Part shown: positions 1 to 64,000 of the stretch, in pieces
Layout: the number at the start of each line of letters is the position of its first letter
Numbering within the stretch: position 1 is the stretch's first letter
Source of the DNA: a virus
IMG/VR virus record: IMGVR_UViG_3300036770_001972
Coordinates: 1 to 64,000 of that record
Strand: one strand, 5' to 3'
Length of the DNA: 64,000 nt
Translations under genes and position numbers: made by a program
The notes under the pieces: generated by a model
Database searches by the model: none
What the model saw: only the letters and a program-made list of their open reading frames with translations
What the model was told of the DNA's origin: nothing

Positions 1-656
1 TCATGGAGGAGTTCAAGCGAGTCAAGCGGGTTCAGGTGATGAACCTCATCGTCCTGACTGACGGCGAGGCAAGCGATGACCTTGCCTACTACCCCGTCTC
101 GTCGGATGACTACCGAAAGAAGATGGGCACTGACTCCTACGGCTACGCCAAGCGCGGCAATGTGGTGTGGCGCGACAAGGCGAAGCGCAAGACCTACGAC
201 ACCTCGCGCAAGAGTGGCGGCGGCTACTACTACGGTCTCAACCGTGAGCAGCAGTCGGGTCTCCTCCTGAGCATCATTCAGGATCGGGTCGGCGGCAAGA
301 CCGTCTGCATCCACCTGATGGCTCCGAAGCACGGCAAGGAGTTCGTCCGAAGCCTCCACGCTGAGTACAACAATAAGACTGTTTACAAGTCGGATGCCGA
401 CCGCGCGGTTGCCGCTGAGAAGTCGGTCACCGCTTGGAAGGACAACGATTGGGTTGCGGTCGCCAACGGTCGCGGGTTCAGCGAGTACATCGTGATCCGC
501 GCCGAGACCAAGTGCGAGAACCCGACCCTTGATGATGTTGACCTCAAGTCGGATTCGGCTCTCCGTGACCTCCGCAAGGCGTTCACCAAGAGCATGGCTG
601 CGACCAAGGCGAACCGTCCGCTCCTCACGCGGGTTGCCGATCTCGTCAGCAAGTAA
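1..656 (+). CDS. VWA-domain (CobT-like) protein, C-terminal part; 5' truncated
   Basis: NLIVLTDGEA resembles the VWA MIDAS Asp strand; frame is open to the window edge; this protein type is common in T4-like phages. Confidence 0.65.
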   Translation, partial: MEEFKRVKRVQVMNLIVLTDGEASDDLAYYPVSSDDYRKKMGTDSYGYAKRGNVVWRDKAKRKTYDTSRKSGGGYYYGLNREQQSGLLLSIIQDRVGGKTVCIHLMAPKHGKEFVRSLHAEYNNKTVYKSDADRAVAAEKSVTAWKDNDWVAVANGRGFSEYIVIRAETKCENPTLDDVDLKSDSALRDLRKAFTKSMAATKANRPLLTRVADLVSK

Positions 657-667
657 GACTTCCCCAT

Positions 668-692
668 GCCTCCCTCCCCGTAGGAGGGGGGC
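668..692 (+). terminator. GC-rich hairpin after the VWA gene
   Basis: gcctccctcc-ccgta-ggaggggggc; no good U-tract. Confidence 0.4.
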
Positions 693-710
693 GATTCCAT
701 AAGAAAGGAT

Positions 711-950
711 ATGACTCTCATGCGCTACCCCTACGATCCCGAGAACGACGATACCGACCTCCTCGCCCTTGACCCTGCCGACCCCGACAACTATGACGAT
801 GAGGACGAGTGGGGCGATGAGGACGAGGACTACACCGCCGACGAGGACGAGGACATCGAAGACTCCGACGAGTGGGACGAGGACGAAGACATCCTTGAGG
901 ACGATGAGGATGACGAGGATGACGAAGACGAGGACGATGACCACTACTGA
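711..950 (+). CDS. extremely acidic small protein
   Basis: 79 aa dominated by D/E; SD-like aaagga upstream. Confidence 0.7.
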   Translation: MTLMRYPYDPENDDTDLLALDPADPDNYDDEDEWGDEDEDYTADEDEDIEDSDEWDEDEDILEDDEDDEDDEDEDDDHY

Positions 951-953
951 ACC

Positions 954-1292
954 ATGACTACAACGACCTACCACGACTTCAAAGATCTTGGAATTCCCGA
1001 TGGTGTGATCATCGGGAATCCAATCTATATCGCTCAGGACGAACACACTCGCCAGTACCACACAGTCAACGCGAAGACCTTCATGGCTCTCTGCGATGGC
1101 TCATGGGAGCGCGATGAAGTCATGAGCATTTCATACACGGGCAACATTGCTCTGATCGATCCCGCGACTCAGATCGTCTGTCACATCTATGACAACGGTA
1201 AGACTCCGAGCGATGAGTTGCATGTGTTCGACCGCCTGATCGCTGATGAGATCGTGAAGTTGATCAGCGGAAAGCGAGGAGGAAAGCCATGA
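954..1292 (+). CDS. hypothetical protein
   Basis: ORF packed directly after the previous gene. Confidence 0.7.
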   Translation: MTTTTYHDFKDLGIPDGVIIGNPIYIAQDEHTRQYHTVNAKTFMALCDGSWERDEVMSISYTGNIALIDPATQIVCHIYDNGKTPSDELHVFDRLIADEIVKLISGKRGGKP

Positions 1293-1334
1293 GTTAGTGA
1301 GTGAATTGGAGTTGACAATCTTTCGAGTTTTAAC

Positions 1335-1363
1335 TTGACCGCCAGCGGCGTTCGGTGTACGCT
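1335..1363 (+). promoter_or_regulatory. sigma70-type early promoter
   Basis: TTGACC-17-TACGCT in intergenic DNA. Confidence 0.55.
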
Positions 1364-1496
1364 CGCTAACACTCACACGCTTCCCCACCTTTCCCCACCC
1401 TGCCCCACAGGGGGAAACGGCACTTTTACCCCCTACGAATTCCAATTTCCCCTTTCCCTATCCGTGAACCCCCGTCTGTACCCCCACCCGAATACC

Positions 1497-1802
1497 ATGA
1501 ACGCCACCACCCAAACCTCCCCAGTACATTCCGTTCGCATGGTGGATCCATCGGTTGGATACATCGACTTCACATGGACGGATACCGTATCCTCCATGGA
1601 TCCGATGTTGGATGGGGTATTCATTTCTTTTCGTCCGATGCTCATGGAGAAGCCCTACTACTCCATCTCCATCTCCATCGGAAAAGACAAGTACAACTTT
1701 CATCTCATCTCCAATGAGGGGCGTACATTCAGGCGTGACGATGCCCGAGTTCTATGGGCTGCTATCACCATGGATGGTTGGCAAGTGAAGGAGCAGTTCT
1801 GA
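1497..1802 (+). CDS. ARxxW-family (DUF1651-like) protein 1
   Basis: C-terminal DARVLWAAITMDGW; start moved to ATG 1497. Confidence 0.7.
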   Translation: MNATTQTSPVHSVRMVDPSVGYIDFTWTDTVSSMDPMLDGVFISFRPMLMEKPYYSISISIGKDKYNFHLISNEGRTFRRDDARVLWAAITMDGWQVKEQF

Positions 1803-2098
1803 TGACCACCCCGAATATCATTCCAAAGACCGCGACTCTTCATAACTCCGTTGATCCTTCTCAACACATTCTTTTCATGTGGATTGGGGAATGGGGATTC
1901 GTGAAGACCATCTATCAGATGGGCCATCAGGGATGGGATTCCAATATCATCGTAAAGGTCTCAAACGGATTGTCCATGGATCTGTTCCACAGTCAGGCAT
2001 ACAACCTCAATGTGGAGGATGCACGGGCTGCATGGGCATACCTTGTCGATGAGTTGGGGTGGAAGACATGGGAGGAGAGTGAAAATGGAAACCGATGA
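1802..2098 (+). CDS. ARxxW-family protein 2
   Basis: DARAAWAYLVDELGW; TGATG coupling to the previous gene. Confidence 0.75.
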   Translation: MTTPNIIPKTATLHNSVDPSQHILFMWIGEWGFVKTIYQMGHQGWDSNIIVKVSNGLSMDLFHSQAYNLNVEDARAAWAYLVDELGWKTWEESENGNR

Positions 2099-2390
2099 GA
2101 TGGACATCCACAAGTGGGTGAGCGAGAATCGGATTCCAAACGATATCGATGTCCATGTGCTTCGAAACTTGGAGCATGGGGATGTCGGCTTCTTTCATTC
2201 CAAGATACGAAAGGGCGTTTGCATTCGTTTCTATCCGAGGAGCGGGTCAAGGCAGATCAAGATTCATGTCATGCCGTTGGGATGTGGGGGCAAGAGTTTT
2301 ATGTTGGGCGAAGGCGAGAACGAGTACTTCACCAAGGAGGATGCCCGAACGATATGGAATGAATTGGTTTGTTTGGGGTTCGTTCGATGA
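2085..2390 (+). CDS. ARxxW-family protein 3
   Basis: DARTIWNELVCLGF; ggagag SD upstream. Confidence 0.75.
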   Translation: METDEMDIHKWVSENRIPNDIDVHVLRNLEHGDVGFFHSKIRKGVCIRFYPRSGSRQIKIHVMPLGCGGKSFMLGEGENEYFTKEDARTIWNELVCLGFVR

Positions 2391-2827
2391 ACGGCGAGAC
2401 GGGAAGCAGTCCCTTGCCGTTCGATGTTTCTCATGACGAGGGTATGACTTCCCCCGCCGAGGTTGTCTGTCGGGTCTGCAACAAGTGCAAAAAGAGCAAA
2501 CCCTTGGACTGCTACTACAACGACAACGGGCGCAGGGACAAGTACAAGAAGCATCCCGTCTGCAAGGAGTGCGTGAAGGTGGGTGCCAATGTGGTGGCAC
2601 GGCTGAAGAAGACCGCCCCTGCCAAGCCGAGTGTCTGTGAGTGCTGCGGGAGGAATCCCGATGCCGACCCCGTCTGCCGAGGATGGTGCCTAGACCATGA
2701 CTATGCCACGCAGACCTTCCGAGGGTGGATCTGCCAAACTTGCAATATCGGACTTGGGCACTTTGGAGATTCGGTGGAGGGGCTGATGCGGGGAATCGAT
2801 TATTTACGCCGCACGGAAAAACCTTGA
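2387..2827 (+). CDS. endonuclease VII-like (HNH-type) nuclease with N-terminal Zn ribbon
   Basis: CxxC pairs and LDHDYATQTFRGWICQTCNIGLGHFGD, the EndoVII domain signature. Confidence 0.85.
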   Translation: MNGETGSSPLPFDVSHDEGMTSPAEVVCRVCNKCKKSKPLDCYYNDNGRRDKYKKHPVCKECVKVGANVVARLKKTAPAKPSVCECCGRNPDADPVCRGWCLDHDYATQTFRGWICQTCNIGLGHFGDSVEGLMRGIDYLRRTEKP

Positions 2828-2852
2828 CACCGTCCCATTTTTGGAGTATACT
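2824..2852 (+). promoter_or_regulatory. sigma70-type promoter, leaderless
   Basis: TTGACA-17-TATACT, ATG 6 nt after the -10. Confidence 0.8.
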
Positions 2853-2858
2853 CATAGT

Positions 2859-3113
2859 ATGGCAATCGTGAAGAAGATCTCCAATGATGTCCGCTCCCGT
2901 GCTTCCCTGCGGCACCCCGCCATCGGCACGGTGGAGTTCGGATGGGAAGATGAATGGGTTGTCGTGTGCTTCTATCCAATCAATCAGTCCATGCCCCTGT
3001 GGTCAGCGAACAAGTACACGCTGTTCGCCAATCGTCCCATGACCGTGGTGAAGGATGGCGCACGGCTGATATGGGATGATCTCGTCCTCAACCGTTGGGA
3101 GGATGTGCCATGA
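2859..3113 (+). CDS. ARxxW-family protein 4
   Basis: GTVEFGW and GARLIWDDLVLNRW. Confidence 0.75.
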   Translation: MAIVKKISNDVRSRASLRHPAIGTVEFGWEDEWVVVCFYPINQSMPLWSANKYTLFANRPMTVVKDGARLIWDDLVLNRWEDVP

Positions 3114-3397
3114 AGTGGGTGAACATCGGGGGTCGCGGATTCGATCCCATGGGTGAACCGACAGGTGAGCCATGGCTTGTCTTTTGGTATCTGCCCAAGC
3201 CCGAGCAGAGGGAGTATGTGTTGTTCTCTGCAAGCGGCAACATGAACCCCGTGGTACAGGGAACGGATGGCAATCCAATTTCCATCCCCATTCAGGCGCA
3301 TGAGAAGCGACACCTTCACATCGACCTTGCCCGAGCCTTGTGGGACTATGTGGTGGCGAACGGATGGACAGTCAAGGGAACAGGAGAAGAAAAATGA
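3110..3397 (+). CDS. ARxxW-family protein 5
   Basis: LARALWDYVVANGW; ATGA overlap. Confidence 0.75.
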   Translation: MKWVNIGGRGFDPMGEPTGEPWLVFWYLPKPEQREYVLFSASGNMNPVVQGTDGNPISIPIQAHEKRHLHIDLARALWDYVVANGWTVKGTGEEK

Positions 3398-3849
3398 GCA
3401 TCTACTACCCAACCTCAACCGTCTACGGCATCGGTCAGCAGTACGCATTCTCGCAGGATCAGGGATCGACCTACCTTGGCTACTCCTACGGCGATGCGCT
3501 CACCTTCACCCCGAGACTGTCCGTCACGAATCCGATCAGCGAATCGATCATCCCTCCGACTGCTGCGAACTATCCGATTTCACCGAATCCATTGTTCATG
3601 GGTTCTTTTGATGGATTTTGGATTCATAAGTTGTACTTGGGCGACACCTTGGTCGCTACGGTGCAGACCGTGAACCAAGACATGTTCATCCCCATTCAGC
3701 ATGATCGGGTCGAAAGCGTATCCATGGGATTCGTGACAGAGAGCATTCCCTACGATGGGCCTGTCCGTCCTCCCGTCCCCGCCCCGAGCGTACTCTTGGC
3801 AGTTGGTCTTGGGTTTGCGATCCTTTCCCGAAAGGGAACCCGCCGATAA
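3394..3849 (+). CDS. protein with PEP-CTERM-like (VPAP) C-terminal sorting signal
   Basis: VPAPSVLLAVGLGFAILSRKGTRR: motif, TM helix, basic tail; no clear signal peptide. Confidence 0.7.
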   Translation: MSIYYPTSTVYGIGQQYAFSQDQGSTYLGYSYGDALTFTPRLSVTNPISESIIPPTAANYPISPNPLFMGSFDGFWIHKLYLGDTLVATVQTVNQDMFIPIQHDRVESVSMGFVTESIPYDGPVRPPVPAPSVLLAVGLGFAILSRKGTRR

Positions 3850-3873
3850 CCCAAACACTTTTTTCGATTCCCC

Positions 3874-3902
3874 TTGACGAAACCCTCTTCGTAGGGTACT
3901 AT
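3874..3902 (+). promoter_or_regulatory. sigma70-type promoter, leaderless
   Basis: TTGACG-17-TACTAT, ATG 7 nt later. Confidence 0.75.
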
Positions 3903-3909
3903 TATTCAT

Positions 3910-4245
3910 ATGACGATCACCGCCACCGAGATCCGTCCCTACAAGACATCGTGGACAGACGAGCATGGCAAGGCGTTCTATGCCGACTCTGCGCGGCTTG
4001 GCAAGCGAGGTACGGGATGGGTGGAGTTCTCATGGTTTCCCGAGTTGAACGAGGTTCACTTTCGTTTCATCTCCGAGCCTGACTACCCCAACTACGACTA
4101 CCTTCTGCACATGATTCCCGAGGATGGAACCGTCACCGTGTATCGGAGCGTCCTGATCTCAAAGAAGCGATCCGTCGATACCATTCCGAAGGCGCGAGGA
4201 ATTTGGAATTCCTTGATTTGCGATGGATGGTCAACTCAGTACTAG
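3910..4245 (+). CDS. ARxxW-family protein 6
   Basis: GWVEFSW and KARGIWNSLICDGW. Confidence 0.8.
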   Translation: MTITATEIRPYKTSWTDEHGKAFYADSARLGKRGTGWVEFSWFPELNEVHFRFISEPDYPNYDYLLHMIPEDGTVTVYRSVLISKKRSVDTIPKARGIWNSLICDGWSTQY

Positions 4246-4255
4246 GAGACACACC

Positions 4256-4693
4256 ATGGAACAGAATCTCGACATCACCGAACGACTGACCCTCAAGCGT
4301 CCGTACTACACTCTCACTAGCGATGATCTTTCTGATGCTGCGGCAGAGATCATCGAACTCCGTCGAACCGTCCTGCGGCTTGAGGCTCAGTACGGCGTTC
4401 AGGCAAACAAAGCCGAGGAATTGGAGAAGAAGGTCGCCGTGCTTGACGAGGCGGTCGATTCCCTGATCGTGGAGCGCGACGAGGCATACAAGAGGATCGA
4501 CGCAATCAAGGAAGGCTACGAGGGCTGCTGCACCGCCTGTGAGCCTGTCGCCCTGCTGAATCGGCAGTTGCGGGAGGAGCGGGACTTGGCACGGCGTGAG
4601 GTCTGTCGATGGGAGGCGAAACACCTGTCGAAGACCGTAACCGAGTGCGCCCGTCTGAACGAATGGGATTGTTTCAAGGCGGAAACCAAGTGA
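4256..4693 (+). CDS. coiled-coil WDCF-family protein 1
   Basis: ERDLARREVC...EWDCFK; internal CCTAC; aggag SD. Confidence 0.8.
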   Translation: MEQNLDITERLTLKRPYYTLTSDDLSDAAAEIIELRRTVLRLEAQYGVQANKAEELEKKVAVLDEAVDSLIVERDEAYKRIDAIKEGYEGCCTACEPVALLNRQLREERDLARREVCRWEAKHLSKTVTECARLNEWDCFKAETK

Positions 4694-5181
4694 CCGAACG
4701 CAACAGCGAGAGTCAGCGGGAATTGGATTCATACCGAGCCTATGAAATGGCAAGGGACAACTCCATTCCCCTTGGCACCATCTTCAAGACCACGGGCGGC
4801 TACCGACAGGGTGTCGTGGACGCAAGGAACGCATACTCCAAGAAAGAGGATAAGAAAGTGATCAAGACGAAGTCCAAGAAGAAGACTGCCAAGAAGACCA
4901 AGACCACCCGCACCACCAAGATGGAGCGTCTGCGTATCGCAGCAGAGAAGAATCGTCCCATGGGTATTAGAGTTGTCTCAGAAGGACGATGCGAGGTGGA
5001 GATCACCACGCTTTACAACTCCACGATGCACAAGCGCATGGGTGGTGTTCGTGCGGACTATTTTGACACTTCCGAACCCGCTTCACCGACCGTCTACATG
5101 GATAACCCGCACCAGTTGCGAATCCTTGCCGAGGCTCTGAACAGGGCAGCGGATTGGATGGAGGAGGAGATCAAGTGCTAG
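4690..5181 (+). CDS. hypothetical protein with Lys/Thr-rich linker
   Basis: GTGA overlap; KTKSKKKTAKKTK tract. Confidence 0.7.
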   Translation: MTERNSESQRELDSYRAYEMARDNSIPLGTIFKTTGGYRQGVVDARNAYSKKEDKKVIKTKSKKKTAKKTKTTRTTKMERLRIAAEKNRPMGIRVVSEGRCEVEITTLYNSTMHKRMGGVRADYFDTSEPASPTVYMDNPHQLRILAEALNRAADWMEEEIKC

Positions 5182-5468
5182 ACCGCTACAAAACACCACG
5201 AACCGACATAGCCGCCATGCGAGGATTAATAGACAATGATTTTGATGGAGGATTGATGCCCGCAGAAGTTGTTTCCGCAAAATTTGCCCGTAAATTGGAG
5301 ATGGAGATCACCCAACTCCGCAAGGAGCGTGACGAGGCGAGGCGGATTGCTTGTGATAATGAGGCAAGGCACAACTCCATGATGTTTGACAGTCCGAAGC
5401 ATAGCGATCCCCGCGCAATCGCGGAGTCCCATGGCTGGGATTGCTTCAAACAGGAGGACGGCAAGTGA
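5175..5468 (+). CDS. coiled-coil WDCF-family protein 2
   Basis: TPRTD N-terminus; ERDEARRIAC...GWDCFK. Confidence 0.75.
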   Translation: MLDRYKTPRTDIAAMRGLIDNDFDGGLMPAEVVSAKFARKLEMEITQLRKERDEARRIACDNEARHNSMMFDSPKHSDPRAIAESHGWDCFKQEDGK

Positions 5469-5794
5469 ACACGGGCATGGAGTACGAGGACATCCTCATG
5501 CGTAACCAAGAGTTGATGGCAATCATCAACCGCTTGACCATTGAACGCGACGAACTTGTAACCAAAACTTACAAGTTGGAGAAAGAGCGCGATGATGCCC
5601 GAGAGCAGGAGGAGCGTTTCTCCGATGATGCCCTGCGCCTGATGCATGAACGCAACAATGCCCTACGAGAGCGCGATGAGGCGAGACAGAAGTTTTGCAA
5701 AATGATGTCAGATAACTCCCGCTTGGAATTCACAACTCCTCAATGGTTTGCTGAAGAAGAAGGTTGGGATTGCTATAAGAAGGAGGTTGAGTGA
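5465..5794 (+). CDS. coiled-coil WDCF-family protein 3
   Basis: repeated ERDE/ERDD; ERDEARQKFC...GWDCYK. Confidence 0.75.
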   Translation: MNTGMEYEDILMRNQELMAIINRLTIERDELVTKTYKLEKERDDAREQEERFSDDALRLMHERNNALRERDEARQKFCKMMSDNSRLEFTTPQWFAEEEGWDCYKKEVE

Positions 5795-6162
5795 TGGAAG
5801 TCACCATTGAAGACCAGTACGAACGGTGCTGCCGCGACCGCGATTCACTTGAGTCTATGATCGACTCGCTTCAGGAGGAGATTCGCAGACTGCGTTTTGA
5901 CCTGAACGGTGCAATGCGAGAACTGGAGCAAATCCGTCCAGTTGCCGACGAGCAATGGAACAGTTACAAGACCGCAGCGCGGCTACTCACGGAACGGGAT
6001 GAAGCCCGCAGGGAGATCTGCAATCGAACTTCCTACCCCGACAGGACTCCCGAGACCGAAGCCAAGATGCGGGGATGGGATTGCTTTCGTATAAACGGAA
6101 TTGTTGTTTCCAAAGAGAAGGCAGTCCCACCGAAGTTTGAACTTGGAGAGGATGACAAGTGA
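5794..6162 (+). CDS. coiled-coil WDCF-family protein 4
   Basis: ERDEARREIC...GWDCFR. Confidence 0.75.
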   Translation: MEVTIEDQYERCCRDRDSLESMIDSLQEEIRRLRFDLNGAMRELEQIRPVADEQWNSYKTAARLLTERDEARREICNRTSYPDRTPETEAKMRGWDCFRINGIVVSKEKAVPPKFELGEDDK

Positions 6163-6431
6163 ACAAGGAATTGATTGACCAAATCATCAAGGAGAACATG
6201 CCACCCGTTGTGCATGCCCCGTACAATTGGCAATCGATTGAGACGGCACCCAAGGACGGTCATCCCATCGACCTGTGGGTGACCTACTGCTGCTTCGGGC
6301 GAGAGCAGTCATACAGGGCTGCGAATGCTCATTGGTCGAAGCGGGAGAATGCATGGATGTATAGGTCGGGATACCCCATCGAAGAACAGGGTGCGAAGGT
6401 AACACATTGGATTCGGATAGGAAAGCCATGA
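6159..6431 (+). CDS. DUF551-like phage protein
   Basis: WQSIETAPKDG...VTHW pattern. Confidence 0.7.
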   Translation: MNKELIDQIIKENMPPVVHAPYNWQSIETAPKDGHPIDLWVTYCCFGREQSYRAANAHWSKRENAWMYRSGYPIEEQGAKVTHWIRIGKP

Positions 6432-6871
6432 ACCGAAAAGAAGTCGAAGAGGTCTCGTACAAGATTCGTGAGTTGACCAAACGCAGCGATCTGTTTACCC
6501 CCGAAGTCATTGAGACTCTTTCCGAGGCATACCATGTCATCGGTGAGTTGGAGCGGCGACTCATCAAAATGGAAACCGCACCGTTCATGTACTTCGTGAA
6601 GTATGACATGGTCAATCGATCCACGGACACATGGATGCGTGTCACGGACGAATTCATGGAAGACCAATATCGAATCCGTGAGCCGATCCTTGCCAATTTG
6701 GTAGCCGACGAGATTCGCAGAGTCCACGAAAAGATGGTTGTTTATGGGACTACCAAGGTTCCCCCGACTGATCGGGAGGTAGCCGTTCGCAAGTGGGCAT
6801 TGGAAAAACTCGCTGAGTTGGACGAGGCGAACGAAAACAACAGTCATTTCCGCAAGACGGACGGCGAGTAG
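6428..6871 (+). CDS. hypothetical protein
   Basis: ATGA overlap with the upstream gene. Confidence 0.7.
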   Translation: MNRKEVEEVSYKIRELTKRSDLFTPEVIETLSEAYHVIGELERRLIKMETAPFMYFVKYDMVNRSTDTWMRVTDEFMEDQYRIREPILANLVADEIRRVHEKMVVYGTTKVPPTDREVAVRKWALEKLAELDEANENNSHFRKTDGE

Positions 6872-6877
6872 CCGCCC

Positions 6878-6906
6878 TTGACAGATTCCCCATTCTTTGG
6901 TAGAGT
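6878..6906 (+). promoter_or_regulatory. sigma70-type promoter, leaderless
   Basis: TTGACA-17-TAGAGT, ATG 6 nt later. Confidence 0.7.
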
Positions 6907-6912
6907 ACTGAT

Positions 6913-7131
6913 ATGGATCACATTGTCTCCACAATCTCGTTGTCCAATCACCTGATCGCCCTCAACAACCTGTACACGGGAAGCGATTGGAAGACCGACC
7001 GTCACGCCCGTTCCTACCTCCGAACCATTCACAAGACTCTCGTCGGCATCGACCCGAACTCTTGGTATGTCAGCGATGAGGAGGAGGCTCTGATTGCCTT
7101 GGTTGGGGAAGACCTCAAGGAGTTTGTGTGA
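6913..7131 (+). CDS. hypothetical protein
   Basis: ORF directly after a promoter. Confidence 0.7.
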   Translation: MDHIVSTISLSNHLIALNNLYTGSDWKTDRHARSYLRTIHKTLVGIDPNSWYVSDEEEALIALVGEDLKEFV

Positions 7132-7460
7132 ACGCTGTCGCTTCGGCAACACCCCGCAGCGATTTGCTGTACTTCCCGATCCCGCCACACTTCACGGGGA
7201 TGAAGCAGATCTATGCCCTGATGGATTCCGCAGACAAGCAGTCTACGGTTGTCTTTGGCGTTGATCCAACGGATTCCAGTTGGATCTACATGACTCTTCA
7301 GTCATCGACCGATAGGCACCTTGCCTACAAGTGCGATGGGTGGAACAGAATCCTCCGAGTGAAGGACGGAACGAGTCGATTCCCTGCCTTTCAAGCCCGT
7401 GCCCTGTGGGAGGAACTGACGGTGAAGCGGGGATGGCAAGTGATTCCAAACCAAGGCTAA
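7128..7460 (+). CDS. ARxxW-family protein 7
   Basis: QARALWEELTVKRGW; aaggag SD. Confidence 0.75.
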   Translation: MNAVASATPRSDLLYFPIPPHFTGMKQIYALMDSADKQSTVVFGVDPTDSSWIYMTLQSSTDRHLAYKCDGWNRILRVKDGTSRFPAFQARALWEELTVKRGWQVIPNQG

Positions 7461-7463
7461 ATA
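7457..7463 (+). promoter_or_regulatory. T4-type late promoter
   Basis: CTAAATA 5 nt before ATG 7469. Confidence 0.6.
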
Positions 7464-7468
7464 CTACC

Positions 7469-7858
7469 ATGGGTCTGACACAAGTCTACAGAGGGGCAGG
7501 AACGGGCAGACCGTTCTTCAAGAAGTACGGCAAGGTCTTCTACGACCAAACCAACTTGGGTATCGCCCTATGCAATGTTCAGAACTCCAAGGTTTGGGCG
7601 GGTTCTGCGACTAGCAAGGCACTTCTCACAATCGTAGGCACAAAGGCATTCATGGGGGCATCGACCTCCACTTGCCTCTATAACTATCAGAAGGGCATCA
7701 TTTACAAGGGCGCAGGAACCGACGAGCCGCTGTACAAGTGGGTGGGCACGACCTTGTACCAAGGCGCAAGCACCGCAAAGGTAGTAATGAATTGGACGGG
7801 CAACCCGTTCAGCCTTGCCGATCTGTTTGCCGCCATCACTCTTCTCAAAACCCGATAA
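7469..7858 (+). CDS. beta-repeat protein (~18-aa YxGAxT repeats)
   Basis: VYRGAGTG / VWAGSATS / AFMGASTS / IYKGAGTD / LYQGASTA. Confidence 0.7.
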   Translation: MGLTQVYRGAGTGRPFFKKYGKVFYDQTNLGIALCNVQNSKVWAGSATSKALLTIVGTKAFMGASTSTCLYNYQKGIIYKGAGTDEPLYKWVGTTLYQGASTAKVVMNWTGNPFSLADLFAAITLLKTR

Positions 7859-7865
7859 GATAGGA

Positions 7866-7893
7866 TTGCATCTTTCGCTCAGGAGGTTATACT
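7866..7893 (+). promoter_or_regulatory. sigma70-type promoter
   Basis: TTGCAT-16-TATACT, ATG 6 nt later. Confidence 0.55.
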
Positions 7894-7899
7894 TTCTGA

Positions 7900-8124
7900 A
7901 TGCGAAAGATGGTTTCCAAGAAGACGCGACCGACCAAGGACAAGTACATGGAGCGGGCTGCATCTGCTGCCGTTCTCCTATGGGACTATGACGGCTACTA
8001 CGACCCCGTCACCAAGAAGGGCAACATCGTCGGTCTCGCTGAACTGATCGATGATGCATTCATGATTCTCAACGGCGGGGAGCATTGGGATGGCAGATCA
8101 TCCAAGAAGCGAACGCGAAAGTGA
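7900..8124 (+). CDS. hypothetical protein
   Basis: ORF after a promoter. Confidence 0.65.
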   Translation: MRKMVSKKTRPTKDKYMERAASAAVLLWDYDGYYDPVTKKGNIVGLAELIDDAFMILNGGEHWDGRSSKKRTRK

Positions 8125-8290
8125 TACGCTGAAACTGATCGAATGGTACTTGGATCGATTCGTGGGATCCACCGCCGAGCAGATCGTCATGCAGCGATGC
8201 TATGGAGAAATCCTGTCGCTGCGAAAGCGTTGTGAAGAACTAGAAAGGCAACTCAATGAGCGAGACAACCGAACCAACACCAACACCTAA
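8090..8290 (+). CDS. hypothetical protein
   Basis: fills the gap between neighbours; short coiled coil. Confidence 0.5.
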   Translation: MADHPRSERESDTLKLIEWYLDRFVGSTAEQIVMQRCYGEILSLRKRCEELERQLNERDNRTNTNT

Positions 8291-8777
8291 GATCGGAATG
8301 GATGCATTCATGGAAGCCATCCAAAAGAAGGACGAGCATGGCAAATCCCTCTCCGACTACATGCGCGAGTCCATGGATGAGTTCCGCAAGGAGTCCAACT
8401 CATTTTGGGATGGTCTCTCCTACGATGACAAGTTGAAGGCGTTCTTTGCCGTGTGCGAACGCATTCATCAAGGCGACATCAAGGATCGGGGTTCATATCG
8501 CCATGTCCTGTACCAAGTCTTCGGATTCGCACCTGATGCTTACTCGCTTGGCATGGAGTGCGGATACCTCGACATTCATAACTGCATCTATACCGAGGAG
8601 GATCGGAAGATGGAGGACGAGCGCAACCGCATCGCCAACTCCGTGATGGAGTCCGAGCAATTCATGTGGCTCATGGCGGGATCGAATCATGTCGAATCAC
8701 AACTTGAAGACCTTCGTCCCGCTTACATGGCATGGAAGGATGCGGGTGGGAAGAACATCTTCAAGAAGGAGCCATGA
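8256..8777 (+). CDS. hypothetical phage protein
   Basis: 173-aa ORF in operon context. Confidence 0.75.
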   Translation: MSETTEPTPTPKIGMDAFMEAIQKKDEHGKSLSDYMRESMDEFRKESNSFWDGLSYDDKLKAFFAVCERIHQGDIKDRGSYRHVLYQVFGFAPDAYSLGMECGYLDIHNCIYTEEDRKMEDERNRIANSVMESEQFMWLMAGSNHVESQLEDLRPAYMAWKDAGGKNIFKKEP

Positions 8778-8778
8778 G

Positions 8779-9075
8779 ATGAACCGAGAACGCTACATCG
8801 AACTCAACAGCACGGGACAGGATCTCACCCCCGAAGAGTGGGATCAGGGTTGGCATTGGTGTGTTGAATGGGATGGCTTGCTTGTAGGCCCGAACAGCGA
8901 AGAGGCTCTTGTCTGCTCCTGCAACCATCCCGTCATCGAAGCATGGAAGGTCTCGCCCGAGGGACAGGAGATGATGCGCCAACTGGAGATTCGCAGCGAG
9001 AAGATGGACGAAGAGATGCTGAAGAAGGATCCGCTTGAATTCTTCAGCGACTTGGGGAACGCAGAACATGGATAA
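8779..9075 (+). CDS. hypothetical protein with GWHWC...CSC motif
   Basis: aaggag SD; Cys/His cluster. Confidence 0.7.
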   Translation: MNRERYIELNSTGQDLTPEEWDQGWHWCVEWDGLLVGPNSEEALVCSCNHPVIEAWKVSPEGQEMMRQLEIRSEKMDEEMLKKDPLEFFSDLGNAEHG

Positions 9076-9373
9076 AAGAGCCGACATGATCACCGTCTCC
9101 GAGGATGTCTTGTTTTGGGCATTCCGCTACTGCATCACTCGCAGCAGTTACGCCGCATCCGATGGCGTGAAGGCGATCCGCGACAACTGGGACTCTCTGT
9201 CCAATAACACGAAGATGCGGATTCAGGACGAGATCCGTAACTACGATTGGACGCACCAACACGACATCGATAAGTCCATGTGGCACAGTCTGTTATCGCT
9301 CCCCATCAAAAACATGGACAAAATGGTCGAATACCCGACCAACAGGGTTGACGGCAGGGTGGGTATAGAGTAA
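9068..9373 (+). CDS. hypothetical phage protein
   Basis: AFRYCITRSSY motif; overlaps the upstream stop. Confidence 0.7.
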   Translation: MDKRADMITVSEDVLFWAFRYCITRSSYAASDGVKAIRDNWDSLSNNTKMRIQDEIRNYDWTHQHDIDKSMWHSLLSLPIKNMDKMVEYPTNRVDGRVGIE

Positions 9374-9376
9374 TCT
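9348..9376 (+). promoter_or_regulatory. sigma70-type promoter
   Basis: TTGACG-17-TAATCT. Confidence 0.65.
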
Positions 9377-9399
9377 TCTAGTGAAGAGAGAACTCCCCC

Positions 9400-9708
9400 A
9401 TGAAACAGACAGCCACCGCCGTCCTGACCCCTCCCGCCCCCGCGACCGAAACCGCCGAGAATCATTGGATGTCCTATAAGGATCGTCCCGCGACCATGTC
9501 GCTGCAAGAGATGGCGGTGTGGATGCTGACCAATAACCCGTCGATGGCTGTGTCCGTCCTGATGGGTGCCCTTGAGGAGAACGCGACCCTGCCCACGGGC
9601 ACGGACGGCAAACTCGTTGAGGTCACCGTGTGGGACGAGCAGGGCAACCCCGAGTACAACCTGACCGAGCAGGGACAGTTCTACTACGATCAGACCGTCC
9701 CTGAGTAA
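9400..9708 (+). CDS. hypothetical protein (apparently monocistronic)
   Basis: flanked by a promoter and a terminator. Confidence 0.75.
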   Translation: MKQTATAVLTPPAPATETAENHWMSYKDRPATMSLQEMAVWMLTNNPSMAVSVLMGALEENATLPTGTDGKLVEVTVWDEQGNPEYNLTEQGQFYYDQTVPE

Positions 9709-9731
9709 GACTTTCGGTTTCTCTCTCTGAG

Positions 9732-9756
9732 CCACCCCCGCCGTGGGGGTGGTTTC
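9732..9756 (+). terminator. intrinsic terminator-like hairpin
   Basis: ccaccccc-gccgt-gggggtgg-tttc. Confidence 0.6.
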
Positions 9757-9766
9757 ATACAAACAA

Positions 9767-9820
9767 CTGTCCTTCTGAGAAGGACAGATTTTCGCAAAAC
9801 TAGCCGTCTAAGAAGGACAG
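9767..9820. repeat. 10-bp perfect inverted repeat plus a downstream third copy
   Basis: ctgtccttct-g-agaaggacag (9767-9787); agaaggacag again at 9811-9820. Confidence 0.85.
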
Positions 9821-9822
9821 AT

Positions 9823-10101
9823 ATGCCGACCGCACCAAACCGCCCCCGCAACTCCCGCACCGCTAACGGACTCAAGCGAGGCGTTCGCATCGAATGGGAC
9901 AGCCCCAAGCCGAAGCGCAAGCCCGAGCCGAAGTTCGACCCAATCAAGTTCCTCAGCGACTGTGCCAACGATGCCGATGCGTACAGCGACAGGGAGCGTA
10001 CCGCGTTCCGCAAGGTGCTTGCGCGGGTGCAGGAACTGGAAGCCGAGGTCGCCGCGTACCGCGACACCGAGTGGGACAATCACACAAACGGAGCAGACTG
10101 A
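9823..10101 (+). CDS. hypothetical protein
   Basis: ORF with aagga SD. Confidence 0.7.
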   Translation: MPTAPNRPRNSRTANGLKRGVRIEWDSPKPKRKPEPKFDPIKFLSDCANDADAYSDRERTAFRKVLARVQELEAEVAAYRDTEWDNHTNGAD

Positions 10102-10220
10102 TGACTAAGAAGCAAATCATGAATTGGGTATGGGATCACCCCCTTACCACCACCATCATCATTTCGATTCCTGTAGGGATCGCCGTGATCGCTCTCGCAC
10201 TCAAGACCTACATCATCTAA
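10101..10220 (+). CDS. small membrane protein
   Basis: MTKKQIMNWVWDHP plus hydrophobic helix; TGATG coupling. Confidence 0.6.
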   Translation: MTKKQIMNWVWDHPLTTTIIISIPVGIAVIALALKTYII

Positions 10221-10369
10221 TGCGTAAGACCACCAAGAAGACTCAGTCCAAGCCCGTTGCGGAAACCGTAGTTTCGATCTGTTGTGATCTCATGATTGCG
10301 GGAGCATTCGTGATCATGTCAATCACCCTGTACAATCTCGTCACTCTGATGGCGAAGTACGGAAAGTGA
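10220..10369 (+). CDS. small membrane protein
   Basis: basic N-terminus plus TM helix; TAATG coupling. Confidence 0.6.
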   Translation: MRKTTKKTQSKPVAETVVSICCDLMIAGAFVIMSITLYNLVTLMAKYGK

Positions 10370-10370
10370 C

Positions 10371-10398
10371 TTGACAGCAACAGAACACTCGCTATACT
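10371..10398 (+). promoter_or_regulatory. sigma70-type promoter
   Basis: TTGACA-16-TATACT. Confidence 0.7.
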
Positions 10399-10439
10399 TG
10401 TAGCATCCCAACAAGGGAACCAAGGAAAGAATCGAAACC

Positions 10440-10667
10440 ATGCCACACCGTGTTGATCCCGAAGAGGACTTTGTTCCTACCCACCGTCACCGCACCTTCA
10501 CTCGCTACATTGTTCTGAGTGATGGCAAGACATTCGATGTACTCAGCGAATGTACCGAGATTGAGGTGCCTGATGACATCGATGATGTGGAAGGATACAT
10601 TCGCAATCGAATTCATAACGCCAATCATCCAACTTTTGATTGGCACAGCAAAGGCAAGACAGGCTGA
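10440..10667 (+). CDS. hypothetical protein
   Basis: ORF after a promoter. Confidence 0.65.
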   Translation: MPHRVDPEEDFVPTHRHRTFTRYIVLSDGKTFDVLSECTEIEVPDDIDDVEGYIRNRIHNANHPTFDWHSKGKTG

Positions 10668-10714
10668 TTGTTAAGGGGCGGTTCAAATGTCCAAGACCGC
10701 AATATACCTGTCTC

Positions 10715-10906
10715 ATGGAACTACTCATCACAATTATGTCATGGACAGCAGCAGTTTGCGCTCTTTCAGCCTCCCACCTTTGGCTCTACAGTTGGTCGTA
10801 CCAACAGGGCTATGAAAAGGGAGAGCATGAAGGATTCGTAAGAGGCTTGAACAAGCAGCGTTCTTCAGGCACACGCAACAAGAACCGCCCCTTTGTGGGG
10901 GTGTGA
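10715..10906 (+). CDS. small membrane-anchored protein
   Basis: N-terminal TM then YQQGYEKGEHEG. Confidence 0.55.
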   Translation: MELLITIMSWTAAVCALSASHLWLYSWSYQQGYEKGEHEGFVRGLNKQRSSGTRNKNRPFVGV

Positions 10907-10922
10907 TACAAAAGCATTCGTC

Positions 10923-11249
10923 ATGAATTCGCCCTCCACCACTCCGCACCTGAATTGTTTCCGCAACCAAGGCTTTCAGATTCGGTTTAGCAACGGCTAC
11001 ACCGTCTCTGTGCAGTTTGGGCACTTTCACTACTGTGCATCCCGAGACCTGAATGTCGCCTATGACGCATGGCGCACGGGCGACGATACTCACTTCTCAC
11101 CCAATGCTGAGGTTGCCGTCATGGATCCGAATGGGAACTTTCTCAAGTTCGATTCATGTACCGACCATGTCCGTGGACACACGGATCCCGATACCGTTGG
11201 CAAGATCATCGCATGGGTTTCGAACCTGAAGCCACAGGAGATCATCTGA
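10923..11249 (+). CDS. conserved hypothetical phage protein
   Basis: FSNGYTVSVQFG...AEVAV pattern typical of small phage proteins. Confidence 0.7.
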   Translation: MNSPSTTPHLNCFRNQGFQIRFSNGYTVSVQFGHFHYCASRDLNVAYDAWRTGDDTHFSPNAEVAVMDPNGNFLKFDSCTDHVRGHTDPDTVGKIIAWVSNLKPQEII

Positions 11250-11250
11250 G

Positions 11251-11649
11251 ATGAACGGGTGGAAAGACTACTTCCTCGTAGGTAACAACCAATACGGTGC
11301 GCCGTATGTCGTTGTATTCCGTGTCAACGAAGGATGTGATGTGGTTGGCATCTATGGATACACGCGAATTCATCCAATGTCGTTCAATCGGGATCCCCGT
11401 GTTGCTCCTCTGCTCCCTTCTGCCTTGGGAATGATTGTCACTTCCCCAAGATTCAACGCGACGAAATTCGCGGCGCGAATCATTTGGCAGGACTTGCTGA
11501 ACTACAAGCAATACAACATGAAGGAGACTTCCTTTTCGGATCTCTATCCCAATCATGTGTTCGATCCAGTTGAGATTGCAAAGCACACTAGGGAGTTTAC
11601 GCGACCTGATCAGTACTTCGTCAACACCCAGTACGCTTTGGAAGCGTGA
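11251..11649 (+). CDS. ARxxW-family protein 8 (divergent)
   Basis: AARIIWQDLL; aggag SD. Confidence 0.7.
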   Translation: MNGWKDYFLVGNNQYGAPYVVVFRVNEGCDVVGIYGYTRIHPMSFNRDPRVAPLLPSALGMIVTSPRFNATKFAARIIWQDLLNYKQYNMKETSFSDLYPNHVFDPVEIAKHTREFTRPDQYFVNTQYALEA

Positions 11650-11656
11650 CTAAATA
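11650..11656 (+). promoter_or_regulatory. T4-type late promoter for fcl-gmd
   Basis: CTAAATA then gaggt SD and ATG 11675. Confidence 0.65.
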
Positions 11657-11674
11657 CTCCAAGAGGTATTTGTC

Positions 11675-12604
11675 ATGGGTAAAACGCTGCTCACAGGCGG
11701 TTGGGGTCTCGTCGGTTCCGAGATCCCCGATAGTGAACAATACAAGAGACCCCGACACGCAAGCATGGACTTGTGTGGTTCTTATGACACGGATGTCCGC
11801 GATGCGATGCATCAATACGACATCAGCGAGGTCATTCACCTTGCAGCCAAGGTCGGCGGGGTAAAGGGCAACAACGACAACATGATGTCCTACTTCATGG
11901 ACAACATGGTGATGAACACGAACATTCTTCGTGCTTGCTCTGAGTTGAAGTCCATCAAGAAGGCAACTTTCATGCTCTCCACCTGTGTCTTCCCTGCAAA
12001 GGTGACATATCCCGTGGACGAGTTGCAACTCCATAACGGCGAACCACACCACACCAACTATGGATATGCATATGCAAAGCGTATGCTTGAGGTTGGTGCG
12101 CGTACCCTTCGTCAAAACGGAAAGCAAGCGCGATGCATCATCCCGTGCAACATCTACGGGAAGAACGACAACTATGACATCGTCAACGGGCATGTGATCC
12201 CGAGCCTGATTCATAAGTGCTACCTTGCCAAGAAGAACGACACCGAACTGGTCGTTTGGGGTAGTGGCGATGCGGAGCGCGAGTTCATCTATGCCCCCGA
12301 TATCGCACGGGCGGTCGTGGAGATTCATAACGATGAGCGCAAGGACGATGGACTAGACCTGATGATCGTCTCGCCCAACATCTCGTACAAGATCCGCGAC
12401 ATCGTATTCATGATCGCAGACTGCTTCGACTTCACGGGAAAGATTGTGTTTGACATCACTAGTCCCGAGGGTATACTTCGCAAACCTACATCTGCCCATA
12501 AGTTCAGGAAGTTCTATCCGAACTTCAAGTTCACGGGCATTGAGCAGGGAATCGCAGAGACATGCAAATTCGTAGAGGAGAACTATGACAGCCTTCGCAA
12601 ATGA
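11675..12604 (+). CDS. fcl: GDP-L-fucose synthase
   Basis: TGGxGLVG, HLAAKVGG, LSTCVFP, YAYAK, HVIPSLI, WGSGxAxREFIY. Confidence 0.93.
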   Translation: MGKTLLTGGWGLVGSEIPDSEQYKRPRHASMDLCGSYDTDVRDAMHQYDISEVIHLAAKVGGVKGNNDNMMSYFMDNMVMNTNILRACSELKSIKKATFMLSTCVFPAKVTYPVDELQLHNGEPHHTNYGYAYAKRMLEVGARTLRQNGKQARCIIPCNIYGKNDNYDIVNGHVIPSLIHKCYLAKKNDTELVVWGSGDAEREFIYAPDIARAVVEIHNDERKDDGLDLMIVSPNISYKIRDIVFMIADCFDFTGKIVFDITSPEGILRKPTSAHKFRKFYPNFKFTGIEQGIAETCKFVEENYDSLRK

Positions 12605-13616
12605 GTGGAATGGAAAGACTGCCGTCATCACGGGAGTCAACGGACAGGACGGATCGTACCTAGCCGACATGCTTGTCGCCAAGGGCTACAAGGTGATCGG
12701 TCTCAAGCGTCGAACATCGACCATCACAACAAGTCGCATCGACCACCTGTACGACAACCCGTTGTTCAAGATGCATCACTATGACTTGCTTGATGGTGCT
12801 GCGGTGTCTCATATCATCTCGCAGTACAAGCCCGACGAGTTCTATAACTTGGCGGCACAGTCGCATGTCGCCGTGTCTTTCGAAATCCCCGAGTACACAT
12901 CGGACGGTATCGCGGGGGGCACACTCAAGATCCTTGAGGCTATTCGTAGTCTCAGCCCGACCACTCGCTTCTATCAGGCATCCTCATCCGAGATGTTTGG
13001 TGATAGCGATGATTACGATCCGAGCAGGGGTTATGACGAAGAGAGCCGCATGATGCCCGTCTCTCCGTATGCCGTGGCGAAGTTGCATGCTCATCATATG
13101 ACTCGCGTATATCGAAACGCATATGGTCTCCATGCATCGTCGGGCATTCTCTTCAACCATGAGAGTCCCCGCCGTGGCGAGACATTCGTGACCCGAAAGA
13201 TCACGATGGCGGCAGCGCGGATCAAGATGGGCTTGCAGAAGGAACTGCGTCTAGGCAACCTTGATGCCATGCGCGATTGGGGATTCGCGGGTGACTATGT
13301 CGAAGCCATGTGGCTCATGCTTCAGCAGCCCAAGGGAGATGACTATGTGATTGCCACTCAGCAGACACACAGCGTCCGAGAATTCCTTGACATCGTGTTC
13401 AAGGAGGCGGGGCTTGATTGGAAGGAGCATGTGGTTATCGACCCCAAATACTTCCGACCCAACGAGGTGCCGTTCCTCCTTGGCGACCCATCGAAGGCAA
13501 AGCGAGTCCTTGGTTGGGAGCCGAAGGTGAATATGAAACTTCTTGCAAAGATTATGTACAAAAGCGACCTTGCCGAGTTGACCAAACAGATGCAGGGCGG
13601 TATAGTACATGTGTGA
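12585..13616 (+). CDS. gmd: GDP-mannose 4,6-dehydratase
   Basis: ITGVNGQDGSYL, NLAAQSHV, YQASSSEMFG, SPYAVAK, NHESPRRGETFVTRKIT. Confidence 0.97.
   Translation: MTAFANEWNGKTAVITGVNGQDGSYLADMLVAKGYKVIGLKRRTSTITTSRIDHLYDNPLFKMHHYDLLDGAAVSHIISQYKPDEFYNLAAQSHVAVSFEIPEYTSDGIAGGTLKILEAIRSLSPTTRFYQASSSEMFGDSDDYDPSRGYDEESRMMPVSPYAVAKLHAHHMTRVYRNAYGLHASSGILFNHESPRRGETFVTRKITMAAARIKMGLQKELRLGNLDAMRDWGFAGDYVEAMWLMLQQPKGDDYVIATQQTHSVREFLDIVFKEAGLDWKEHVVIDPKYFRPNEVPFLLGDPSKAKRVLGWEPKVNMKLLAKIMYKSDLAELTKQMQGGIVHV
13578..13606 (+). promoter_or_regulatory. sigma70-type promoter inside the gmd 3' end
   Basis: TTGACC-17-TATAGT. Confidence 0.65.
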
Positions 13617-13688
13617 CGAAAGGGGTTCGCCCTTGCCGAAGTTCGCTGAGGCTAGTCACCGAGACCCCCACCTAGTGTGGGGGTTCTC
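13613..13688 (+). ncRNA. candidate structured small RNA or 5' leader
   Basis: gtgac/gtcac closing stem around two UUCG hairpins, then a GC hairpin; begins at the predicted TSS. Confidence 0.45.
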
Positions 13689-13703
13689 ATATAGGAGCAA
13701 ATC

Positions 13704-14054
13704 ATGACCCTACCATACGAACAGTACATTGCGATCACAAACACTCGCAACTTCCTGCTATCCCTCATGGATCCGCAGAAGACACCCAAGGCACCGAAGT
13801 ACCTCCGCATGGAGGCTCGTCGGCTACTCAAGCACTTCCCGAACGAGTACGAAGCCAACGACATGGTGAAGGCGCATACCGAAAGCACAAGCGGTGCCAC
13901 CGACAATCAGGTACGGGGCGATCCGATTGAGTACAGCCCTCGCTACGGTGGATGGATCTTTTGGGATGAGACTTGGACGCAGCCGAGCAAGGGGTTCCTT
14001 ACGCGGCGTGATGCAGAGGACGCTCTCAAGGCTTACTTGAAGACTCTTCTATGA
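13704..14054 (+). CDS. BPSL0761-like protein
   Basis: MTLPYE...TRNFL...PKAPKYLRMEARRLLKHFP. Confidence 0.7.
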   Translation: MTLPYEQYIAITNTRNFLLSLMDPQKTPKAPKYLRMEARRLLKHFPNEYEANDMVKAHTESTSGATDNQVRGDPIEYSPRYGGWIFWDETWTQPSKGFLTRRDAEDALKAYLKTLL

Positions 14055-14323
14055 AACCGATCCACATCGTTGATCGACTGACGGATACCCACCGAGCAAT
14101 CAAGGGTGGTATGGAAGAGATCGGACGGGTTCGTATTGCCGATCTTCTCAAGGAAGCAAGGGATCGAATCCACGAACTGGAAGGTGATGTCTATTCATAC
14201 CCTCCCTCCGAGCATGCACCCGAAGGCACAACATGGCGCAAGGAGTACGAGGACTTCTATGATGTCATGCTCAAGATGACCCCCGAGGAGTTTGTGGAAT
14301 GGCAGACGGCAATGAAGGACTGA
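14051..14323 (+). CDS. hypothetical protein
   Basis: ATGA overlap. Confidence 0.7.
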   Translation: MKPIHIVDRLTDTHRAIKGGMEEIGRVRIADLLKEARDRIHELEGDVYSYPPSEHAPEGTTWRKEYEDFYDVMLKMTPEEFVEWQTAMKD

Positions 14324-14688
14324 TTGAGTGTCCGTGCAATCTGTACGAACTGGCTAAGGAGATCTGTCTGCGAATCGACCGCCCGAAGAGGCATTGCAGC
14401 GTGATTCTTCATAAAGGTCGCGTTGTTGCCGTGGGGACGAACCAAATGAAGACCCATCCGCTTGCCCGTAAGTATGGATATCTTTTCGATGAGATGCATT
14501 CCGAATTGGATGCGTTTCGCAAGTGTGGAAACAAGCAGGGACTTGAACTTTGGAACTTTCGCTTCAACCGTTTTGGTCAGGAGCGGATTAGTCGCCCATG
14601 CACAAAGTGCCTTCCTTGGTGCGTGGAGGTGTTTGATCACATCTACTTTACAACGGGCGAGGGAATCGAAAGATTGCGTGTGAAATAA
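14299..14688 (+). CDS. zinc-dependent cytidine/dCMP deaminase-like protein
   Basis: HSE and SRPCTKC motifs (HxE...PCxxC). Confidence 0.8.
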   Translation: MADGNEGLIECPCNLYELAKEICLRIDRPKRHCSVILHKGRVVAVGTNQMKTHPLARKYGYLFDEMHSELDAFRKCGNKQGLELWNFRFNRFGQERISRPCTKCLPWCVEVFDHIYFTTGEGIERLRVK

Positions 14689-14729
14689 AGGCAATTTACG
14701 CCCAAGATGAGAATTTTTCATTCTTGGGG

Positions 14730-14736
14730 CTAAATA
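14730..14736 (+). promoter_or_regulatory. T4-type late promoter
   Basis: CTAAATA right after the hairpin at 14701-14728. Confidence 0.6.
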
Positions 14737-14802
14737 TGAACAGACCCGCATAGGTACAGCGGGAAACCCCAAATCGTTTCGAAACACGAAACAGGAGCAA
14801 GC

Positions 14803-15477
14803 ATGTCTGTCAGAGAGACTTGTGTGGCTACCGCACTTGCTGCGGCTTCTATCTGTGGTGCAGTCAACGCAGATTTCATCGTGGTCAACAATCCAGTTGT
14901 GGATACAGTTGGCTTCTACTCAGATGCATTCGATTCAAAGGGTGCATACTTCTACGCACAGAGTGGAGCGCAAGCATTCAGTCTTGAGGATTCCTATACC
15001 ACATCGTCGCTCAAGTGGTGGGGTTCGATGAACGGCTTCAACGATCAGGGAATCTCAAACATCGATTGCTTTCAGATCATCGTTTGGGATTCGAACTTTG
15101 AGTCCCAAGTGTTCAGTCAACGGATTGATTTGTCAAACATCACGATGACTGATACGGGCGACTTCAATTTCTTCGGTCAGCCTGTGTATGAGTTCTTCGT
15201 TCCGTTGGCGTTTCAGATCACGGCTGGCAACTATTTCATGAATATCGGCGCACAACTCAATGATGCGGCGGGAGATCAGTTCGTGTGGTCGCAGGGCGAG
15301 GATGTCGATGGCTTTTGGTATACCGATGCGAATGGACAGAACAAATGGGGCGATTGGCGACCCCTCCCAAACTTCATCGGGAATACCGCAGGAGGTGCAT
15401 TTGTCATGACTGCTCCTGCTCCTAGTGCGATTGCACTCTTGGGTTTGGCGGGTATCGTCGGTCGCCGCCGCCGCTGA
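14803..15477 (+). CDS. exported PEP-CTERM-like (PAP) protein
   Basis: signal peptide ending VNA-D; C-terminal APAPSAIALLGLAGIVGRRRR. Confidence 0.88.
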   Translation: MSVRETCVATALAAASICGAVNADFIVVNNPVVDTVGFYSDAFDSKGAYFYAQSGAQAFSLEDSYTTSSLKWWGSMNGFNDQGISNIDCFQIIVWDSNFESQVFSQRIDLSNITMTDTGDFNFFGQPVYEFFVPLAFQITAGNYFMNIGAQLNDAAGDQFVWSQGEDVDGFWYTDANGQNKWGDWRPLPNFIGNTAGGAFVMTAPAPSAIALLGLAGIVGRRRR

Positions 15478-15507
15478 GTCATAAGTGCATACAAATCAAG
15501 TAGAAAC

Positions 15508-15536
15508 GAACCCCTGTCGCAAGACGGGGGTTCTTT
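15508..15536 (+). terminator. intrinsic terminator
   Basis: gaacccctgtc-gcaa-gacgggggttc-ttt. Confidence 0.8.
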
Positions 15537-15537
15537 C

Positions 15538-15544
15538 ATAAATA
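15538..15544 (+). promoter_or_regulatory. T4-type late promoter
   Basis: ATAAATA immediately after the terminator. Confidence 0.55.
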
Positions 15545-15632
15545 GCCATACAACCAATGTGACCAAATTCTACCGCCACGGGCTGTGCATAGCACAATCC
15601 CGAGCGGCTTTTCATTGCCATAAGGAGGTTTT

Positions 15633-15836
15633 ATGGAACAGAAGTCAGGAACCAAGACCACCGAGTTTTGGGTAGCACTTGCTCCCGTGTTGATCGGACT
15701 GATCGAAGGACAGAAAGGTGACGCAGAGAACAGTCGTTACCTCATCGTCTGCGGTACGGCATTGGGATGCATGTATATCGCTAGCAGGACACTTTTAAAG
15801 TGGAATCCATCAAAAACAAAAGGAGGAGAACTATGA
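15633..15836 (+). CDS. small two-TM protein, holin-like
   Basis: KSGTKTTEFW plus two hydrophobic segments; strong aaggagg SD. Confidence 0.6.
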   Translation: MEQKSGTKTTEFWVALAPVLIGLIEGQKGDAENSRYLIVCGTALGCMYIASRTLLKWNPSKTKGGEL

Positions 15837-16594
15837 GAATCACGACAGCAATACTACTTGCTTTGGGAATTGCCGTATCCACACAAGCACAGACAGACCC
15901 AAATGCAAAGATCGACCTCACCATGATCGCACCGACGAGTGCTGTGGGTGTTAACGAGGAAATCGAAATACAGATTGTGGCTTCAGCACAGACTACACCA
16001 CAACGATACCTTGTCGCGGACATCGTCTTCGGTTGGAATCCAAGCGAACTTGAATTCATTGGTCTTTCCCATGTCGGTTCGCATCCGCTTCTATGGGTTC
16101 CCCCAAGCGGAATGCCATGTCCCTCTGGGTATCAGAACTGCGAGGGCATTGGTGGTGATTACACAGGAATCAACGAATCGATTCCGCCCACAGACGGCAA
16201 TGCCTTGTACTACGGATATGGAAAGTTAGGAAGCGTATGGATCATCGATGAACCCGTGCAGATAGTGAAATTGCGGTTCCGAGTCCTCACTTCGTTCTCT
16301 CAGAGCAATGTGTATTTCATACCCGAGATCAATATCAATGCCGAACAAAAGACCATCGTCTACGGCAGTTACATCCCTGGGCTTTCGACAACAGGTGTCT
16401 TGACGAATGCAACAGTTGTAGGGAGCATAAGAGAGGGCGATGTCGATGGGAACGGTGTGGTCAACTCCTCAGACTTGGCGCAGTTGATCGCTGCATGGGG
16501 ACAGACATCGTTCAAGGGAAACCCGTGCGACCTAAACGGTAACGGCGTGGTCGATTCTCCTGATTTGGGCATTCTGCTTGATAACTGGGGATAA
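15833..16594 (+). CDS. exported cohesin-like and dockerin-domain protein
   Basis: signal peptide (TQA-Q); beta-rich domain with GWNPSELEFIG; GDVDGNGVVNSSDL...DLNGNGVVDSPDLGILLDNWG. Confidence 0.8.
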   Translation: MRITTAILLALGIAVSTQAQTDPNAKIDLTMIAPTSAVGVNEEIEIQIVASAQTTPQRYLVADIVFGWNPSELEFIGLSHVGSHPLLWVPPSGMPCPSGYQNCEGIGGDYTGINESIPPTDGNALYYGYGKLGSVWIIDEPVQIVKLRFRVLTSFSQSNVYFIPEININAEQKTIVYGSYIPGLSTTGVLTNATVVGSIREGDVDGNGVVNSSDLAQLIAAWGQTSFKGNPCDLNGNGVVDSPDLGILLDNWG

Positions 16595-16640
16595 GTCCGA
16601 TAAGTACTTGATAAGCGGGGATTTGACACCCGCATGTGCG

Positions 16641-16677
16641 CCCCCTCCCATCTTCACAGGGAGGGGGTTGCTTTTTT
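16641..16677 (+). terminator. intrinsic terminator
   Basis: ccccctccc-9nt-gggaggggg then T6. Confidence 0.75.
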
Positions 16678-16689
16678 GGGGAATGGGGC

Positions 16690-16718
16690 TTGACAGGGGG
16701 GTAGACATACTGTATCTT
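16690..16718 (+). promoter_or_regulatory. sigma70-type promoter
   Basis: TTGACA-17-TATCTT with extended TG. Confidence 0.7.
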
Positions 16719-16738
16719 TCTTATGTGAAGGGAACCAT

Positions 16739-17431
16739 ATGACCACGAAGACCCCAACCTCCACCGTCTCTGAACGCGACCGCCGCCTAGCCGAGGTCAA
16801 GAACGGGATCCCAAAGAAGGCGCGTCAGATTGCCGCCGACGAGTTGGGTGCCCTCTACAACGCCGCCAAGAGCGAGGCTGAAGCCCTCTACGCCGCGTCC
16901 CGCCCCGAGCCAAAGGTCGGTCAGGTGCGGATGATCGTCAGGGGCAAAGGCGAAGGCAAGAGCGGCAAGATCGTTTGGGTCGGCAAGACGAAGTGGGGCA
17001 ACCGAATTGCCGTTGCGACAAGCGACGAGCGTCTACCGAACGGACGCTACCGCGATGTTGTCTACGCCCGTCCTGCATGGACAAAGACGGTCGATGCCGC
17101 CCGTGATGCCCGTCTCGCGGAACTGAACAAGATCCTCAGCAACTGCGACCGCAAGGCGATGGGGTCGATCTATGACCGCGAACTGCTGCGCCTCTACCGC
17201 GAGGCTGCTGCCGCATGGAATGTCACCGAAGCCGTCCTGTTCAAGCGCACCATCGAAGTGATGGAGGAAGAGATCGCTAGGCTCAAGGAGTATGACTCCC
17301 GCCTGTGCGAGAATCATTGGGCATGCGATGGCCCTGCATACGGTCAGGTTGAGCGTCAGAGCGAAGGCATCAACCGAGAGATCAACGACCTGAGCGAGAT
17401 CGTCGCTCTCCTGAAGAGCAAGACCGCCTGA
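16739..17431 (+). CDS. hypothetical protein with KOW-like motif
   Basis: KVGQVRMIVRGKGEGKSGKIV. Confidence 0.75.
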   Translation: MTTKTPTSTVSERDRRLAEVKNGIPKKARQIAADELGALYNAAKSEAEALYAASRPEPKVGQVRMIVRGKGEGKSGKIVWVGKTKWGNRIAVATSDERLPNGRYRDVVYARPAWTKTVDAARDARLAELNKILSNCDRKAMGSIYDRELLRLYREAAAAWNVTEAVLFKRTIEVMEEEIARLKEYDSRLCENHWACDGPAYGQVERQSEGINREINDLSEIVALLKSKTA

Positions 17432-17514
17432 TGCTTCACGACTACCTAACAACTTCCGATGAACGCAAGAAGATCGTTCTGTTGACGATCCTCGCGTACA
17501 TTGCGCTGCTTTGA
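17431..17514 (+). CDS. 27-aa hydrophobic peptide (not in the ORF track)
   Basis: MLHDYLTTSDERKKIVLLTILAYIALL; TGATG coupling; fills the gap exactly. Confidence 0.5.
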   Translation: MLHDYLTTSDERKKIVLLTILAYIALL

Positions 17515-17520
17515 TTTCCG

Positions 17521-18039
17521 ATGTCAACACCGAAACTGCACATCCTTACAACCACACATGGCGATGCTGTACTCATAGCGATTTACAACCCCGAGCGGGT
17601 ATGCATTCGCGGAGCAGAACGCAGCATGGGTCGCGCATGGGCTGATGGAACCTACAACGCCCAACAGGCTAGGTCGCTGTGGGATGCCATCATTGGTGAT
17701 GGCGGTGCGATCATCGACACCACTCTCCTGAACGCACTTCTTCCACAGATTGTCAGCGAGACCACCAAGGTTTTGGACTCGCAGATCGAATGGCTGAAGA
17801 CTGCTCTTGATACGAAGAGCAAGGAAGTGGAGCATGAGAGGGCGCAGCACGACAAGTCAAGAGAGCGATACGCAAAGAACGAAGCGCAACTTCAACAGGA
17901 ACTGCATCATGCTGTTGAAGAGTTCTATAGAAACCAAGATCACATTCAGTTTCTGAAGGGTGAACTTGGCGACTATATGAAAATCGCCTGTAAACACGAA
18001 ACTGCCGATTACGGCGATGGTGGGTTTGTCGATGAATGA
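17521..18039 (+). CDS. ARxxW-family protein 9 with C-terminal coiled coil
   Basis: QARSLWDAIIGDG. Confidence 0.7.
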   Translation: MSTPKLHILTTTHGDAVLIAIYNPERVCIRGAERSMGRAWADGTYNAQQARSLWDAIIGDGGAIIDTTLLNALLPQIVSETTKVLDSQIEWLKTALDTKSKEVEHERAQHDKSRERYAKNEAQLQQELHHAVEEFYRNQDHIQFLKGELGDYMKIACKHETADYGDGGFVDE

Positions 18040-18337
18040 TTACACCGATACTGGCCCTTGGGTTCTTCGATGGGATCGTCACCCGACGAAGAGAGTCATG
18101 TTTGAAAAAGACTTCAGCGGCGGTAAGCCGTTTATCAAGATTTCAGGCACAGGCTTCCAAGGCTTGGACGATCCCCCTCCGCGTCTTGTCATTCCGCACA
18201 CATCCCTTGGTGATTGGTCTATCGACCTGAACAACGATGACAGTTGCTACCTGATCGGTATTGAATTTGCCCGTGAGATTTGGCAGCGTATGCTAGACAT
18301 GGGTTGGATTCAGATCGATTACACTTCCCCCATCTGA
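18032..18337 (+). CDS. ARxxW-family protein 10
   Basis: FAREIWQRMLDMGW. Confidence 0.75.
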   Translation: MNDYTDTGPWVLRWDRHPTKRVMFEKDFSGGKPFIKISGTGFQGLDDPPPRLVIPHTSLGDWSIDLNNDDSCYLIGIEFAREIWQRMLDMGWIQIDYTSPI

Positions 18338-18339
18338 TC

Positions 18340-18588
18340 ATGAGTCACTTCTACGCACAAATCGTTGAATCGTCCCGCAAGACTGTTCCTACCGCGAGGG
18401 GGCACAAGTCAACTGGCATTCAAACTCTTACACAGTCATACAACGGACAGATTCGTGTCCGCATGTGGCACGACCCCAAGACCAACGAGGACAAGTATGA
18501 GGTCATCCTTCAGCCGCATGGCTACAAGGAATCCGATGGCGGCATCGTCCTCGCAACAGGGGTTATTTCGGACGATAACGCCCCTTGA
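18340..18588 (+). CDS. hypothetical phage protein
   Basis: MSHFYA...TARGHKSTGI. Confidence 0.7.
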   Translation: MSHFYAQIVESSRKTVPTARGHKSTGIQTLTQSYNGQIRVRMWHDPKTNEDKYEVILQPHGYKESDGGIVLATGVISDDNAP

Positions 18589-18629
18589 TTATCGGACGCA
18601 GTAATTCCTCCCCGAACTGGAATAGTGGC

Positions 18630-18657
18630 TTGACTTTTCCTCGGAGTTTGGTATTCT
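18630..18657 (+). promoter_or_regulatory. sigma70-type promoter
   Basis: TTGACT-16-TATTCT. Confidence 0.6.
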
Positions 18658-18679
18658 TTAGATGTAGGAGGTAACCACC

Positions 18680-18889
18680 ATGACCAACGACCTTTACACC
18701 CTGACGAACGAGCGAGAAGGTACTCGCTACGAGTTCAAGCGGGGAACTGGTGATGTTTGGGGTGGCATGTACCTAGTCACCCGTGTTTGGCTTGCCGATA
18801 ACGAGCGAGAGTACATGGGTGCCTATGACAAGAGTGCCGCCCGTAAGTATTGGGACAGTCTCGTCGCCAGCGGCTTCGTGAAGGCTTGA
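18680..18889 (+). CDS. ARxxW-family protein 11 (minimal form)
   Basis: AARKYWDSLVASGF; aggagg SD. Confidence 0.8.
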   Translation: MTNDLYTLTNEREGTRYEFKRGTGDVWGGMYLVTRVWLADNEREYMGAYDKSAARKYWDSLVASGFVKA

Positions 18890-18914
18890 CAAGAGCCGAA
18901 CGATTCGATATGAT
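18886..18914 (+). promoter_or_regulatory. sigma70-type promoter
   Basis: TTGACA-17-TATGAT. Confidence 0.8.
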
Positions 18915-18938
18915 TCGGGTGTGAAAGGAACTCCCACC

Positions 18939-19328
18939 ATGACAACCACGACCGCCTCAGTCAACCTACTAACCGCCTCCACCAACCTCCCCGCTTCGTG
19001 GGGAGACAAGAGCCTAGCCCTGCTTCGGCTAGACCGTTGGCTGTGGTCGGCGCAGGATCTCGTCAACAAGAACTACGCGACCCACTTTTCGAACCTCACG
19101 CCGTCTCTGCTAGAGATGTCTGATGGTCGCCGCTACATCCGCATCGACAGCATCGCTGACGGTGGCAGGGGGCAGCGGTCGGTGTGGGCTTTCATCGACA
19201 AGAAGACGGGCGACATTCTGAGAGCGGCAGGATACAAGGCTCCTGCCAAGCATGCCCGTGGCAACCTGTTCGACGCTCAGGGCGGTCTCGGTGGCTTGAC
19301 CCCCTACGGCCCGAAGTACCTCAAGTAA
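18939..19328 (+). CDS. conserved phage protein
   Basis: GRRYIRI...SVWAFIDKKTGDILRAAGYKAPAKHARGN, a pattern familiar from large phages. Confidence 0.8.
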   Translation: MTTTTASVNLLTASTNLPASWGDKSLALLRLDRWLWSAQDLVNKNYATHFSNLTPSLLEMSDGRRYIRIDSIADGGRGQRSVWAFIDKKTGDILRAAGYKAPAKHARGNLFDAQGGLGGLTPYGPKYLK

Positions 19329-19343
19329 CCTCCCTCGGTGCGA

Positions 19344-19369
19344 CCCCCTCATGCGACGAGGGGGCTTTT
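19344..19369 (+). terminator. terminator-like hairpin
   Basis: ccccctc-7nt-gaggggg-ctttt. Confidence 0.55.
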
Positions 19370-19385
19370 CCATAGAAAGAAAACC

Positions 19386-19607
19386 ATGAACAACGACTAC
19401 ACCAAGAATCTCCTGCTTTTTGTTCTCGCTGCATCTGCGATTTCGTTCACGCTTGTATCCCTGCTGTCGGCGGGATACCTAGCCCTGTATCACTTTCTGC
19501 GCGATCACTTCGGTCTAGGCTTTTGGCAAGTGGTCTTTCTCTACGCAGGGTTCGTCACGGCACTCTCACTACTGAGCGTACTAGCCAAGTCAAGCAGTAG
19601 ATCCTGA
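19386..19607 (+). CDS. two-TM membrane protein
   Basis: two hydrophobic helices. Confidence 0.65.
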   Translation: MNNDYTKNLLLFVLAASAISFTLVSLLSAGYLALYHFLRDHFGLGFWQVVFLYAGFVTALSLLSVLAKSSSRS

Positions 19608-20549
19608 AGCGGGATCCTGATTCGTTGTAGAAGGGGCGCGGAGTGCTTTCCGTGCCTCTTCTAGTTTTTTGAATCCGTTCTGTTCCTTGATCTTAGCGAT
19701 GATCTCCTTGGTCAAGTCGGATTGAACCTGAGCGGCTACACCATTGACACCGAAGATGCGCTCTTGCTCGTCAGGGGTCATGGTCTCCTTGAGAATTTGA
19801 ATCATTTCCACGATCTCACGAACGGCTGTTCCGTTCCGCTTGGCATTGATGGTTGACCATGCAATCATTCCGATTGCCGTCAAGAATCCCAACACCAAAA
19901 GCACCGCACCGACAAGCGCGATCTCCTCCATGTAGTACTGAGATGCAGAAGCAAACCCAATCATGAGAAGTCCTATGAATGAAAGGGATGCTCCATATGT
20001 CTTGTTGAGGAAGAACGCGACTGCGGCTCCACCCGCGATCAACAGAAACCCGATGACCCAAAACATACTGATGTAGCCATATAACTTCTCCATGGCTTTC
20101 ACCTTGCTTTGGTCAAGCATGACCTGAAGGCTCGTCAACGACTTCTCCAATTGATTCACTTCAGCAGTCAGTTTATTCAACTTATCGGTCTCTCGCTGTA
20201 GATCGTCAGCGGCCTCAATAATGTTGGTTGCCTTGCTGTCAATCCGTGTCAGCGCATCCCCCGCCAAATCGACCGTAGAGGGCTTTGGGGCGGCAGAGGG
20301 GGCTGTGTCACGGTTCGGGGCTACGGACGGCTGTAGAGCCAATCCCTGCCTCACCGTGGCGGTCTCCGCGAGAATTGCTCCCGCGTCTCGCTTGATGTCT
20401 CCTATCGAATCCTGAGCATGGTCGATAACCGAGTTCAGCGCAGCGGATGATGCCCCCGTGGACGGGCTGACCCGATTGGGAACCGTATTGCAAGATGCGA
20501 TACTTGATGTGAGTAGTGCCCCAAGGATAAGGTTTGATATCGATCTCAT
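19590..20549 (-). CDS. lipoprotein with coiled coil and three TM helices (spanin-like)
   Basis: lipobox IAS-C after a hydrophobic signal; CTAAATA 5 nt upstream. Confidence 0.7.
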   Translation of the reverse strand: MRSISNLILGALLTSSIASCNTVPNRVSPSTGASSAALNSVIDHAQDSIGDIKRDAGAILAETATVRQGLALQPSVAPNRDTAPSAAPKPSTVDLAGDALTRIDSKATNIIEAADDLQRETDKLNKLTAEVNQLEKSLTSLQVMLDQSKVKAMEKLYGYISMFWVIGFLLIAGGAAVAFFLNKTYGASLSFIGLLMIGFASASQYYMEEIALVGAVLLVLGFLTAIGMIAWSTINAKRNGTAVREIVEMIQILKETMTPDEQERIFGVNGVAAQVQSDLTKEIIAKIKEQNGFKKLEEARKALRAPSTTNQDPASGSTA

Positions 20550-20554
20550 ACTGC

Positions 20555-20561
20555 TATTTAG
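20555..20561 (-). promoter_or_regulatory. T4-type late promoter
   Basis: CTAAATA. Confidence 0.6.
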
Positions 20562-21979
20562 GGACAGGCCCCCCAAGCAGAAAGTAGCATTCCAAGATCG
20601 CTCCCATCAACAAAACCGTCTCCATTGATATCGTTTTGATTTGTTCCCCACGAAGCCAAAAGAATTCCCAAGTCACTTCCATTCACCAAACGATCTCCTG
20701 TGAAGTCTGCGGGGCAAGACATGGGCTGTGCTGCACGAACTGCGGCATCTGCGTCTAGCATTCCCCATCCCGTGAGGGTGTCAAATCCCGCCGTACCAAT
20801 GTCCCTGCATGTTGACTGCATGATCGATTCCACCTGTGCTGCCGAAAGAGAAGGATTGACTGAAAGAATCAATGCCGCTACCCCTGCTGCATATGGCGAA
20901 GAGAACGATGTGCCGTCGATGATTGTGTAGTCTCCCGATCCATATCCATTCGATCCTGTTCGATCCGTTGTAAAGATATACTGACCCGCAGCGACGAATG
21001 CCAGTTTGCTGCCGTATGACGAGAACGATGCCTTCTGACCACTTCGATTCGATGCACCGACTGCTATCACTCCGTTTGATCGTGCAGGGAATCCAATGTT
21101 CGTGTTTCCTGAATTGCCCGAACTTGCGAAGTTGACCACTCCCGCATTTCGTGCAGCGACATATGCATTCGTCATGGCAGTCGATGCCGTGCCATAGTCA
21201 TTGCTGTTGTTCGTGACACGGACACCGTTTGCGATTCCCCAGTTGATTGCATTGACAGTCCACGATGTCTGTCCCTGCCACGATCCGCTGCATGGCGTAA
21301 CTGCTGTTCCCACCTTTGCGGATATGACCTTGCAGTCAGGCGCAACACCAACCGTGCCGATTGAGTTGTTGATGATCCCCGTGATACACCCTGCCACGGA
21401 AGTGCCATGATTGTCACATTCGTTGGTAGGGCCGCCACCCAAGATGCCATTTACGGCACCTGTGGTGAAGTCACGACCCGCTTGTTGGTTGATGTCGGGA
21501 TGATCCTGCTGTATGCCCGTTTCGAATACGAGGATGCGAATCGTGGGAGACCCCTTGGTGATCGACCATGCATTCGTGGTGTTCATGTCAAAGTTGATGA
21601 GTCCACCCGACTGCCCTATGTTGCGATGTCCCCAACATTGCGAAAAGCCCGCATCGTTTGGAATGACCTCATGCCGCGTGGCGGTGAACAGACGATCCTC
21701 CTCAACGAATTCGATATTGGGATTTGTCTTCAACGAAGCAATTGCACCGCGCATCGAATCGATGCTGTCCATGTTGACGAGTGTTAGATTCGGGATATGA
21801 GAGTAGTGTTCGGCACTTTCGATACCGTCGATCTCTGACAGTACGGAATCCTTATCTGCTCCATCCTTCCATTGGACGAAGAAGGTGTCGATGCTTTGCT
21901 GTGGTTGTGGCTGTGCCCGTCGAATGTCTCCACCACCGAGCATGATCAGGCTTGCGAGAATCGCTAGGATTGTTTTCAT
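20558..21979 (-). CDS. secreted S8 subtilisin-like protease with C-terminal dockerin
   Basis: signal peptide, prodomain, HGTSVAG, SSGN, GTSFSSP; CPADFTGDRLVNGSDLGILLASWG repeat. Confidence 0.92.
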   Translation of the reverse strand: MKTILAILASLIMLGGGDIRRAQPQPQQSIDTFFVQWKDGADKDSVLSEIDGIESAEHYSHIPNLTLVNMDSIDSMRGAIASLKTNPNIEFVEEDRLFTATRHEVIPNDAGFSQCWGHRNIGQSGGLINFDMNTTNAWSITKGSPTIRILVFETGIQQDHPDINQQAGRDFTTGAVNGILGGGPTNECDNHGTSVAGCITGIINNSIGTVGVAPDCKVISAKVGTAVTPCSGSWQGQTSWTVNAINWGIANGVRVTNNSNDYGTASTAMTNAYVAARNAGVVNFASSGNSGNTNIGFPARSNGVIAVGASNRSGQKASFSSYGSKLAFVAAGQYIFTTDRTGSNGYGSGDYTIIDGTSFSSPYAAGVAALILSVNPSLSAAQVESIMQSTCRDIGTAGFDTLTGWGMLDADAAVRAAQPMSCPADFTGDRLVNGSDLGILLASWGTNQNDINGDGFVDGSDLGMLLSAWGACP

Positions 21980-22046
21980 GATTACCTCCTGCACTAGTAC
22001 GAATGACATGCCGTGATGTGTTCACGGAAAACCAAATTGGCATTAC

Positions 22047-22053
22047 TATTTAT
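22047..22053 (-). promoter_or_regulatory. T4-type late promoter
   Basis: ATAAATA upstream of the S8 gene. Confidence 0.55.
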
Positions 22054-22079
22054 CCCGTTTAAACACATAAACACTCTTT

Positions 22080-22391
22080 ATGACCCACCAGTTCCCCAAC
22101 CAAAAGCGTGTATACATCAAGACGCACATTTACAAAGTCGGCGGGGAGATCTCGCCATTGATGCTCTTTCGCATCACTTCAAGGGACATCAATAAGTACG
22201 AGAAGGAGGGATGGAGCGAGGTCTTGATGTCGTTCAGGCAACGCGGCGAAACCATCTCCATCCAGTACACGGGGATTCCATCTAAAGGAGTAAATCATGC
22301 CACGCAGAACAGCGATAGTGAAACCAAAGAGACCAAAGAAGTCAACCCCTTCCTTGAAACCCTCCGACAGGCGTTCTCGTTCTTCCGTTAA
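22080..22391 (+). CDS. hypothetical protein (lone + strand gene)
   Basis: 103-aa ORF filling the gap. Confidence 0.5.
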   Translation: MTHQFPNQKRVYIKTHIYKVGGEISPLMLFRITSRDINKYEKEGWSEVLMSFRQRGETISIQYTGIPSKGVNHATQNSDSETKETKEVNPFLETLRQAFSFFR

Positions 22392-22430
22392 GAGTCCACG
22401 GAAATCCGCTGCCCCACGCAAGCCGCGTCC

Positions 22431-22979
22431 TTAAATCGGCACCGTCTGATAGGTATCGAATACGAAGTTCACCGTTGCTGTCATTGGTGACGGTTCGCTT
22501 TCGTTGTGTGTCAGAGTGAAGCCCGAGATCTTCGTGGGTATGAGATTGCTGAAGGTCATCATGAGAATGGGGTTCTTCTTGTTGTTGAGGAAGAACAGTT
22601 TCCCGTGATTCACATTGCCCTTGTATTCGGGCACGATCTCCTTGAAGTCGCGGTATGGAACTCCCGACCGCATCCACTTGACCATCTCCATGTAGTTGCG
22701 GAAGTTCTCATCGATGATGAATCGAATCGATATGTCAGAAGGTGCCCCACCACCAGGGAACTTGATGTCATTCGCAGCGAACAGGTGGTTGTACACGGCG
22801 GGTGTCGAAGATAGATTCGGTGTCTGAACAGCCGTGCAGAAGTATGTCACAGTAGGTACCTTCTCGCATATGAAGCGGAAGTTGGTGCTTGCTGCCAAGT
22901 TGGTATTCAGCGGATTGTTTCCGAGAGTACCGAAGTTGGTCAGTTCGGGGAGCCAGTTCTTTACTTCAGGTGATGCCAT
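22431..22979 (-). CDS. gp3-like tail completion protein, paralog B
   Basis: NFRF...VTYFCTAVQTP...IRFIIDENFRNYME...ATVNF. Confidence 0.75.
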   Translation of the reverse strand: MASPEVKNWLPELTNFGTLGNNPLNTNLAASTNFRFICEKVPTVTYFCTAVQTPNLSSTPAVYNHLFAANDIKFPGGGAPSDISIRFIIDENFRNYMEMVKWMRSGVPYRDFKEIVPEYKGNVNHGKLFFLNNKKNPILMMTFSNLIPTKISGFTLTHNESEPSPMTATVNFVFDTYQTVPI

Positions 22980-23524
22980 CACGGATCCTTGATGTCGTAT
23001 GAGGTGAACTGGAATGTTGCATCGCAAGTGATGATCGGTGCGTCAGCAACGGCAGAGTTAAACGGAATGTTGCTGAGTCCCGTGATCATGAGTCCGTCGA
23101 ACAGGATCCTCGCAACAGGATTCTTCTTATTGTTCAGCATCAACAACTGACCCGAATCGGTAATCAGGTTCAGCATTCTAGCCTGAGAGCCATCCTTGAA
23201 GAAGTCATAGTAGTTCAAAGACTTCTTGAACCATTCCGACATCTCAAACCAATTGCTGAAGTCTTCGTTCACTATGAACTTGACCGTCATGTCCCCGTGA
23301 TCGATCTTGTTGCCGAAGAACTTTAGTGAAGGAGCAAACGGCACAGGAACACGAATTGGATCCATCGATAGATCAGGGAACGAGACTTCGGTACAGAAGT
23401 ACACACCCTTGCGAACCTTGGGAATCATCAACCGAAAGTTGGTTGAGAAGGCAGGGTTCGTGTTGTCAGGCTGTCGATTCAGACTGCCATGGACGATATC
23501 GTCGGGTAACTTAGGAACAGTCAT
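22979..23524 (-). CDS. gp3-like tail completion protein, paralog A
   Basis: NFRL...VYFCTEVSFP...VKFIVNEDFSNWFE...ATFQFTSY; located after gp23. Confidence 0.75.
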   Translation of the reverse strand: MTVPKLPDDIVHGSLNRQPDNTNPAFSTNFRLMIPKVRKGVYFCTEVSFPDLSMDPIRVPVPFAPSLKFFGNKIDHGDMTVKFIVNEDFSNWFEMSEWFKKSLNYYDFFKDGSQARMLNLITDSGQLLMLNNKKNPVARILFDGLMITGLSNIPFNSAVADAPIITCDATFQFTSYDIKDP

Positions 23525-23530
23525 CGATAG

Positions 23531-23537
23531 TATTTAG
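23531..23537 (-). promoter_or_regulatory. T4-type late promoter
   Basis: CTAAATA 6 nt before ATG. Confidence 0.65.
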
Positions 23538-23576
23538 AAAGGAAAGGGGCTGTGAGGATTTCTCCCCACAGCCCCC
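23538..23576 (-). terminator. terminator after the major capsid gene
   Basis: ggggctgtgggg-loop-cctcacagcccc-tttccttt. Confidence 0.75.
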
Positions 23577-23617
23577 GCGAAATTCCCCTGCCGAAGCAGG
23601 ATTCTTGTCTCTACCTA

Positions 23618-24973
23618 TCAGAAGAGGTTTGTGACCTTGACGATGCGGTAGTAGATGTTCTTGCGCGTAGCATCGGCCGAGTACGGATCCGAGACCGAAG
23701 AACCGTTCTTGATCGTCGCAAACGGGTTGTTGACCAAGCCGTAGCGAGTCTTGAAGCCGATCTTGGGCTGGAAGGAGTTCTCACCGACTGCGCGTACCAT
23801 CTGTAGCGGAACATAGGGGCAGTAGAACATGCCTGCGTCATAAGCAGACGATCCCTTATAGCCTGCCATGAAGAAGTCATGAGAGGTTGTCATGGACGAA
23901 TAGGGATCGATGTAGACGCGCAACTTGCCGTTGAGGACACCCGCAAAGGTGTTGCCTGTGTCATCAACATTGAGGTTGGTGCTGAGGGCGGGGGCGTAGT
24001 CAAGAACGCCTGCCATGCTCAGAGCCGAGGCAACATCCGAGGAGCAGACAATGAAGTTGCCCTTTCCACGGCGGGTTTCCTTGGCGATCTGATTGCACTC
24101 ACGCTCAATCTGGAAGAGCAGACCCTTGAACTTCTCAACGCTCCAACGACCGTTGGAATCGACATTGAGGTCGAAGACACCCTGTGTCTGAGTCGTGCCG
24201 CTCTTGGCACCCAACTTGGCGTTGGCGTAGATCACGCGAACGACTTCGCGGTTGATCTCAGCGAGGATTTCGCTGGACAGGATGTTGGCGAGTTCGGTCT
24301 CAGCGTCGAGGCCGTGGATCGCCTTGAGATCCTGAGCGAGTTCCATCGTGTACTCAGCCTTAAGAGCGCGGGTCTTTGCTTCGACCGTTGTCTTCTCAAT
24401 GCTGAACGCCATCTGCGGGAATGGGTTCGAAGCGGAGTCACCGAGGGCTTCACCCTTATAGGTGCTGTAACCCTTGGTACCAACGACACCCGAGGGAGTG
24501 CCGAGACCGTTTACGGGATCAACGCCACCAACCTCAAAGGGATCGGTGTTGTAGACACCCGCAGCGGTTGTACCCGTGGAACCCGATCCACCGAAGGCGG
24601 TGTCGGCTTCCTGATACAGAGCCTCAGGGCCGTTCTGATCGATGTAGCGGGAGCGCATTGCGAAGATAAGCCCAGTTGGGCCGCTCATCGGCTGCACACC
24701 GCAGATGTCGTAAGCAATGAGGTTTGGCATTGCGCGACGAACGAGCGAGATGAGGATGGGATCCCAACGAGCAACATTGCCGCTGTTCTCCTGTCCAACA
24801 GACTGTGCGCCGCTGAAGTTCGTTGGCGCAGACTCGCGGAGGTACTGCTCTTGGTTCTCCAAGAGCATGGTTGTAACTGCCTTGCGGTAGTTGTCCTTGA
24901 TTGCGGGAAGATCCGCATGCTCAAGAATTGGTTGCCACTTCTTCTGAAGTGCTTCGGAAATGGTGAGTTCCAT
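23618..24973 (-). CDS. gp23: major capsid protein
   Basis: PILISLVRRAMPNLIAYDICGVQPMSGPTGLIFAMR, KAEYTMELAQDLKAIHGLDAE, FQPKIGFKTRYG. Confidence 0.98.
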   Translation of the reverse strand: MELTISEALQKKWQPILEHADLPAIKDNYRKAVTTMLLENQEQYLRESAPTNFSGAQSVGQENSGNVARWDPILISLVRRAMPNLIAYDICGVQPMSGPTGLIFAMRSRYIDQNGPEALYQEADTAFGGSGSTGTTAAGVYNTDPFEVGGVDPVNGLGTPSGVVGTKGYSTYKGEALGDSASNPFPQMAFSIEKTTVEAKTRALKAEYTMELAQDLKAIHGLDAETELANILSSEILAEINREVVRVIYANAKLGAKSGTTQTQGVFDLNVDSNGRWSVEKFKGLLFQIERECNQIAKETRRGKGNFIVCSSDVASALSMAGVLDYAPALSTNLNVDDTGNTFAGVLNGKLRVYIDPYSSMTTSHDFFMAGYKGSSAYDAGMFYCPYVPLQMVRAVGENSFQPKIGFKTRYGLVNNPFATIKNGSSVSDPYSADATRKNIYYRIVKVTNLF

Positions 24974-25016
24974 TTAAGTTTCTCCTTGGTAGTAACTGGT
25001 TAAAGACTAACTTTGA

Positions 25017-25023
25017 TATTTAG
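25017..25023 (-). promoter_or_regulatory. T4-type late promoter (gp23)
   Basis: CTAAATA. Confidence 0.7.
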
Positions 25024-25035
25024 CGTAAGTGCTAT

Positions 25036-26133
25036 TTACCTTTTTGCAATACGGCGAAGCGTGTCGGTATAAGCCTTCATCGATTCGCTAAGGTTCTCGA
25101 CTTGACCGCCAACGGGGGTCTCATCGATGCTCTCTTCTGCGGTGGCAGCAACTTCTTCTGTCAGGACAGTCTTGTTGCTCTTGCCGCTGAAATAGGACTC
25201 CTTGATGATCTCCAACTTGTTGCGGACATCATCCTCTTCGCCCTCAAGCGTCACACCCTCTGCGAGTGTACGGAAACGCTCCTTCTGAGTGACCGTGAGA
25301 TCGGAAGCCATCTCGTCAAGGATCTGCTCCCGACGATAGGACTTGACCTCTTCAGCCAACTTGACATTCTTCATGATCTCCTCGTCAAGACGAGCCTTAA
25401 GTTCATCGGCTGTCTCTGCCATCTTGTCAGCAAGATCAACCTTTGCCTCAGGAACCATGATGTCATGCTCAACGAAGAGGTTGCGAAGACCACTCATGAA
25501 CTCCTCAGCGACCTCTGTGCGGATGCCCTTCTCAACGGAGAGACGGTTCTCCTCAAGCCACTCTTCGATGACATACGAGAGATACGAATCCAACTGCTCG
25601 GTGAGAGCCTTCTTGGACTCTTCGATCTCCTCAACAAGACGGTTGTTGTACTGCTCTTCCAACTCTGTCTTGATCTCTTCGACGCGCTCGTTGATAGCAG
25701 CCTCAAAGATAGTGGAAGCCTTGGTCTTGAAGTCTTCGGTTAGTTCCTCGCCGTCGAACATGGCGGTCATGTGGACATCCAAGTCCTCACGCATAGCCTT
25801 CTTCGACTTGACGCTAGCCATCAACTTAGCCTTGGCATCGCCGCCTGCGGCACCGACATCAACTGGGCCTGGGATTACTGCGCCCTTGCCTGTGCCATCC
25901 TTGTAGAGGCCTGCGAACTTGCCGCTGCCTGCACCTGTGGTGGAAGCATTGGCAACGCCGCCCTTGACCTCTTCCTCTTCTTCTTCCTCAGCCATGCCCT
26001 TCTTAGCAGAAACATTCTTCATCTGCTTGGTCTTGGCATCGGCGGTATCTGTAGCCTCGTCAAGCGAATCGGTCTCTTCGACCTCTTCCTCGTCAAGGAT
26101 GATTTCTTCGATTTCATCGTTCTCGTAATCCAT
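25036..26133 (-). CDS. gp22: prohead core scaffold protein
   Basis: FKTKASTIFEAA, DSYLSYVIEEWLEEN, KLEIIKESYF; between gp21 and gp23. Confidence 0.93.
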   Translation of the reverse strand: MDYENDEIEEIILDEEEVEETDSLDEATDTADAKTKQMKNVSAKKGMAEEEEEEEVKGGVANASTTGAGSGKFAGLYKDGTGKGAVIPGPVDVGAAGGDAKAKLMASVKSKKAMREDLDVHMTAMFDGEELTEDFKTKASTIFEAAINERVEEIKTELEEQYNNRLVEEIEESKKALTEQLDSYLSYVIEEWLEENRLSVEKGIRTEVAEEFMSGLRNLFVEHDIMVPEAKVDLADKMAETADELKARLDEEIMKNVKLAEEVKSYRREQILDEMASDLTVTQKERFRTLAEGVTLEGEEDDVRNKLEIIKESYFSGKSNKTVLTEEVAATAEESIDETPVGGQVENLSESMKAYTDTLRRIAKR

Positions 26134-26154
26134 GGGGTTCTCCTTGGTATTGGT

Positions 26155-26162
26155 TATTTATA
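26155..26162 (-). promoter_or_regulatory. T4 late promoter
   Basis: perfect TATAAATA. Confidence 0.75.
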
Positions 26163-26179
26163 TGGTTGAAACACTTGGC

Positions 26180-26824
26180 TCACAGTTTGTCGATGAAACG
26201 CTTGAAAGCCTTGACCATCTGTTCTTCCAACTTGCGGGAGGAAGCCTTGTTGATGGATTGCTTGATTTCATCGATTTCTTTGGCAACGAGAAGTCCGTTC
26301 TCGTAGATCCACTCCCGACCTTCCATCACTCCACGGACGAAAGCCTCAGGGGCTGAAGGATCTGCAACAATGTCAGCGGCTGTGGAAAGACGGAAATCAT
26401 CCTTCACATAGTTCGCACCATTCTTTTCTTCAAGAGAACCGACACCACGGGAGGAAACGCCCAACTTGGCACCCTCGTCCATCAGGTTCTTTACGATCTT
26501 TCCATATGGCGTATCCATGATTTTGGCTTTGCCATAGAAGTTCTTGCCATCGGGAGCCAACTCCACGATCATGTGGGAGACTCGCTCTAGGTTGATAGTC
26601 GGCCCTTCGGGGTGACCAAGTTCACCGAATCCTCTCTTTTGCTCCACGAATTCCTTGCGGTATTGCTCGACCTTATCCTTCAGCATCTTGAATTCATAGA
26701 CACGCCCGTTGCGGTTCTTGATATCACCCTGAAGGAAAGTGCCTTCGATGAAGTATGATTTCTGACCGTTCTTCTCTTCGGTCAGGATTTCGATGTTTTC
26801 GTTGACTTCGCAGATGAGTTTCAT
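26180..26824 (-). CDS. gp21: prohead protease
   Basis: NRNGRVY, GELGHP, LGVSSRGVGSL, DIVADPSAP. Confidence 0.97.
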   Translation of the reverse strand: MKLICEVNENIEILTEEKNGQKSYFIEGTFLQGDIKNRNGRVYEFKMLKDKVEQYRKEFVEQKRGFGELGHPEGPTINLERVSHMIVELAPDGKNFYGKAKIMDTPYGKIVKNLMDEGAKLGVSSRGVGSLEEKNGANYVKDDFRLSTAADIVADPSAPEAFVRGVMEGREWIYENGLLVAKEIDEIKQSINKASSRKLEEQMVKAFKRFIDKL

Positions 26825-26836
26825 CTGTATGCTCCT

Positions 26837-27289
26837 TTAGATCGTGAACTCAAGAATGATGGTTCCGTTTGCGGTAGTGAATTCGTTTCCACTATTATCT
26901 AGGCTTATTGTGATGGTGCCAGACTCCAGTTGTGTCTTCACGCCTGTCCTTCTATGGGAAAGCCTAGGTTCAAAGAAAAGTTCACTATCAATTCCTGTTG
27001 CAAACAGACAATCTCCTGCATTCTGCCCGTATGTCCCTGCCGTGTATGTGTTTCCCCAACGGGCAGTCCAATACCATCCCGCAACAGGAGAACCATTGGA
27101 TGTTGACATCACAGAGTGAAGTTTGGCCGTGCCGTCCGCTGTAAGACCGAAATTCTCAGGATCCAAGAATGCAGATCCTGTCAGCCCTATCGTGACACTT
27201 TCTGCTGTTGCTGTGGGGACTTCACTAGCGATGATCTTGGTGACATATCGCTTGTTTGTTCTGAGAATGTCCTGTTTAATCAGAGGCAT
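26837..27289 (-). CDS. putative virion protein, paralog A
   Basis: KRYVTK...GLTGSAF...GTIILEF. Confidence 0.7.
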   Translation of the reverse strand: MPLIKQDILRTNKRYVTKIIASEVPTATAESVTIGLTGSAFLDPENFGLTADGTAKLHSVMSTSNGSPVAGWYWTARWGNTYTAGTYGQNAGDCLFATGIDSELFFEPRLSHRRTGVKTQLESGTITISLDNSGNEFTTANGTIILEFTI

Positions 27290-27675
27290 CAGAGTACAAA
27301 TTCAAGAATGATCGTGCCTGTCACGGTTGTTGGCGTGATTGTCATAACTCCTGTTGGAGTCGTTGCATTATTCGGAATTGTGAATCTCTCAAAGACAAAA
27401 TCGATGTTTCCCGCAGCAGCAGAATCGAAAGCAGTAGCACCAGGCGTTCCAGCCCATGTCAAGGTGTAACGATTTCCGCAAGAAGACTTGATCGATGCCA
27501 ACTTAGCGGTGGTTGCGGTGATGCCGTCTGTCATTGCAATCACATCACCCGTCAATCCGTTGGCGAATGCAGATCCCGTGACTCCGAATGAAATCGCTGT
27601 GTTATGGGCATTCAACTGAAACTTCTTTACAAGTCTCTTCTGAGTTCCCACCAATGTTTGTTCTGTGTAAGCCAT
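27289..27675 (-). CDS. putative virion protein, paralog B
   Basis: KRLVKK...GVTGSAF...GTIILEF. Confidence 0.7.
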   Translation of the reverse strand: MAYTEQTLVGTQKRLVKKFQLNAHNTAISFGVTGSAFANGLTGDVIAMTDGITATTAKLASIKSSCGNRYTLTWAGTPGATAFDSAAAGNIDFVFERFTIPNNATTPTGVMTITPTTVTGTIILEFVL

Positions 27676-28109
27676 TAGTCGTTCTCCTCGTTTGCTTTTG
27701 CAAAGTTGACTGCGTTTGCATAGGTATCTTTGCTCTCGGTTGCGAGAACGAGGAATGCAGTCTGATTCTCTTCGCTCAACCTGTCATACATTGACGCAAT
27801 TGCCTCTGCATGACGAACTGTCACCTTTTGTGCGCTGTTGTCCATCAGTTGCACGGTAGTTTCCTTGCCGTTACTGATGCATTCTGTGATTGCAGCAAGA
27901 AGCCTGTTTGCCATGCCTCTACAATACACCTCTTCCATGTATTCGTTTGCAGACTGCTTCACGAACCGAAGAGCCTTTGGATCATCCGATGACACTATTG
28001 CGGTAGACTCCTTGATCTCCACCGCAGCCTTGTCGCCAAGAACGGAGAAAGCGGCTGCGAATTCCTCCGCAGCCTTATTGCTCTTGAACTTGACACTTAC
28101 CTTTGCCAT
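27675..28109 (-). CDS. hypothetical head-module protein
   Basis: translationally coupled; YDRLSEENQ motif. Confidence 0.7.
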   Translation of the reverse strand: MAKVSVKFKSNKAAEEFAAAFSVLGDKAAVEIKESTAIVSSDDPKALRFVKQSANEYMEEVYCRGMANRLLAAITECISNGKETTVQLMDNSAQKVTVRHAEAIASMYDRLSEENQTAFLVLATESKDTYANAVNFAKANEEND

Positions 28110-28582
28110 CAGCCCTTCCAGTTCGCTTTCACATAGTCGAAGAACTTCTTCTTCTTGTCATCGTCCATCTTTGCAGGAGACGATGCGCCGAACTTCTTGA
28201 GAGCCTTGTCGAAGAAAGCACGATATGCCTTCTGCTTGGGGCTGAGTTCTTCCTCAGCCATGGTGTACTTCTCGCCCTTCATGGCGACTGCACTTTCCAT
28301 TGACTCCTTGGGCGAACCCATGAGAGTCTTCTTCTTCTCGCGGAGAGACTTGTACTTCTCAACGATCTTCATCGCTTCGTGGAAGTTGATGTCTACTGGA
28401 GGAGGAATGACGGCACCCTTGCCACTACCATCATCGTAAAGACCGCCGAACTTGTTCTCCTGCATTGCGCGATTGCGCTGCTCACGCAACTTTCGTGCGC
28501 TCTCAAGACGCATTACTGTCTCGCGGTATGCACGGGTGCGACCGTCGATATCGACCTTCTCGTTAATGTTCTTGTCAGACAT
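28109..28582 (-). CDS. putative prohead core/internal protein
   Basis: charged; between gp20 and gp21; KKKFFDYVKANWKG terminus. Confidence 0.7.
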   Translation of the reverse strand: MSDKNINEKVDIDGRTRAYRETVMRLESARKLREQRNRAMQENKFGGLYDDGSGKGAVIPPPVDINFHEAMKIVEKYKSLREKKKTLMGSPKESMESAVAMKGEKYTMAEEELSPKQKAYRAFFDKALKKFGASSPAKMDDDKKKKFFDYVKANWKG

Positions 28583-28593
28583 GGGTTCCTCTC

Positions 28594-29301
28594 TTACTTT
28601 CCACCAAATGATGGCTTCTTGGCTTTCTTTGGATCAGCGGGCTTTCCTGTCTCAAGTTCTTTCTTCTTGAGATCAGCATCTGCGACTTCGTTTGGCTTAC
28701 CCGCATCGACGGGAGCAGCGACTTGCGATACACCCGCTGCCTTGTCCTTCTTGATCTGTGCGGTCATGTTTGCAGCAAGCGTTGGATCCTTCTTGACATC
28801 CTTCACCATGCCGTCAATGTAATTCTTGGTCGCGCTCATCGCCGCCTTCGGACCAGGGAAGAATTCCCAACGGCGACCATTGATGTAGACGCGAACTGGC
28901 TTGCCAAAACCAGTTCCAAGTTGCTTGATCAACACATCCTGACCCTTGTACTTCTGAGACGAGTGATAGAACTCCTTCTCAAAATTCGGGTCAAGGGAGA
29001 TATCGTCCTTGGCTGATCCCGCAGCGGTTGGAACGATCTTCAGATCTCCTGCTTTGATAGGCGTGGTCACGGGTGGGGCAGAGGGTGCGCCAGGTAGGTT
29101 TTCGGGAAGTGGTTGAGGTGCTTCCCCCTTTTCGCCCACACCCGTGACGATTTGTCCTGAGAGTGCCTTCTTCAGTTCTTCGATCTTGTCATGGATACGA
29201 GAGGCCAACTCCTTCTGAATGAGGCTCTTGAACTTCGGAGCCTCCTTCTTGATGAGGGTTTCGATGACCGACTTGAGGAGTTTGTCTGTATCGTTTTCCA
29301 T
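28594..29301 (-). CDS. putative prohead core protein (gp67-like position)
   Basis: directly after the portal; N-terminal helix like gp67. Confidence 0.6.
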   Translation of the reverse strand: MENDTDKLLKSVIETLIKKEAPKFKSLIQKELASRIHDKIEELKKALSGQIVTGVGEKGEAPQPLPENLPGAPSAPPVTTPIKAGDLKIVPTAAGSAKDDISLDPNFEKEFYHSSQKYKGQDVLIKQLGTGFGKPVRVYINGRRWEFFPGPKAAMSATKNYIDGMVKDVKKDPTLAANMTAQIKKDKAAGVSQVAAPVDAGKPNEVADADLKKKELETGKPADPKKAKKPSFGGK

Positions 29302-29310
29302 TCAGACCCC

Positions 29311-30813
29311 TTATACGAGACCGAACTGCGATGTATCGGGTTCGATCTTTCCTGCGTTGCGCTCTTTTTCGATTTCCTTATCCATCTGCTTGATTTCGGC
29401 TTCGTTGAAACCAAGCACATTCTTACGAATCCATTCGTGAGAATAATACTTACCTATGTATGGTTTGATATTGCCCAGTTCCTCCACCTGTTGGCGGCGC
29501 AACTCGGCGTTCTTGAGTTCCGTGAAGAGGTTGTCCTTGAGGAAGTCAAAGTAGATCGCTTCCTTCATCTCGTTCCACTCGTCGGCGGTGATCACTTTCT
29601 TTAGGATCAACTGCTTTCTGAGGATGTCGAAGAAGAACTCACAGAACTTGGTTCTGAGCCTGTGAATGTACTTTGTGAACCGTACCTCATCGCGTGTGAT
29701 TTCCGTGGAACGACCAAGCATGAATTGCTTGTCCTGCTCCAAGCGGCTTACGGGCACCGAAAGGGCACGGTACAGTTTCTTTTGGAAGTACACGACATCT
29801 GTCAGTTCTCCAAGATTCTGACCGCCCTGTAGGGTGGTGATTTCAGTACCACGGCTACCCTCGCGGCGAGGCAACCAATAGTCCTCAAGCATCGACATGA
29901 ACTTCTTGTCATCACGAATCTCTCCCGTAGCCGCGTCATAGACGAGACGGTTGCGATAGCGATTCATGAGATCCTTGACATACTGCTCTGCCTTCGTCTT
30001 GGGAAGGTTACCGACATCGATGTAGAAGATACGGCGTTCAGGGGCACGGCTGATGCGATAGATGACGATGGCATCTTCCAACATTCGAAGTTGGTTGAGG
30101 GGCTTGATCGCCTTGTGGAGGAATCCAACCGTTCTCTTGTAGCGGCTGTCCATGAGACCCGACGAGCAGAATGCAATTGCATCCTCGCTGATCTTGATGC
30201 CCGATGGATTTCCTCCTGCACGGGGATTGTCCTTGTTGTACAAGTAGAAATCCTTGTACCCCGTGATAATCTTCGTGCCGTTCTTCATCGTCTCCTTGGT
30301 GTATTCGCGGATCTTCTGAATGTTCATTGGATCCACATAACGCAGTTCAAGGATGCCCTTCTGCGGGTTCTCCTCATCGATGATTAAGTGAAAGAAGATC
30401 TTTCCATCGACATACCATCGGCGGAAGATCTCAGTTCCCTTGGTCTCAAACTGCATAACACGAAGGATGTTGCGGAACTCTTCGTGAATTCTCTCCTTGA
30501 CATTGTCGCTAGCCTTCAGTCGGTCTAGGACAATCTTCACGGGAGACTTCTTCTCACCCACCACGATTGCCTCATTCACCACATCGTCTACTGCTACTTC
30601 AACGATGGGATCCTGAGCCATTTCGCGGTACTTCATGGTCAGTTCGAAATCGTTGCGGACGGTGCCGTCAAGATCGACATATTGACCATAGAAACCACCC
30701 GCTTCAACAGGAATAGCCCCGTCATCGAATGTCGGAACGACAAACGACTTCAGGGCCTTTTCCTGCTTCTTCTCTTGCTTAGAACGCTCTAGGCGAAATC
30801 CGAAAAGTTCCAT
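29311..30813 (-). CDS. gp20: portal protein
   Basis: FRRWYVDG, IYRISRAPERRIFYIDVGNLPK, EDYWLPRREG. Confidence 0.98.
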   Translation of the reverse strand: MELFGFRLERSKQEKKQEKALKSFVVPTFDDGAIPVEAGGFYGQYVDLDGTVRNDFELTMKYREMAQDPIVEVAVDDVVNEAIVVGEKKSPVKIVLDRLKASDNVKERIHEEFRNILRVMQFETKGTEIFRRWYVDGKIFFHLIIDEENPQKGILELRYVDPMNIQKIREYTKETMKNGTKIITGYKDFYLYNKDNPRAGGNPSGIKISEDAIAFCSSGLMDSRYKRTVGFLHKAIKPLNQLRMLEDAIVIYRISRAPERRIFYIDVGNLPKTKAEQYVKDLMNRYRNRLVYDAATGEIRDDKKFMSMLEDYWLPRREGSRGTEITTLQGGQNLGELTDVVYFQKKLYRALSVPVSRLEQDKQFMLGRSTEITRDEVRFTKYIHRLRTKFCEFFFDILRKQLILKKVITADEWNEMKEAIYFDFLKDNLFTELKNAELRRQQVEELGNIKPYIGKYYSHEWIRKNVLGFNEAEIKQMDKEIEKERNAGKIEPDTSQFGLV

Positions 30814-30839
30814 TATGTAGATACCTCATGACCTTTCAA

Positions 30840-31466
30840 TTAGGTGGTTACGCCTTCGACTTCGAAGTACTGGTAAGCAATCGTGACATCGAATGTGGAA
30901 GGCTCAGACTGCGCTCCCATGTCCATCGTTGTTTCAGCGATGGTTGTGGGCCAGCATCCGACCATCTTGTAACGAGCGATGGGGTTGCCTTCACGGGTGA
31001 GTGGCGTAATCGTCCAATCGGTCATGAACTGATTCATGGAGTTCGCACCGACATTGGTGCGGTTCGTGTTCATGAGGTTCATCCAAGCCTCAAAAGACTT
31101 ACGCAATCCATAGGTGCCATCGTTGTAGCAGGAGATCGACCAATCTGCGAAAGTGCGGTCGCCTGGATACTTGAATGGTCTGCCCATGTAGAAGGCTTGG
31201 TTGGTGTTGAGCGTAGAAGATGGAATCTTGGAAGCCTTGCACAGGAACGAGACCTGTGCAGAGGGGCTACCGCCACCCGCTGCCGCAGCAACGGCATTGA
31301 TGGCTCCACCGACTGCTCCACCGAAGAGGGCACCCGCAACTGCGGCTGCACCCTGAATCGCCTGCGTGTTACCACCAGGGAAGTTGCCTTGGACTAGGAA
31401 CAGGTTGTTTCTAGCAAGACCGTTGATGAGGTTGGCGCGAAATGCGTCGATGCTGAACTGTGACAT
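30840..31466 (-). CDS. gp19: tail tube protein
   Basis: GLARNNLF, PGDRTFADW, FEAWMN, FDVTIAYQY. Confidence 0.92.
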   Translation of the reverse strand: MSQFSIDAFRANLINGLARNNLFLVQGNFPGGNTQAIQGAAAVAGALFGGAVGGAINAVAAAAGGGSPSAQVSFLCKASKIPSSTLNTNQAFYMGRPFKYPGDRTFADWSISCYNDGTYGLRKSFEAWMNLMNTNRTNVGANSMNQFMTDWTITPLTREGNPIARYKMVGCWPTTIAETTMDMGAQSEPSTFDVTIAYQYFEVEGVTT

Positions 31467-31483
31467 TTAGGACTCCTTATGGG

Positions 31484-31490
31484 TATTTAG
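31484..31490 (-). promoter_or_regulatory. T4-type late promoter (gp19)
   Basis: CTAAATA. Confidence 0.7.
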
Positions 31491-31511
31491 TGGGGTTTCC
31501 TGCATCACAAA

Positions 31512-33410
31512 TCAGGCACCGACCTCGCTGAAGTTCACGCCTGTACGGGTGGCGATGAAGTTCAACTGGATGAAGTTGATGCTGCGATTCGGCTTGATGT
31601 AGATATCAGCGACGAACCGATTGCTATCGATAACTTCAGGTGTGTTGTTCTTCTCGTCACATACGACCTTGAAGTCGATGAGACCACGCCGAGCCTGAAC
31701 ATCACGCATGAACGGCTCAATGAGAGAACGGAACTGCGCCCGTGTGAAGGCATCGTTGAACTCAAAGAGGCTGTACTTGGCAGCGGTGGAGATTGCCTTC
31801 TCAAGCACGATGAACAGACGGCGCACATTGATGCGGTCGAATGCAGATGGCTTGGAAAGAGCAGTCTTGTCGCCGTAAAGGACGGTGCCTTCACCCGAGA
31901 AGGTGGCAACTGGATTGATGCCATTCTTGTACAGGGTGTCGCGGGAAGCCTGACGGGGTTGGAAAGCCAACTTGATCACCCCACGAACCTGACCACGGTT
32001 GAACCCTGCGGGGCTGTACCAAGGATCGAAGGTTGCATCGGTACGAGCGCAGAGACCCGCGATGTCGCCGTTCAGCGGCACCCAACGGTTCTTGTCGTTG
32101 TAGATGTCGTACATGTACTTGTAACCGCTGTCGATCACGCAGTACGAGGACGAACCGATGTTGTTGCGGTACTGTAGCGAACGATCCAACTTGACCTGAT
32201 CGGTCTCGTTTGGATCCTTGTTGGGTACCGAGAAGAAAGCAACGCAATCCTTACGGGCATCGACAATGTCTTTGATCGAAGGAGCGACGAGATCTGCAAC
32301 TGCGGCAGTTGTATCGTTGCTGTTCGGAGTAAAGGTCTTGTCGGGGCCGCCGATGAGCAGATTGCAGTCAACAGTCTCTGCGTCTGCGAAGAGGCGATAT
32401 CCCTCAGGATCCGAATCCGAATCCTGACCGAAAGCGATCTTCATGTAATCGGTGAGATCGGCCGTCTTTCCATCCTTACCGCCCTTGAGTTGCCATACGC
32501 CTACTCCGAAGGTTCCGTTCGTAGCGGTGACACCCGAAGTTGCGGCAAGAGATGCGGTGGTGTAGTACTTGAGCGAATCGCCCGTTCCCCATGCACCCGT
32601 CGAACCTCTGAAAAGATCATTGAAGGATGTATTGGTTGCCTTATTGACGGCAGCAATGTACTTCGATGTACGGTTGATGCGGTCAACATAGTAGTTGCTC
32701 GTACCATCCGAAGAAACAACACCAGGGAGGAAGGACAATCCTTGGAACTTCTCAAGAATCGTGTTGCGAGTTCCCGAGAGAAGACCATTCTTGTCGATGA
32801 CGATCAAGTGGAACTCGTCGTTTGCGCCGCCCAAGTCAGAAACATAAGTCGTGCTATTTGGCTTGGCATCGAACTGGGTTCCGTATACCCAATCGCTGAA
32901 ATCATGTCCCGCAGCGGTATAGCCCGAAGCAGTAATGCCTGCACCTGTGACAGCGACAGTTGCGCCACCGCAGATCTGAACTTCTAGAGTGTTGCCGAGT
33001 GCGCCTGGATAACGAGCAACGAACGAGCCAATCTTGGTGACATCGGCAAACTCAAACTTATCGTCGTTTTCGATCATTGCGGCATCGGAATCCCAACCGC
33101 TGTCGCTAGTGGCACCTGTGTAGCCATATCCGTTCGCATTGACCATCTCGTCAATCTTGGCACGAACGACCTGAAGGTTGTTGCCGTATCCAAGGAAGTT
33201 GGCGGCAGGGAACCACCACTCAGCGACATTGTCATCGGGTGCGCCGAATAGTTGTACGAGGTTGTTCTCGCTGTCAACGAGGATGCGCTTGTTGCATGGG
33301 CCCCAATTGAATAGACCCACGATGCCTGCATTGGTTGTGGCAACAGCAGGGACGATTGTGGTCAAGTCCTTCTCTGTTACATTCACGCCTGGGGAAAGTT
33401 GGAATGCCAT
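31512..33410 (-). CDS. gp18: tail sheath protein
   Basis: LSPGVNVTEKD, WYSPAGFNRG, AFDRINVRRLF, KPNRSINFIQLNF. Confidence 0.98.
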   Translation of the reverse strand: MAFQLSPGVNVTEKDLTTIVPAVATTNAGIVGLFNWGPCNKRILVDSENNLVQLFGAPDDNVAEWWFPAANFLGYGNNLQVVRAKIDEMVNANGYGYTGATSDSGWDSDAAMIENDDKFEFADVTKIGSFVARYPGALGNTLEVQICGGATVAVTGAGITASGYTAAGHDFSDWVYGTQFDAKPNSTTYVSDLGGANDEFHLIVIDKNGLLSGTRNTILEKFQGLSFLPGVVSSDGTSNYYVDRINRTSKYIAAVNKATNTSFNDLFRGSTGAWGTGDSLKYYTTASLAATSGVTATNGTFGVGVWQLKGGKDGKTADLTDYMKIAFGQDSDSDPEGYRLFADAETVDCNLLIGGPDKTFTPNSNDTTAAVADLVAPSIKDIVDARKDCVAFFSVPNKDPNETDQVKLDRSLQYRNNIGSSSYCVIDSGYKYMYDIYNDKNRWVPLNGDIAGLCARTDATFDPWYSPAGFNRGQVRGVIKLAFQPRQASRDTLYKNGINPVATFSGEGTVLYGDKTALSKPSAFDRINVRRLFIVLEKAISTAAKYSLFEFNDAFTRAQFRSLIEPFMRDVQARRGLIDFKVVCDEKNNTPEVIDSNRFVADIYIKPNRSINFIQLNFIATRTGVNFSEVGA

Positions 33411-33444
33411 CTCAGTCTCCTTGGATTGGTTTGATAGACGGGGG

Positions 33445-33451
33445 TATTTAT
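33445..33451 (-). promoter_or_regulatory. T4-type late promoter (gp18)
   Basis: ATAAATA. Confidence 0.65.
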
Positions 33452-33475
33452 TCGTTTGACCATTTCACCCTAGCG

Positions 33476-35152
33476 TCACATGATTTCTTCTGCATCGTCC
33501 ATCCATGATCTATCCCGTCTTGATTGTTTAGGTTTCTGCGTAGATTCGCTAGCAAGCATCCTTGCCGCTTCGTCCATTTCATCGTCAACGCTATCCAAGA
33601 AGCCGAAAGGAGTCAGATCCTCCTCCAGTTTCTTGAGTTTTTCCTCAAATAGTCGTTTGCGGACATCTAGGTTGACCAAGTCCTTGAAGTACTCTTGGGT
33701 GGTCAGCCATCCAAACATGACCAAGCAAGCCATCAGATCGTCGTGGTAGCCGTCCGTAGCCTCGTAAGACCCCGCCTTGGCGATGTAAGTGCTGATCTCA
33801 GAAATGATATCGAAATCGTTTACTATCAATTTGTCGCCTTCGATCATCTCCTTGATCACCGAGCATCCCGCCTTCTTGACTTGGCTGCTCATCTTGATGC
33901 CGTTGTAGGTTCTGCCCCCACCGAAGCCTTCACCGACCTTCTGCCCCTTCTTGCCCTTGATGGAGATGGTGACGATATTCTCATACTCCAATTCATCCTT
34001 TAGAATGTCTGCAACTTGTTGCCCAGTATCGTTGATTTCCACCATCACATATGCATCGTTGTATTTCTCAGCAATCGTCTTAATGAGGTTGGGAAATACT
34101 GGGATTGGAATAGTATTGTTTCGATACTTGGCAACAACCTTGTACGGCATGGCGGTGACATCCAAGACCACCATGGCGTTGTAGTCCTGTCCGATGGCTC
34201 TACTGGAGTCAACCAAACCCGCATAGATGTGACCCTTCATGGGATGCTCGTAGATCGCCAAGCCATCCTCTGTCTCCATCAGGGGTGTTTGGAATGCCAA
34301 TGACGCAATCTTGGACGCTCTGATAAGTGTTTCCTGAGAACCAAGGAACTGACACTCGTATTCCGAGTACCATTGCCGCTCCGAGGTGTTCTTGATCGTC
34401 GTTTCCTTGAACTTGTCATCACGCCCTGGGACTTGCCACCAATGTGCCTCAACGGGCACGAATTCGGATTTGCCGTTCTTGGCGTTCTGCCACATCTTGT
34501 AGAACAGATTCAATCCATTGGGCGTGGAAACGATTACGGTCTTTGATGTCTTACCCGAAGTGATCGTTGGATATACGGATGTGAAGAACTCTTCTGCGAT
34601 CTGCTCAGGGACGAATGCAAACTCGTCAAGCATCAAGAAGTTGTATGACGAACCACGAACTGCACTTGATGATGTGGATGAGCAAACAACCTTGGATCCG
34701 TTCTCCAATGTAACGCTAGTCTTATTCCATTCGATGATGCCCTGCTGCAACCACTTCGGAAGGTTCTCATACGCGACCTTGAACCGATCCATGATTTCCG
34801 TGGCGGTCTTCAGTTTGTTTGCAAGAATAGCGGCTTTGTATGTCGGATTGAACAACACCATGTGCAGAATGCAAGCCACCAATGTTGCCGTCTTTCCGCT
34901 CTGACGGGGAATCTTGCAGATCGTGAATCGATTGTCGAATACCGAACGGGCGATGTCTTTCTGAAAGTCATACAACCTGAAGGGCATGAGACCTTCATCG
35001 ATAGTTACGACCTTGATGTATGTCTCAATGAAATAGATCGGGTCTTCGGAGCATTTGATGTACTCCTCCAACTGCTCTTTCGTGAATTCTTGCTTTACAT
35101 AAGCACCCTTGAGAAGTGGGTTGCCTAGGTATGTTTCATGATCATTGCTCAT
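33476..35152 (-). CDS. gp17: terminase large subunit
   Basis: YLGNP, PRQSGKT, LDEFAF, STPNG, HDDLMA. Confidence 0.98.
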   Translation of the reverse strand: MSNDHETYLGNPLLKGAYVKQEFTKEQLEEYIKCSEDPIYFIETYIKVVTIDEGLMPFRLYDFQKDIARSVFDNRFTICKIPRQSGKTATLVACILHMVLFNPTYKAAILANKLKTATEIMDRFKVAYENLPKWLQQGIIEWNKTSVTLENGSKVVCSSTSSSAVRGSSYNFLMLDEFAFVPEQIAEEFFTSVYPTITSGKTSKTVIVSTPNGLNLFYKMWQNAKNGKSEFVPVEAHWWQVPGRDDKFKETTIKNTSERQWYSEYECQFLGSQETLIRASKIASLAFQTPLMETEDGLAIYEHPMKGHIYAGLVDSSRAIGQDYNAMVVLDVTAMPYKVVAKYRNNTIPIPVFPNLIKTIAEKYNDAYVMVEINDTGQQVADILKDELEYENIVTISIKGKKGQKVGEGFGGGRTYNGIKMSSQVKKAGCSVIKEMIEGDKLIVNDFDIISEISTYIAKAGSYEATDGYHDDLMACLVMFGWLTTQEYFKDLVNLDVRKRLFEEKLKKLEEDLTPFGFLDSVDDEMDEAARMLASESTQKPKQSRRDRSWMDDAEEIM

Positions 35153-35591
35153 CTACGATATCACCTCTGTCGAGGGCTTTCTTCTGCTCCCGAATCATTT
35201 TCTGTAGGTCGGCTGTGCTTCCGACATAGATTGAGTTGTTAGTTACGGTGGTTGTCTTGCCCTTCTCTTCTTTCTTGATGTCCTTCATGCGGCGATGAAG
35301 ATCCATGAGCCGATTGTTGGCTTCAAGAGAAGACTGAATCAATTGGGCAATCACTTCGTATGCGCGGGGCTGTTGGCTGTCCTGTGCCAACTCGCTGATC
35401 CCTTCGATTGCCTCTTGAGACTTTTCGATGATGCACTTCAGGTTGCGACGAACCTCGTCATAATCTCTGTCTGCATCGGTAGGATTGTATTGATGGTCTA
35501 CCGAAATCGCCTTCACGGGGACTATTTCAGTTGGCTCAGGATTCGTTTCGATTCCCAAAGTCTTTGCGATGTTCATGTCGATGTTGCTCAC
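35142..35591 (-). CDS. gp16: terminase small subunit
   Basis: DYDEVRRNL, PRAYEV, VGSTADLQK; GTG start with ggagg SD. Confidence 0.9.
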   Translation of the reverse strand: MSNIDMNIAKTLGIETNPEPTEIVPVKAISVDHQYNPTDADRDYDEVRRNLKCIIEKSQEAIEGISELAQDSQQPRAYEVIAQLIQSSLEANNRLMDLHRRMKDIKKEEKGKTTTVTNNSIYVGSTADLQKMIREQKKALDRGDIVDEQ

Positions 35592-35602
35592 ATTTCCTCC
35601 TG

Positions 35603-36460
35603 TCAACTTGCACCCCATGCTGTCGGTGGATACTCACGGATGTATACCTGTGCGTGTGTTGCACCCGCACCTGTCCACCCTGCGGTCAGAGAAGGTGCAT
35701 AGCCACCCGCAGTAATTCCCGCCGCAGCGGATACCCCAATGTCTGCATATGGCTTGAAAGCCGCAGTAGATGTCGTGCTTGGGGAGAAGTCCTTCGTATC
35801 GAAGATGTTGACATTCGTGTTGAGAATGAGCGGGGCTTCCTTGACAGGCCCGTACAGATACATCTTGGCAATGAACTGAATCGTTGCAAAGTTGACCTTG
35901 CGCTGTGAATAATCACCATAAGACCCATCATCACCCTCTGTCAATGCGACTGAAGACAGGACAATTGGAACATCCACATCGATATCCATTCCGTCGATTG
36001 CCTTGATCGTGAAGACATATTCAGGGGTGAAGTATGGAAGAATCTGCTCGACAATCTGCAAGCAATCGTCCATGCTCTTCGTCATTGCGCTGAGAGTCAT
36101 GTTCATGTTGTATGGAACGCGCTCCCACCGCTTCTTGAGCGATCCCCGATCTCCCGCGTTGTATCCAACAGTCTGTTGTACGCTGTTCAACTTGCGCGAG
36201 GAGTCATAAGCAAGAGACGAAATCTCAAACGCCATGCGCGGCAGATATGTCTCCAAACGCACTTGCTGCTGATCGAAGTCTGTTCCGATGCGATCAAGAC
36301 GCTTGAGGAACTTCTGCTGCGGCCCGTATGCGATAGGAACACGAATGCGCTCCTTCTCGTTTCCACTCGCATCATTGCGAACGAGATGCACATTGTTGAA
36401 TAGTGAGGCAAAGCCAACCACTACCTTTCGGACGGTACCGTGATAGTAATACTCAAGCAT
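35603..36460 (-). CDS. gp15: tail sheath stabilizer/terminator
   Basis: VPIAYGPQQKF, LPRMAFE, QIVEQILPYF. Confidence 0.95.
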   Translation of the reverse strand: MLEYYYHGTVRKVVVGFASLFNNVHLVRNDASGNEKERIRVPIAYGPQQKFLKRLDRIGTDFDQQQVRLETYLPRMAFEISSLAYDSSRKLNSVQQTVGYNAGDRGSLKKRWERVPYNMNMTLSAMTKSMDDCLQIVEQILPYFTPEYVFTIKAIDGMDIDVDVPIVLSSVALTEGDDGSYGDYSQRKVNFATIQFIAKMYLYGPVKEAPLILNTNVNIFDTKDFSPSTTSTAAFKPYADIGVSAAAGITAGGYAPSLTAGWTGAGATHAQVYIREYPPTAWGAS

Positions 36461-36463
36461 CGA

Positions 36464-37357
36464 TCATGGATCTCCGAATGGGTTGGCTTCATCGAAGTTG
36501 AAGACGGAATTCGCTTCGGTTTCGATCTCTTCGTTCTTGGCTTCGTCAAGGATGCCCATCGTGTCATCCTTGGAGACAATTGGGGCATACAGGTTGACAC
36601 CCGCTTTGGCTATGTAGGCGGTTGCTCCCTTTTCCGTTTCTTCGATCCAAGTACCAACAACATTGGATAGAGATATTCGGAGCGGAGTGATACTAGGCTC
36701 ATACGAGTAGACCACCGCCCTCGCAGACGCTCCCGCAGTTGAACCTGTAATTGATCCATTCGCGTATTGATAAACGCTGTCGCCTTCTGCAAAAGATCCT
36801 GTTCCATAGATCCCCCCAAGGTTGAGGTTGACTTTGAATCCCGTCTCGTCGTTGATTGCGTCGAGTTCGGGAACTCCAGTATTGAAGTCCTCTTCGGAAT
36901 ACTGGAAGAGTTCGCATGTCAATTGATAGGAGTAGAGTTTGCCCAACTGATAGAAGGGATTCTCATGCTCCACGAACTTCACCTCAAACAAACCCTTGCT
37001 GATTGGAAGGTAGAGTAAGTCTCCTTCCAAGGGTCTATCCATACCTGTTTCGCGCTTGAAACGCTTTCTGGAAACGGTGAACTTTACGCTGTCACGGATC
37101 TCAAAGCCAAACTTGGTAAAGGTATCGCCTCCTTCAAATGCTGTAGTCGTATCCATGTACATTTCGATCATCTTGAAATTGGTGAACCGCGAATACTGCG
37201 ACTCTCCAAACAGATCGTCCCGCGTTACCATCTCGCGGGGAATGTAGTACATCTCCTGCCCATAGATCTTGATTGCCTCTACCGTGAGGTCTTCTACAAG
37301 ATTCTGCTCGGGCTGATATGTCTTTGTGTTGACACGGATGTACGGATTTAGTGCCAT
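36464..37357 (-). CDS. gp14: neck protein (head closure)
   Basis: EAIKIYG, PLEGDLLY, FVEHENPFYQLG, DEANPFG. Confidence 0.95.
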   Translation of the reverse strand: MALNPYIRVNTKTYQPEQNLVEDLTVEAIKIYGQEMYYIPREMVTRDDLFGESQYSRFTNFKMIEMYMDTTTAFEGGDTFTKFGFEIRDSVKFTVSRKRFKRETGMDRPLEGDLLYLPISKGLFEVKFVEHENPFYQLGKLYSYQLTCELFQYSEEDFNTGVPELDAINDETGFKVNLNLGGIYGTGSFAEGDSVYQYANGSITGSTAGASARAVVYSYEPSITPLRISLSNVVGTWIEETEKGATAYIAKAGVNLYAPIVSKDDTMGILDEAKNEEIETEANSVFNFDEANPFGDP

Positions 37358-37366
37358 TCTTATTCC

Positions 37367-38221
37367 TTATCCCATGATGAAATCAACAGGCAGTTCGCCC
37401 TTCAGGATGATTTCCTTCTCAATCTCTTCCTTCTGCTGCCAAGAGTCCTTCATCATTGACTGACCGTCAAGGGTGATGTCACCAGGCAACTTGATGCCGT
37501 TGTACTTAGAGAGGTTCACTCCCCATTGCCAACGAACCAATGCGACCAAATACTTCTTCAGCAAGCGGTCGTTGTATACTTCGGGATACACGCGAGGATC
37601 AAGGATGCGATACGCTTCGATGATCAAATACATTCCCGCATTCAATTGCCGTCTGTCGCTGTCCAAGTACAACTTGTTCGCCACGCGATTGAAACGAATG
37701 CTCTTGTCGGGCGACAGGAACTGACGAAGCAACTGTAGGTATTGCTGCGTCATGTCGTACTGCACCAAGTCAATGGTGCCGAAGGTATAAAGATCGTTTA
37801 GTGCGTATTGGTACCGCACATCGAACATACCCACCGACTGTTGGGTGAACGGGAAGATGCGGGTGACGCTGACGATCAGGTTCTGTAGAAGGACATTCTC
37901 AGGGCATTCGGGGTCTTGGCTAGTCTGAATAGCCTCACTATCCTCAAAGCCCGATCCATCGGCTGTTTCCGACTGCACATTGTCGGCGGTAAATGAAATA
38001 TACCCGTTGTCAATGTCCGTTTGGGACAACTTGTACTTCAGGTAAACCTTCTCAACCCCGTCAAAGTGATACTCGGAGAAAAATTGGAGAGCATCGTTGA
38101 GACGATCCTCCAACTGTTCATCCGCGATGTTGATTTCAACTACGGGGTGACCGTTTGCGCGTAGTGCGTACTCTCTTAGTTCCGCTCTCGTTGAGATCAG
38201 TCCGCTGCTGCAACTCGACAT
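37367..38221 (-). CDS. gp13: neck protein (adaptor)
   Basis: LRANGHPVVEIN, EYHFDG, QWGVNLSKY, LPGDITLDG. Confidence 0.95.
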   Translation of the reverse strand: MSSCSSGLISTRAELREYALRANGHPVVEINIADEQLEDRLNDALQFFSEYHFDGVEKVYLKYKLSQTDIDNGYISFTADNVQSETADGSGFEDSEAIQTSQDPECPENVLLQNLIVSVTRIFPFTQQSVGMFDVRYQYALNDLYTFGTIDLVQYDMTQQYLQLLRQFLSPDKSIRFNRVANKLYLDSDRRQLNAGMYLIIEAYRILDPRVYPEVYNDRLLKKYLVALVRWQWGVNLSKYNGIKLPGDITLDGQSMMKDSWQQKEEIEKEIILKGELPVDFIMG

Positions 38222-38561
38222 TTGGCGTTTCCTCCACAGGATATTTAGCCTTTATGTCGGGTTCAGGCATGGACTCTTTCTTGGCTGCTTCTACATCAGC
38301 CGCCACCTGTTGATTCTCCTTGGTGACTTCGACAAGCAGTCTGAAGAAATCGTCTATGCGGGAGAGATATCTTTCCCCATCTTCCCACACTCCGACTACA
38401 GTCCAAGAGTTGTTCTCGGTTCTGTAGTGTCTGCGCTTTCCATCGTAAAACATCACAATCAGACCATTTGGATGCTGATAGGCGGGTTCCAAACGCTTGA
38501 ACAGTTCAAGGGGAACCTTGAGACCGTTCAGATAGATGTTGTCTTTGTCGTGCTTGAACAT
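38136..38561 (-). CDS. hypothetical protein
   Basis: ORF between the fiber and gp13; overlaps the gp13 start by 86 nt. Confidence 0.65.
   Translation of the reverse strand: MFKHDKDNIYLNGLKVPLELFKRLEPAYQHPNGLIVMFYDGKRRHYRTENNSWTVVGVWEDGERYLSRIDDFFRLLVEVTKENQQVAADVEAAKKESMPEPDIKAKYPVEETPNVELQQRTDLNESGTKRVRTTRKRSPRS
38242..38248 (-). promoter_or_regulatory. T4-type late promoter (gp13)
   Basis: CTAAATA then ggagg SD and ATG 38221. Confidence 0.65.
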
Positions 38562-38564
38562 CGA

Positions 38565-41500
38565 TTAGAACGGAAGTTGTTCCGAATCTCCCTTGATTAC
38601 TTCATGGATTGTGGCTGTATCGACCATCGCGCTCAAATCCGTCTGACTGACTGTCATGACGATCTTGGAGTTGATTCCCTGAACACGACCTGTACCGATG
38701 AAGCGGGGTGTTTGGACTCCTGTCACAAAGTCGGTGCCCGTCTTGCCCTTTGAAAGTCCTGTGGTGGAAAGCAAGTCGGGGCTTGAAACATTCGAATTGA
38801 TTGCAAGTACCGCAAACTTGTTTTCCTCCGTTCCCTGCCCAATTCCAGTTGTCTCACCGCCCTTGCTAGTACCCACATCCGAAAGAATGCGGACGAAATC
38901 CTTGATTCTCACATTTGCATTGACTGCAAGAATACCAGGCCCGATGATATCGGCATCACCAACAACAACATTTCCATTCAACACCGTAGTTGGGGCACGA
39001 TTGCCTTTGATGTGCGTCTTGCCGATCTTGTCCAAATCACGGGTGATGTTGATTGTGCCGCCATTATCGGTGATCACGGGGAACGAATTGCGAGAGAAGA
39101 TTGCACCCGCTGCCTCTGCATTAGACCCGCTATCGGCAGCAAGACCATAGTAAGAATCCGACACCGTGCAATGCTTCAGAACGATGGTTCCACCATTCGT
39201 GGCATGCGCGGCAACTGGATAGTTCAGGAACATGGAGTCCCTAGCCTTGATGGTTCCACCATCAGTCTGCAAACCGATTGCGTTGCTGTATGCCCCACCC
39301 GTAATGAATGATGCCAAGGAAGCATCGGTCATCGCTGCTGTGGTGGAGTGATTGATAAACGCAATACCATCACCATCTGTTCCACCAACCGCCCAATCGC
39401 CAATGTATGTCCGTGTGTTTCTTCCTGAGAACACAGCACCATTTGAAGATGTTGTATGGATGGTAACACCGTATACATCAACCGAATTGATGTAGTTGGT
39501 GAATGTCTGATTCAGCAGATTGCCGAATGTCATCGAACCCTCGTTCTTGACATGCAGCGTGAAATACTGTCCGCTGATTCCAACGACTTCGTGTCCACCG
39601 ACGATCATGTTCATCAGACCGCCCGTGCCGCTTGTGACTCCGTCGAATCCTGAAGAGATGCCGTTGGAATTTGTCATACCACCGACAAGGGCTAGTGGTG
39701 GAAGGAAGCGAACTGCACTTCCCGTTGCCGCAATCATGCTTTGTGCCGTGCCGATGTTTACCTGAAGTGCAAACCGCGTGGTGTCTGTTGCTCCAAGTGC
39801 TGTATACAGAGGTAGGAATGTGATTCCCTGAACGGTCTGTGTAACAAGGCTTCCTTGTTCTGCACGGATGTACAAGTCGCGGTCAATGTAGTTGAACCAC
39901 GGCTGATTCAATGTGTACACACCGCGAGTCAGGATGATGTCAAAAGGTGTTGCAAATGCAGATGCAGAGTCGTTGATCACCGATAGGTTGTACACGGAGG
40001 ATCGATTGATCTTGACATTTGGATTCGGGGAAACCGTAAGTGGCTTCGTGAATCTCCCGTATGGGAAGGTGCTTTCATTCACAGAGTCGGTCGGATCTCT
40101 GTAATAGAAAGGTGCCTCTGTTGTCGGTGCGATGTTGCTTGCAGAGAATACCGACATCGCATAAGAGAAGTCTGTTGGATACAGAGGATCCATGGATAGA
40201 TTCTGCGACAAGAAAGTCCTCGCGGGATTGCCGACGATGCCGTTCTTGTACACGGATTCGGGTGCCAACCAAATAGATTTTGGCAGATCACCGCCTACAA
40301 ATTGACAGACGCAATCCGCACCATCTGCTCCCGCAGGGCCTTGCGGGCCTGCTGGGCCTTGCGGGCCCTGACTGCCGTCTTGTCCGTCTTGTCCATCCGC
40401 TCCATCATTACCCGCAGGGCCTTGAGGGCCTTGAGGGCCTGTCTCGCCAGTTGCGCCAGTTGCGCCAGTATGACCGCGAGGGCCAATTTCAATCCCAGGT
40501 CCTTGGAATTGGCGATGTCGAATGATCCAGTTCGTAGCCACATACGGCGGCATCAAAGAGATTGGCTCATTGTCTGCCGTGAATCCTGCTTCATATGATG
40601 TCGTTTGAGCAACATCTACTGTTCTCTGAGAGGCAGCAATTGCCACACGATTGGTCGCACCTGAAGAGGAAGACTCTGTAGTGTAGAGATAGTTTCCGTG
40701 ATCGGGAATCTCGTTCGATGCCAACAGGTGGGTATCATCACCACCAATCTCTCCCCGCTTCAACTCAGTCAGACCTGACGAGTATCCCACGCCGAATGCA
40801 GTTCTAGCCCGCATGTCGGGAATAAAGAACCGCTCCGATGTTGCACCAGTTGCCTCTCCCACCTCAAGCGACTGAATCGTCACTTGAGAACTTGCGACTG
40901 CTCCGCTGAAATCAACGGGAGTGCAGCCAGGGTAATTTCTTGCATATTGGAAGCGAACTTCGGTTGTGTTTGCCGCAGTCAGCGTTCCGATTGCAAAGTC
41001 ATTCGTTCCACCCCAACCAATCTTATACTCAAGATATGTGTCATTGTCATATGCATCAACCAATCCATGTGCGGTTGTGCCTGGATAGTCTTCATGTCCC
41101 TCCGTTGAGAAAGAAATGATGACATCCCGAGCCGTGTTACCCATCGGGCCTGTTGTGCTTGAGACGAGACCCGTTACCTTGTACTTGTCCCCGATGATCT
41201 CATACAGATGGCTATAGATTTCGCCATCCATGGGATTCTCTCCGACCTTACGGACGGCAGCACCATCACAGATTCTCCAAGTGGAGGGTACTGTTTGGAA
41301 ACTTCCTGCCCATGGGATCATCGATCCAACGGGAGAGTACAGCGATGCACTTGATGTCTGTGGGAGTGCATTGATCACGAATCCCTTGTCGGTATCCGTG
41401 GCGACGATCATTCCTTGAATGTATGACGCACCATCGAAAGGACGAATCGGGGTCAGATACCCCGCATTTGTCGGTGACAGATAGTAGACATTTCCTGCGG

Positions 41501-41789
41501 TGAGGCTTGTTGCACCGTCATCAATGTCCAAGGCGGCTCCTTCGAAATCGATTTCGCCTTGGTAGACTACTGTGATCGATTCCGTCGAAGCCGCCTCGAC
41601 AACACCCACCGTCTGAGATGTCTCCAAATCATCGGCAAGACCTAGAGCGAATCCTGTAACGCCGCCCGTATAGACTACGACATTACCCGCTGCGAAACCG
41701 TGCCCTGAGGGGACAGTCCAAGTGTTGAGGATTCTGCGGCCATCACTACCGCCGCCGCCGCCGATGATTGGGATTGCACTATATGCCAT
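38565..41789 (-). CDS. tail fiber/spike with tail-collar domain, collagen-like repeat and probable C-terminal beta-helix
   Basis: PVGSMIPWAG...WRICDG, FFIPDMR, PPYVATNWIIR, (Gxy)19. Confidence 0.8.
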   Translation of the reverse strand: MAYSAIPIIGGGGGSDGRRILNTWTVPSGHGFAAGNVVVYTGGVTGFALGLADDLETSQTVGVVEAASTESITVVYQGEIDFEGAALDIDDGATSLTAGNVYYLSPTNAGYLTPIRPFDGASYIQGMIVATDTDKGFVINALPQTSSASLYSPVGSMIPWAGSFQTVPSTWRICDGAAVRKVGENPMDGEIYSHLYEIIGDKYKVTGLVSSTTGPMGNTARDVIISFSTEGHEDYPGTTAHGLVDAYDNDTYLEYKIGWGGTNDFAIGTLTAANTTEVRFQYARNYPGCTPVDFSGAVASSQVTIQSLEVGEATGATSERFFIPDMRARTAFGVGYSSGLTELKRGEIGGDDTHLLASNEIPDHGNYLYTTESSSSGATNRVAIAASQRTVDVAQTTSYEAGFTADNEPISLMPPYVATNWIIRHRQFQGPGIEIGPRGHTGATGATGETGPQGPQGPAGNDGADGQDGQDGSQGPQGPAGPQGPAGADGADCVCQFVGGDLPKSIWLAPESVYKNGIVGNPARTFLSQNLSMDPLYPTDFSYAMSVFSASNIAPTTEAPFYYRDPTDSVNESTFPYGRFTKPLTVSPNPNVKINRSSVYNLSVINDSASAFATPFDIILTRGVYTLNQPWFNYIDRDLYIRAEQGSLVTQTVQGITFLPLYTALGATDTTRFALQVNIGTAQSMIAATGSAVRFLPPLALVGGMTNSNGISSGFDGVTSGTGGLMNMIVGGHEVVGISGQYFTLHVKNEGSMTFGNLLNQTFTNYINSVDVYGVTIHTTSSNGAVFSGRNTRTYIGDWAVGGTDGDGIAFINHSTTAAMTDASLASFITGGAYSNAIGLQTDGGTIKARDSMFLNYPVAAHATNGGTIVLKHCTVSDSYYGLAADSGSNAEAAGAIFSRNSFPVITDNGGTINITRDLDKIGKTHIKGNRAPTTVLNGNVVVGDADIIGPGILAVNANVRIKDFVRILSDVGTSKGGETTGIGQGTEENKFAVLAINSNVSSPDLLSTTGLSKGKTGTDFVTGVQTPRFIGTGRVQGINSKIVMTVSQTDLSAMVDTATIHEVIKGDSEQLPF
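40314..40484 (-). repeat. collagen-like Gly-X-Y repeat, 19 triplets
   Basis: GPRGHTGATGATGETGPQ...GADGAD followed by CVC. Confidence 0.9.
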
Positions 41790-41825
41790 TAGTGGAGTTC
41801 CTACCTTTAATAGTCAGACTGCCAC

Positions 41826-41832
41826 TATTTAG
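41826..41832 (-). promoter_or_regulatory. T4-type late promoter
   Basis: CTAAATA. Confidence 0.65.
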
Positions 41833-41841
41833 CGACAATCT

Positions 41842-43068
41842 TTACCCCTGATCGCCCTCGTTCAGGATGGCATCGGTAGCGAACTTGAGATTCGCCTCAA
41901 TGCGCTCCTTCTGATCGGGCGGGAACTTGCCCTGTTGGAGCAACTGAATGCTTGCAATACGGGATTCGCGGTAGTGTCCCGTCCAAAACGCCGCGATTGC
42001 AAACTCATCCAACATTGCCCAATCGTAGATTCCCTGCCCGACGAAAAGGGCACCTTCGGGGTATCTAACCTTTAGACCCTGCTTGGCGAACCGATAGCCC
42101 TGATCGAACCGTGAGAATGCACGGCAGAGACGGGCAGCAGCCCAAAGGCTTTCTGCTCTCCAAGGAGCGACCTGATATGCCTTGAAGTAGACCTGAATGA
42201 TGTTGTCAACAGGCTTCTCCAAGATTTCCATGATACGACCCGCCTGATAGAGGCTGTAGAAGACCTCTTCATTCCAACCACCGAGATCTGCTCTCTTGAG
42301 ATATGCCGCCAAAGCGGGTTCCCATTGCTGCGAGTCACGGTACGACTGAGCAAGATAGAAGTGATAACGATTGAAGTCCTTCTCTTCGACCTTGCCTGTG
42401 GCGAGAGCCGCTTCGAACTTCTCAGCATCCTTCTTGTACTTCTCAGGATCCGAGGAACGGGCACCGTCCTGAATCGGGGTGTTCATGAATCCACGGGCAA
42501 AGTCGCGGGTGCCGATTGGATCATGGCAGTCCACATACTCATGGAGAACACCACGGTAGTAGAACCGCTTCTTGTTGCTTGTCATCTGCGGACGGTGATA
42601 TCGAGTCTGTCCGAAGTGGGCGAAGATGTTGTATAGATCGGCATTCAGGGTTTCCTTGAACTTCATCGGATCGAAGCCTGGCTCATACACCAAGATCTCA
42701 TCCGCATCAATCATGTATGCATAGTCGGTGTCGGTCTTCTGACACAGTTCAAGAGCCTCGCTGCGGTTGTGACCGAAGTCAACCCACGGACGCTCATGGA
42801 GTTCTCCCTTGATGCCGTTGCGCTCAAAGAAGTCCTTGATCTTTTGCTGTGTGCCGTCTGTCGATCCTGTGTCAACGATGACCCAGTAATCGATGATCGG
42901 AAGTACAGAAGAGAGGCACCGCTCAATGACATGAGCCTCGTTCTTGACGATCATGCAAAGGCTGATCGTCTTGTGCTTCTTGTCGTTCGTGGTTGCTGTT
43001 GTGACCGCGTCTGTGGGGGAGGTCGAAACAACATTCGTCGGTGCGTCAATCGTCATAGTCTCGCTCAT
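41842..43068 (-). CDS. GT2 glycosyltransferase with C-terminal TPR-like helices
   Basis: SLCMIVKNE, DTGSTDGT, DFGHNR, DADE, GVLHE, FYLAQSYRD. Confidence 0.92.
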   Translation of the reverse strand: MSETMTIDAPTNVVSTSPTDAVTTATTNDKKHKTISLCMIVKNEAHVIERCLSSVLPIIDYWVIVDTGSTDGTQQKIKDFFERNGIKGELHERPWVDFGHNRSEALELCQKTDTDYAYMIDADEILVYEPGFDPMKFKETLNADLYNIFAHFGQTRYHRPQMTSNKKRFYYRGVLHEYVDCHDPIGTRDFARGFMNTPIQDGARSSDPEKYKKDAEKFEAALATGKVEEKDFNRYHFYLAQSYRDSQQWEPALAAYLKRADLGGWNEEVFYSLYQAGRIMEILEKPVDNIIQVYFKAYQVAPWRAESLWAAARLCRAFSRFDQGYRFAKQGLKVRYPEGALFVGQGIYDWAMLDEFAIAAFWTGHYRESRIASIQLLQQGKFPPDQKERIEANLKFATDAILNEGDQG

Positions 43069-43101
43069 TACAATCTCCATGATGAAAGGGGGTGTGTCAG
43101 A

Positions 43102-43108
43102 TATTTAG
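43102..43108 (-). promoter_or_regulatory. T4-type late promoter (glycosyltransferase)
   Basis: CTAAATA. Confidence 0.65.
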
Positions 43109-43145
43109 TGCGCCCAAGGTCAATGCTCAAAAGACCTTGTTGAGA

Positions 43146-43487
43146 TTACGGAATTTTCGTAACTTCGGGATAGACCGTAATCATGCCCTGCACAACTCTT
43201 TGGACAGTCGCGCTTCCGTTTGAGTGCAATTCGACATCATAAAACCAAACTCCTGCTTTGGCATTCGCAGATGCGGTAGGCCCCAAAGAAACCGTGATGT
43301 TTCCTGTTGCTCCTGTGATTGATGCCGTGAAGTTTATGCCTGTTGTCGATGAATAGAACCTACGCATCTGTGCGTATGCCGTGTATCCCGAGGCAATATC
43401 CAATGGAAGACCGTCATCCCCCTTCACCACATAAGAGAAGGAGAAATTTGATCCCTGATCCATGTCTCTATTGATCGTTTGTGCCAT
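43146..43487 (-). CDS. small virion structural protein (BppU N-terminal-like)
   Basis: DQGSNF...AQMRR...YDVE...RVVQG.ITVYPEVT. Confidence 0.75.
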   Translation of the reverse strand: MAQTINRDMDQGSNFSFSYVVKGDDGLPLDIASGYTAYAQMRRFYSSTTGINFTASITGATGNITVSLGPTASANAKAGVWFYDVELHSNGSATVQRVVQGMITVYPEVTKIP

Positions 43488-43501
43488 AAGTGATTAGCCT
43501 A

Positions 43502-46500
43502 TTAGGGTTTCTTGCCGATTGCCATCCACGACGCACCGATCAGATAGTTAAGATTTCCCTCACTTGCCTTGCCCAACACAATCACACCGCCGTTTGCAGT
43601 CATTGCTGCAATTTGACCGTATGAATCTCCTGCCCCATTGAATTGAGAATATCGCGGGGTAACATTGCAAGACCATGCAACAGTTGCGAACGGAGTTGGC
43701 CAAGTTATGCTCTTGTAAAGATTGCCGCTTGAATTCGTAAGTTCTGCGCGGGGGACAAATCCCCATTGAATAAGAATTCCACCTGGTAGTTCTGTATATC
43801 CATTCTCTTGATCAGAATATGCAGATGACTGTGAGCCACCAGTTCCCGTTTGATACCAAACAAAGCCTTCGGGATATCCTGCGGTACTTGTTGGTGGTGC
43901 AGCAGAACTGACATTATGCATCGGGCGACAGGAAACTTCACCTGTCTTGTAGTCGATGACAAGATTGCGGGAATCTGCATCTCTCTGATTCTGATCGTAG
44001 AATGCAGTTGGGCCTGTAAGACCAAAATTGAGGGCAGGGTACATACGCACATTGCATGTACTGCCACCCGTGATCATCAGAGAATTGCTGCCCGAAAGCG
44101 AGATACGAGCAGACTCATTGATGAAGAGTCTGTTGCCGACATAGTAATCTGCACTTACACCACCCGCCACAATCGCATCGACGCTGTCTGCGCCACCCAA
44201 TCCTTGGATATTGATGTTGCCCGTAACGGTCAATGTACCATGGAAGGTATCGTCTGCATCGCGGCGAAGAACTCTAGCATTCGTGCGGAACTGCACCCTA
44301 TCGGCTTCGGTAAGAGTACGAGCCGCACCACCCTCTACCGTGTGGTTGATGTCGTAGCGAATGTAGTAGTTGTCGTGATTGTGACCCGTTAGGATCGTCG
44401 CCTGTAGACCTTTCTTGGAGCGAATGATCCAATGCAAGCCGACATATGGGGGATAGATGCTGAACGGCGAAGGTTCAACACCAGTTCCTTGTAGACCGCC
44501 AGTTTCCGCAGTAGAAGATCCATACGAAGTGCTGAACTGATCCGTCTGCACCACGCTATTAAGTGAGTGCGTGTGTGGGGGGATGTTGTTCTCAAGCAGG
44601 ATGACCTCTTCTTCGCCACCCACGGTTCCCAAGGAGATCGCGGGGGAGATCACACCGCTGCCGCTCAAGCCCGTGCCATTCGATACACCAAATGCAGTCC
44701 GTCTCCGCATGTCGGGAAGGAAGAACACAGATCTGCCAACGGTCGATCCAACAGAGCGACCATAGACCTTGATTTCTGTATCTTCAACAACTTCGGTGAA
44801 AGGAGAGGATGCGAAAGAGACTCTGCGAGTGGCTTCGGTGACTGTGGCGACAATTACCGATGCGCTACCAGTTGTCCATACGAGCCGCAACGCATCTCCA
44901 ACCGCCAAACCGCGAGTATCGCCGTCGATGGTAATGGTACTTGCATCATAGACCGTTGCATCTGCATAATGGTTTTGACCAATTGCGGAATATAGATCAT
45001 TCCACTCGTTCTGAGACTTTGCCTTGCCATCGCAAAGCAACCAACCATCGGGAATCTGATCTATAGCACCCGCAAATGGCTGAACTGCGCCGATTGGAGC
45101 AACCGAACGAAGATAAACCAAATCACTTGGTGTATCACCAACAATGACACCCGTATAGTTGATGACATATCCCGAGTCGTATCCTGTTGCGAGGAAGATA
45201 GCCTTGCGTACTTCCCCCGCCTGTACTTCATATGCACCACCATCGGGATCGCTGATGAGGCGACCACCAACATCGGGGTGCAGATAGTATGCCTGACCAG
45301 TAGCAAGAGGATAAAGACCCGTCAAGCCACCGCTGCCTGTCAATCCCTTGATGAATCCCTTCGTGACGAGACTGAAACAATCGCCGCTGACACTTTCAAC
45401 CATGCCGATTGCTTCTGCATTGGGAACTGTGTTTGCCTGAGCGAATGTAAGAGTGCCGTCAAGATCGAATCGCAGAACATGCCCGACTTGGAACGCATGT
45501 CCTGTTTGGCAGAAACGCTTGCGAATAGCGTCTGCGCGAATCCAATCTTCATGCAAGCGACCGTCATCCAACGAAACTGGAATAGACCATGGAGTTGCTG
45601 TCGTGAGTGCATGGGCACCGTCGAGTTGATCTGCATTGAACCACTTGACCCAATTTGTCACGGGGATATTGGGGTAAACAGCAGGCCCTGTGCTGCCCGA
45701 GTAAACTACTCCGAATGTGATTCCCGCTTCGCCCGTGGCACTATGCCACATGGTAAGTTGCTGACCTACTTGATATTTGGTAAATGGTGTTTCAGTTCCA
45801 TTGAAACCAAGGTAGGTATAGGTATTGTCCGCAGCCCCATATCCATAAGAAGCAAACTTGGAGGAAACGACATGTGCGTCTGCACCAGTTACACCAATGT
45901 TTGTGTTGCTGAAGAAGCCGTACCAATCTACGCTTCCGATGGGGGCACTCTTTAGCCATACCCAATCTTTGTCACCCTGCAAGCCCTTTACGCGGATTCC
46001 AGCGGGCTGAAGCAGAGTATCGCTATAGAAGTCAGTTCCATCTACAACATCGCCCGATACTGTTACGGTTTGTTGATAGGCGGTTCCAGTAACAACCAAT
46101 TTACCAGTTGCAATGATGTCGCCAACTCCACCTTCGCTAAAAGCCCCCAATCGAATAGTTCCTGTCGTGCCTGAGGGGGAGACAGACCAATTCGAAACTT
46201 GCCCAATTGTTGTTGCGTTGGCTTCTGTCGGTGGATTGATAGTATCGTGATAAAAGGCTGTGCTTCCAACATCGAACGATGTTCCAGTAAGGCTTGATCC
46301 CGAAATCGTGAACTGGACATACCGAGCGTATGCCAATTCAATCAGTTTATCTTCAATACGCAGATCATTCGAATCGATGTAAGAAATGTCATCTTGAACA
46401 TTCAAGTTGCCGATGATGTTGACATTGCCCTGAATTGTAAAATCGCCGTTGCCGCTGTCACCGAACACAACCGTATTCGGAAGCATACGATTTGCAGTTG

Positions 46501-46897
46501 TTCTCTTTGGCGTTCCCGCAGGCCCCTGTCTTTGGTCGCTGAAATCGCTGAAGATCACATAATCATCGATGGCAGGATTGGCAGAAGCACCAGTACCAAG
46601 ATCCTCTAGCCGAATGGCATCGATGATTACCTTGTTATAGTTGTTCGTAAACGCAGGAACACCAATGCCGATACCCGCACCAGGGTTGACTGAAATTGTG
46701 ACAACGCCGTTGTAATAGCCACCCGAACAGCCCGTTTCTCTGATCAAACCGCCATTGGTCGGGCCTACAGCAACATCGTAGACATTGATTGCGCTTGCGG
46801 CTTCAATGATCTCATTCGTTCTGTCGAACCATGTGTTGAAGGTATCGGACAGGACGAGTGGCTGAATGTTAATCAGGTCTGCTGCTGTACAGGACAT
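43502..46897 (-). CDS. tail fiber protein with tail-collar domain
   Basis: DTFNTWFDRTN, NADQLDG, PIGAVQPFAG...GWLLCDG, C-terminal LPGGILIQWG. Confidence 0.8.
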   Translation of the reverse strand: MSCTAADLINIQPLVLSDTFNTWFDRTNEIIEAASAINVYDVAVGPTNGGLIRETGCSGGYYNGVVTISVNPGAGIGIGVPAFTNNYNKVIIDAIRLEDLGTGASANPAIDDYVIFSDFSDQRQGPAGTPKRTTANRMLPNTVVFGDSGNGDFTIQGNVNIIGNLNVQDDISYIDSNDLRIEDKLIELAYARYVQFTISGSSLTGTSFDVGSTAFYHDTINPPTEANATTIGQVSNWSVSPSGTTGTIRLGAFSEGGVGDIIATGKLVVTGTAYQQTVTVSGDVVDGTDFYSDTLLQPAGIRVKGLQGDKDWVWLKSAPIGSVDWYGFFSNTNIGVTGADAHVVSSKFASYGYGAADNTYTYLGFNGTETPFTKYQVGQQLTMWHSATGEAGITFGVVYSGSTGPAVYPNIPVTNWVKWFNADQLDGAHALTTATPWSIPVSLDDGRLHEDWIRADAIRKRFCQTGHAFQVGHVLRFDLDGTLTFAQANTVPNAEAIGMVESVSGDCFSLVTKGFIKGLTGSGGLTGLYPLATGQAYYLHPDVGGRLISDPDGGAYEVQAGEVRKAIFLATGYDSGYVINYTGVIVGDTPSDLVYLRSVAPIGAVQPFAGAIDQIPDGWLLCDGKAKSQNEWNDLYSAIGQNHYADATVYDASTITIDGDTRGLAVGDALRLVWTTGSASVIVATVTEATRRVSFASSPFTEVVEDTEIKVYGRSVGSTVGRSVFFLPDMRRRTAFGVSNGTGLSGSGVISPAISLGTVGGEEEVILLENNIPPHTHSLNSVVQTDQFSTSYGSSTAETGGLQGTGVEPSPFSIYPPYVGLHWIIRSKKGLQATILTGHNHDNYYIRYDINHTVEGGAARTLTEADRVQFRTNARVLRRDADDTFHGTLTVTGNINIQGLGGADSVDAIVAGGVSADYYVGNRLFINESARISLSGSNSLMITGGSTCNVRMYPALNFGLTGPTAFYDQNQRDADSRNLVIDYKTGEVSCRPMHNVSSAAPPTSTAGYPEGFVWYQTGTGGSQSSAYSDQENGYTELPGGILIQWGFVPRAELTNSSGNLYKSITWPTPFATVAWSCNVTPRYSQFNGAGDSYGQIAAMTANGGVIVLGKASEGNLNYLIGASWMAIGKKP

Positions 46898-46904
46898 TTG
46901 CTAT

Positions 46905-47108
46905 TCACCGTTCCTCAATGAGTTTTGACATGAGTGCCTTTAGTTCAGACAGTTCATGTTCCAACCTATTTATCCGATCCTTCTGAGCCTTGGCTTCTTG
47001 CTTTCGTCTCTCATATGCCTTTATCGAATCCTTATCCGTGGAAAGCAACGCCCCCGAGCGCATGTCTCTTACCAATTTTTCATTCTGCACAGGGATCTTG
47101 TGTGTCAT
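46905..47108 (-). CDS. small coiled-coil protein
   Basis: LVRDMRSGALL...INRLEHELSELKALM; typical position in cyanophage-like genomes. Confidence 0.75.
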   Translation of the reverse strand: MTHKIPVQNEKLVRDMRSGALLSTDKDSIKAYERRKQEAKAQKDRINRLEHELSELKALMSKLIEER

Positions 47109-50100
47109 GTTGCGATCATCCGTAGATTGCGGATCTTTGGAACTGCGGCACCGTTGTCATCTCCGAACATCACTACCTTGATTGAGAATGTCTTGAACTT
47201 CTGAAGAGTCGTGTATCCAATGTTTGTGAAAGTGACCTCGCGGAAATCCGAGTCGGAGGACGAAACCCCTGTATCTGTGGATGTCAGTTCGACATAGTTC
47301 ACATTGTCATAGTCGGGTTCACCAACAGGAACTGGACGGACGAACACCTTGACGGACGAGGCATTTGTGTTGCCCTTCTTCGGATTGCACAGCGACATCG
47401 AAACCGTAATGTTTTCGGCTTCCATACCACTCTCCAAGGTGACCTTCTTGCTGATGTAACGGGCGGCTGTGCGGTAACCCGAAGCAACCCCCTCGTTTGT
47501 CGGCTCCAATTCTCCGTTGTACGATCCACTTGAACTGTCTGTTACTGTTTGATTGTTGATCGTGTTGCTTACGGTGATGAAACTGGACTTCTGTAGATCA
47601 AAGATCGGAGACACATACCCGTTCGAACTTGCGGACAGGGTGGCTACAATCTCCGATACATTGCCTTCGCCCGTAGACGAGGAAACTGTGTGATAACCAC
47701 TCGCAGGAATGGTATTCTTGTTTGGAGTAAGGCTTGCGTAGTTCACGGGTGGAGAAGCCTGAACCTCAACTGCATATGCAATTCCCGTATCTTCGGGAGT
47801 CGAATCGACTGCATTCAATCTGAACTCGTTGATGTTCAGATTTGCAGAGCCGCTTGAGATTGCAGAATTCTGCACCGTTACGGTACCGCTGCTGCTGAAC
47901 TTACAGACCTTTAGGCGCAATGCAAGAGTTTCGTTTTCGCTCTTTGCATACTTGCCTGAGTTCTGTGGCTTGAACAGCGACCGCATCATCGGCTGCTTGA
48001 TCACACCGATCTTTGGATCCTCTTCGGATGCTCTGATGATTGTGGATCCAATCGATCCCTTCAGAAGGGCATAATTCGAAGAGTTTGTTGAAACGCAGAC
48101 CGCATACTCCTTCGCGGGAAGAAGATAGACGGGAGTGCTGAACGGGAAGTTCGTTGCATCTGCATCACCGTCTTCGATTAGATCCACCGTAGAAATGCTT
48201 CCATCGTTGTACTTGACAGATGTGGCAAACGGCAGCACCTTCGATGGGTGTGGGTATCCCGAAACGGTGGGTCGAATCTGCACAGTCACGGGGATCGTGC
48301 TAAGTGCATCAACACTCTCAAAGTAGAGATCGACCGACTTTAGGAAGATACCTTGGGGATACTTGACGGGATCGACATAGAATGTCTGCGACAGCGGCTC
48401 AGAATAGCCACGAATCTCACCCGAACTTGTAAGCATTTCTGATAGGTTCGAAACTACCTTTTCAGTCTTGACTGACTTTCTTCGGGTTTCGGCAATACGG
48501 GTTGCCAACAGACCATCCTCTGACAGAGAATCATATGCACCTTCGACTGCATATGTGGCTTCTGCTGCCATCGTGGAGGAGGCGACAGAATCCGCAGAGG
48601 CAACATCCGTGATGCGAATGTTGTGCCGTCCGACCAAGAAGTTCTGTTCATATACGCCTGTCGAAGCGTTTGGATAGTTGAACAGATACTTGATCGATGC
48701 TTCACCATTTTCAGTAGTAACTTGACTTCCACCCGTGCAGTATGGGGTGACATTCATGTCATCGCAGAAGACATAGAATGTGGTGCTTGGCTTGAGTCCC
48801 TTGGCGGTGAGGGTGATTTCCTGCTGACGAGCAACGGGCAGAACATCACGGGCTACCGTCTTGTTTGCCACAATCTTCTTCATGCTCTCAGGAGCAACAG
48901 AAGAGTTAACGCTGTTCAAAGACAATCCTTCAGCCTTGGCAGACAGCAACTTGTTTCGGACTAGATTGGGGCGATTGTTCTTGGAGTTCTGATTCTCCTT
49001 GCCGAACCAAATCGATTCCCAATCATTGAACCGAGTGCCGAATCCATAGTTGGAGTTGACTTCCCAGTTGTCATTCTCGCCCTCTACATTGACACGAACC
49101 TTTGGCTGCTTCGTGGTGTCGTACCATGTATCCGCTGCGGGGCTGATCGACAGATGCCCCATGTAGTTGATTACATTGAACGGATTGATCTGAATCGACT
49201 CGCTTGCCAACAGATGGGAGATTTCAGGAGACTGTGTGAAGGAGAGGGTATAGACACCATCGGTGGCATTGCCAGTAACCGAGGATACAACTGCTCCCGT
49301 CAGTCCATATGAGCGAGTAGAGAACGGTGGACGCAGTTCGTTGTTTTCATAATCAACGCTTGCGGCAAACATCGGATCTGCATTGTCAGCGACTGCGTGT
49401 CCCTTGAACTGATCGACCAAGATGCCGCGCTTTGGCATCTCATCTCCGTTTTCATCACGGATGCTCTTTGCCTTTGCTTCTTGCTCTAGAAGGCTAAGTG
49501 TTGTGTAGTACTCAACAGCCTCAATGCGCTTCTCAAGATCACCAATATCCCGCATCGTGTATCGCTTGTTCTCAACATAACGAATCGATGCGTCATTGCT
49601 GTTGAATGTGTACGGATTGACCTGTACGGTGTACAAAGTCATCGCATTCGGATCGTCCGCAGGAATGTCGGCGTTGAGAGACGGCGTTCCCGAGATGACT
49701 GCAAAATTGCGATCCCGAGTCAAGACGATCTTGTCTGTTCTTGGGAGATAATGCGTATAGGTGAAGTCGTTATCGTTTGCTGCCGAATTCGTGGGAATCC
49801 ACGGCGTAGCCATGATATCTCCACTCAGGCTTCTGTCGGGACGGAAGTCAATGCAGTCGCGCAACTTGTACTGTGTGCCCGTGGACTTGCTCGTATAGGT
49901 CGGGATGTTCTCATAATCGGGATACGAAGCAACCGTATATGCACCATATACATTTTCGTGAGAGTAGTACTTGAAGGTTGCGTAGAAAGGCCCAGTAACG
50001 CCTGTAACCCCTGCGCCGAGAGTCAGGCGAGACCAATCATAGAACGAGTCGCGCTGACCGTTGTCTAGAGTGAAATACGAGTTCAGGCTGATCCCCGAAC

Positions 50101-52057
50101 TTGCACCCTTTGTTCCCGTGATTGACAGAAGTTCGATGACATCCGTGTATCCGTTCAGGAAGAGAGTATCAGATGTGCTGCCTCTCTCGTCACCTGTCAA
50201 CGAAGACCCCCACGCGCCCGTGAGCGTGAGGCTTACTGTCTGTTCTGTCTTGTCGCGGATGTAGTTCACCATAGCCGTGGAATCATTGCCTGGTTCCTGT
50301 GTGGCGTATGTGAATACCTTTGTTCCTGCCGCAGCATTTGTAACAGTAACGGATAGTTCCGTGACATTTGCACCACGGGCGGCAGTTCCTGCAAGAACCT
50401 TGCCAGTTCCGTCGAAAACCAACACATCCGAGTCGGGAAGGCTTACAGTCGTATTGATCGGGAACTGAAGACCAGGGTCATATGAGTTGATCGTGTATGT
50501 GAATGACGATGTCGGTGCTGTTCTTGAATCATATCCAACGATTGCATAGTCACCCGAAGAGAACGAGGTGACTCCCGAACCTTCAGGAACCTGATACAGA
50601 AGAATGTCTTGACTCTCGTTTTCCAATCCCGCACTTCCCGTGAGGGTAAACATGTGCGCCGTCAAACTGGGAAGGTGAATACGAACTGTTTCTTCGAATG
50701 ATGCCGTACCCGACATCTTGATGTCATACAACGACAAGTTGTAGACACTAGCCGAATATGGCTCCACCCAACGCATTCTTGCAGAGCCGATGACATCAAG
50801 AGCCGAACCGCTTGCACCGCGAGACAGGTTGATTGTTGGGTGTTTGGTGGGATCTTCAATTGGGTTAAACGATCCCGTGATGCCCGAGAATTCAACCTTT
50901 GTGTATGGGCCAATCGATCTGTTGAAATCGCGGGTGACTGTTCTTTCGTGGGACTCCCCACGGGCACATGGGATGTTCAATTTTGTCTTTGCCTGAGTTT
51001 CAAACTCATATCCAAAGACATATGCTTTGCCCGAGGACAATTCCGCCTTCAGTACGGTGTTTCCGCCGCTAGAAGTTGGGCCGTTCAAAGTGAGTTCGAA
51101 CGGATTGACTGTGTAGTTGCCCGATTCGTCGTATGTCCGTCTTGCAAGGGTATCCTCAAGGACTGCATAATCGGGGTACTTTTCGATCTTAACGATGTCG
51201 CCATCGACAACTCGCATGAACTCAATGAATCCAACGCGAGAGAAGTTGTCAACGGAACTCGTATCTGATGCTGTGAATCCATTCTGAGCGACATTGAGTT
51301 CGATCTTGAATCGATCCGAGCCTGGTGCGGCATAGTTGTAAAAGCCGAAAGCGGGATCGTTCAATGATGTATCGTCAGTCGCGGTGACGAAACTCTTGTC
51401 AACAGAGAAGCCAATACGGGTCGTTGGGTTGTTGTAGTTACGGATTAGGCTACCCGCGCTGCCCGTGAGGGTATATGCACCAATCGACTGTGAATCATTC
51501 AGTACGAAATAGCCTTCGACAAATCGAACGCCTCGTTCAACTGAGGCAACCAACGCATCACCAATGAAGCAGCAAGAAGGCCCCGTGATCGATGCTGTGA
51601 TCCCAACACCGTTTGATGCTGTTGCGGCGATGACATCGTTTGCATCGAAAGTCGCCCCGCCCTCCATGTACTCAAAGAAAAGAACAGGTCTGTTTTCCTC
51701 CAAAGTGCTTCCCGAAAGACCCACTTCGGCATGAACCACACGCGCCCGAGCCTTGCCCGAAGAACTAATGACAGCACCAATGAAGTCGGCAGGATCCTCT
51801 GTCGATCCTCCCAATTCAACCTTTGCGTACTTGACGCGATTTTCGCTGATCTGACCATCAAGAACGATGCTTCCCTCTTCGAAAACATGGGATCCCATTC
51901 TTTCGATTTGGTTCTGAAGGAGCGTCTGAATCTGCGTCAGTTCTCTTGCCTGAACACCGTAGCCAGGGCGGAACATCAACCGAAGGAACTTCTTGTCCTC
52001 CGAGAAGTCATCGTAATAGGGGTCTACATTGAATAGGCTTGGGTCGTATGACGGCAT
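47105..52057 (-). CDS. large virion structural protein (DUF4815/VrlC-like)
   Basis: PYYDDF, FRPGYGVQARELTQIQ, LARRTYDESGNY, RYTMRDIGDLEKRI, PLSQTF. Confidence 0.88.
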   Translation of the reverse strand: MPSYDPSLFNVDPYYDDFSEDKKFLRLMFRPGYGVQARELTQIQTLLQNQIERMGSHVFEEGSIVLDGQISENRVKYAKVELGGSTEDPADFIGAVISSSGKARARVVHAEVGLSGSTLEENRPVLFFEYMEGGATFDANDVIAATASNGVGITASITGPSCCFIGDALVASVERGVRFVEGYFVLNDSQSIGAYTLTGSAGSLIRNYNNPTTRIGFSVDKSFVTATDDTSLNDPAFGFYNYAAPGSDRFKIELNVAQNGFTASDTSSVDNFSRVGFIEFMRVVDGDIVKIEKYPDYAVLEDTLARRTYDESGNYTVNPFELTLNGPTSSGGNTVLKAELSSGKAYVFGYEFETQAKTKLNIPCARGESHERTVTRDFNRSIGPYTKVEFSGITGSFNPIEDPTKHPTINLSRGASGSALDVIGSARMRWVEPYSASVYNLSLYDIKMSGTASFEETVRIHLPSLTAHMFTLTGSAGLENESQDILLYQVPEGSGVTSFSSGDYAIVGYDSRTAPTSSFTYTINSYDPGLQFPINTTVSLPDSDVLVFDGTGKVLAGTAARGANVTELSVTVTNAAAGTKVFTYATQEPGNDSTAMVNYIRDKTEQTVSLTLTGAWGSSLTGDERGSTSDTLFLNGYTDVIELLSITGTKGASSGISLNSYFTLDNGQRDSFYDWSRLTLGAGVTGVTGPFYATFKYYSHENVYGAYTVASYPDYENIPTYTSKSTGTQYKLRDCIDFRPDRSLSGDIMATPWIPTNSAANDNDFTYTHYLPRTDKIVLTRDRNFAVISGTPSLNADIPADDPNAMTLYTVQVNPYTFNSNDASIRYVENKRYTMRDIGDLEKRIEAVEYYTTLSLLEQEAKAKSIRDENGDEMPKRGILVDQFKGHAVADNADPMFAASVDYENNELRPPFSTRSYGLTGAVVSSVTGNATDGVYTLSFTQSPEISHLLASESIQINPFNVINYMGHLSISPAADTWYDTTKQPKVRVNVEGENDNWEVNSNYGFGTRFNDWESIWFGKENQNSKNNRPNLVRNKLLSAKAEGLSLNSVNSSVAPESMKKIVANKTVARDVLPVARQQEITLTAKGLKPSTTFYVFCDDMNVTPYCTGGSQVTTENGEASIKYLFNYPNASTGVYEQNFLVGRHNIRITDVASADSVASSTMAAEATYAVEGAYDSLSEDGLLATRIAETRRKSVKTEKVVSNLSEMLTSSGEIRGYSEPLSQTFYVDPVKYPQGIFLKSVDLYFESVDALSTIPVTVQIRPTVSGYPHPSKVLPFATSVKYNDGSISTVDLIEDGDADATNFPFSTPVYLLPAKEYAVCVSTNSSNYALLKGSIGSTIIRASEEDPKIGVIKQPMMRSLFKPQNSGKYAKSENETLALRLKVCKFSSSGTVTVQNSAISSGSANLNINEFRLNAVDSTPEDTGIAYAVEVQASPPVNYASLTPNKNTIPASGYHTVSSSTGEGNVSEIVATLSASSNGYVSPIFDLQKSSFITVSNTINNQTVTDSSSGSYNGELEPTNEGVASGYRTAARYISKKVTLESGMEAENITVSMSLCNPKKGNTNASSVKVFVRPVPVGEPDYDNVNYVELTSTDTGVSSSDSDFREVTFTNIGYTTLQKFKTFSIKVVMFGDDNGAAVPKIRNLRMIAT

Positions 52058-52069
52058 TTGCTTACCTCA

Positions 52070-54469
52070 TCAGAAGTCGATGACTATCTTTATCTCTTCC
52101 TTTTGTTCAAAACCGCGTTGAATCGGCTTCATATTCTGTATGTATAGGGTCTCTCCCGAACGATACTTGAGTTCCCCTGTGTGTACTATTTGTTGGACTT
52201 GAGCGGACGCGGTGGTTGACTCATCCACGAAGTAGGGCGTTGTCATGCCAACATAGAACTTACCCTGCGTTCCAGTTACGCGAAGGGTGCCTGTTGTGCC
52301 TGATGCCCCCGCCGACCAATCCATTACATATCCATTTGCCGATCCCGTGTTTCCGTAAGCAAACGCGGTATAGTCATCTTCTCTGAATGACTGTGAATCG
52401 AATTGATTATTTCCGTCATACAACATGACTAGTGATGTTGTCTGATCGTAGACGCTGCTTCCATCCGTTGATGTTGGAACTCCACTCTTGCAGCAATCTG
52501 AATGTGCCTCAAGAATACGAATGACGCTATCAACCGCTACAATCTCTGCCACGCCACTAAGCCCCGTTCCCACGAACCCGCTATACAGAGGATCTACCTG
52601 AGTGAGCCGTTCTCCCTGCTTGAATGTGCCCTGTGGTTCTTCCAAGTAGAGATATCCCGATTTATTCGACCCCAAAGACGGTTCCCATGCATAGACCTCT
52701 CCCGTTGCGCGGGAGGGGGGAGCAGATGTTTCGTAGTTTCCGACACCGATGGCGATGTATCCGCGAGTGAAATCTGTGCCGTTTCCGAGGAATGCAGCAT
52801 CCGTTGGTGCCACTCTGAGTCGAAGAAGGCGGCGACCTTCGGTTCCCGCTACTGTCTTTTCACGAACATTCATGATGGTCAAGCCGTTTACGGTTCCACC
52901 AAACTTGAACTCACCATCTCTGATGTTCGTAAGCACCAATTCACTTGTTCCGCTGTGTCCTGAAGCACCGCTGCGCCAAGAGACGATTTCTCCATATGCT
53001 CCGCTATATCCTGCTCCAGTTGCCTGTTGTGCTGTTGCTCCTGCGATAAAAGATCCCGACACCCCGCTATCGTAGAAGTTGATTCGGACATGCTTTTCCT
53101 CTAGCAGAGGATTGAGGATCAAGCCAAACTGACGGTATTCGTTTTCCGTGCTTACCTTCTCATTCTCGCTGCGGAAATAGTCCTTGACGATCATGATGGA
53201 GGATGCGCCAAGTTCCTTCACGGGATCCGAACCATGTCCATTTGGGGGAGACATAACAGGTTCGGCCAAGTCCTGCAAGAAGACCTTTTCTGTAGGAACA
53301 TCCAACCCCTTGACGAATTCCAAGGATGCAAATGTGTAGTTCTTGCCGCCATCAACCAACTCAATCGAATCGATCAATCGGATAGTCTCAAAGAACTCCG
53401 TGCAAGCGGTAACGCCGTTTGCACCAAGAACATCGGATCCCGCAGTCAGACCAAAGCGAACAGAGACTTCTGCGCTTGTACTGTATGGGTTCGATGTGTT
53501 TACATTTGCCTCACCATCACCAACTACCTTGATGTAAGGAACGATAGAGAATGTGCTTGGACTTCCACCACCCGAAACACTTGCTGAGAACGGGTCTGCA
53601 ACCGTGACAAATGCGGAACTGCCGTCTGTTGGGGTAAACGATGTAATGACCCGCCGCTGACCCAATCCCTGACCGTTGTCAATCGATAGAACCATGTCCT
53701 CATAGTATCCCTCTTGGAGGAATAGGAACTTGGATGCCAAGGTAATTCCAGTTGCTCCCAACGCAACATCCGCAACTACCGTATTGCTTGCGGATGGGAA
53801 TACGCAATTTGTGGAGACAACGAAGGGCTGAACATCGGTGTTCATCTTGATGAAGGCGATTTCGCCGTCAACAGCATCCTCCTGAACTCTCCATTGCAAG
53901 ATTCTCTCGTCGTTGCTGCGGAGATATTCAACAAACTCCACGGGCATGTAGCCGATGGAATCTCCCTGTGTCTTGGTAAGGAACTTTCTCTTAGACTCAG
54001 GAATCTGATAAAGGAACTTCCAACGATAGCCGTCTGAAAGCCGCCTGATCCGCGAGTCTGTGTGCATCGGTGCCACAAGAGACGGTGAGTTGTTTGCATT
54101 GTCAATGCACTTGTATACTCTCTCCTCGTCAACCAATGCATAAAATGGTGCGGGGTTGAGGTCATCGAACAGGTCGATGTTGTCGCGGTAGGCGGTGTAT
54201 ACAGCCCCTGGAGTCCAATCATAGCGACGAACGACCAAGGAAACATCCGAGCGATCAATTCTCTTGTGGGCGAAGATGCCTCTCCAAAAGTCCGTATCGT
54301 CTCTTACCGAATCAACACTTCGGGGGGGATTCTCATCGTCTGTCCACGCAACAACCTTGCCGATTGAGAGAAACAGATTGTTTTCATCAACATCGCCATA
54401 GATGTCAAGAAGAGAACGAGCGGCAATCCGCTTGTGGTTTTGACGAAATGGGTCGCAGGATCCAGCCAT
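52070..54469 (-). CDS. gp8: baseplate wedge subunit gp8-like, with insertions
   Basis: VYKCIDN, DGYRWKFLY, GHGSDPVKEL, YRQFGLI, EEIKIVIDF. Confidence 0.85.
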   Translation of the reverse strand: MAGSCDPFRQNHKRIAARSLLDIYGDVDENNLFLSIGKVVAWTDDENPPRSVDSVRDDTDFWRGIFAHKRIDRSDVSLVVRRYDWTPGAVYTAYRDNIDLFDDLNPAPFYALVDEERVYKCIDNANNSPSLVAPMHTDSRIRRLSDGYRWKFLYQIPESKRKFLTKTQGDSIGYMPVEFVEYLRSNDERILQWRVQEDAVDGEIAFIKMNTDVQPFVVSTNCVFPSASNTVVADVALGATGITLASKFLFLQEGYYEDMVLSIDNGQGLGQRRVITSFTPTDGSSAFVTVADPFSASVSGGGSPSTFSIVPYIKVVGDGEANVNTSNPYSTSAEVSVRFGLTAGSDVLGANGVTACTEFFETIRLIDSIELVDGGKNYTFASLEFVKGLDVPTEKVFLQDLAEPVMSPPNGHGSDPVKELGASSIMIVKDYFRSENEKVSTENEYRQFGLILNPLLEEKHVRINFYDSGVSGSFIAGATAQQATGAGYSGAYGEIVSWRSGASGHSGTSELVLTNIRDGEFKFGGTVNGLTIMNVREKTVAGTEGRRLLRLRVAPTDAAFLGNGTDFTRGYIAIGVGNYETSAPPSRATGEVYAWEPSLGSNKSGYLYLEEPQGTFKQGERLTQVDPLYSGFVGTGLSGVAEIVAVDSVIRILEAHSDCCKSGVPTSTDGSSVYDQTTSLVMLYDGNNQFDSQSFREDDYTAFAYGNTGSANGYVMDWSAGASGTTGTLRVTGTQGKFYVGMTTPYFVDESTTASAQVQQIVHTGELKYRSGETLYIQNMKPIQRGFEQKEEIKIVIDF

Positions 54470-54476
54470 TGCTTTG

Positions 54477-54483
54477 TATTTAG
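54477..54483 (-). promoter_or_regulatory. T4-type late promoter (gp8)
   Basis: CTAAATA 7 nt before ATG. Confidence 0.65.
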
Positions 54484-56708
54484 AGTGCTTCCTCTACACT
54501 ATCAGAAACTGTTATTTCGGGTGTTGGTGGCGGTACGAATTCATACGCAAAGAGGTGGATCTTCCTTGTGCCAGGGATCAATCTGTCCTGTTCATCCAAG
54601 ATATCCATTCGAAGGGTGTGTCTTCCATCCTTGACCAACTTCAAAACTGTTTGACGGCTGTTGATCGAAAGTGTGCTTCGGAGTTTGTTGTCCAAGTAGA
54701 CTTTGATGCTCTTTGCCTTGTAGTAGGAAAGATTCCCTTCATTTTCGATTGTAAACTTCACAAGAAGTGTCCTGAAGAAGTTGTAATCGCTTTCTGATGT
54801 ACCAACTGGGACTTTGGGATTGTTGGCGATCAATCCCTCTGCGGGTGTGTTGATTGCAATCTTTGGCACGGCGACATTCACGAAGTTTTCGTTTCGGCAA
54901 TCAAACTCTTGTCCCTGTGGCATGTTGAAGAATGCTCGGGCGGTGATCTTTCGGAACTCGCTGTTTTCATCGTACTCAAGCAATGCATACTTGAAGTCAT
55001 AAGGCTCGGTGTAGTAAAGCCCATTTGGGCAACGATTGATTTCCCCGTTGCAAGGCTCTGAGACATCTGCCGTGATATTGAGCGGCGTAACTGTGGATAG
55101 AAGATCTCCTGCCCATTTGCCAATATCCTCTATTCTCCATCCCTCTTTGCGATATGACCACTCTGACCACCCGCCGTTTTGGGACAGGAAGTCATTGATT
55201 TGTGTATTCCAAATCTTTGCAATGTGGTAGCCACGGGAGACCATCTTGTTGGGGTGAGGATACACAATCCAAAACGGATCGGCATTTGGGAAATCATCCT
55301 CGTATAGGATTCCACTCGTTGCACCGACAAATGCAATGTTGTTTGTCATCGGATTGCCTTGCAAAGCCAATCCATTTCCAGTTCCACGAATCAAAATATC
55401 GTGTGTATCGGGGGAGTATCCCGCAGCAGTCAGACCGCCCCCCGTCACGCCTGTGAGAAACCACAGGGAAAGGTCATCGAAGGTTTGGAATGTGTATGGC
55501 ACATAGTGTCCAATGATCGGCACATGATATGACATGAGAGCGGATGCATTCTGTAAGTCTGCCTCCGCGCACCGCTTGATGAGAACAGACCCAAACATGG
55601 CTGTTCCAATTGGGTGTACCAATCTACGAATGATCTCTCTGTATTTGTCAACTACCACCTCAGTCTTCAGAACATACGACCAGTTTTGGTAGAAGTGATT
55701 ATCCTGAAGAACTTTGTTTGTGCTGAGTCTGCCGTCATTGTTGGCGTAATATCCCGCAGACTGACAAAGGGCACCGACAGTTACCGTTCCGCTGAATCCC
55801 GAACCACGAACTGTATCGATGGCAATCGTGGGCGCGACCTTGTAGTTGATTCCGAAGTCATTGATGTCGATCTTTCGAATCGATCCCGACCCATCGACTT
55901 CGACAACTGTTCCAACAGCCTGTTGACCGCTGTCTCCGCTTGCCGCAACAAATCTGACTCTGTCGCCAATTTCATAGTCGCTGCCGCCATTAGAAATCGA
56001 CAACGACGAGATAACGCTATAGACAGAAACCTCATGGAATGACTCTTCGCCATCCGTAAAATCAATACCTAGGTTTCCCGCAGTAAAAGTTCCGTTACGA
56101 CCCGAAATCAAGAGTTCTGCTACTGGAAAGTTGTCGATCTGATAGACATTGACATCGACAACACGGGCGGTTGCCAAGATAGCCCCGCTTGCACTCTTCT
56201 GTGTGATGTTATTTCCTGCTGCGCGATAGATCGTGTCGCCCAATGCATTCGATATTCTAAGGTAGTTGTTCTGCGTCCATCTTCCCGAAGAAGACCGCAA
56301 GATGTCCGTCTTGGGATAGTAGAACTCTACCGATGTGTCGTACAGAATACGAAACAAGAACTCGTATGACTTTTCGGTTCCCTTGGCAAGATAGAACTGC
56401 TTGATGTTCTTCATCAGCCGCCGTGGATCAACTGGCTGATTGGTGGTCTTGCTGATTGCAAGGCTCTCGGGGAAGTTCAGTAGGTACTGGGTGCGAAACT
56501 CCTCAACAAACTGATCCAAAGTGGTATCGATGTCGGGGATGTCGTGCATCGCCATGGGCGAAAGCACCTTGCCATCGTTTCGCTTCAATCCCAACCATTC
56601 ATAGTATGCAGACAGAAATGCCACAAGCGTAGGATGATCCACCCGTACAAACTCAGGGAGTCTGTCGGAAACCAAGTGGGAAAGGTTGCGATCACCGTCA
56701 ATGCTCAT
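54480..56708 (-). CDS. baseplate wedge subunit gp7-like
   Basis: LPEFV, FYLAKGTEKS.EFLFRILY, QDNHFYQNWSYV, LVHPIG. Confidence 0.75.
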   Translation of the reverse strand: MSIDGDRNLSHLVSDRLPEFVRVDHPTLVAFLSAYYEWLGLKRNDGKVLSPMAMHDIPDIDTTLDQFVEEFRTQYLLNFPESLAISKTTNQPVDPRRLMKNIKQFYLAKGTEKSYEFLFRILYDTSVEFYYPKTDILRSSSGRWTQNNYLRISNALGDTIYRAAGNNITQKSASGAILATARVVDVNVYQIDNFPVAELLISGRNGTFTAGNLGIDFTDGEESFHEVSVYSVISSLSISNGGSDYEIGDRVRFVAASGDSGQQAVGTVVEVDGSGSIRKIDINDFGINYKVAPTIAIDTVRGSGFSGTVTVGALCQSAGYYANNDGRLSTNKVLQDNHFYQNWSYVLKTEVVVDKYREIIRRLVHPIGTAMFGSVLIKRCAEADLQNASALMSYHVPIIGHYVPYTFQTFDDLSLWFLTGVTGGGLTAAGYSPDTHDILIRGTGNGLALQGNPMTNNIAFVGATSGILYEDDFPNADPFWIVYPHPNKMVSRGYHIAKIWNTQINDFLSQNGGWSEWSYRKEGWRIEDIGKWAGDLLSTVTPLNITADVSEPCNGEINRCPNGLYYTEPYDFKYALLEYDENSEFRKITARAFFNMPQGQEFDCRNENFVNVAVPKIAINTPAEGLIANNPKVPVGTSESDYNFFRTLLVKFTIENEGNLSYYKAKSIKVYLDNKLRSTLSINSRQTVLKLVKDGRHTLRMDILDEQDRLIPGTRKIHLFAYEFVPPPTPEITVSDSVEEAL

Positions 56709-56714
56709 GCTTGA

Positions 56715-58640
56715 TTACCGTGTAAATGGAGAATCACTTGCACTTCTATCTATTGTGGTCTTTTCGGGCACCGCGTTGATTGAGATTCCTAGATCATCGA
56801 TGATGATGATCTGATTTCTCCTTGCAAAGATGTCTTTCTTCTCGGGAGTTACTGTGACCTTTAGCGATGTTTGTCCGTCATCCAAGTACTCGGGGATGAA
56901 GTTTCGAAGTGAGATTGTTCCCGTCGAATAGTCGATGCTGCCGATGTTCTTCAGAACAACTACTTTAGAAGATCCGACTTGCTTGTAGACGCGGACATTT
57001 CCGTAGCCATCGTCATCCAAGAAGCAATCCACGATTGGCTTGACAACTGCCGTCGATGTTGCATCTCTGTATCCAAATAAAGTGCTAGAAAGAATCGGGG
57101 TATAGCCGTCTACTGGGTGTAGAAGTGGGTTGTCAAAACGGATGGTATATGGAGCAGCCCGACCCAAGTTTGGCTCAAACTGCTTCGAAAGAGTGATTTC
57201 AGTTGAGTTTGAGTTGATCGCGGGTGCAGAACCATCGATGATGGACGAGAACTTGGAGAGTCTGAAGTTGCGTTGGAAGAGTCCCAAGTAGTTGGTGCTG
57301 TATGCCTTGATAAGAGACGAGATGCGAGTTTCGACACCCGACTTGTTCAAGGTGGTCTTTGATTCGTCGTAGTAGACGGTCACCGCTGGATTGATGTAAA
57401 GAATGTCGGGATCGACAACCTCGGGCGTGATGGTCACAAGGTTTCTCTGCCCCAAAATGGTTCGCTCAATTGCTTGCTTCTCGGTACTGGAAAGGCGTGT
57501 TCCTACTTTTGGCTTGATGCTGATGAACACCTTTCCGTACTGAGGCGGATCATTCTCTTCTCCACCCCAAATGAAGAACGAGTCTGCTCGGCTTGCGTAC
57601 TCGCGCCCAAGGATTGCCTTGTAGTCATCTGCCGTTACCGCACGGTCTTGCGCTTGATAGTTTCTCGGGGCGTAATAGCGGATCGACTCAATGTCCTCGC
57701 TGTCTTCTCCTCCGAAAGAAACCTGAACCTTGTCATCATCGTCCGTCTTGATTCGGACTTCATCGACGCGGCTATCGTTAGAGGTAATTGCCCTCTTCAC
57801 GCTAGTCTCGTCGTATCCAATCCCATTCCCAGCCGAACCATTCGTAACCAAGTAGCGAAGTGTAACGACATTTCCGTTTTCGATTGCCTTGCCGATCACA
57901 CCATCACCAAAATAGACTTCCCAAAACCCATCGCGGCTCTCCTGAATGAAGAACACATTCGATGAGGAGTCCAACTTGTTGATGTCAATTGCCCTCTTCC
58001 AAAGTTGTGCAGAACCCGTGGTATCTGTTTGGGATCGTTGTACCAATACCACCAAGGTATCGATATCGACATTCAGATCGGGGATCGCAAACTTCGCTTC
58101 CGACCCCCCCTGCGTGTTGGCGACATACGCAACTTGCTTGAGATAGCCCTGATACAGGGTGACATCCTGAACAATGTTTTCCCCACCACGACGAACTGCT
58201 TTGTAGGTCTCTAGGTTGACAAAATTGACTGCCTTCCCATCGACATCCTTGCCACGAAACACGGTTCCCTGCTCCACAAACTCTCTGCCCTGAATGACTC
58301 TTTGGGTGAAGGGGGAAGTAACATCGTCCGTGCCCATCGAAATATCAACCACCAATTGGGCTGCTTTCTTCGATCTTGGCGTGTAGTTGAGATGCTTCGC
58401 CAAGGACACAACAGAGGGTCGCATGACAGCCGAATCGATGAACGACTCGTTCGCTGCCATGTTTGCATAGAACGCCTGATAGTGCGTGTTGTATGCCAAC
58501 AGATCCAAGACGATTGACAGCGCAGAGCCTTCAAAGTTGTAGTCCTTAAATTGCTCTTGACCCTGAAGATACGCCTTGAGGTTGTTCTTGATTTCGTCAA
58601 ACTCAAGCGACTGAATTGGTGTATTGGAACTGTTGTTCAT
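56715..58640 (-). CDS. gp6: baseplate wedge subunit
   Basis: DYNFEGS, LLAYNTHY, YFGDGVIG, QDRAVTADDY, YGKVFISIKP. Confidence 0.95.
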   Translation of the reverse strand: MNNSSNTPIQSLEFDEIKNNLKAYLQGQEQFKDYNFEGSALSIVLDLLAYNTHYQAFYANMAANESFIDSAVMRPSVVSLAKHLNYTPRSKKAAQLVVDISMGTDDVTSPFTQRVIQGREFVEQGTVFRGKDVDGKAVNFVNLETYKAVRRGGENIVQDVTLYQGYLKQVAYVANTQGGSEAKFAIPDLNVDIDTLVVLVQRSQTDTTGSAQLWKRAIDINKLDSSSNVFFIQESRDGFWEVYFGDGVIGKAIENGNVVTLRYLVTNGSAGNGIGYDETSVKRAITSNDSRVDEVRIKTDDDDKVQVSFGGEDSEDIESIRYYAPRNYQAQDRAVTADDYKAILGREYASRADSFFIWGGEENDPPQYGKVFISIKPKVGTRLSSTEKQAIERTILGQRNLVTITPEVVDPDILYINPAVTVYYDESKTTLNKSGVETRISSLIKAYSTNYLGLFQRNFRLSKFSSIIDGSAPAINSNSTEITLSKQFEPNLGRAAPYTIRFDNPLLHPVDGYTPILSSTLFGYRDATSTAVVKPIVDCFLDDDGYGNVRVYKQVGSSKVVVLKNIGSIDYSTGTISLRNFIPEYLDDGQTSLKVTVTPEKKDIFARRNQIIIIDDLGISINAVPEKTTIDRSASDSPFTR

Positions 58641-59029
58641 CTTAGCCTCTGTAGAGCGACTGTTGTAGAGAAGACTTTCTGCACATTCTTAATGGTGAAG
58701 TGAATCGTGATTCGGATCTCATTCCTATCTATTACATCAACCACATCAACGATGGCGTTGCTGACTCGCGGCTCGTACCGCTGAATTGTGTCTCCGATTC
58801 TTCTCTTAAGTTCGATTAGCATGATCGGATCAACCAGTTCAAACAGCAGATCCTGAATGCCTGAACTAATCTCGGGGTGAAATGGCTTCTCTCCACGGCG
58901 ATACAGCAGAAGGTTGCGGAGTGACCGCTTGATGGCTTCCTCATCCTTACGCAAAGAGACATCGCCCGACAGCGGATTGCGGTCAAAGTTGATGTCTAGG
59001 TCTATGGATGTGTTCTGTGCTTTTGCCAT
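58637..59029 (-). CDS. gp25: baseplate wedge subunit
   Basis: AIKRSLRNL, GEKPFHP, YEPRV. Confidence 0.93.
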   Translation of the reverse strand: MAKAQNTSIDLDINFDRNPLSGDVSLRKDEEAIKRSLRNLLLYRRGEKPFHPEISSGIQDLLFELVDPIMLIELKRRIGDTIQRYEPRVSNAIVDVVDVIDRNEIRITIHFTIKNVQKVFSTTVALQRLR

Positions 59030-59031
59030 TG

Positions 59032-59676
59032 TTACCTTAGAGCCAGTTCAAGTTCTGTGTAATCTCGGGATTGTTCGAATGTTGAAGACAGTTCCTTTAC
59101 TTCATCCATCGTGGGTAGTTTGTTTGCCTCAAACCATTCCAGTTCGATGAATCCAACATACAGGTCTTCTTTCATGATCGGAAGAATCGCATATGCAACG
59201 ATGCCGTTTGACTTGTTGTACGAGCGGAAATAGCCTTCCCGCATCGACTCTGTCATGTGTAGTCTTGGATTGTTCTCCCGCATCGTCTCCACCAAATCCC
59301 AAAACATGGTGACAAGGATGTTCTGTAGATTGGCACCATCGTATGGAACTCCTCGCTCACATGATTCATGTGTGATTGAGAACTTCTTCATCGGTGTGCC
59401 ATCTAGGAACTTACCTCCATTGTGAAAGTGACCGATTCGCGCCCTGCATGCATTTGCCTTTACACGAAGACCTGTGAGTGTTTCGTGAATGATCGTATGC
59501 TTTGCTTGGAAACTGGAACTTCTGCTTCCTCCAATAGAAGCCTCCTCCATTTCCCTCCGCTTCTCTACATGAAAGCGTCTCTTTGCATAGAACACTCCTG
59601 CAATAAGACCGCTTATGATTCCCGATGCGGCGATACCTACTTCAAACCAAGTCTGTAGCGATGTGAACATCTCCAT
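59032..59676 (-). CDS. N-terminal TM plus GAF-like domain protein (T4 T-holin-like architecture)
   Basis: TM helix, then ARIGHFHNGG...FSITHE...LPI...VGFI. Confidence 0.6.
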   Translation of the reverse strand: MEMFTSLQTWFEVGIAASGIISGLIAGVFYAKRRFHVEKRREMEEASIGGSRSSSFQAKHTIIHETLTGLRVKANACRARIGHFHNGGKFLDGTPMKKFSITHESCERGVPYDGANLQNILVTMFWDLVETMRENNPRLHMTESMREGYFRSYNKSNGIVAYAILPIMKEDLYVGFIELEWFEANKLPTMDEVKELSSTFEQSRDYTELELALR

Positions 59677-59679
59677 CTC

Positions 59680-59967
59680 TCATCCCCCGCAGTAGACATT
59701 TTTGCTTCCCCGCGCACATGCGGATCCACAATGGACAGGATCAGCCACCCTAGCAGCGGGTCGGCTATTGATAAAGACGGAAGAGGATCCCTCTGCCGTT
59801 TTGCTAGTATGGCATGAATCGCCACAGCAATGCGTTGCCCAACCGTCACCCTTGCGATGCCAACCAAGACTATTCACGAATACATTCTTAGAACCCTCGA
59901 CATTACGACGAGGGGGGAAGCATCCATGTCCTGAGCAGATATCGGTGTGTCTGTGAGCGGCTGGCAT
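59680..59967 (-). CDS. PAAR spike tip protein (gp5.4-like)
   Basis: CSGHGCFPP, GSxxVFVN, RPAARVAD, CGS. Confidence 0.92.
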   Translation of the reverse strand: MPAAHRHTDICSGHGCFPPRRNVEGSKNVFVNSLGWHRKGDGWATHCCGDSCHTSKTAEGSSSVFINSRPAARVADPVHCGSACARGSKNVYCGG

Positions 59968-59976
59968 CTATTCTCC

Positions 59977-60759
59977 TTAGCAATTTGGAAAGTACCCCCG
60001 CTCCTTCATGGTGGCGAGATACTGTTTGTTCGTCACGGGATTTCCATCTATGAACATCTGATTCCTGATATTTAGGATGAACTCATCCCTGTCAGATGAC
60101 CAATTGTTGCTCGTATCGATTACGAACTCACCATCGATGTATCTGCTCGTCAGAGAAGAATCAAATGCCCGTGCGATGAAGATGATTCCCTTTGGTATCG
60201 GGAATCCTGCCCTATACAGAGAAGCCGAACCACGAACCGCGTAGTTGTCCTCTGTGAACTTTCTCGGGCCCTGTTCTCCAAAATTGAAGTTGAATGTCTG
60301 TGCTGCCCGAACATCTCTAGGATCTTCGGGTATCCCCTGTGGATTGGTAAGTCCAAATTCCTCGGGAAAGATATCGTCCAAGTCATCGATCTTCCCGAAC
60401 ATGTATCCTGTGTCGATGTCTAGCGTCAGGCTAGGGGGAAACACACCGCTAACGATTGCAAACTTCAGATCGCCACCAGTTGTTGGCGGTGCGCCCACAT
60501 AGGACACATAGGATGCTCTCAATTGGATCGTAGTTCTGCATCCGACATCAGGGTCTTGCGGTCGAATCACCTTCTGCTGTTCATAGATCGGGCGAGACGG
60601 GGAGGTCTCGTTGTATGACTTGTTCAGGATAGCGGGACTCAACCATTGGATATCTCCCGTAACGGAGGAAAGCGACTCGTCCTGTTCAACGATGTTCAGT
60701 TCTCCAAATCCTGCGGGATAGTAGTATTCGATAGGCTGTGCGCCCGTCATACTAGCCAT
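59977..60759 (-). CDS. hypothetical virion protein with Ig-like segment
   Basis: FAIVSGVFPPSLTLDIDTGYMFG. Confidence 0.65.
   Translation of the reverse strand: MASMTGAQPIEYYYPAGFGELNIVEQDESLSSVTGDIQWLSPAILNKSYNETSPSRPIYEQQKVIRPQDPDVGCRTTIQLRASYVSYVGAPPTTGGDLKFAIVSGVFPPSLTLDIDTGYMFGKIDDLDDIFPEEFGLTNPQGIPEDPRDVRAAQTFNFNFGEQGPRKFTEDNYAVRGSASLYRAGFPIPKGIIFIARAFDSSLTSRYIDGEFVIDTSNNWSSDRDEFILNIRNQMFIDGNPVTNKQYLATMKERGYFPNC
60069..60075 (-). promoter_or_regulatory. possible internal late promoter
   Basis: CTAAATA about 100 nt upstream of the PAAR gene. Confidence 0.4.
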
Positions 60760-61478
60760 CAGAACTCTCCTAGGTCGATTTCATCATCCAAACTCTTGAC
60801 TGTCACATCGGGAGATTCAATTACGATGTTTGGATTAGTACCGTATGGAACGGGTTCTGCAATGAAAGCATCCACGGGTTCTTCCGCAGGCTGTGACAAT
60901 GCAGATCCAAGTTGTGGCTGCGACTGTGGTGTTGGTATCGCTTCGGGTTTGCCGCAGGATATGGTTGGGATGTTGCTCTGAATCGCTGCGCCGATATCTG
61001 CAATAGTGTCGTTGATCTTGCCAACAACACCCACAATAGCCTCGGATGCGATCTGTAGTGTTGGGAGGGTGATTCCGTTGATTCCCGCCATGATGTCGTT
61101 CAGCGATGGCAAGCCACCAATGCTTGCATTCGGGATGTCCAAATCCAAAGACGGCACCTTCCCCAAGAATCCGCAAATGTCGATATCGGGAACTTGGGAC
61201 ATGTCTCCTCTCTCGGTAGTCAGTTCGTTGATCGACTTCTTCGATTCGTTGAAATCAGTCGCCACGGGGACATTCACCATCCCACGGATACTCACCGCCT
61301 CGCTTGTCTTCACCGATGACTTCTGTGCTGCGTCCAATGCTGCGTAGGTCTTCAGTTGATTCTGCTGATCGAATTGATAGGTTTCGATGTCTTCCGAAGA
61401 ATACACAGAACCCTGCGTACTCCTAGATGGAGTTGCGCTTGCGATTGGAATAGACAAGTTTGGTCTTGAAAAAGACAT
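60759..61478 (-). CDS. hypothetical baseplate-region protein
   Basis: translationally coupled to gp5. Confidence 0.7.
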   Translation of the reverse strand: MSFSRPNLSIPIASATPSRSTQGSVYSSEDIETYQFDQQNQLKTYAALDAAQKSSVKTSEAVSIRGMVNVPVATDFNESKKSINELTTERGDMSQVPDIDICGFLGKVPSLDLDIPNASIGGLPSLNDIMAGINGITLPTLQIASEAIVGVVGKINDTIADIGAAIQSNIPTISCGKPEAIPTPQSQPQLGSALSQPAEEPVDAFIAEPVPYGTNPNIVIESPDVTVKSLDDEIDLGEF

Positions 61479-62713
61479 TAGTCCTTATTCCTCACTTGCA
61501 AATCGGATGGGCTGAGTTTTTCGATTAGTCCATTGACCAATCCACGCAACTTGTCCATGAGAGTTTGTACATTTGACGAGTTCTCACCCTCGGGATTCAA
61601 GTCGATTCTCGGAGCCATGATGACCATGTTTCCTTCGCTAGAGAGCGTATAGGTTCCCTTGACCTTCTGAAGGAAGTTGCCGCCGACATCTACCGTCATG
61701 TTTCCTCGGGCGTACATCTTCGTGTCTCCCTGAACCTCAATCTCCAAGTCCTTGCCCATCATGATCTTCATCGTCTTGTCCGCATTGAACGAGCAGTTTC
61801 CCTTTACAAGAATCATCTTGTCATTCAGGGTGATGTCCCATGCGTTTCCGACAACCTTGTGTACCTCGCTGCCTCTCGGGTGAATCTCCGTAAAGGTGCC
61901 TGAGCAATGGTACCAATGCATTCTCTCTGCCCCTGGGGTATCGTCATACTCGACAATGTGTCCCGCCTGAGACTCATAGACATTGTTGAAGGGATACTGG
62001 GCTGCATATGGTGTCTCGGGTTCTGCCCAAAATCCATAGAGTGCCGACACGCAGAATTCGATGCTGTCTTTCTTCTTTTTGACAATCGTGTTCTCAATCT
62101 GCTCGTTTCTTGCCAACCTGTTCGTGTCTGCTTCTCCCATTCGTGAGATAAGCGGATACATCCCCTGCGGATCAGCAAACCCGCGACCTGTATCGATGGT
62201 CGGATTCTTGGGCAACTGATACGACTTGAGTCCGACATCGTTCTTTGCCTCGTCCAACGACGAGATGATCTCTGCCTTCTTGCTTTCGATCTGATTGATG
62301 TAGATCTGCTTGACATCCTCGGGATCCACAAACGGCAGATTTGGCAGATTCGACAGTTCGTTTGGAACTGGAATGTTTACGGTGTTGATCCCGCCGATTG
62401 TGCCAAACACAACTGGCTCTTGCGAATTCATTCCATCTCGGAAGAACCCCACCACCCATGTTCCTTGAAGCAGACCCGTAGGAGACCACCCTTTGCCCGA
62501 AACGCTTGCGCTCGTCACGGGCATGATCACATGCGCCCAAGGAAGATTGTCGGTGGGAATCTGAGTCTTGTCATCCGTGTGCCACCCAAGTACGCGCACA
62601 CGGACGCGACCCAACTTGAGTGGATCGTAGATGTCTTCCACGACACCTTGCCACCACACGAAGCCGTTCTTGCCCATGTAGTCCGCTCTCATTGGTTCTT
62701 GGTTGCTGCTCAT
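61478..62713 (-). CDS. gp5: baseplate hub spike gp5 (OB-fold and beta-repeat, no lysozyme domain)
   Basis: WWQGVVED..DPLKLGRVRVR, LPWA, YPFNNV, GHIVEYDDTPG.ER. Confidence 0.92.
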   Translation of the reverse strand: MSSNQEPMRADYMGKNGFVWWQGVVEDIYDPLKLGRVRVRVLGWHTDDKTQIPTDNLPWAHVIMPVTSASVSGKGWSPTGLLQGTWVVGFFRDGMNSQEPVVFGTIGGINTVNIPVPNELSNLPNLPFVDPEDVKQIYINQIESKKAEIISSLDEAKNDVGLKSYQLPKNPTIDTGRGFADPQGMYPLISRMGEADTNRLARNEQIENTIVKKKKDSIEFCVSALYGFWAEPETPYAAQYPFNNVYESQAGHIVEYDDTPGAERMHWYHCSGTFTEIHPRGSEVHKVVGNAWDITLNDKMILVKGNCSFNADKTMKIMMGKDLEIEVQGDTKMYARGNMTVDVGGNFLQKVKGTYTLSSEGNMVIMAPRIDLNPEGENSSNVQTLMDKLRGLVNGLIEKLSPSDLQVRNKD

Positions 62714-64000
62714 GATGTCTCCAAATTCAACTCTGCCTTCTTGTAGTCGGCAATCGGTTCTGCGAACGAATCACGCGACAATGTCATCGTCATAGTATGT
62801 TCACGATCTGTTACGAGATGCTTTACGGTGGTGACCAAGTAGCGACCCTTGAGGTAGTCATCTTCGTAGTTGTCTTGATTCTTCGTTGCTTCCTTTGCAA
62901 TCGTCCTGAAGTTGATCACCTGACCCGCCTTGACATTCGTATCGCCGTAACAGGAAACTATGAGATTGATCGAATTCAGTTGGTTGAGTAGAGACTGCCT
63001 GAGCAATACCGTTTCATCGGGATCGTGAACCTGTGCAAGTCCCGCCATCGAATAAGATGACTTTGGATAGAATCGAATGTGCGATTCCACGGAGTCTGTG
63101 TAATCGATCTTCTGCATCGGAATGAGAGGGTTCTTCTCAAGATGTGCAGCATCATTCATAAACGACTTGTCATACTTGAACTGCGAGGTAGACCATGTCT
63201 TGGTTGTCATGTCATGGGTCATGATCGCTGACGCAAGCATTCCCAAGTTCTGTTGCTTGATCTTGTCCGTCATGTCTTCCACGACCAACGAGTGAATGTT
63301 GCGAAGTTCAGACTCAAGCATTCTTGCCCCATCGTCGCTACGGAACCCATCGGGATAGTTTGTGTATGTAAACGCGGCATCGGCTGTCTTTAGACCCGAC
63401 AGGGGGACGAAATGGTGCCCGTCTGAGTTTTGAAACAGCACATAATCACACATGGAGGTGTCGGCTCTCGCTCTAGCCCTATGTGCAAGCCAATTGATTG
63501 CATACAGGGGCGACCAATAGGGAATCACATACGAGCGATTGTCGAAGGTCTCTGTAACCGTCTTGAGATGGATCTTGTCATCATCGAAGGCTTCCCGTGC
63601 AAGCCCGATTGCGCCGCCTACGATAGCCCCAGCCACGCTCCCTGCAATCGGGATGGGGATCATACTGCCAACCAAGCCCCCTGCTGCCGCGCCTCCTGCG
63701 AGGGCTGAAATGAGACCGTTGTTTTCGCCGTTATCGACCGCCAAAAACTCGTCAAAGATGTTCTCCACCATCTTGGACACGGGCATGTTTCGATATGATT
63801 TCGAAACCTTTGTTTGCATGCTTTTGATCGCCTGTTGAGCGACAAACTCAATGCGAACCATCTGTGTTGATTCCTGTGCAGTCTCGGTCAGCACCGAAAT
63901 TTTGTATGTTCGAAACACCATCTTCACGGGCTGACTGCCGCCCATGGGCGTTCGATAGATGATTGTCAGAGTCTCGGCACCGATGATCGGAAAGTTCTTT
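62710..64000 (-). CDS. baseplate hub protein (gp27-like); 5' truncated
   Basis: frame open to the edge (NFPIIGAE), IPYWSP, GDTNVKAGQVI, GRYLVTTVKH. Confidence 0.75.
   Translation of the reverse strand, partial: KNFPIIGAETLTIIYRTPMGGSQPVKMVFRTYKISVLTETAQESTQMVRIEFVAQQAIKSMQTKVSKSYRNMPVSKMVENIFDEFLAVDNGENNGLISALAGGAAAGGLVGSMIPIPIAGSVAGAIVGGAIGLAREAFDDDKIHLKTVTETFDNRSYVIPYWSPLYAINWLAHRARARADTSMCDYVLFQNSDGHHFVPLSGLKTADAAFTYTNYPDGFRSDDGARMLESELRNIHSLVVEDMTDKIKQQNLGMLASAIMTHDMTTKTWSTSQFKYDKSFMNDAAHLEKNPLIPMQKIDYTDSVESHIRFYPKSSYSMAGLAQVHDPDETVLLRQSLLNQLNSINLIVSCYGDTNVKAGQVINFRTIAKEATKNQDNYEDDYLKGRYLVTTVKHLVTDREHTMTMTLSRDSFAEPIADYKKAELNLETS

Follow-up and report, generated by a model that had tools for sequence, protein, structure and literature searches.

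The window is the whole stretch of DNA analysed here, 64,000 nt of the 102-kb contig (57% complete) of an uncultured freshwater T4-like phage. Eleven ORFs, starting at 1497, 1802, 2085, 2859, 3110, 3910, 7128, 11251, 17521, 18032 and 18680, carry the motif A-R-x-x-W-x-x-[LIVM] near the C-terminus (11/11), and all of them are on the + strand, which bears out the eleven paralogs proposed in an earlier sequence-only reading of this DNA. The ORFs and the elements lying among them were as follows:

1497..1802, + strand: paralog 1, 101 aa, helix ARVLWAAITMDGW; has GYIDFTW
1802..2098, + strand: paralog 2, 98 aa, helix ARAAWAYLVDELGW; start overlaps the stop of paralog 1 (TGATG)
2085..2390, + strand: paralog 3, 101 aa, helix ARTIWNELVCLGF; 14-nt overlap with paralog 2
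2369..2827, + strand: Cys-rich ORF within the array that resembles endonuclease VII/HNH on visual inspection; outside the family
2824..2852, + strand: promoter-like site TTGACA-17-TATACT; -10 end 6 nt upstream of the ATG of paralog 4
2859..3113, + strand: paralog 4, 84 aa, helix ARLIWDDLVLNRW with degenerate end; has GTVEFGW
3110..3397, + strand: paralog 5, 95 aa, helix ARALWDYVVANGW; ATGA overlap with paralog 4
3874..3902, + strand: promoter-like site TTGACG-17-TACTAT; 7 nt upstream of the ATG of paralog 6
3910..4245, + strand: paralog 6, 111 aa, helix ARGIWNSLICDGW; has GWVEFSW
7128..7460, + strand: paralog 7, 110 aa, GTG start, helix ARALWEELTVKRGW
11251..11649, + strand: marginal member, 132 aa, helix ARIIWQDLLNYKQY, then 44 more residues
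17521..18039, + strand: marginal member, 172 aa, ARSLWDAIIGDGG in a short N-terminal domain, followed by ~110 aa of coiled-coil appearance
18032..18337, + strand: paralog 10, 101 aa, helix AREIWQRMLDMGW; 8-nt overlap with the preceding gene
18630..18657, + strand: promoter-like site TTGACT-16-TATTCT, then a GGAGG ribosome-binding site, ahead of paralog 11
18680..18889, + strand: paralog 11, shortest of the family at 69 aa, helix ARKYWDSLVASGF

In 8/11 ORFs the motif closed with a complete G-[WF], and the three degenerate ends noted earlier were NRW (2859), KQY (11251) and DGG (17521). The N-terminal string G-x-[VI]-[ED]-F-x-W occurred in exactly three ORFs (1497, 2859 and 3910), in agreement with the earlier count. 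A residue-shuffling test over the 1974 six-frame ORFs of the whole 102-kb contig gave 8 observed occurrences of the strict pattern against a mean of 0.01 expected, 12 of the loose pattern against 0.11 and 13 of the bare core against 2.3, indicating that the strict and loose motifs are far above background frequency. The loose pattern had 0 matches in 726 kb from 80 other T4-like phage loci, and beyond the contig it appeared only in L081, a strain of 94-96% identity. The twelfth loose match, at 21647 (+), is antisense within a protease-like gene, 20558-22009(-), and reached only 5-8 bits with the family HMMs, so that we regarded it as a chance match. The Cys-rich ORF inside the array found no match in an NCBIfam search.

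The family genes form short, translationally coupled runs on the + strand, with overlapping start and stop codons, upstream of the structural genes, and by analogy with T4 we read the array as a probable early region. Four members had been described as the first gene after a sigma70 promoter. This held for 2859, 3910 and 18680, which lie directly behind promoter-like sites of sigma-70 type, but 7128 is the second gene downstream of such a site (6878-6906), and a search upstream of 1497 found no promoter-like site. We infer the early timing of the genes from these promoter-like strings, which were not enriched overall (17 vs 13.4 +/- 3.3 expected).

In leave-one-out HMM searches each member ranked first of the 1974 ORFs, 7 of them at E<=1.2e-4, though these tests are partly circular because the motif was the selection criterion for members. 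An HMM built only from non-window metagenomic proteins (A2) gave all 11 members as its top 11 matches; for example, 2859 was found at E 1.3e-10 and 1802 at E 0.0011, and 2085 (E 1.4e-8) and 18680 (E 0.0021) were recovered though A2 was without their orthologues. Orthologues were present for 1497 (P0005-P0008 and P0025), 1802 (P0021), 2859 (P0023, P0029), 3910 (P0026) and 7128 (P0024, P0032), and five diverged ones for 18032 (P0011-P0015). With their own orthologues left out of the profile, 11251 and 17521 were weak (10-11 bits); nine members are solid and these two are marginal. The N-terminal parts, described earlier as highly divergent, had indeed no similarity that leave-one-out HMMs could detect when taken alone, so that most of the sequence case for common descent comes from the C-terminal 25-55 residues. 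Many members have a hydrophobic F-x-W strand at an equivalent place, and all members are alike in domain length. The eleven ORFs encode versions of a single small alpha+beta domain (~70-100 residues) and are ancient paralogs that have diverged strongly.

Within the DUF1651 superfamily (PF07864), otherwise known from marine and freshwater picocyanobacteria, this family forms a divergent branch carried by phages. A likeness to DUF1651 had been pointed out in the sequence-only reading, and our searches supported it. ORF 3110 passed Pfam with 24.5 bits (cut-off 22; residues 17-87 on profile positions 7-68 of 74), and 27/30 of its ESM Atlas feature matches were DUF1651 clusters. The other 10/11 members were below the Pfam cut-off and had no PF07864 match even at E<=10, and the Pfam matches of 17521 were weak ones of coiled-coil type. 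Among the metagenomic relatives, 7/15 matched DUF1651 at E<=1. Furthermore, phage and cyanobacterial profiles matched reciprocally. With an independent HMM of 22 picocyanobacterial DUF1651 proteins, the top 8 of 1974 ORFs were family members (E 2e-5 to 0.6), including 3910 (rank 2, E 0.0019), 18032 (rank 3, E 0.0038), 7128 (rank 4, E 0.018), 1497 (rank 5, E 0.022), 2085 (rank 6), 2859 (rank 7) and 1802 (rank 8); 18680 (rank 13, E 2.9) and 17521 (rank 15, E 3.4) came lower, and 11251 had no match in this search of the 1974 ORFs. Conversely, phage profiles, whether or not they included the 3110 group, matched DUF1651 loci in 4-5 of 5 whole picocyanobacterial genomes (best E 1e-5; coverage up to profile positions 17-94 of 97), and the profile without the 3110 group matched cyanobacterial DUF1651 in hhalign at 94.5% probability and E 7.7e-8, over 24 columns only. 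DUF1651 was present in 8/151 cyanobacterial genomes, all of them picocyanobacteria of 1.6-2.7 Mb with 1-7 matches per genome, and the phage profile had 0 matches in 121 Planctomycetota and 121 Verrucomicrobiota genomes.

Both branches consist of small single-domain proteins (~75-105 aa) with several copies per genome, and both have the C-terminal A-x-x-x-W-x-x-L-x-x-x-G-W helix followed by a short strand; the helix Ala and the Trp of G-W were invariant in the cyanobacterial alignment (A5). However, the Arg after the Ala was invariant in the phage branch (39/39) and found in only 7/22 cyanobacterial DUF1651 proteins. The host N-terminal motifs of the cyanobacterial alignment (G-W-L, R-F-x-x-D-x-K-S and P-x-L-K-x-R) were unrecognisable in the phage alignment, whose members bear the F-x-W strand instead. 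The phage genes are in clustered, co-oriented runs, whereas host DUF1651 genes are scattered singletons without a recurrent neighbour. Picocyanobacterial examples include SYNW1658, SYNW2106, SYNW1944, PMM0684 and PMM0819; such genes rise on phage infection, and their operon affects cyanophage yield (PMC5490813).

A sequence search for a solved DUF1651 structure found none. AF2 models of two phage members, 3110 (pLDDT 84.5, pTM 0.73) and 1497 (pLDDT 83.6, pTM 0.74), had one topology, with six strands followed by the motif helix and a final strand in equal order, although the two runs are non-independent because the family alignments overlap. In the 1497 model the helix spans 80-92 and the strand after it 96-100. 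The models predict that about six strands form a curved antiparallel sheet, that the amphipathic motif helix packs against it and that one more strand closes the domain. Among 48,161 chains both models found the same neighbours (2een, 2fjt, 2dc4, 7z67, Med18/20 and residues 1-71 of 2ra8_A), all at Z<8, a level that according to the search tool may reflect a mere common arrangement. The single scaffold assumed in the sequence-only reading is supported by this shared topology, the shared neighbours and the reciprocal profile matches with DUF1651.

The best neighbours were CYTH/triphosphate tunnel metalloenzymes (2een, 2fjt, 2dc4, 7z67) and Med18/Med20 (2hzm, 5n9j, 7emf), with Z 5.6-7.1, 61-74 aligned residues, rmsd 2.3-5.7 A and 3-14% identity. 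Common to them and the phage domain is a curved antiparallel sheet bearing a helix. The phage domain is only about half the size of the CYTH tunnel, with 6-7 strands in 70-100 residues as compared with an eight-stranded tunnel. CYTH membership was rejected: E-x-E-x-K was absent from all members and the best matches (Z 6.2-7.1) covered about half of the CYTH chain. Residues 1-71 of 2ra8_A, possibly a WGR domain, gave Z 5.7-6.0, below Z 8. WGR domains (PF05406), with which a comparison had also been proposed, are alike in having a small antiparallel sheet with a packed helix. By sequence there was no relation, since the WGR profile had no match anywhere in the contig at E<=10 and the W-G-R tripeptide was in 0/11 members; by fold it was weak, as the PARP1/PARP3 WGR domains (2cr9, 2eoc, 7s68, 4dqy) scored Z 4.1-4.5 with the 1497 model and 3.7 with the 3110 model, far below the level that tells kin from a common arrangement.

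In both models the A-R-x-x-W-x-x-L-x-x-x-G-W string is the motif helix plus the start of the last strand. Helix positions 1, 4, 5, 8, 9 and 12 hold conserved residues, either hydrophobic or small, that form one hydrophobic stripe of an amphipathic helix, whereas positions 3, 6, 7, 10 and 11 are polar, variable and outward. Because the conserved positions form the stripe and the exposed ones vary, the helix common to the members most likely serves as core of a DUF1651-like fold and not as a docking tag; its burial is argued from this periodicity. The constant docking helix of the sequence-only reading is thus not favoured. Its description as terminal also needs correction: 44-110 residues follow the helix in 11251 and 17521, and it is internal as well in metagenomic relatives with tandem double domains (P0027, P0033). 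The invariant Arg at position 2 could be the sole candidate for a shared contact. Since only 7/22 cyanobacterial proteins have it, the fold itself does not require this Arg, which may have a functional role.

As a whole, these observations are probably best explained by diverged paralogs of the DUF1651 branch, in which the helix is the fold core and the copies may be early binders of different partners. The motif is probably kept because it holds the fold together, and the strands and loops of the sheet have drifted beyond recognition. Each copy would be a small, mostly acidic, early-made protein whose variable sheet/loop surface may engage its own target macromolecule, of host or phage, and the copies may act in host takeover or counter-defence; the Arg may serve as a shared contact or a structural salt bridge. 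Our best guess is that the copies are putative small early-expressed binders of host factors. We hold it unlikely that the conserved helix, above all its Arg and Trp, is instead a shared docking site plugging the paralogs into one hub, for example RNA polymerase, a host enzyme or some complex of the phage, with the variable N-terminal part supplying the specific activity. No part other than the helix is conserved in all copies, and the Arg sets the phage branch apart (39/39 vs 7/22), as such a site would have it, but apart from the Arg the conserved positions belong to the hydrophobic stripe and the outward ones vary, the strand after the helix joins the sheet in both models, cellular DUF1651 is characterised by the same helix, and the helix is internal in 11251, 17521 and the two-domain relatives. 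It is very improbable that the ORFs share no descent at all and are unrelated small proteins which gained the same short C-terminal helix by convergence or module exchange. The dissimilar N-terminal parts and the 24-column hhalign match could be read in this way; however, the strand order is identical in both models, the profile matches with cyanobacterial DUF1651 extend over 55-78 positions, and the F-x-W strand is at the same place in many members of similar domain length.

Quite unlikely, too, is host mimicry, by which a picocyanobacterial phage captured and amplified a host DUF1651 gene of the stress or infection response, its copies replacing, boosting or competing with the infection-induced host proteins. 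Among the sampled cells the family was found only in picocyanobacteria (8/151 cyanobacterial vs 0/242 PVC genomes), and relatives of the array phage occur in lake metagenomes; picocyanobacteria are expected to be common in lakes. Host DUF1651 is also induced by infection, with an operon that influences cyanophage yield (PMC5490813). However, psbA and hli were not found in the 102 kb of this 57% complete contig, the GDP-mannose dehydratase was closest to Verrucomicrobiota and Planctomycetota (55-60%), and the major capsid protein was equidistant (~60-63%) from phages of Pelagibacter, Methylophilales and Synechococcus. Moreover, its invariant Arg and its dissimilar N-terminal motifs distinguish the phage branch from host DUF1651, so that any capture was not recent. 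Returning to the diverged-paralog explanation, we put forward as a doubtful but possible extension that T4-like phages of fresh and marine waters use the Arg-marked branch as a dedicated, diversifying scaffold for binders, one stable mini-fold with up to 11 copies per genome, each of them redirected to its own target among the defence or housekeeping factors of the host, and that the branch is mechanistically tied to the infection-induced host DUF1651, for example through the same partners. If true, this would for the first time assign a function to a family whose members mark how picocyanobacteria respond to phage.

The array region is hypervariable among related lake phages. In L196, an 8.6-kb mosaic relative, six members were only 32-47% identical while the adjoining genes were 85-97% identical. 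In lake-metagenome contigs cassettes were lost and reordered; for example, the order of the Cys-rich ORF and the 2859 gene varied (joints 2398>2813 and 3109>2387).

The eleven ORFs (starting at 1497, 1802, 2085, 2859, 3110, 3910, 7128, 11251, 17521, 18032 and 18680) lie on the plus strand of a T4-like myovirus, in a block (1-19 kb) found upstream of its structural genes. The contig is 102,228 bp long with a CheckV completeness of 57%, and the window is its first 64 kb. Portal, major capsid, scaffold, sheath, large terminase, head-completion and baseplate proteins were encoded on the minus strand from ~20 kb onward, and UvsW, gp46/47-like, class II RNR and collagen-like genes were found past the window end. 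The capsid protein shared ~60-63% identity with the capsids of Pelagibacter, Methylophilales and Synechococcus myophages. Near-identical or related DNA was present in subsurface/soil sequencing runs of one study, possibly the source of the record, and, in part, also in lake/freshwater metagenomes of many studies; no RNA run was among the runs listed.

All eleven ORFs exist, and each carries A-R-x-x-W-x-x-[LIVM]; the G-[WF] end was complete in 8/11 and degenerate in the other three, as the sequence-only reading had stated. Three overlapping stop/start runs were formed by the members:
1497/1802/2085, plus strand, overlapping stop/start run of family members
2859/3110, plus strand, overlapping stop/start run of family members
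17521/18032, plus strand, overlapping stop/start run of family members
The pI of the proteins was mostly acidic to neutral (4.7-6.5), with two members at 7.8-8.9. When residues were shuffled in the 1974 six-frame ORFs of the contig, the motif stood above background: the strict form was seen 8 times vs 0.01 expected, the loose form 12 vs 0.11, and the bare core 13 vs 2.3. The twelfth loose match (21647) was rejected as chance, being antisense to a protease-like gene and without a score with the family HMMs. A scan of the rest of the contig (19-102 kb) with the family HMM gave no additional member, and none was found in four further large T4-like records (70-174 kb). The loose motif was absent from 80 other T4-like contigs (726 kb in total) and recurred solely in L081, a strain 94-96% identical to this phage.

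That the motif marks one family was examined in two ways. In leave-one-out HMM searches every omitted member ranked first of 1974 ORFs, seven with E<=1.2e-4 and four with 0.013-0.19, a ranking that is partly circular because the set was chosen by motif. The same procedure on the N-terminal parts alone gave no signal, in line with their claimed high divergence, and the proposed G-x-[VI]-[ED]-F-x-W was located in ORFs 1497, 2859 and 3910. When 1.84 billion representatives were searched by profile, orthologues of most members were returned, as were non-orthologous relatives (metagenomic proteins P0025-P0034), two of which have two tandem copies of the domain. With an HMM built from external proteins only, the eleven highest-ranking matches were the eleven family ORFs of the window; they include ORFs 2085, 1802, 18680 and 17521, none of which has an orthologue in that alignment. 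These results from external sequences are more independent evidence for one family than the leave-one-out tests. ORFs 11251 and 17521 are marginal members (~10-11 bits). A PHROGs search gave weak, unrelated matches only, ESM Atlas no usable match for ORF 1497, and megablast of window 1-20000 no match. Searches for related loci found none in viral contigs (with the 3110 protein and the metagenomic proteins P0031 and P0025) or in metagenome contigs (with protein P0052).

DUF1651 is an already known Pfam family, and we know of no function or structure for it. Its cut-off (22 bits) was passed only by ORF 3110 (24.5 bits), for which 27/30 ESM Atlas feature matches were DUF1651 clusters; among the external relatives, 7/15 matched DUF1651 at E<=1. 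Profile comparisons worked in both directions. An HMM from 22 cyanobacterial DUF1651 proteins, run against all phage ORFs, had family members as its top eight matches. Compared by hhalign with the cyanobacterial alignment, the phage profile built without the 3110 group gave 94.5% probability (E 7.7e-8, 24 columns). Phage profiles with or without that group, run against five whole picocyanobacterial genomes, found DUF1651 loci in 4-5 of them, with E down to 1e-5 and matches spanning up to positions 17-94 of 97. The likeness to DUF1651 that the sequence-only reading had suggested is therefore upheld by reciprocal profile matches, with a single-sequence Pfam pass for ORF 3110 only. Judged from these alignments, the phage proteins form a divergent branch within the DUF1651 superfamily. 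They differ from the host proteins in the Arg after the Ala, which was found in 39/39 phage-branch sequences vs 7/22 host proteins, and in having none of the N-terminal motifs of host DUF1651.

Cellular homologues of the phage family were found, in the genomes sampled, in picocyanobacteria only. The Pfam model matched in 8/151 cyanobacterial genomes, all of 1.6-2.7 Mb and with 1-7 copies each, and in 0/61 genomes of another cyanobacterial order, one that includes a 'Synechococcus' MAG. The phage profile had no match in 121 Planctomycetota and 121 Verrucomicrobiota genomes. The cellular genes are scattered, at 1-7 copies per genome (loci L166-L195), and no recurrent partner emerged among 95 neighbours searched with Pfam (TPR three times, SRAP twice, DNA ligase twice). 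At these cyanobacterial loci an SOS-response-associated peptidase (SRAP) gene lay within 1.5 kb at 2/30 and a DNA ligase gene at 2/30. The genes psbA and hli were looked for in the 57%-complete contig and neither was found. One gene pair in the window was compared with cellular homologues:
11675-13616, plus strand, overlapping epimerase/reductase-like and GDP-mannose 4,6-dehydratase genes
The dehydratase was nearest to Verrucomicrobiota and Planctomycetota, at 55-60% identity to these and to Omnitrophota homologues; no close cellular donor was found. As clues to the host these results diverge: the cellular DUF1651 homologues may point to a picocyanobacterium, whereas the missing psbA and hli and the dehydratase may point away from one.

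AF2 models of 3110 (pLDDT 84.5) and 1497 (83.6) are laid out alike: six strands come first, then the motif helix, then a last strand that starts at G-W. This points to a common fold, although the two predictions drew on overlapping alignments and agree in part for that reason. In PDB and BFVD, Foldseek returned nothing at E<=0.001. Among 48,161 chains compared with VIA-align, both models shared CYTH/TTM proteins, Mediator Med18/20 and 2ra8_A 1-71 as neighbours (Z 5.6-7.1). All neighbours were below Z 8, and we read them as a common arrangement, a curved sheet carrying a helix, rather than as kinship of the modelled proteins. Likeness to WGR domains is weak in fold (PARP WGR domains at Z 3.7-4.5 for both models), and the WGR profile did not match. 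PDB sequence-profile matches to 3k7x and 9i38 were rejected as chance helix matches.

The sequence-only reading took the helix for a constant docking element at the end of variable proteins. In 39 phage-branch sequences, positions 1 (A), 4 (I/L), 5 (W), 8 (L), 9 (V/I) and 12 (G), counted from the motif Ala, were conserved and hydrophobic or small, whereas positions 3, 6, 7, 10 and 11 were polar and variable. The conserved spacing (i, i+3, i+4, i+7, i+8, i+11) is a single face of an amphipathic helix, and the conserved residues most likely pack on the sheet for that reason, while the exposed face varies between members; burial here is deduced from spacing. The helix is internal in ORFs 11251 and 17521 and in tandem-domain relatives. 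In favour of docking only the invariant Arg is left, and a docking site centred on it and shared by all members is a rival reading. The family also illustrates that what looks like a 'shared terminal motif on unrelated proteins' can be all that is still recognisable of one fold.

Comparison with related phages revealed how variable the array is. L196, a mosaic, lake-type relative contig of 8.6 kb, encodes proteins 85-97% identical to window genes at 7.3-11.9 kb; six family members lie in its left part, with 32-47% identity to their window counterparts and in changed order, and so does one more without a counterpart. Contigs from three lake studies have 26 letters in place of 2804-3864 (ORFs 2859, 3110 and the next ORF), and the gene order in those lake variants is 2085, 2859, a Cys-rich ORF and 3910. 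The array therefore belongs to a fast-changing accessory region. The Cys-rich ORF was placed as follows:
2369-2827, plus strand, Cys-rich ORF inside the paralog array, endonuclease VII/HNH-like by eye
It follows the 2859 gene in lake-metagenome contigs and precedes it in the window, as would be expected of a mobile nuclease gene. NCBIfam had no match for eight ORFs neighbouring the family.

On our best reading, the family would comprise small, putative binding proteins, made early, in which the core is constant and the surfaces vary. In marine Synechococcus and Prochlorococcus, DUF1651 genes are among the few host genes raised on infection, cyanophages induced them in three strains, and the SYNW1659/1658 operon, which holds a DUF1651 gene, alters phage yield (PMC5490813). 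Mimicry of host DUF1651 proteins by the phage copies is a rival to the binder reading. In the searched literature one case of DUF1651 in phages, a coliphage, was found, and none of a distinct branch expanded up to eleven-fold in a phage. Furthermore, tblastn of the 3110 protein, P0012 (a metagenomic relative) and two cyanobacterial DUF1651 proteins against 50,697 GenBank phage records gave no match; within the reach of these two checks, expansions of DUF1651 in phages have not been reported. The expanded phage-encoded branch connects DUF1651 with the phage's part in the conflict as well, and its many natural variants of one mini-fold could serve structure determination, pull-downs, and screens for toxicity or defence escape.

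Promoter-like sites of the form TTGAC[AG]-N17-TAnnnT with a start codon 6-7 nt past the -10 were seen on the plus strand at:
2824-2861, plus strand
3874-3912, plus strand
6878-6915, plus strand
18886-18923, plus strand
A fifth lies at contig position 89372 on the minus strand; a rough calculation by hand would give about 0.3 in the contig, against five observed. Four members had been described as first genes behind a sigma70 promoter: 2859, 3910 and 18680 are directly preceded by promoter-like sites, but the site at 6878-6906 has 7128 as its second gene, and no site turned up ahead of ORF 1497, so the description is partly right. The four plus-strand genes with the close spacing (predicted starts 2859, 3910, 6913 and 18921) begin so near the -10 that no space is left for a ribosome-binding site, which suggests leaderless early mRNAs.

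Other features were noted in the window:
4223-6162, plus strand, second paralog family, with four coiled-coil ORFs in near-tandem arrangement (4223, 5154, 5441, 5791) that all finish in ...RDEAR..C....GWDC[FY]
3340-3849 and 14803-15477, plus strand, two ORFs with a PEP-CTERM-like tail: (V/A)PAPS, a hydrophobic stretch and basic residues
14670-16581, segment with a PEP-CTERM-like ORF, a small membrane-like ORF and a dockerin-repeat ORF (15800-16594)
1293-1496, C-rich, ORF-poor stretch of ~200 nt with repeated CCCCACC-like strings, before the first paralog
711-950, plus strand, 79-aa ORF of nearly all Asp/Glu runs
Numerous joints and length variants in lake contigs fell in 4223-6162, and the C-rich stretch differs there by a joint 1449>1519. 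Neither PEP-CTERM-like ORF matched NCBIfam, and no signal peptide was obvious in 3340-3849. Segment 14670-16581 is absent from L081, which has 24 bp instead and carries an additional 1.5 kb at window 19580-19648. From its composition, the ORF at 711-950 could encode an acidic decoy or a mimic of DNA.

What the first reader, a model, noticed from the sequence alone, without database searches (positions are those of the whole stretch)
23618..56708. Candidate virion-wide protein glycosylation system: a G-x-[T/S]-[G/A] motif in exposed structural proteins plus a late GT2-TPR enzyme
Seen: unrelated virion proteins carry the same short motif, often in insertions or extensions. Examples: gp23 GSTG/GTTA; gp18 GYTG, GITA, GYTA, GSTG, GVTA (all in the variable N-terminal half); gp15 tail GITA..GWTG; gp14 GSTA, GATA; the 128-aa protein at 27289 GVTG, GLTG, GITA, GATA; the 113-aa protein at 43146 GYTA, GATG, GPTA; gp8 GATG, GLTA, GVTA, GATA, GNTG, GTTG; also gp7, both fibers and the DUF4815-like protein. 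By eye it is nearly absent from portal, protease and terminase (only the Walker A GKTA). A GT2-TPR gene with its own late promoter sits among the fiber genes. Known: GT2-TPR enzymes include protein/peptide glycosyltransferases (SunS, GmaR types), and virion glycosylation is documented in some actinobacteriophages. Inference: the motif is an O-glycosylation sequon that coats the particle.
Basis: partly seen in the sequence, partly recalled or inferred. Interest (0 to 1): 0.92.

Follow-up and report, generated by a model that had tools for sequence, protein, structure and literature searches.

The report
Phage virion threonine-glycosylation motif and enzyme
An uncultured T4-like phage and its relatives have peppered the outward-facing loops of their capsid, sheath, neck, baseplate and fibre proteins with the short motif Gly-x-Thr-Gly/Ala and carry a late-expressed enzyme of the type known to attach sugars to exactly that motif, so the particles are probably sugar-coated, though no chemistry has been done.

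Summary
G-x-T-[GA] is an ordered motif: 40 copies against 13.8±3.7 under 15-residue block shuffles in the non-fibre late proteins. The reverse and 14 other arrangements sit near 1. GxTG and GxTA rank 1 and 2 of 8000 a-x-b-c patterns in this contig and in two relatives that carry the glycosyltransferase, even without collagen-run proteins. In T4, pelagiphage Mosig and two environmental T4-like genomes lacking the enzyme (one complete, one 83%), the motif is at chance.

Enrichment is confined to exposed proteins (36 vs 6.0) and fibres (75 vs 18.6). Internal or non-virion late proteins show 3 vs 3.8.

The gene at 41842-43080 is a GT2 domain plus a TPR-like helical-repeat domain. Its best structural matches are SunS and ThuS, its best sequence match GmaR. 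It follows a CTAAATA late-type box.

Homologs in 37 of 80 bacterial loci lie beside (G-x-T)n collagen-like genes. C. difficile SgtA, of the same architecture, O-GlcNAcylates Thr in GPT repeats (PMC7157674).

Glycosylation itself is untested, and the enzyme-bearing phages form one clade. The scan has noted this theme before on other DNA. I rate it a new variant of a known kind.

The parts
41842..43080 (-). GT2 + TPR-like protein glycosyltransferase (412 aa). GT-A domain about residues 39-202 with invariant D125-A-D127; helical repeats 212-410; disordered Thr/Ser-rich N-terminus 1-34.
   Evidence: Pfam PF00535 at 40.9 bits against a cut-off of 23.3. PDB sequence hits GmaR 4e-9, ThuS 3e-6, SunS 1e-4. 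AF2 model pLDDT 87. Foldseek top hits SunS and ThuS over full length, E 4e-15, next family at 6e-7. Invariant columns from alignment A1.
43102..43108 (-). CTAAATA late-promoter-like box 22 nt upstream of the GT start codon
   Evidence: Sequence read. The motif occurs 12 times against 2.2 expected in the window. It also lies just upstream of MCP, tube, gp19, gp13, fibre A, gp8 and fcl.
43146..43487 (-). 113-aa LtfC-like beta-sandwich protein, always next to the GT. It has three motif sites (GYTA 34, GATG 59, GPTA 69).
   Evidence: PHROG 1084/3304. The motif is kept in 78-100% of 27 clade orthologs while x varies: Thr in the motif is 0.95 conserved against 0.60 outside. The ortholog in GT-less G004 has 0 sites.
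23618..24973 (-). Major capsid protein. It has a mini-collagen patch GGSGSTGTTA at residues 128-137 in the hypervariable insertion region, plus the family-wide GPTG at 98.
   Evidence: PHROG 138. Alignment with T4 gp23, Mosig and IMG/VR homologs. 3 GxT[GA] vs 0.5 expected; 77 distant homologs average 1.4.
26837..27675 (-). Two small adjacent proteins of 150 and 128 aa, of unknown role, carrying 2 and 4 motif sites. They look like paralogs by eye (GLTGSAF and GVTGSAF), though BLAST did not pair them.
   Evidence: There is no ortholog in GT-less G004.
31512..33410 (-). Tail sheath. Six motif sites at residues 96-317, none in the C-terminal core.
   Evidence: PHROG 23. The sites map to T4 gp18 residues 109-343, which are the solvent-exposed domains I/II. 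All are in predicted coil. Clade sheaths carry 4-7 sites, outgroup sheaths 0-2.
35603..37357 (-). gp15-like tail terminator and gp14-like neck protein. Motif sites lie only in their C-terminal parts (gp15 242-264; gp14 205-247).
   Evidence: PHROG 227 and 460 match only the N-terminal ~230 and ~200 residues. Sites listed. T4, Mosig, DLP_6 and G004 orthologs have 0.
38565..41789 (-). Fibre A (1074 aa) with a collagen-like stretch at 436-491, including GHTGATGATGETG
   Evidence: Pfam Collagen and tail-fibre PHROGs; sites.
43502..46897 (-). Fibre B (1131 aa), 13 G-x-[TS]-[GA] sites
   Evidence: Pfam Collar and Gp53-like_C.
47105..52057 (-). DUF4815 giant structural protein (1650 aa), 6 GxT[GA] vs 1.6 expected
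   Evidence: Pfam DUF4815. Clade orthologs carry 6-11 sites. The GT-less G004 ortholog has 3 vs 3.7.
52070..56708 (-). gp8-like (799 aa) and gp7-like (742 aa) baseplate wedge proteins. gp8 has 13 G-x-[TS]-[GA] sites, all beyond residue 238, outside the T4-gp8-like N-terminus.
   Evidence: PHROG 438 and 17744, Pfam Phage-Gp8 at residues 25-129. Sites. G004 orthologs have 0 vs 1.6 and 1 vs 1.5.
11650..13616 (+). Possible sugar-donor supply: a CTAAATA box followed by fcl-like (11675-12604) and gmd (12585-13616), a GDP-fucose pathway. The link to the GT is inferred only.
   Evidence: Pfam GDP_Man_Dehyd 409 bits and Epimerase; box at 11650. Present in GT+ G001, no match in GT-less G004.

Best explanation
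The gene at 41842-43080 encodes a soluble, late-expressed protein O-glycosyltransferase. It has a GT-A catalytic domain and a TPR-like substrate-binding domain, the architecture of SgtA, GmaR, SunS and ThuS.

Its acceptor is the Thr in G-x-T-[G/A], the unit of Thr-rich collagen-like repeats. In this phage clade that unit occurs as collagen-like runs in the fibres. It also occurs as single or double 'mini-collagen' sites that have arisen independently in flexible, outward-facing loops and C-terminal parts of at least ten unrelated virion proteins. These are MCP, sheath, gp15, gp14, gp8, gp7, DUF4815, the LtfC-like protein and two small proteins.

The enzyme would modify these proteins in the cytoplasm late in infection, so the assembled particle carries glycans over head, tail, baseplate and fibres.

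Shown here: the motif statistics, their restriction to exposed proteins, their absence in relatives without the GT, the enzyme's fold class, the late-type promoter box, and the family's linkage to G-x-T proteins. Inferred: that this enzyme uses these sites, which sugar it transfers, and what the coat does.
For: Motif statistics
- The motif is order-specific and top-ranked: z=7.1 against local shuffles and rank 1-2 of 8000 patterns.
- Exposed non-fibre proteins show 36 vs 6.0 and fibres 75 vs 18.6. Internal or non-virion late proteins show 3 vs 3.8, replication proteins 7 vs 4.1 and early proteins 5 vs 4.0.
- BLAST finds no shared domains among the motif-bearing proteins, so the sites recur independently.
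- Across clade orthologs the motif G is 0.80 conserved and T 0.73, against 0.52 for x and 0.57 for the flanks.

Comparison with genomes lacking the GT
- Three GT+ genomes (own, G001, G002) have GxTG and GxTA at ranks 1-3 even after proteins with collagen runs are removed.
- GT-less G003, G004, T4 and Mosig are at chance.
- IMG/VR loci of the GT clade give 438 vs 79.5, outgroup loci 107 vs 66.

The enzyme
- It is GT2 with an invariant DAD motif and has GmaR, ThuS and SunS as nearest solved relatives.
- It holds the same position in more than 50 loci. In L041 it is 57% identical where gp15 is only 37%.
- A late-type CTAAATA box precedes it.

Independent links between the family and the motif
- 37 of 80 bacterial loci with a 38-48% identical homolog hold runs of four or more G-x-T triplets within 8 kb, mostly 0.3-3 kb upstream. 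None of 90 GT-less phage loci do.
- Jumbo phage Tunturi_5 has a 36% identical homolog 4 kb from a fibre with 66 GxT[GA] sites.
- SgtA, of the same architecture, adds beta-O-GlcNAc to Thr of GPT repeats in vitro and tolerates Ser (PMC7157674).

Location of the sites
- Sheath sites fall in exposed domains and in predicted coil.
Against: - There is no chemical evidence of any glycan on any protein of this phage.
- The GT+ phages form a single clade, so GT presence and motif enrichment count as one evolutionary event. Any other clade-specific cause would correlate equally well.
- Known SgtA substrates are long repeat arrays. Activity on isolated sites inside folded proteins is assumed.
- The x position in scattered sites is often hydrophobic (L, V, I, Y), whereas collagen-type repeats use mainly A or P.
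- The split into 'exposed' and 'internal' proteins was partly post hoc for proteins of unknown location (p128, p150, LtfC-like, DUF4815).
- The MCP has only two or three clade-specific sites.
- Surface exposure could be judged only for the sheath, and loosely for the MCP.
Confidence: 0.62

Rival explanations
1. The enzyme glycosylates only the collagen-like fibre proteins and perhaps its neighbour, the LtfC-like protein. The scattered G-x-T-[GA] sites in capsid, sheath, neck and baseplate proteins are not substrates and have some other clade-specific cause.
For: Bacterial homologs and Tunturi_5 pair the enzyme with long repeat arrays, not with globular proteins. The GT sits between two fibre genes. 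SgtA's natural substrate is a collagen-like region.
Against: After every protein with collagen runs is removed, GxTA and GxTG still rank 1-3 of 8000 in three GT+ genomes and not in GT-less ones. The sites lie in exposed loops, and their G and T are more conserved than x. No alternative cause was found at the level of DNA, composition or shared domains. The SgtA paper tested single-Thr and single-Ser peptides and reports that Ser replacement still allowed glycosylation.
Confidence: 0.2
2. The motif is a structural or assembly signature of this clade, or the target of another modifying or binding factor, and is unrelated to the GT. The GT would then act on a host envelope glycan or other non-virion target.
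For: GT presence and motif enrichment share one clade, so the correlation counts as a single event. GT2 enzymes commonly build polysaccharides, and one source names homologs 'involved in cell wall biosynthesis'. In the relative G001, fcl-gmd and a further sugar cluster could serve a polysaccharide pathway.
Against: The fold matches SunS and ThuS over the full length far better than it matches polysaccharide GT2s, at 4e-15 against 6e-7. The protein has no membrane segment and has a TPR-like domain. Its family is linked to G-x-T proteins in distant bacteria and in an unrelated jumbo phage. The motif lies in poorly ordered coil rather than in regular structural elements.
Confidence: 0.12
3. The enrichment is a statistical artefact of G/A/T/S-rich low-complexity loops and of picking the motif post hoc.
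Against: Block shuffles of 10-30 residues keep local composition and still give 36 vs 8-10. The reverse and other arrangements of the same residues are near 1. An unbiased scan of all 8000 patterns puts GxTG and GxTA first in three genomes. GT-less homologs with similarly S/T/G-rich loops lack the motif.
Confidence: 0.03

Closest known systems
SgtA-BclA3 of Clostridioides difficile (exosporium collagen-like glycoprotein and its O-GlcNAc transferase; PMC7157674)
   Same: The enzyme has an N-terminal GT-A domain plus C-terminal TPR repeats, is soluble, and its gene lies next to the substrate gene. The acceptor is Thr in G-x-T-G (GPT repeats), and Ser is tolerated. The SgtA cloning primer encodes MITISLCMI, which resembles residues 37-45 (KTISLCMIV) of the phage enzyme.
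   Different: This is a phage, not a spore former. Besides collagen-like fibres, the putative acceptors are isolated one- or two-unit sites dispersed over many unrelated globular virion proteins. The donor sugar is unknown. Sequence homology to SgtA was not tested directly.
GmaR of Listeria monocytogenes (flagellin O-GlcNAc transferase; PMC9638930) and FlmG of Caulobacter (PMC7591256)
   Same: These are cytoplasmic glycosyltransferases with TPR modules that O-glycosylate Ser/Thr on the exposed part of a self-assembling surface polymer before assembly. GmaR is the best PDB sequence match (E 4e-9).
   Different: They have a single substrate family, the flagellins, with no defined short sequon. 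GmaR is also an anti-repressor. FlmG has the opposite domain order and a different GT type.
SunS and ThuS glycocin S/O-glycosyltransferases (PDB 7MSN, 7MSK)
   Same: They are the best full-length structural matches (Foldseek E 4e-15 to 3e-13), with a GT2 domain plus TPR-like helical domain acting on peptides.
   Different: They modify a Cys or Ser in one dedicated bacteriocin precursor. The NCBIfam SunS model scores 32 bits against a cut-off of 350, so the phage enzyme is not a member of that equivalog.
Virion glycosylation in actinobacteriophages (Freeman et al. 2023, Cell Host Microbe; cited in PMC12619734, not readable here)
   Same: Phage-encoded glycosyltransferases near structural genes glycosylate virion proteins. 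Glycans were reported at the C-termini of capsid and tail-tube subunits.
   Different: Different phage group and hosts. As summarised in PMC12619734, glycans are reported at the C-termini of two proteins, and I found no mention of a four-residue sequon spread over many proteins. The original paper could not be read here. In this phage the tail tube has no sites.

Membership tests
Glycosyltransferase family 2 (GT-A fold, Pfam PF00535) | Pfam model match above the gathering score | tested here: met
   40.9 bits against a cut-off of 23.3, residues 40-131; repeated on the genome.
Glycosyltransferase family 2 (GT-A fold, Pfam PF00535) | DxD metal/nucleotide-sugar binding motif | tested here: met
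   D125-A126-D127 is invariant in 20 homologs down to 30% identity.
GT2-TPR protein/peptide glycosyltransferases (SgtA, GmaR, SunS, ThuS type) | N-terminal GT-A domain followed by a C-terminal TPR-like helical repeat domain in one soluble chain | tested here: met
   AF2 model at pLDDT 87 has strands and helices at 39-202 and ten helices at 212-410. Foldseek aligns about 390 columns to SunS and ThuS and also hits consensus TPR proteins.
GT2-TPR protein/peptide glycosyltransferases (SgtA, GmaR, SunS, ThuS type) | Detectable sequence similarity to characterised members | tested here: met
   GmaR 4e-9, ThuS 2.9e-6, SunS 1e-4. SgtA itself was not available for comparison.
GT2-TPR protein/peptide glycosyltransferases (SgtA, GmaR, SunS, ThuS type) | Gene adjacent to the gene of its protein substrate | tested here: met
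   In the phage the gene lies between two fibre genes and next to the LtfC-like protein. In 37 of 80 bacterial loci the homolog lies beside G-x-T collagen-like genes.
GT2-TPR protein/peptide glycosyltransferases (SgtA, GmaR, SunS, ThuS type) | Demonstrated sugar transfer to Ser, Thr or Cys of a protein | not testable with these tools
   This needs an enzyme assay or glycoproteomics.
SunS-family peptide S-glycosyltransferase (NCBIfam TIGR04195 equivalog) | Score above the curated equivalog cut-off | tested here: not met
   32.2 bits against a cut-off of 350.
Bacterial/phage collagen-like proteins of the BclA type (Thr-rich G-x-y repeats) | Uninterrupted runs of G-x-y triplets with Thr at y | tested here: met
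   This is met for the fibres only: fibre A 436-491 matches Pfam Collagen, and the 831-aa fibre at contig 94.7-97.2 kb has 32 G-x-[TS]-[GA] sites, mostly G-x-T-G. It is not met for MCP, sheath, gp15, gp14, gp8, gp7 or DUF4815, which have isolated sites or two to three triplets.
Actinobacteriophage-type virion glycosylation | Glycans on C-terminal extensions of capsid and tail-tube subunits | tested here: inconclusive
   Candidate sites in gp15 and gp14 are C-terminal. MCP sites are internal and all three tube-like proteins have none. No glycan data exist.

The most novel reading that the evidence does not exclude
A widespread clade of uncultured T4-like phages runs a general, cytoplasmic O-glycosylation system with a defined four-residue sequon, G-x-T-[G/A]. 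Selection has repeatedly created this minimal collagen-type acceptor in surface loops of at least ten unrelated virion proteins. One SgtA-like enzyme, possibly extended by further phage glycosyltransferases and phage-made GDP-fucose or amino sugars, would then coat the whole particle.
Probability: 0.5. Interest if true: 0.85.

Novelty: new variant of a known kind. Interest (0 to 1): 0.8.

Why it matters
Bacterial and viral O-glycosylation is usually described as lacking a simple sequon. Virion glycosylation in phages has so far been shown only for some actinobacteriophages.

This case offers a precise, checkable rule: Thr in G-x-T-[G/A], on exposed loops, together with one identifiable enzyme. 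The clade is abundant in metagenomes, with thousands of close homologs of the enzyme.

If the rule holds, glycan-coated phages could be predicted from sequence alone, and exposed virion proteins of unknown function could be picked out. One example is the 741-aa protein at contig 85.3-87.5 kb, with 6 sites against 0.7 expected. It would also provide a portable enzyme-plus-tag pair for site-specific glycosylation.

It would bear on how phages shield or target their particles as well. The rule can be tested with synthetic peptides and recombinant enzyme, without culturing the host.

Tried and rejected
- **DNA-level cause.** Codons under the motif follow overall usage except for ACC depletion. That depletion is explained by total CCGG avoidance, which can only lower Thr-Gly codon options.
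- **Local low complexity.** Rejected by block shuffles and by arrangement controls.
- **A generic property of T4-like or beta-rich structural proteins.** Rejected by T4, Mosig, G003 and G004. DLP_6 gave 8 vs 3.2, with none in sheath, gp15 or gp14, on very small counts.
- **A shared mobile domain carrying the motif.** All-against-all BLAST of the late proteins found no links among motif-bearing proteins other than fibre to fibre.
- **Independent test in distant GT homologs of giant viruses and megaphages** (L045-L054, LR756501, LR745206). These were uninformative. The genomes have about 30% GC and almost no expected sites, and the homologs are often fused into 1300-1500-aa proteins.
- **Freeman et al. 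2023.** The paper could not be read because it is not held.
- **Finding clade members that lost the GT.** The gp15-anchored scan returned only short contigs that end before the GT position.
- **Per-residue solvent exposure.** It could not be computed, because model coordinates are not returned. Only secondary structure, pLDDT and domain mapping were used.

Full report
**What the window is.** The window is the first 64 kb of a 102-kb viral contig, about 57% complete. It belongs to a T4-like myovirus. The minus strand from 19.6 kb onward carries the late genes:
- tube-like proteins, MCP, scaffold, protease, portal, gp19 and sheath;
- TerL, TerS, gp15, gp14 and gp13;
- fibre A, a glycosyltransferase, an LtfC-like protein and fibre B;
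- a DUF4815 giant protein, gp8, gp7, gp6, gp25, PAAR and gp5 (PHROG and Pfam).

The MCP is at most 63% identical to that of any isolate; the nearest are pelagiphages and cyanophages. A further fibre cluster lies at 93-102 kb of the contig.

**The observation.** All the listed motif instances exist. Per-protein shuffles expect 32 G-x-[TS]-[GA] sites in the late block, and 80 are seen. A scan of all 8000 a-x-b-c patterns puts GxTA (28 vs 7.8) and GxTG (29 vs 9.0) first and second. GxSG is weak and GxSA is at chance. The motif is therefore G-x-T-[GA].

Many sites sit in G/A/T/S-rich patches, so I shuffled within blocks of 10-30 residues. The non-fibre late proteins, taken without selection, still give 40 vs 13.8±3.7 (z=7.1). 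The reversed motif and 14 other arrangements or relaxed versions of the same residues give 0.66-1.5, with one at 2.0. Codon use under the motif is ordinary. BLAST finds no domain shared by the motif-bearing proteins. The motif is real, ordered, at protein level, and recurs in unrelated proteins.

**Where it is.**

| Protein group | GxT[GA] observed | Expected |
|---|---|---|
| Exposed non-fibre proteins (MCP, sheath, gp13-15, gp7, gp8, DUF4815, LtfC-like, p128, p150) | 36 | 6.0 |
| Fibres and fibre-region proteins | 75 | 18.6 |
| Internal or non-virion late proteins (portal, scaffold, protease, three tube proteins, terminases, gp6, gp25, gp5, gp48, gp53 and others) | 3 | 3.8 |
| Replication and metabolism proteins | 7 | 4.1 |
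| Early-region ORFs | 5 | 4.0 |

The grouping is partly post hoc for proteins of unknown location.

- **Sheath.** Its six sites align to T4 gp18 residues 109-343. These are domains I/II, the solvent-exposed protease-resistant part (PMC3004832). An AF2 model places all six in coil, four of them in loops with pLDDT below 50.
- **MCP.** The clade-specific sites form a three-triplet patch, GGSGSTGTTA, in the hypervariable insertion region. GPTG at residue 98 is conserved in the environmental T4-like MCP homologs aligned (T4 gp23 itself has SPTG there) and should not be counted as specific.
- **gp15, gp14 and gp8.** Their sites lie outside the parts that match the T4 family profiles.

**Is it generic? 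No.**

| Genome or locus set | GT | Result |
|---|---|---|
| T4 structural proteins | absent | 13 vs 13.9 |
| Pelagiphage Mosig | absent | 15 vs 14.4 |
| DLP_6 (55% GC) | absent | 8 vs 3.2, none in sheath, gp15 or gp14 |
| IMG/VR loci with the GT, non-fibre orthologs | present | 438 vs 79.5 |
| IMG/VR outgroup T4-like loci | not seen | 107 vs 66 |
| Own contig, G001 (93% complete), G002, whole proteome | present | GxTG/GxTA rank 1 and 2 of 8000 (1 and 11 in G002); ranks 1-3 in all three once collagen-run proteins are removed |
| G004 (100% complete), whole proteome | absent | ranks 5590 and 4833 |
| G003 (83% complete), whole proteome | absent | ranks 2407 and 555 |

Ortholog by ortholog, this phage has 30 sites against 5.1 expected in MCP, sheath, gp15, gp14, LtfC-like, DUF4815, gp8 and gp7. 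G004 has 6 against 8.8. Within the clade, the G (0.80) and T (0.73) of the motif are more conserved than x (0.52) and the flanks (0.57). Site numbers also turn over.

**The enzyme.** The 412-aa product of 41842-43080 matches Pfam GT2 and has an invariant DAD motif. It models confidently (pLDDT 87) as a GT-A domain followed by ten helices. Its best PDB sequence matches are GmaR, ThuS and SunS. Its best structural matches are SunS and ThuS over the full length at E 4e-15, against 6e-7 for the next family, the teichoic-acid GT2s. It is not a SunS equivalog.

A CTAAATA box lies 22 nt upstream of the start codon. This box is over-represented at 12 vs 2.2 and also precedes MCP, tube, gp13, fibre A, gp8 and fcl-gmd. 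The gene keeps its place between the LtfC-like gene and fibre A in more than 50 IMG/VR loci. It is as conserved as TerL: in L041 the GT is 57% identical, against 37% for gp15. It is absent from all 2602 T4-like records in the phage isolate collection.

**Independent links between this enzyme family and G-x-T-G.**
1. *Tunturi_5.* Tunturiibacter jumbo phage Tunturi_5 has a 36% identical homolog 4 kb from a fibre carrying 66 GxT[GA] sites in GATGPTG-type repeats.
2. *Bacterial loci.* A scan of one genome per prokaryotic species found full-length homologs at 38-48% identity in Alphaproteobacteria, Streptomyces, Polyangiaceae, Chlamydiae, Holophagaceae, Acinetobacter, Bacteroidota and Planctomycetota. 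In 37 of 80 loci, runs of four or more G-x-T triplets lie within 8 kb, mostly 0.3-3 kb upstream. They belong to secreted collagen-like proteins whose y position is almost always Thr, for example 117 of 131 triplets in one protein. None of 90 GT-less phage loci (1.0 Mb) has such a run.
3. *SgtA.* C. difficile SgtA has a GT-A domain plus C-terminal TPR and is encoded next to bclA3. In vitro it adds beta-O-GlcNAc to Thr of GPT repeats, also on Ser-substituted peptides (PMC7157674).

**Mechanism proposed.** The phage makes an SgtA-like O-glycosyltransferase late in infection. The TPR-like domain presents extended or flexible G-x-T-[G/A] segments to the GT-A site. Fibres offer collagen-like arrays, and other exposed virion proteins offer one- to three-unit mini-arrays in loops and tails.

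Further glycan building is plausible. fcl-gmd sits behind a late box in this window. The near-complete relative G001 also has a DegT aminotransferase, an epimerase, a GT47-like protein, two small GT2 proteins and a deacetylase at 117.5-125 kb. Which sugar is used and what the coat does are not known.

**Limits.**
- No glycan has been measured.
- All GT+ phages examined are one clade, so the GT-motif correlation among phages is a single event. The bacterial and Tunturi_5 data support the enzyme-acceptor rule, not the virion-wide claim.
- Exposure was assessed only for the sheath and loosely for the MCP.
- SgtA homology rests on architecture and a nine-residue N-terminal resemblance.

**Earlier notes of this scan.** Earlier notes describe the same theme in other genomes and in relatives of this clade. 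I reached SgtA through my own literature search, and those notes agree.

**Verdict.** I rate it a new variant of a known kind, with interest 0.8.

Noticed in passing
whole contig (window 1-64000 and L001, L002): Three 4-base palindromes are totally absent from 102 kb: ACGT (0 vs 261 expected), AGCT (0 vs 232) and CCGG (0 vs 357). GGCC is depleted fourfold, and twelve 6-base palindromes are absent, including CGATCG, TGCGCA, TCGCGA, CCGCGG, GTCGAC and CTGCAG. GT+ relatives G001 and G002 also lack ACGT, AGCT and CCGG. GT-less G003 and G004 lack or nearly lack CCGG and are not among the most depleted for ACGT or AGCT. This is extreme restriction-site avoidance.
   Followed up: partly
window 11650-13616 (+): fcl-like and gmd genes (a GDP-L-fucose pathway) lie directly behind a CTAAATA late-type box inside the otherwise early region. 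They are present in GT+ G001 and not found in GT-less G004.
   Followed up: partly
L002:1281-3506 (-) = contig 85281-87506: A 741-aa protein with no PHROG or Pfam match has 6 GxT[GA] sites against 0.7 expected. By the rule found here it would be an exposed virion protein.
   Followed up: no
L002:9016-17704 (-) = contig 93-101.7 kb: A second fibre cluster holds an 831-aa collagen-like fibre with 32 G-x-[TS]-[GA] sites, mostly G-x-T-G. Several fibre-like proteins are also rich in the motif, and a methyltransferase-like gene (PHROG 15480) is embedded among them.
   Followed up: partly
L267:17538-L268:7291 (G001 117.5-127.3 kb): The near-complete relative carries a sugar-modification cluster absent from this incomplete contig. 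It holds a DegT/DnrJ aminotransferase, an NAD epimerase/dehydratase, a GT47-like protein, two small GT2 proteins and a polysaccharide deacetylase, next to a RecA-like gene.
   Followed up: partly
window 20558-22009 (-): A subtilase (Peptidase_S8, 142 bits) is encoded at the start of the late strand, with a CTAAATA at 20555-20561 that lies inside this gene and about 20 nt before the next gene's start (20576). This is unusual for a T4-like structural region.
   Followed up: no
window 22431-23524 (-): Two tandem tail-tube-like paralogs (35% identical) lie next to the MCP gene, in addition to the gp19-like tube gene at 30840-31466.
   Followed up: no
L163:21385-24803 (Tunturi_5 gp30-gp33): Four tandem proteins of similar size (about 281-285 aa), all annotated hypothetical and possibly paralogs (not compared), lie between the GT homolog and the collagen-like fibre in jumbo phage Tunturi_5. 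A nucleotidyltransferase gene abuts the GT.
   Followed up: no
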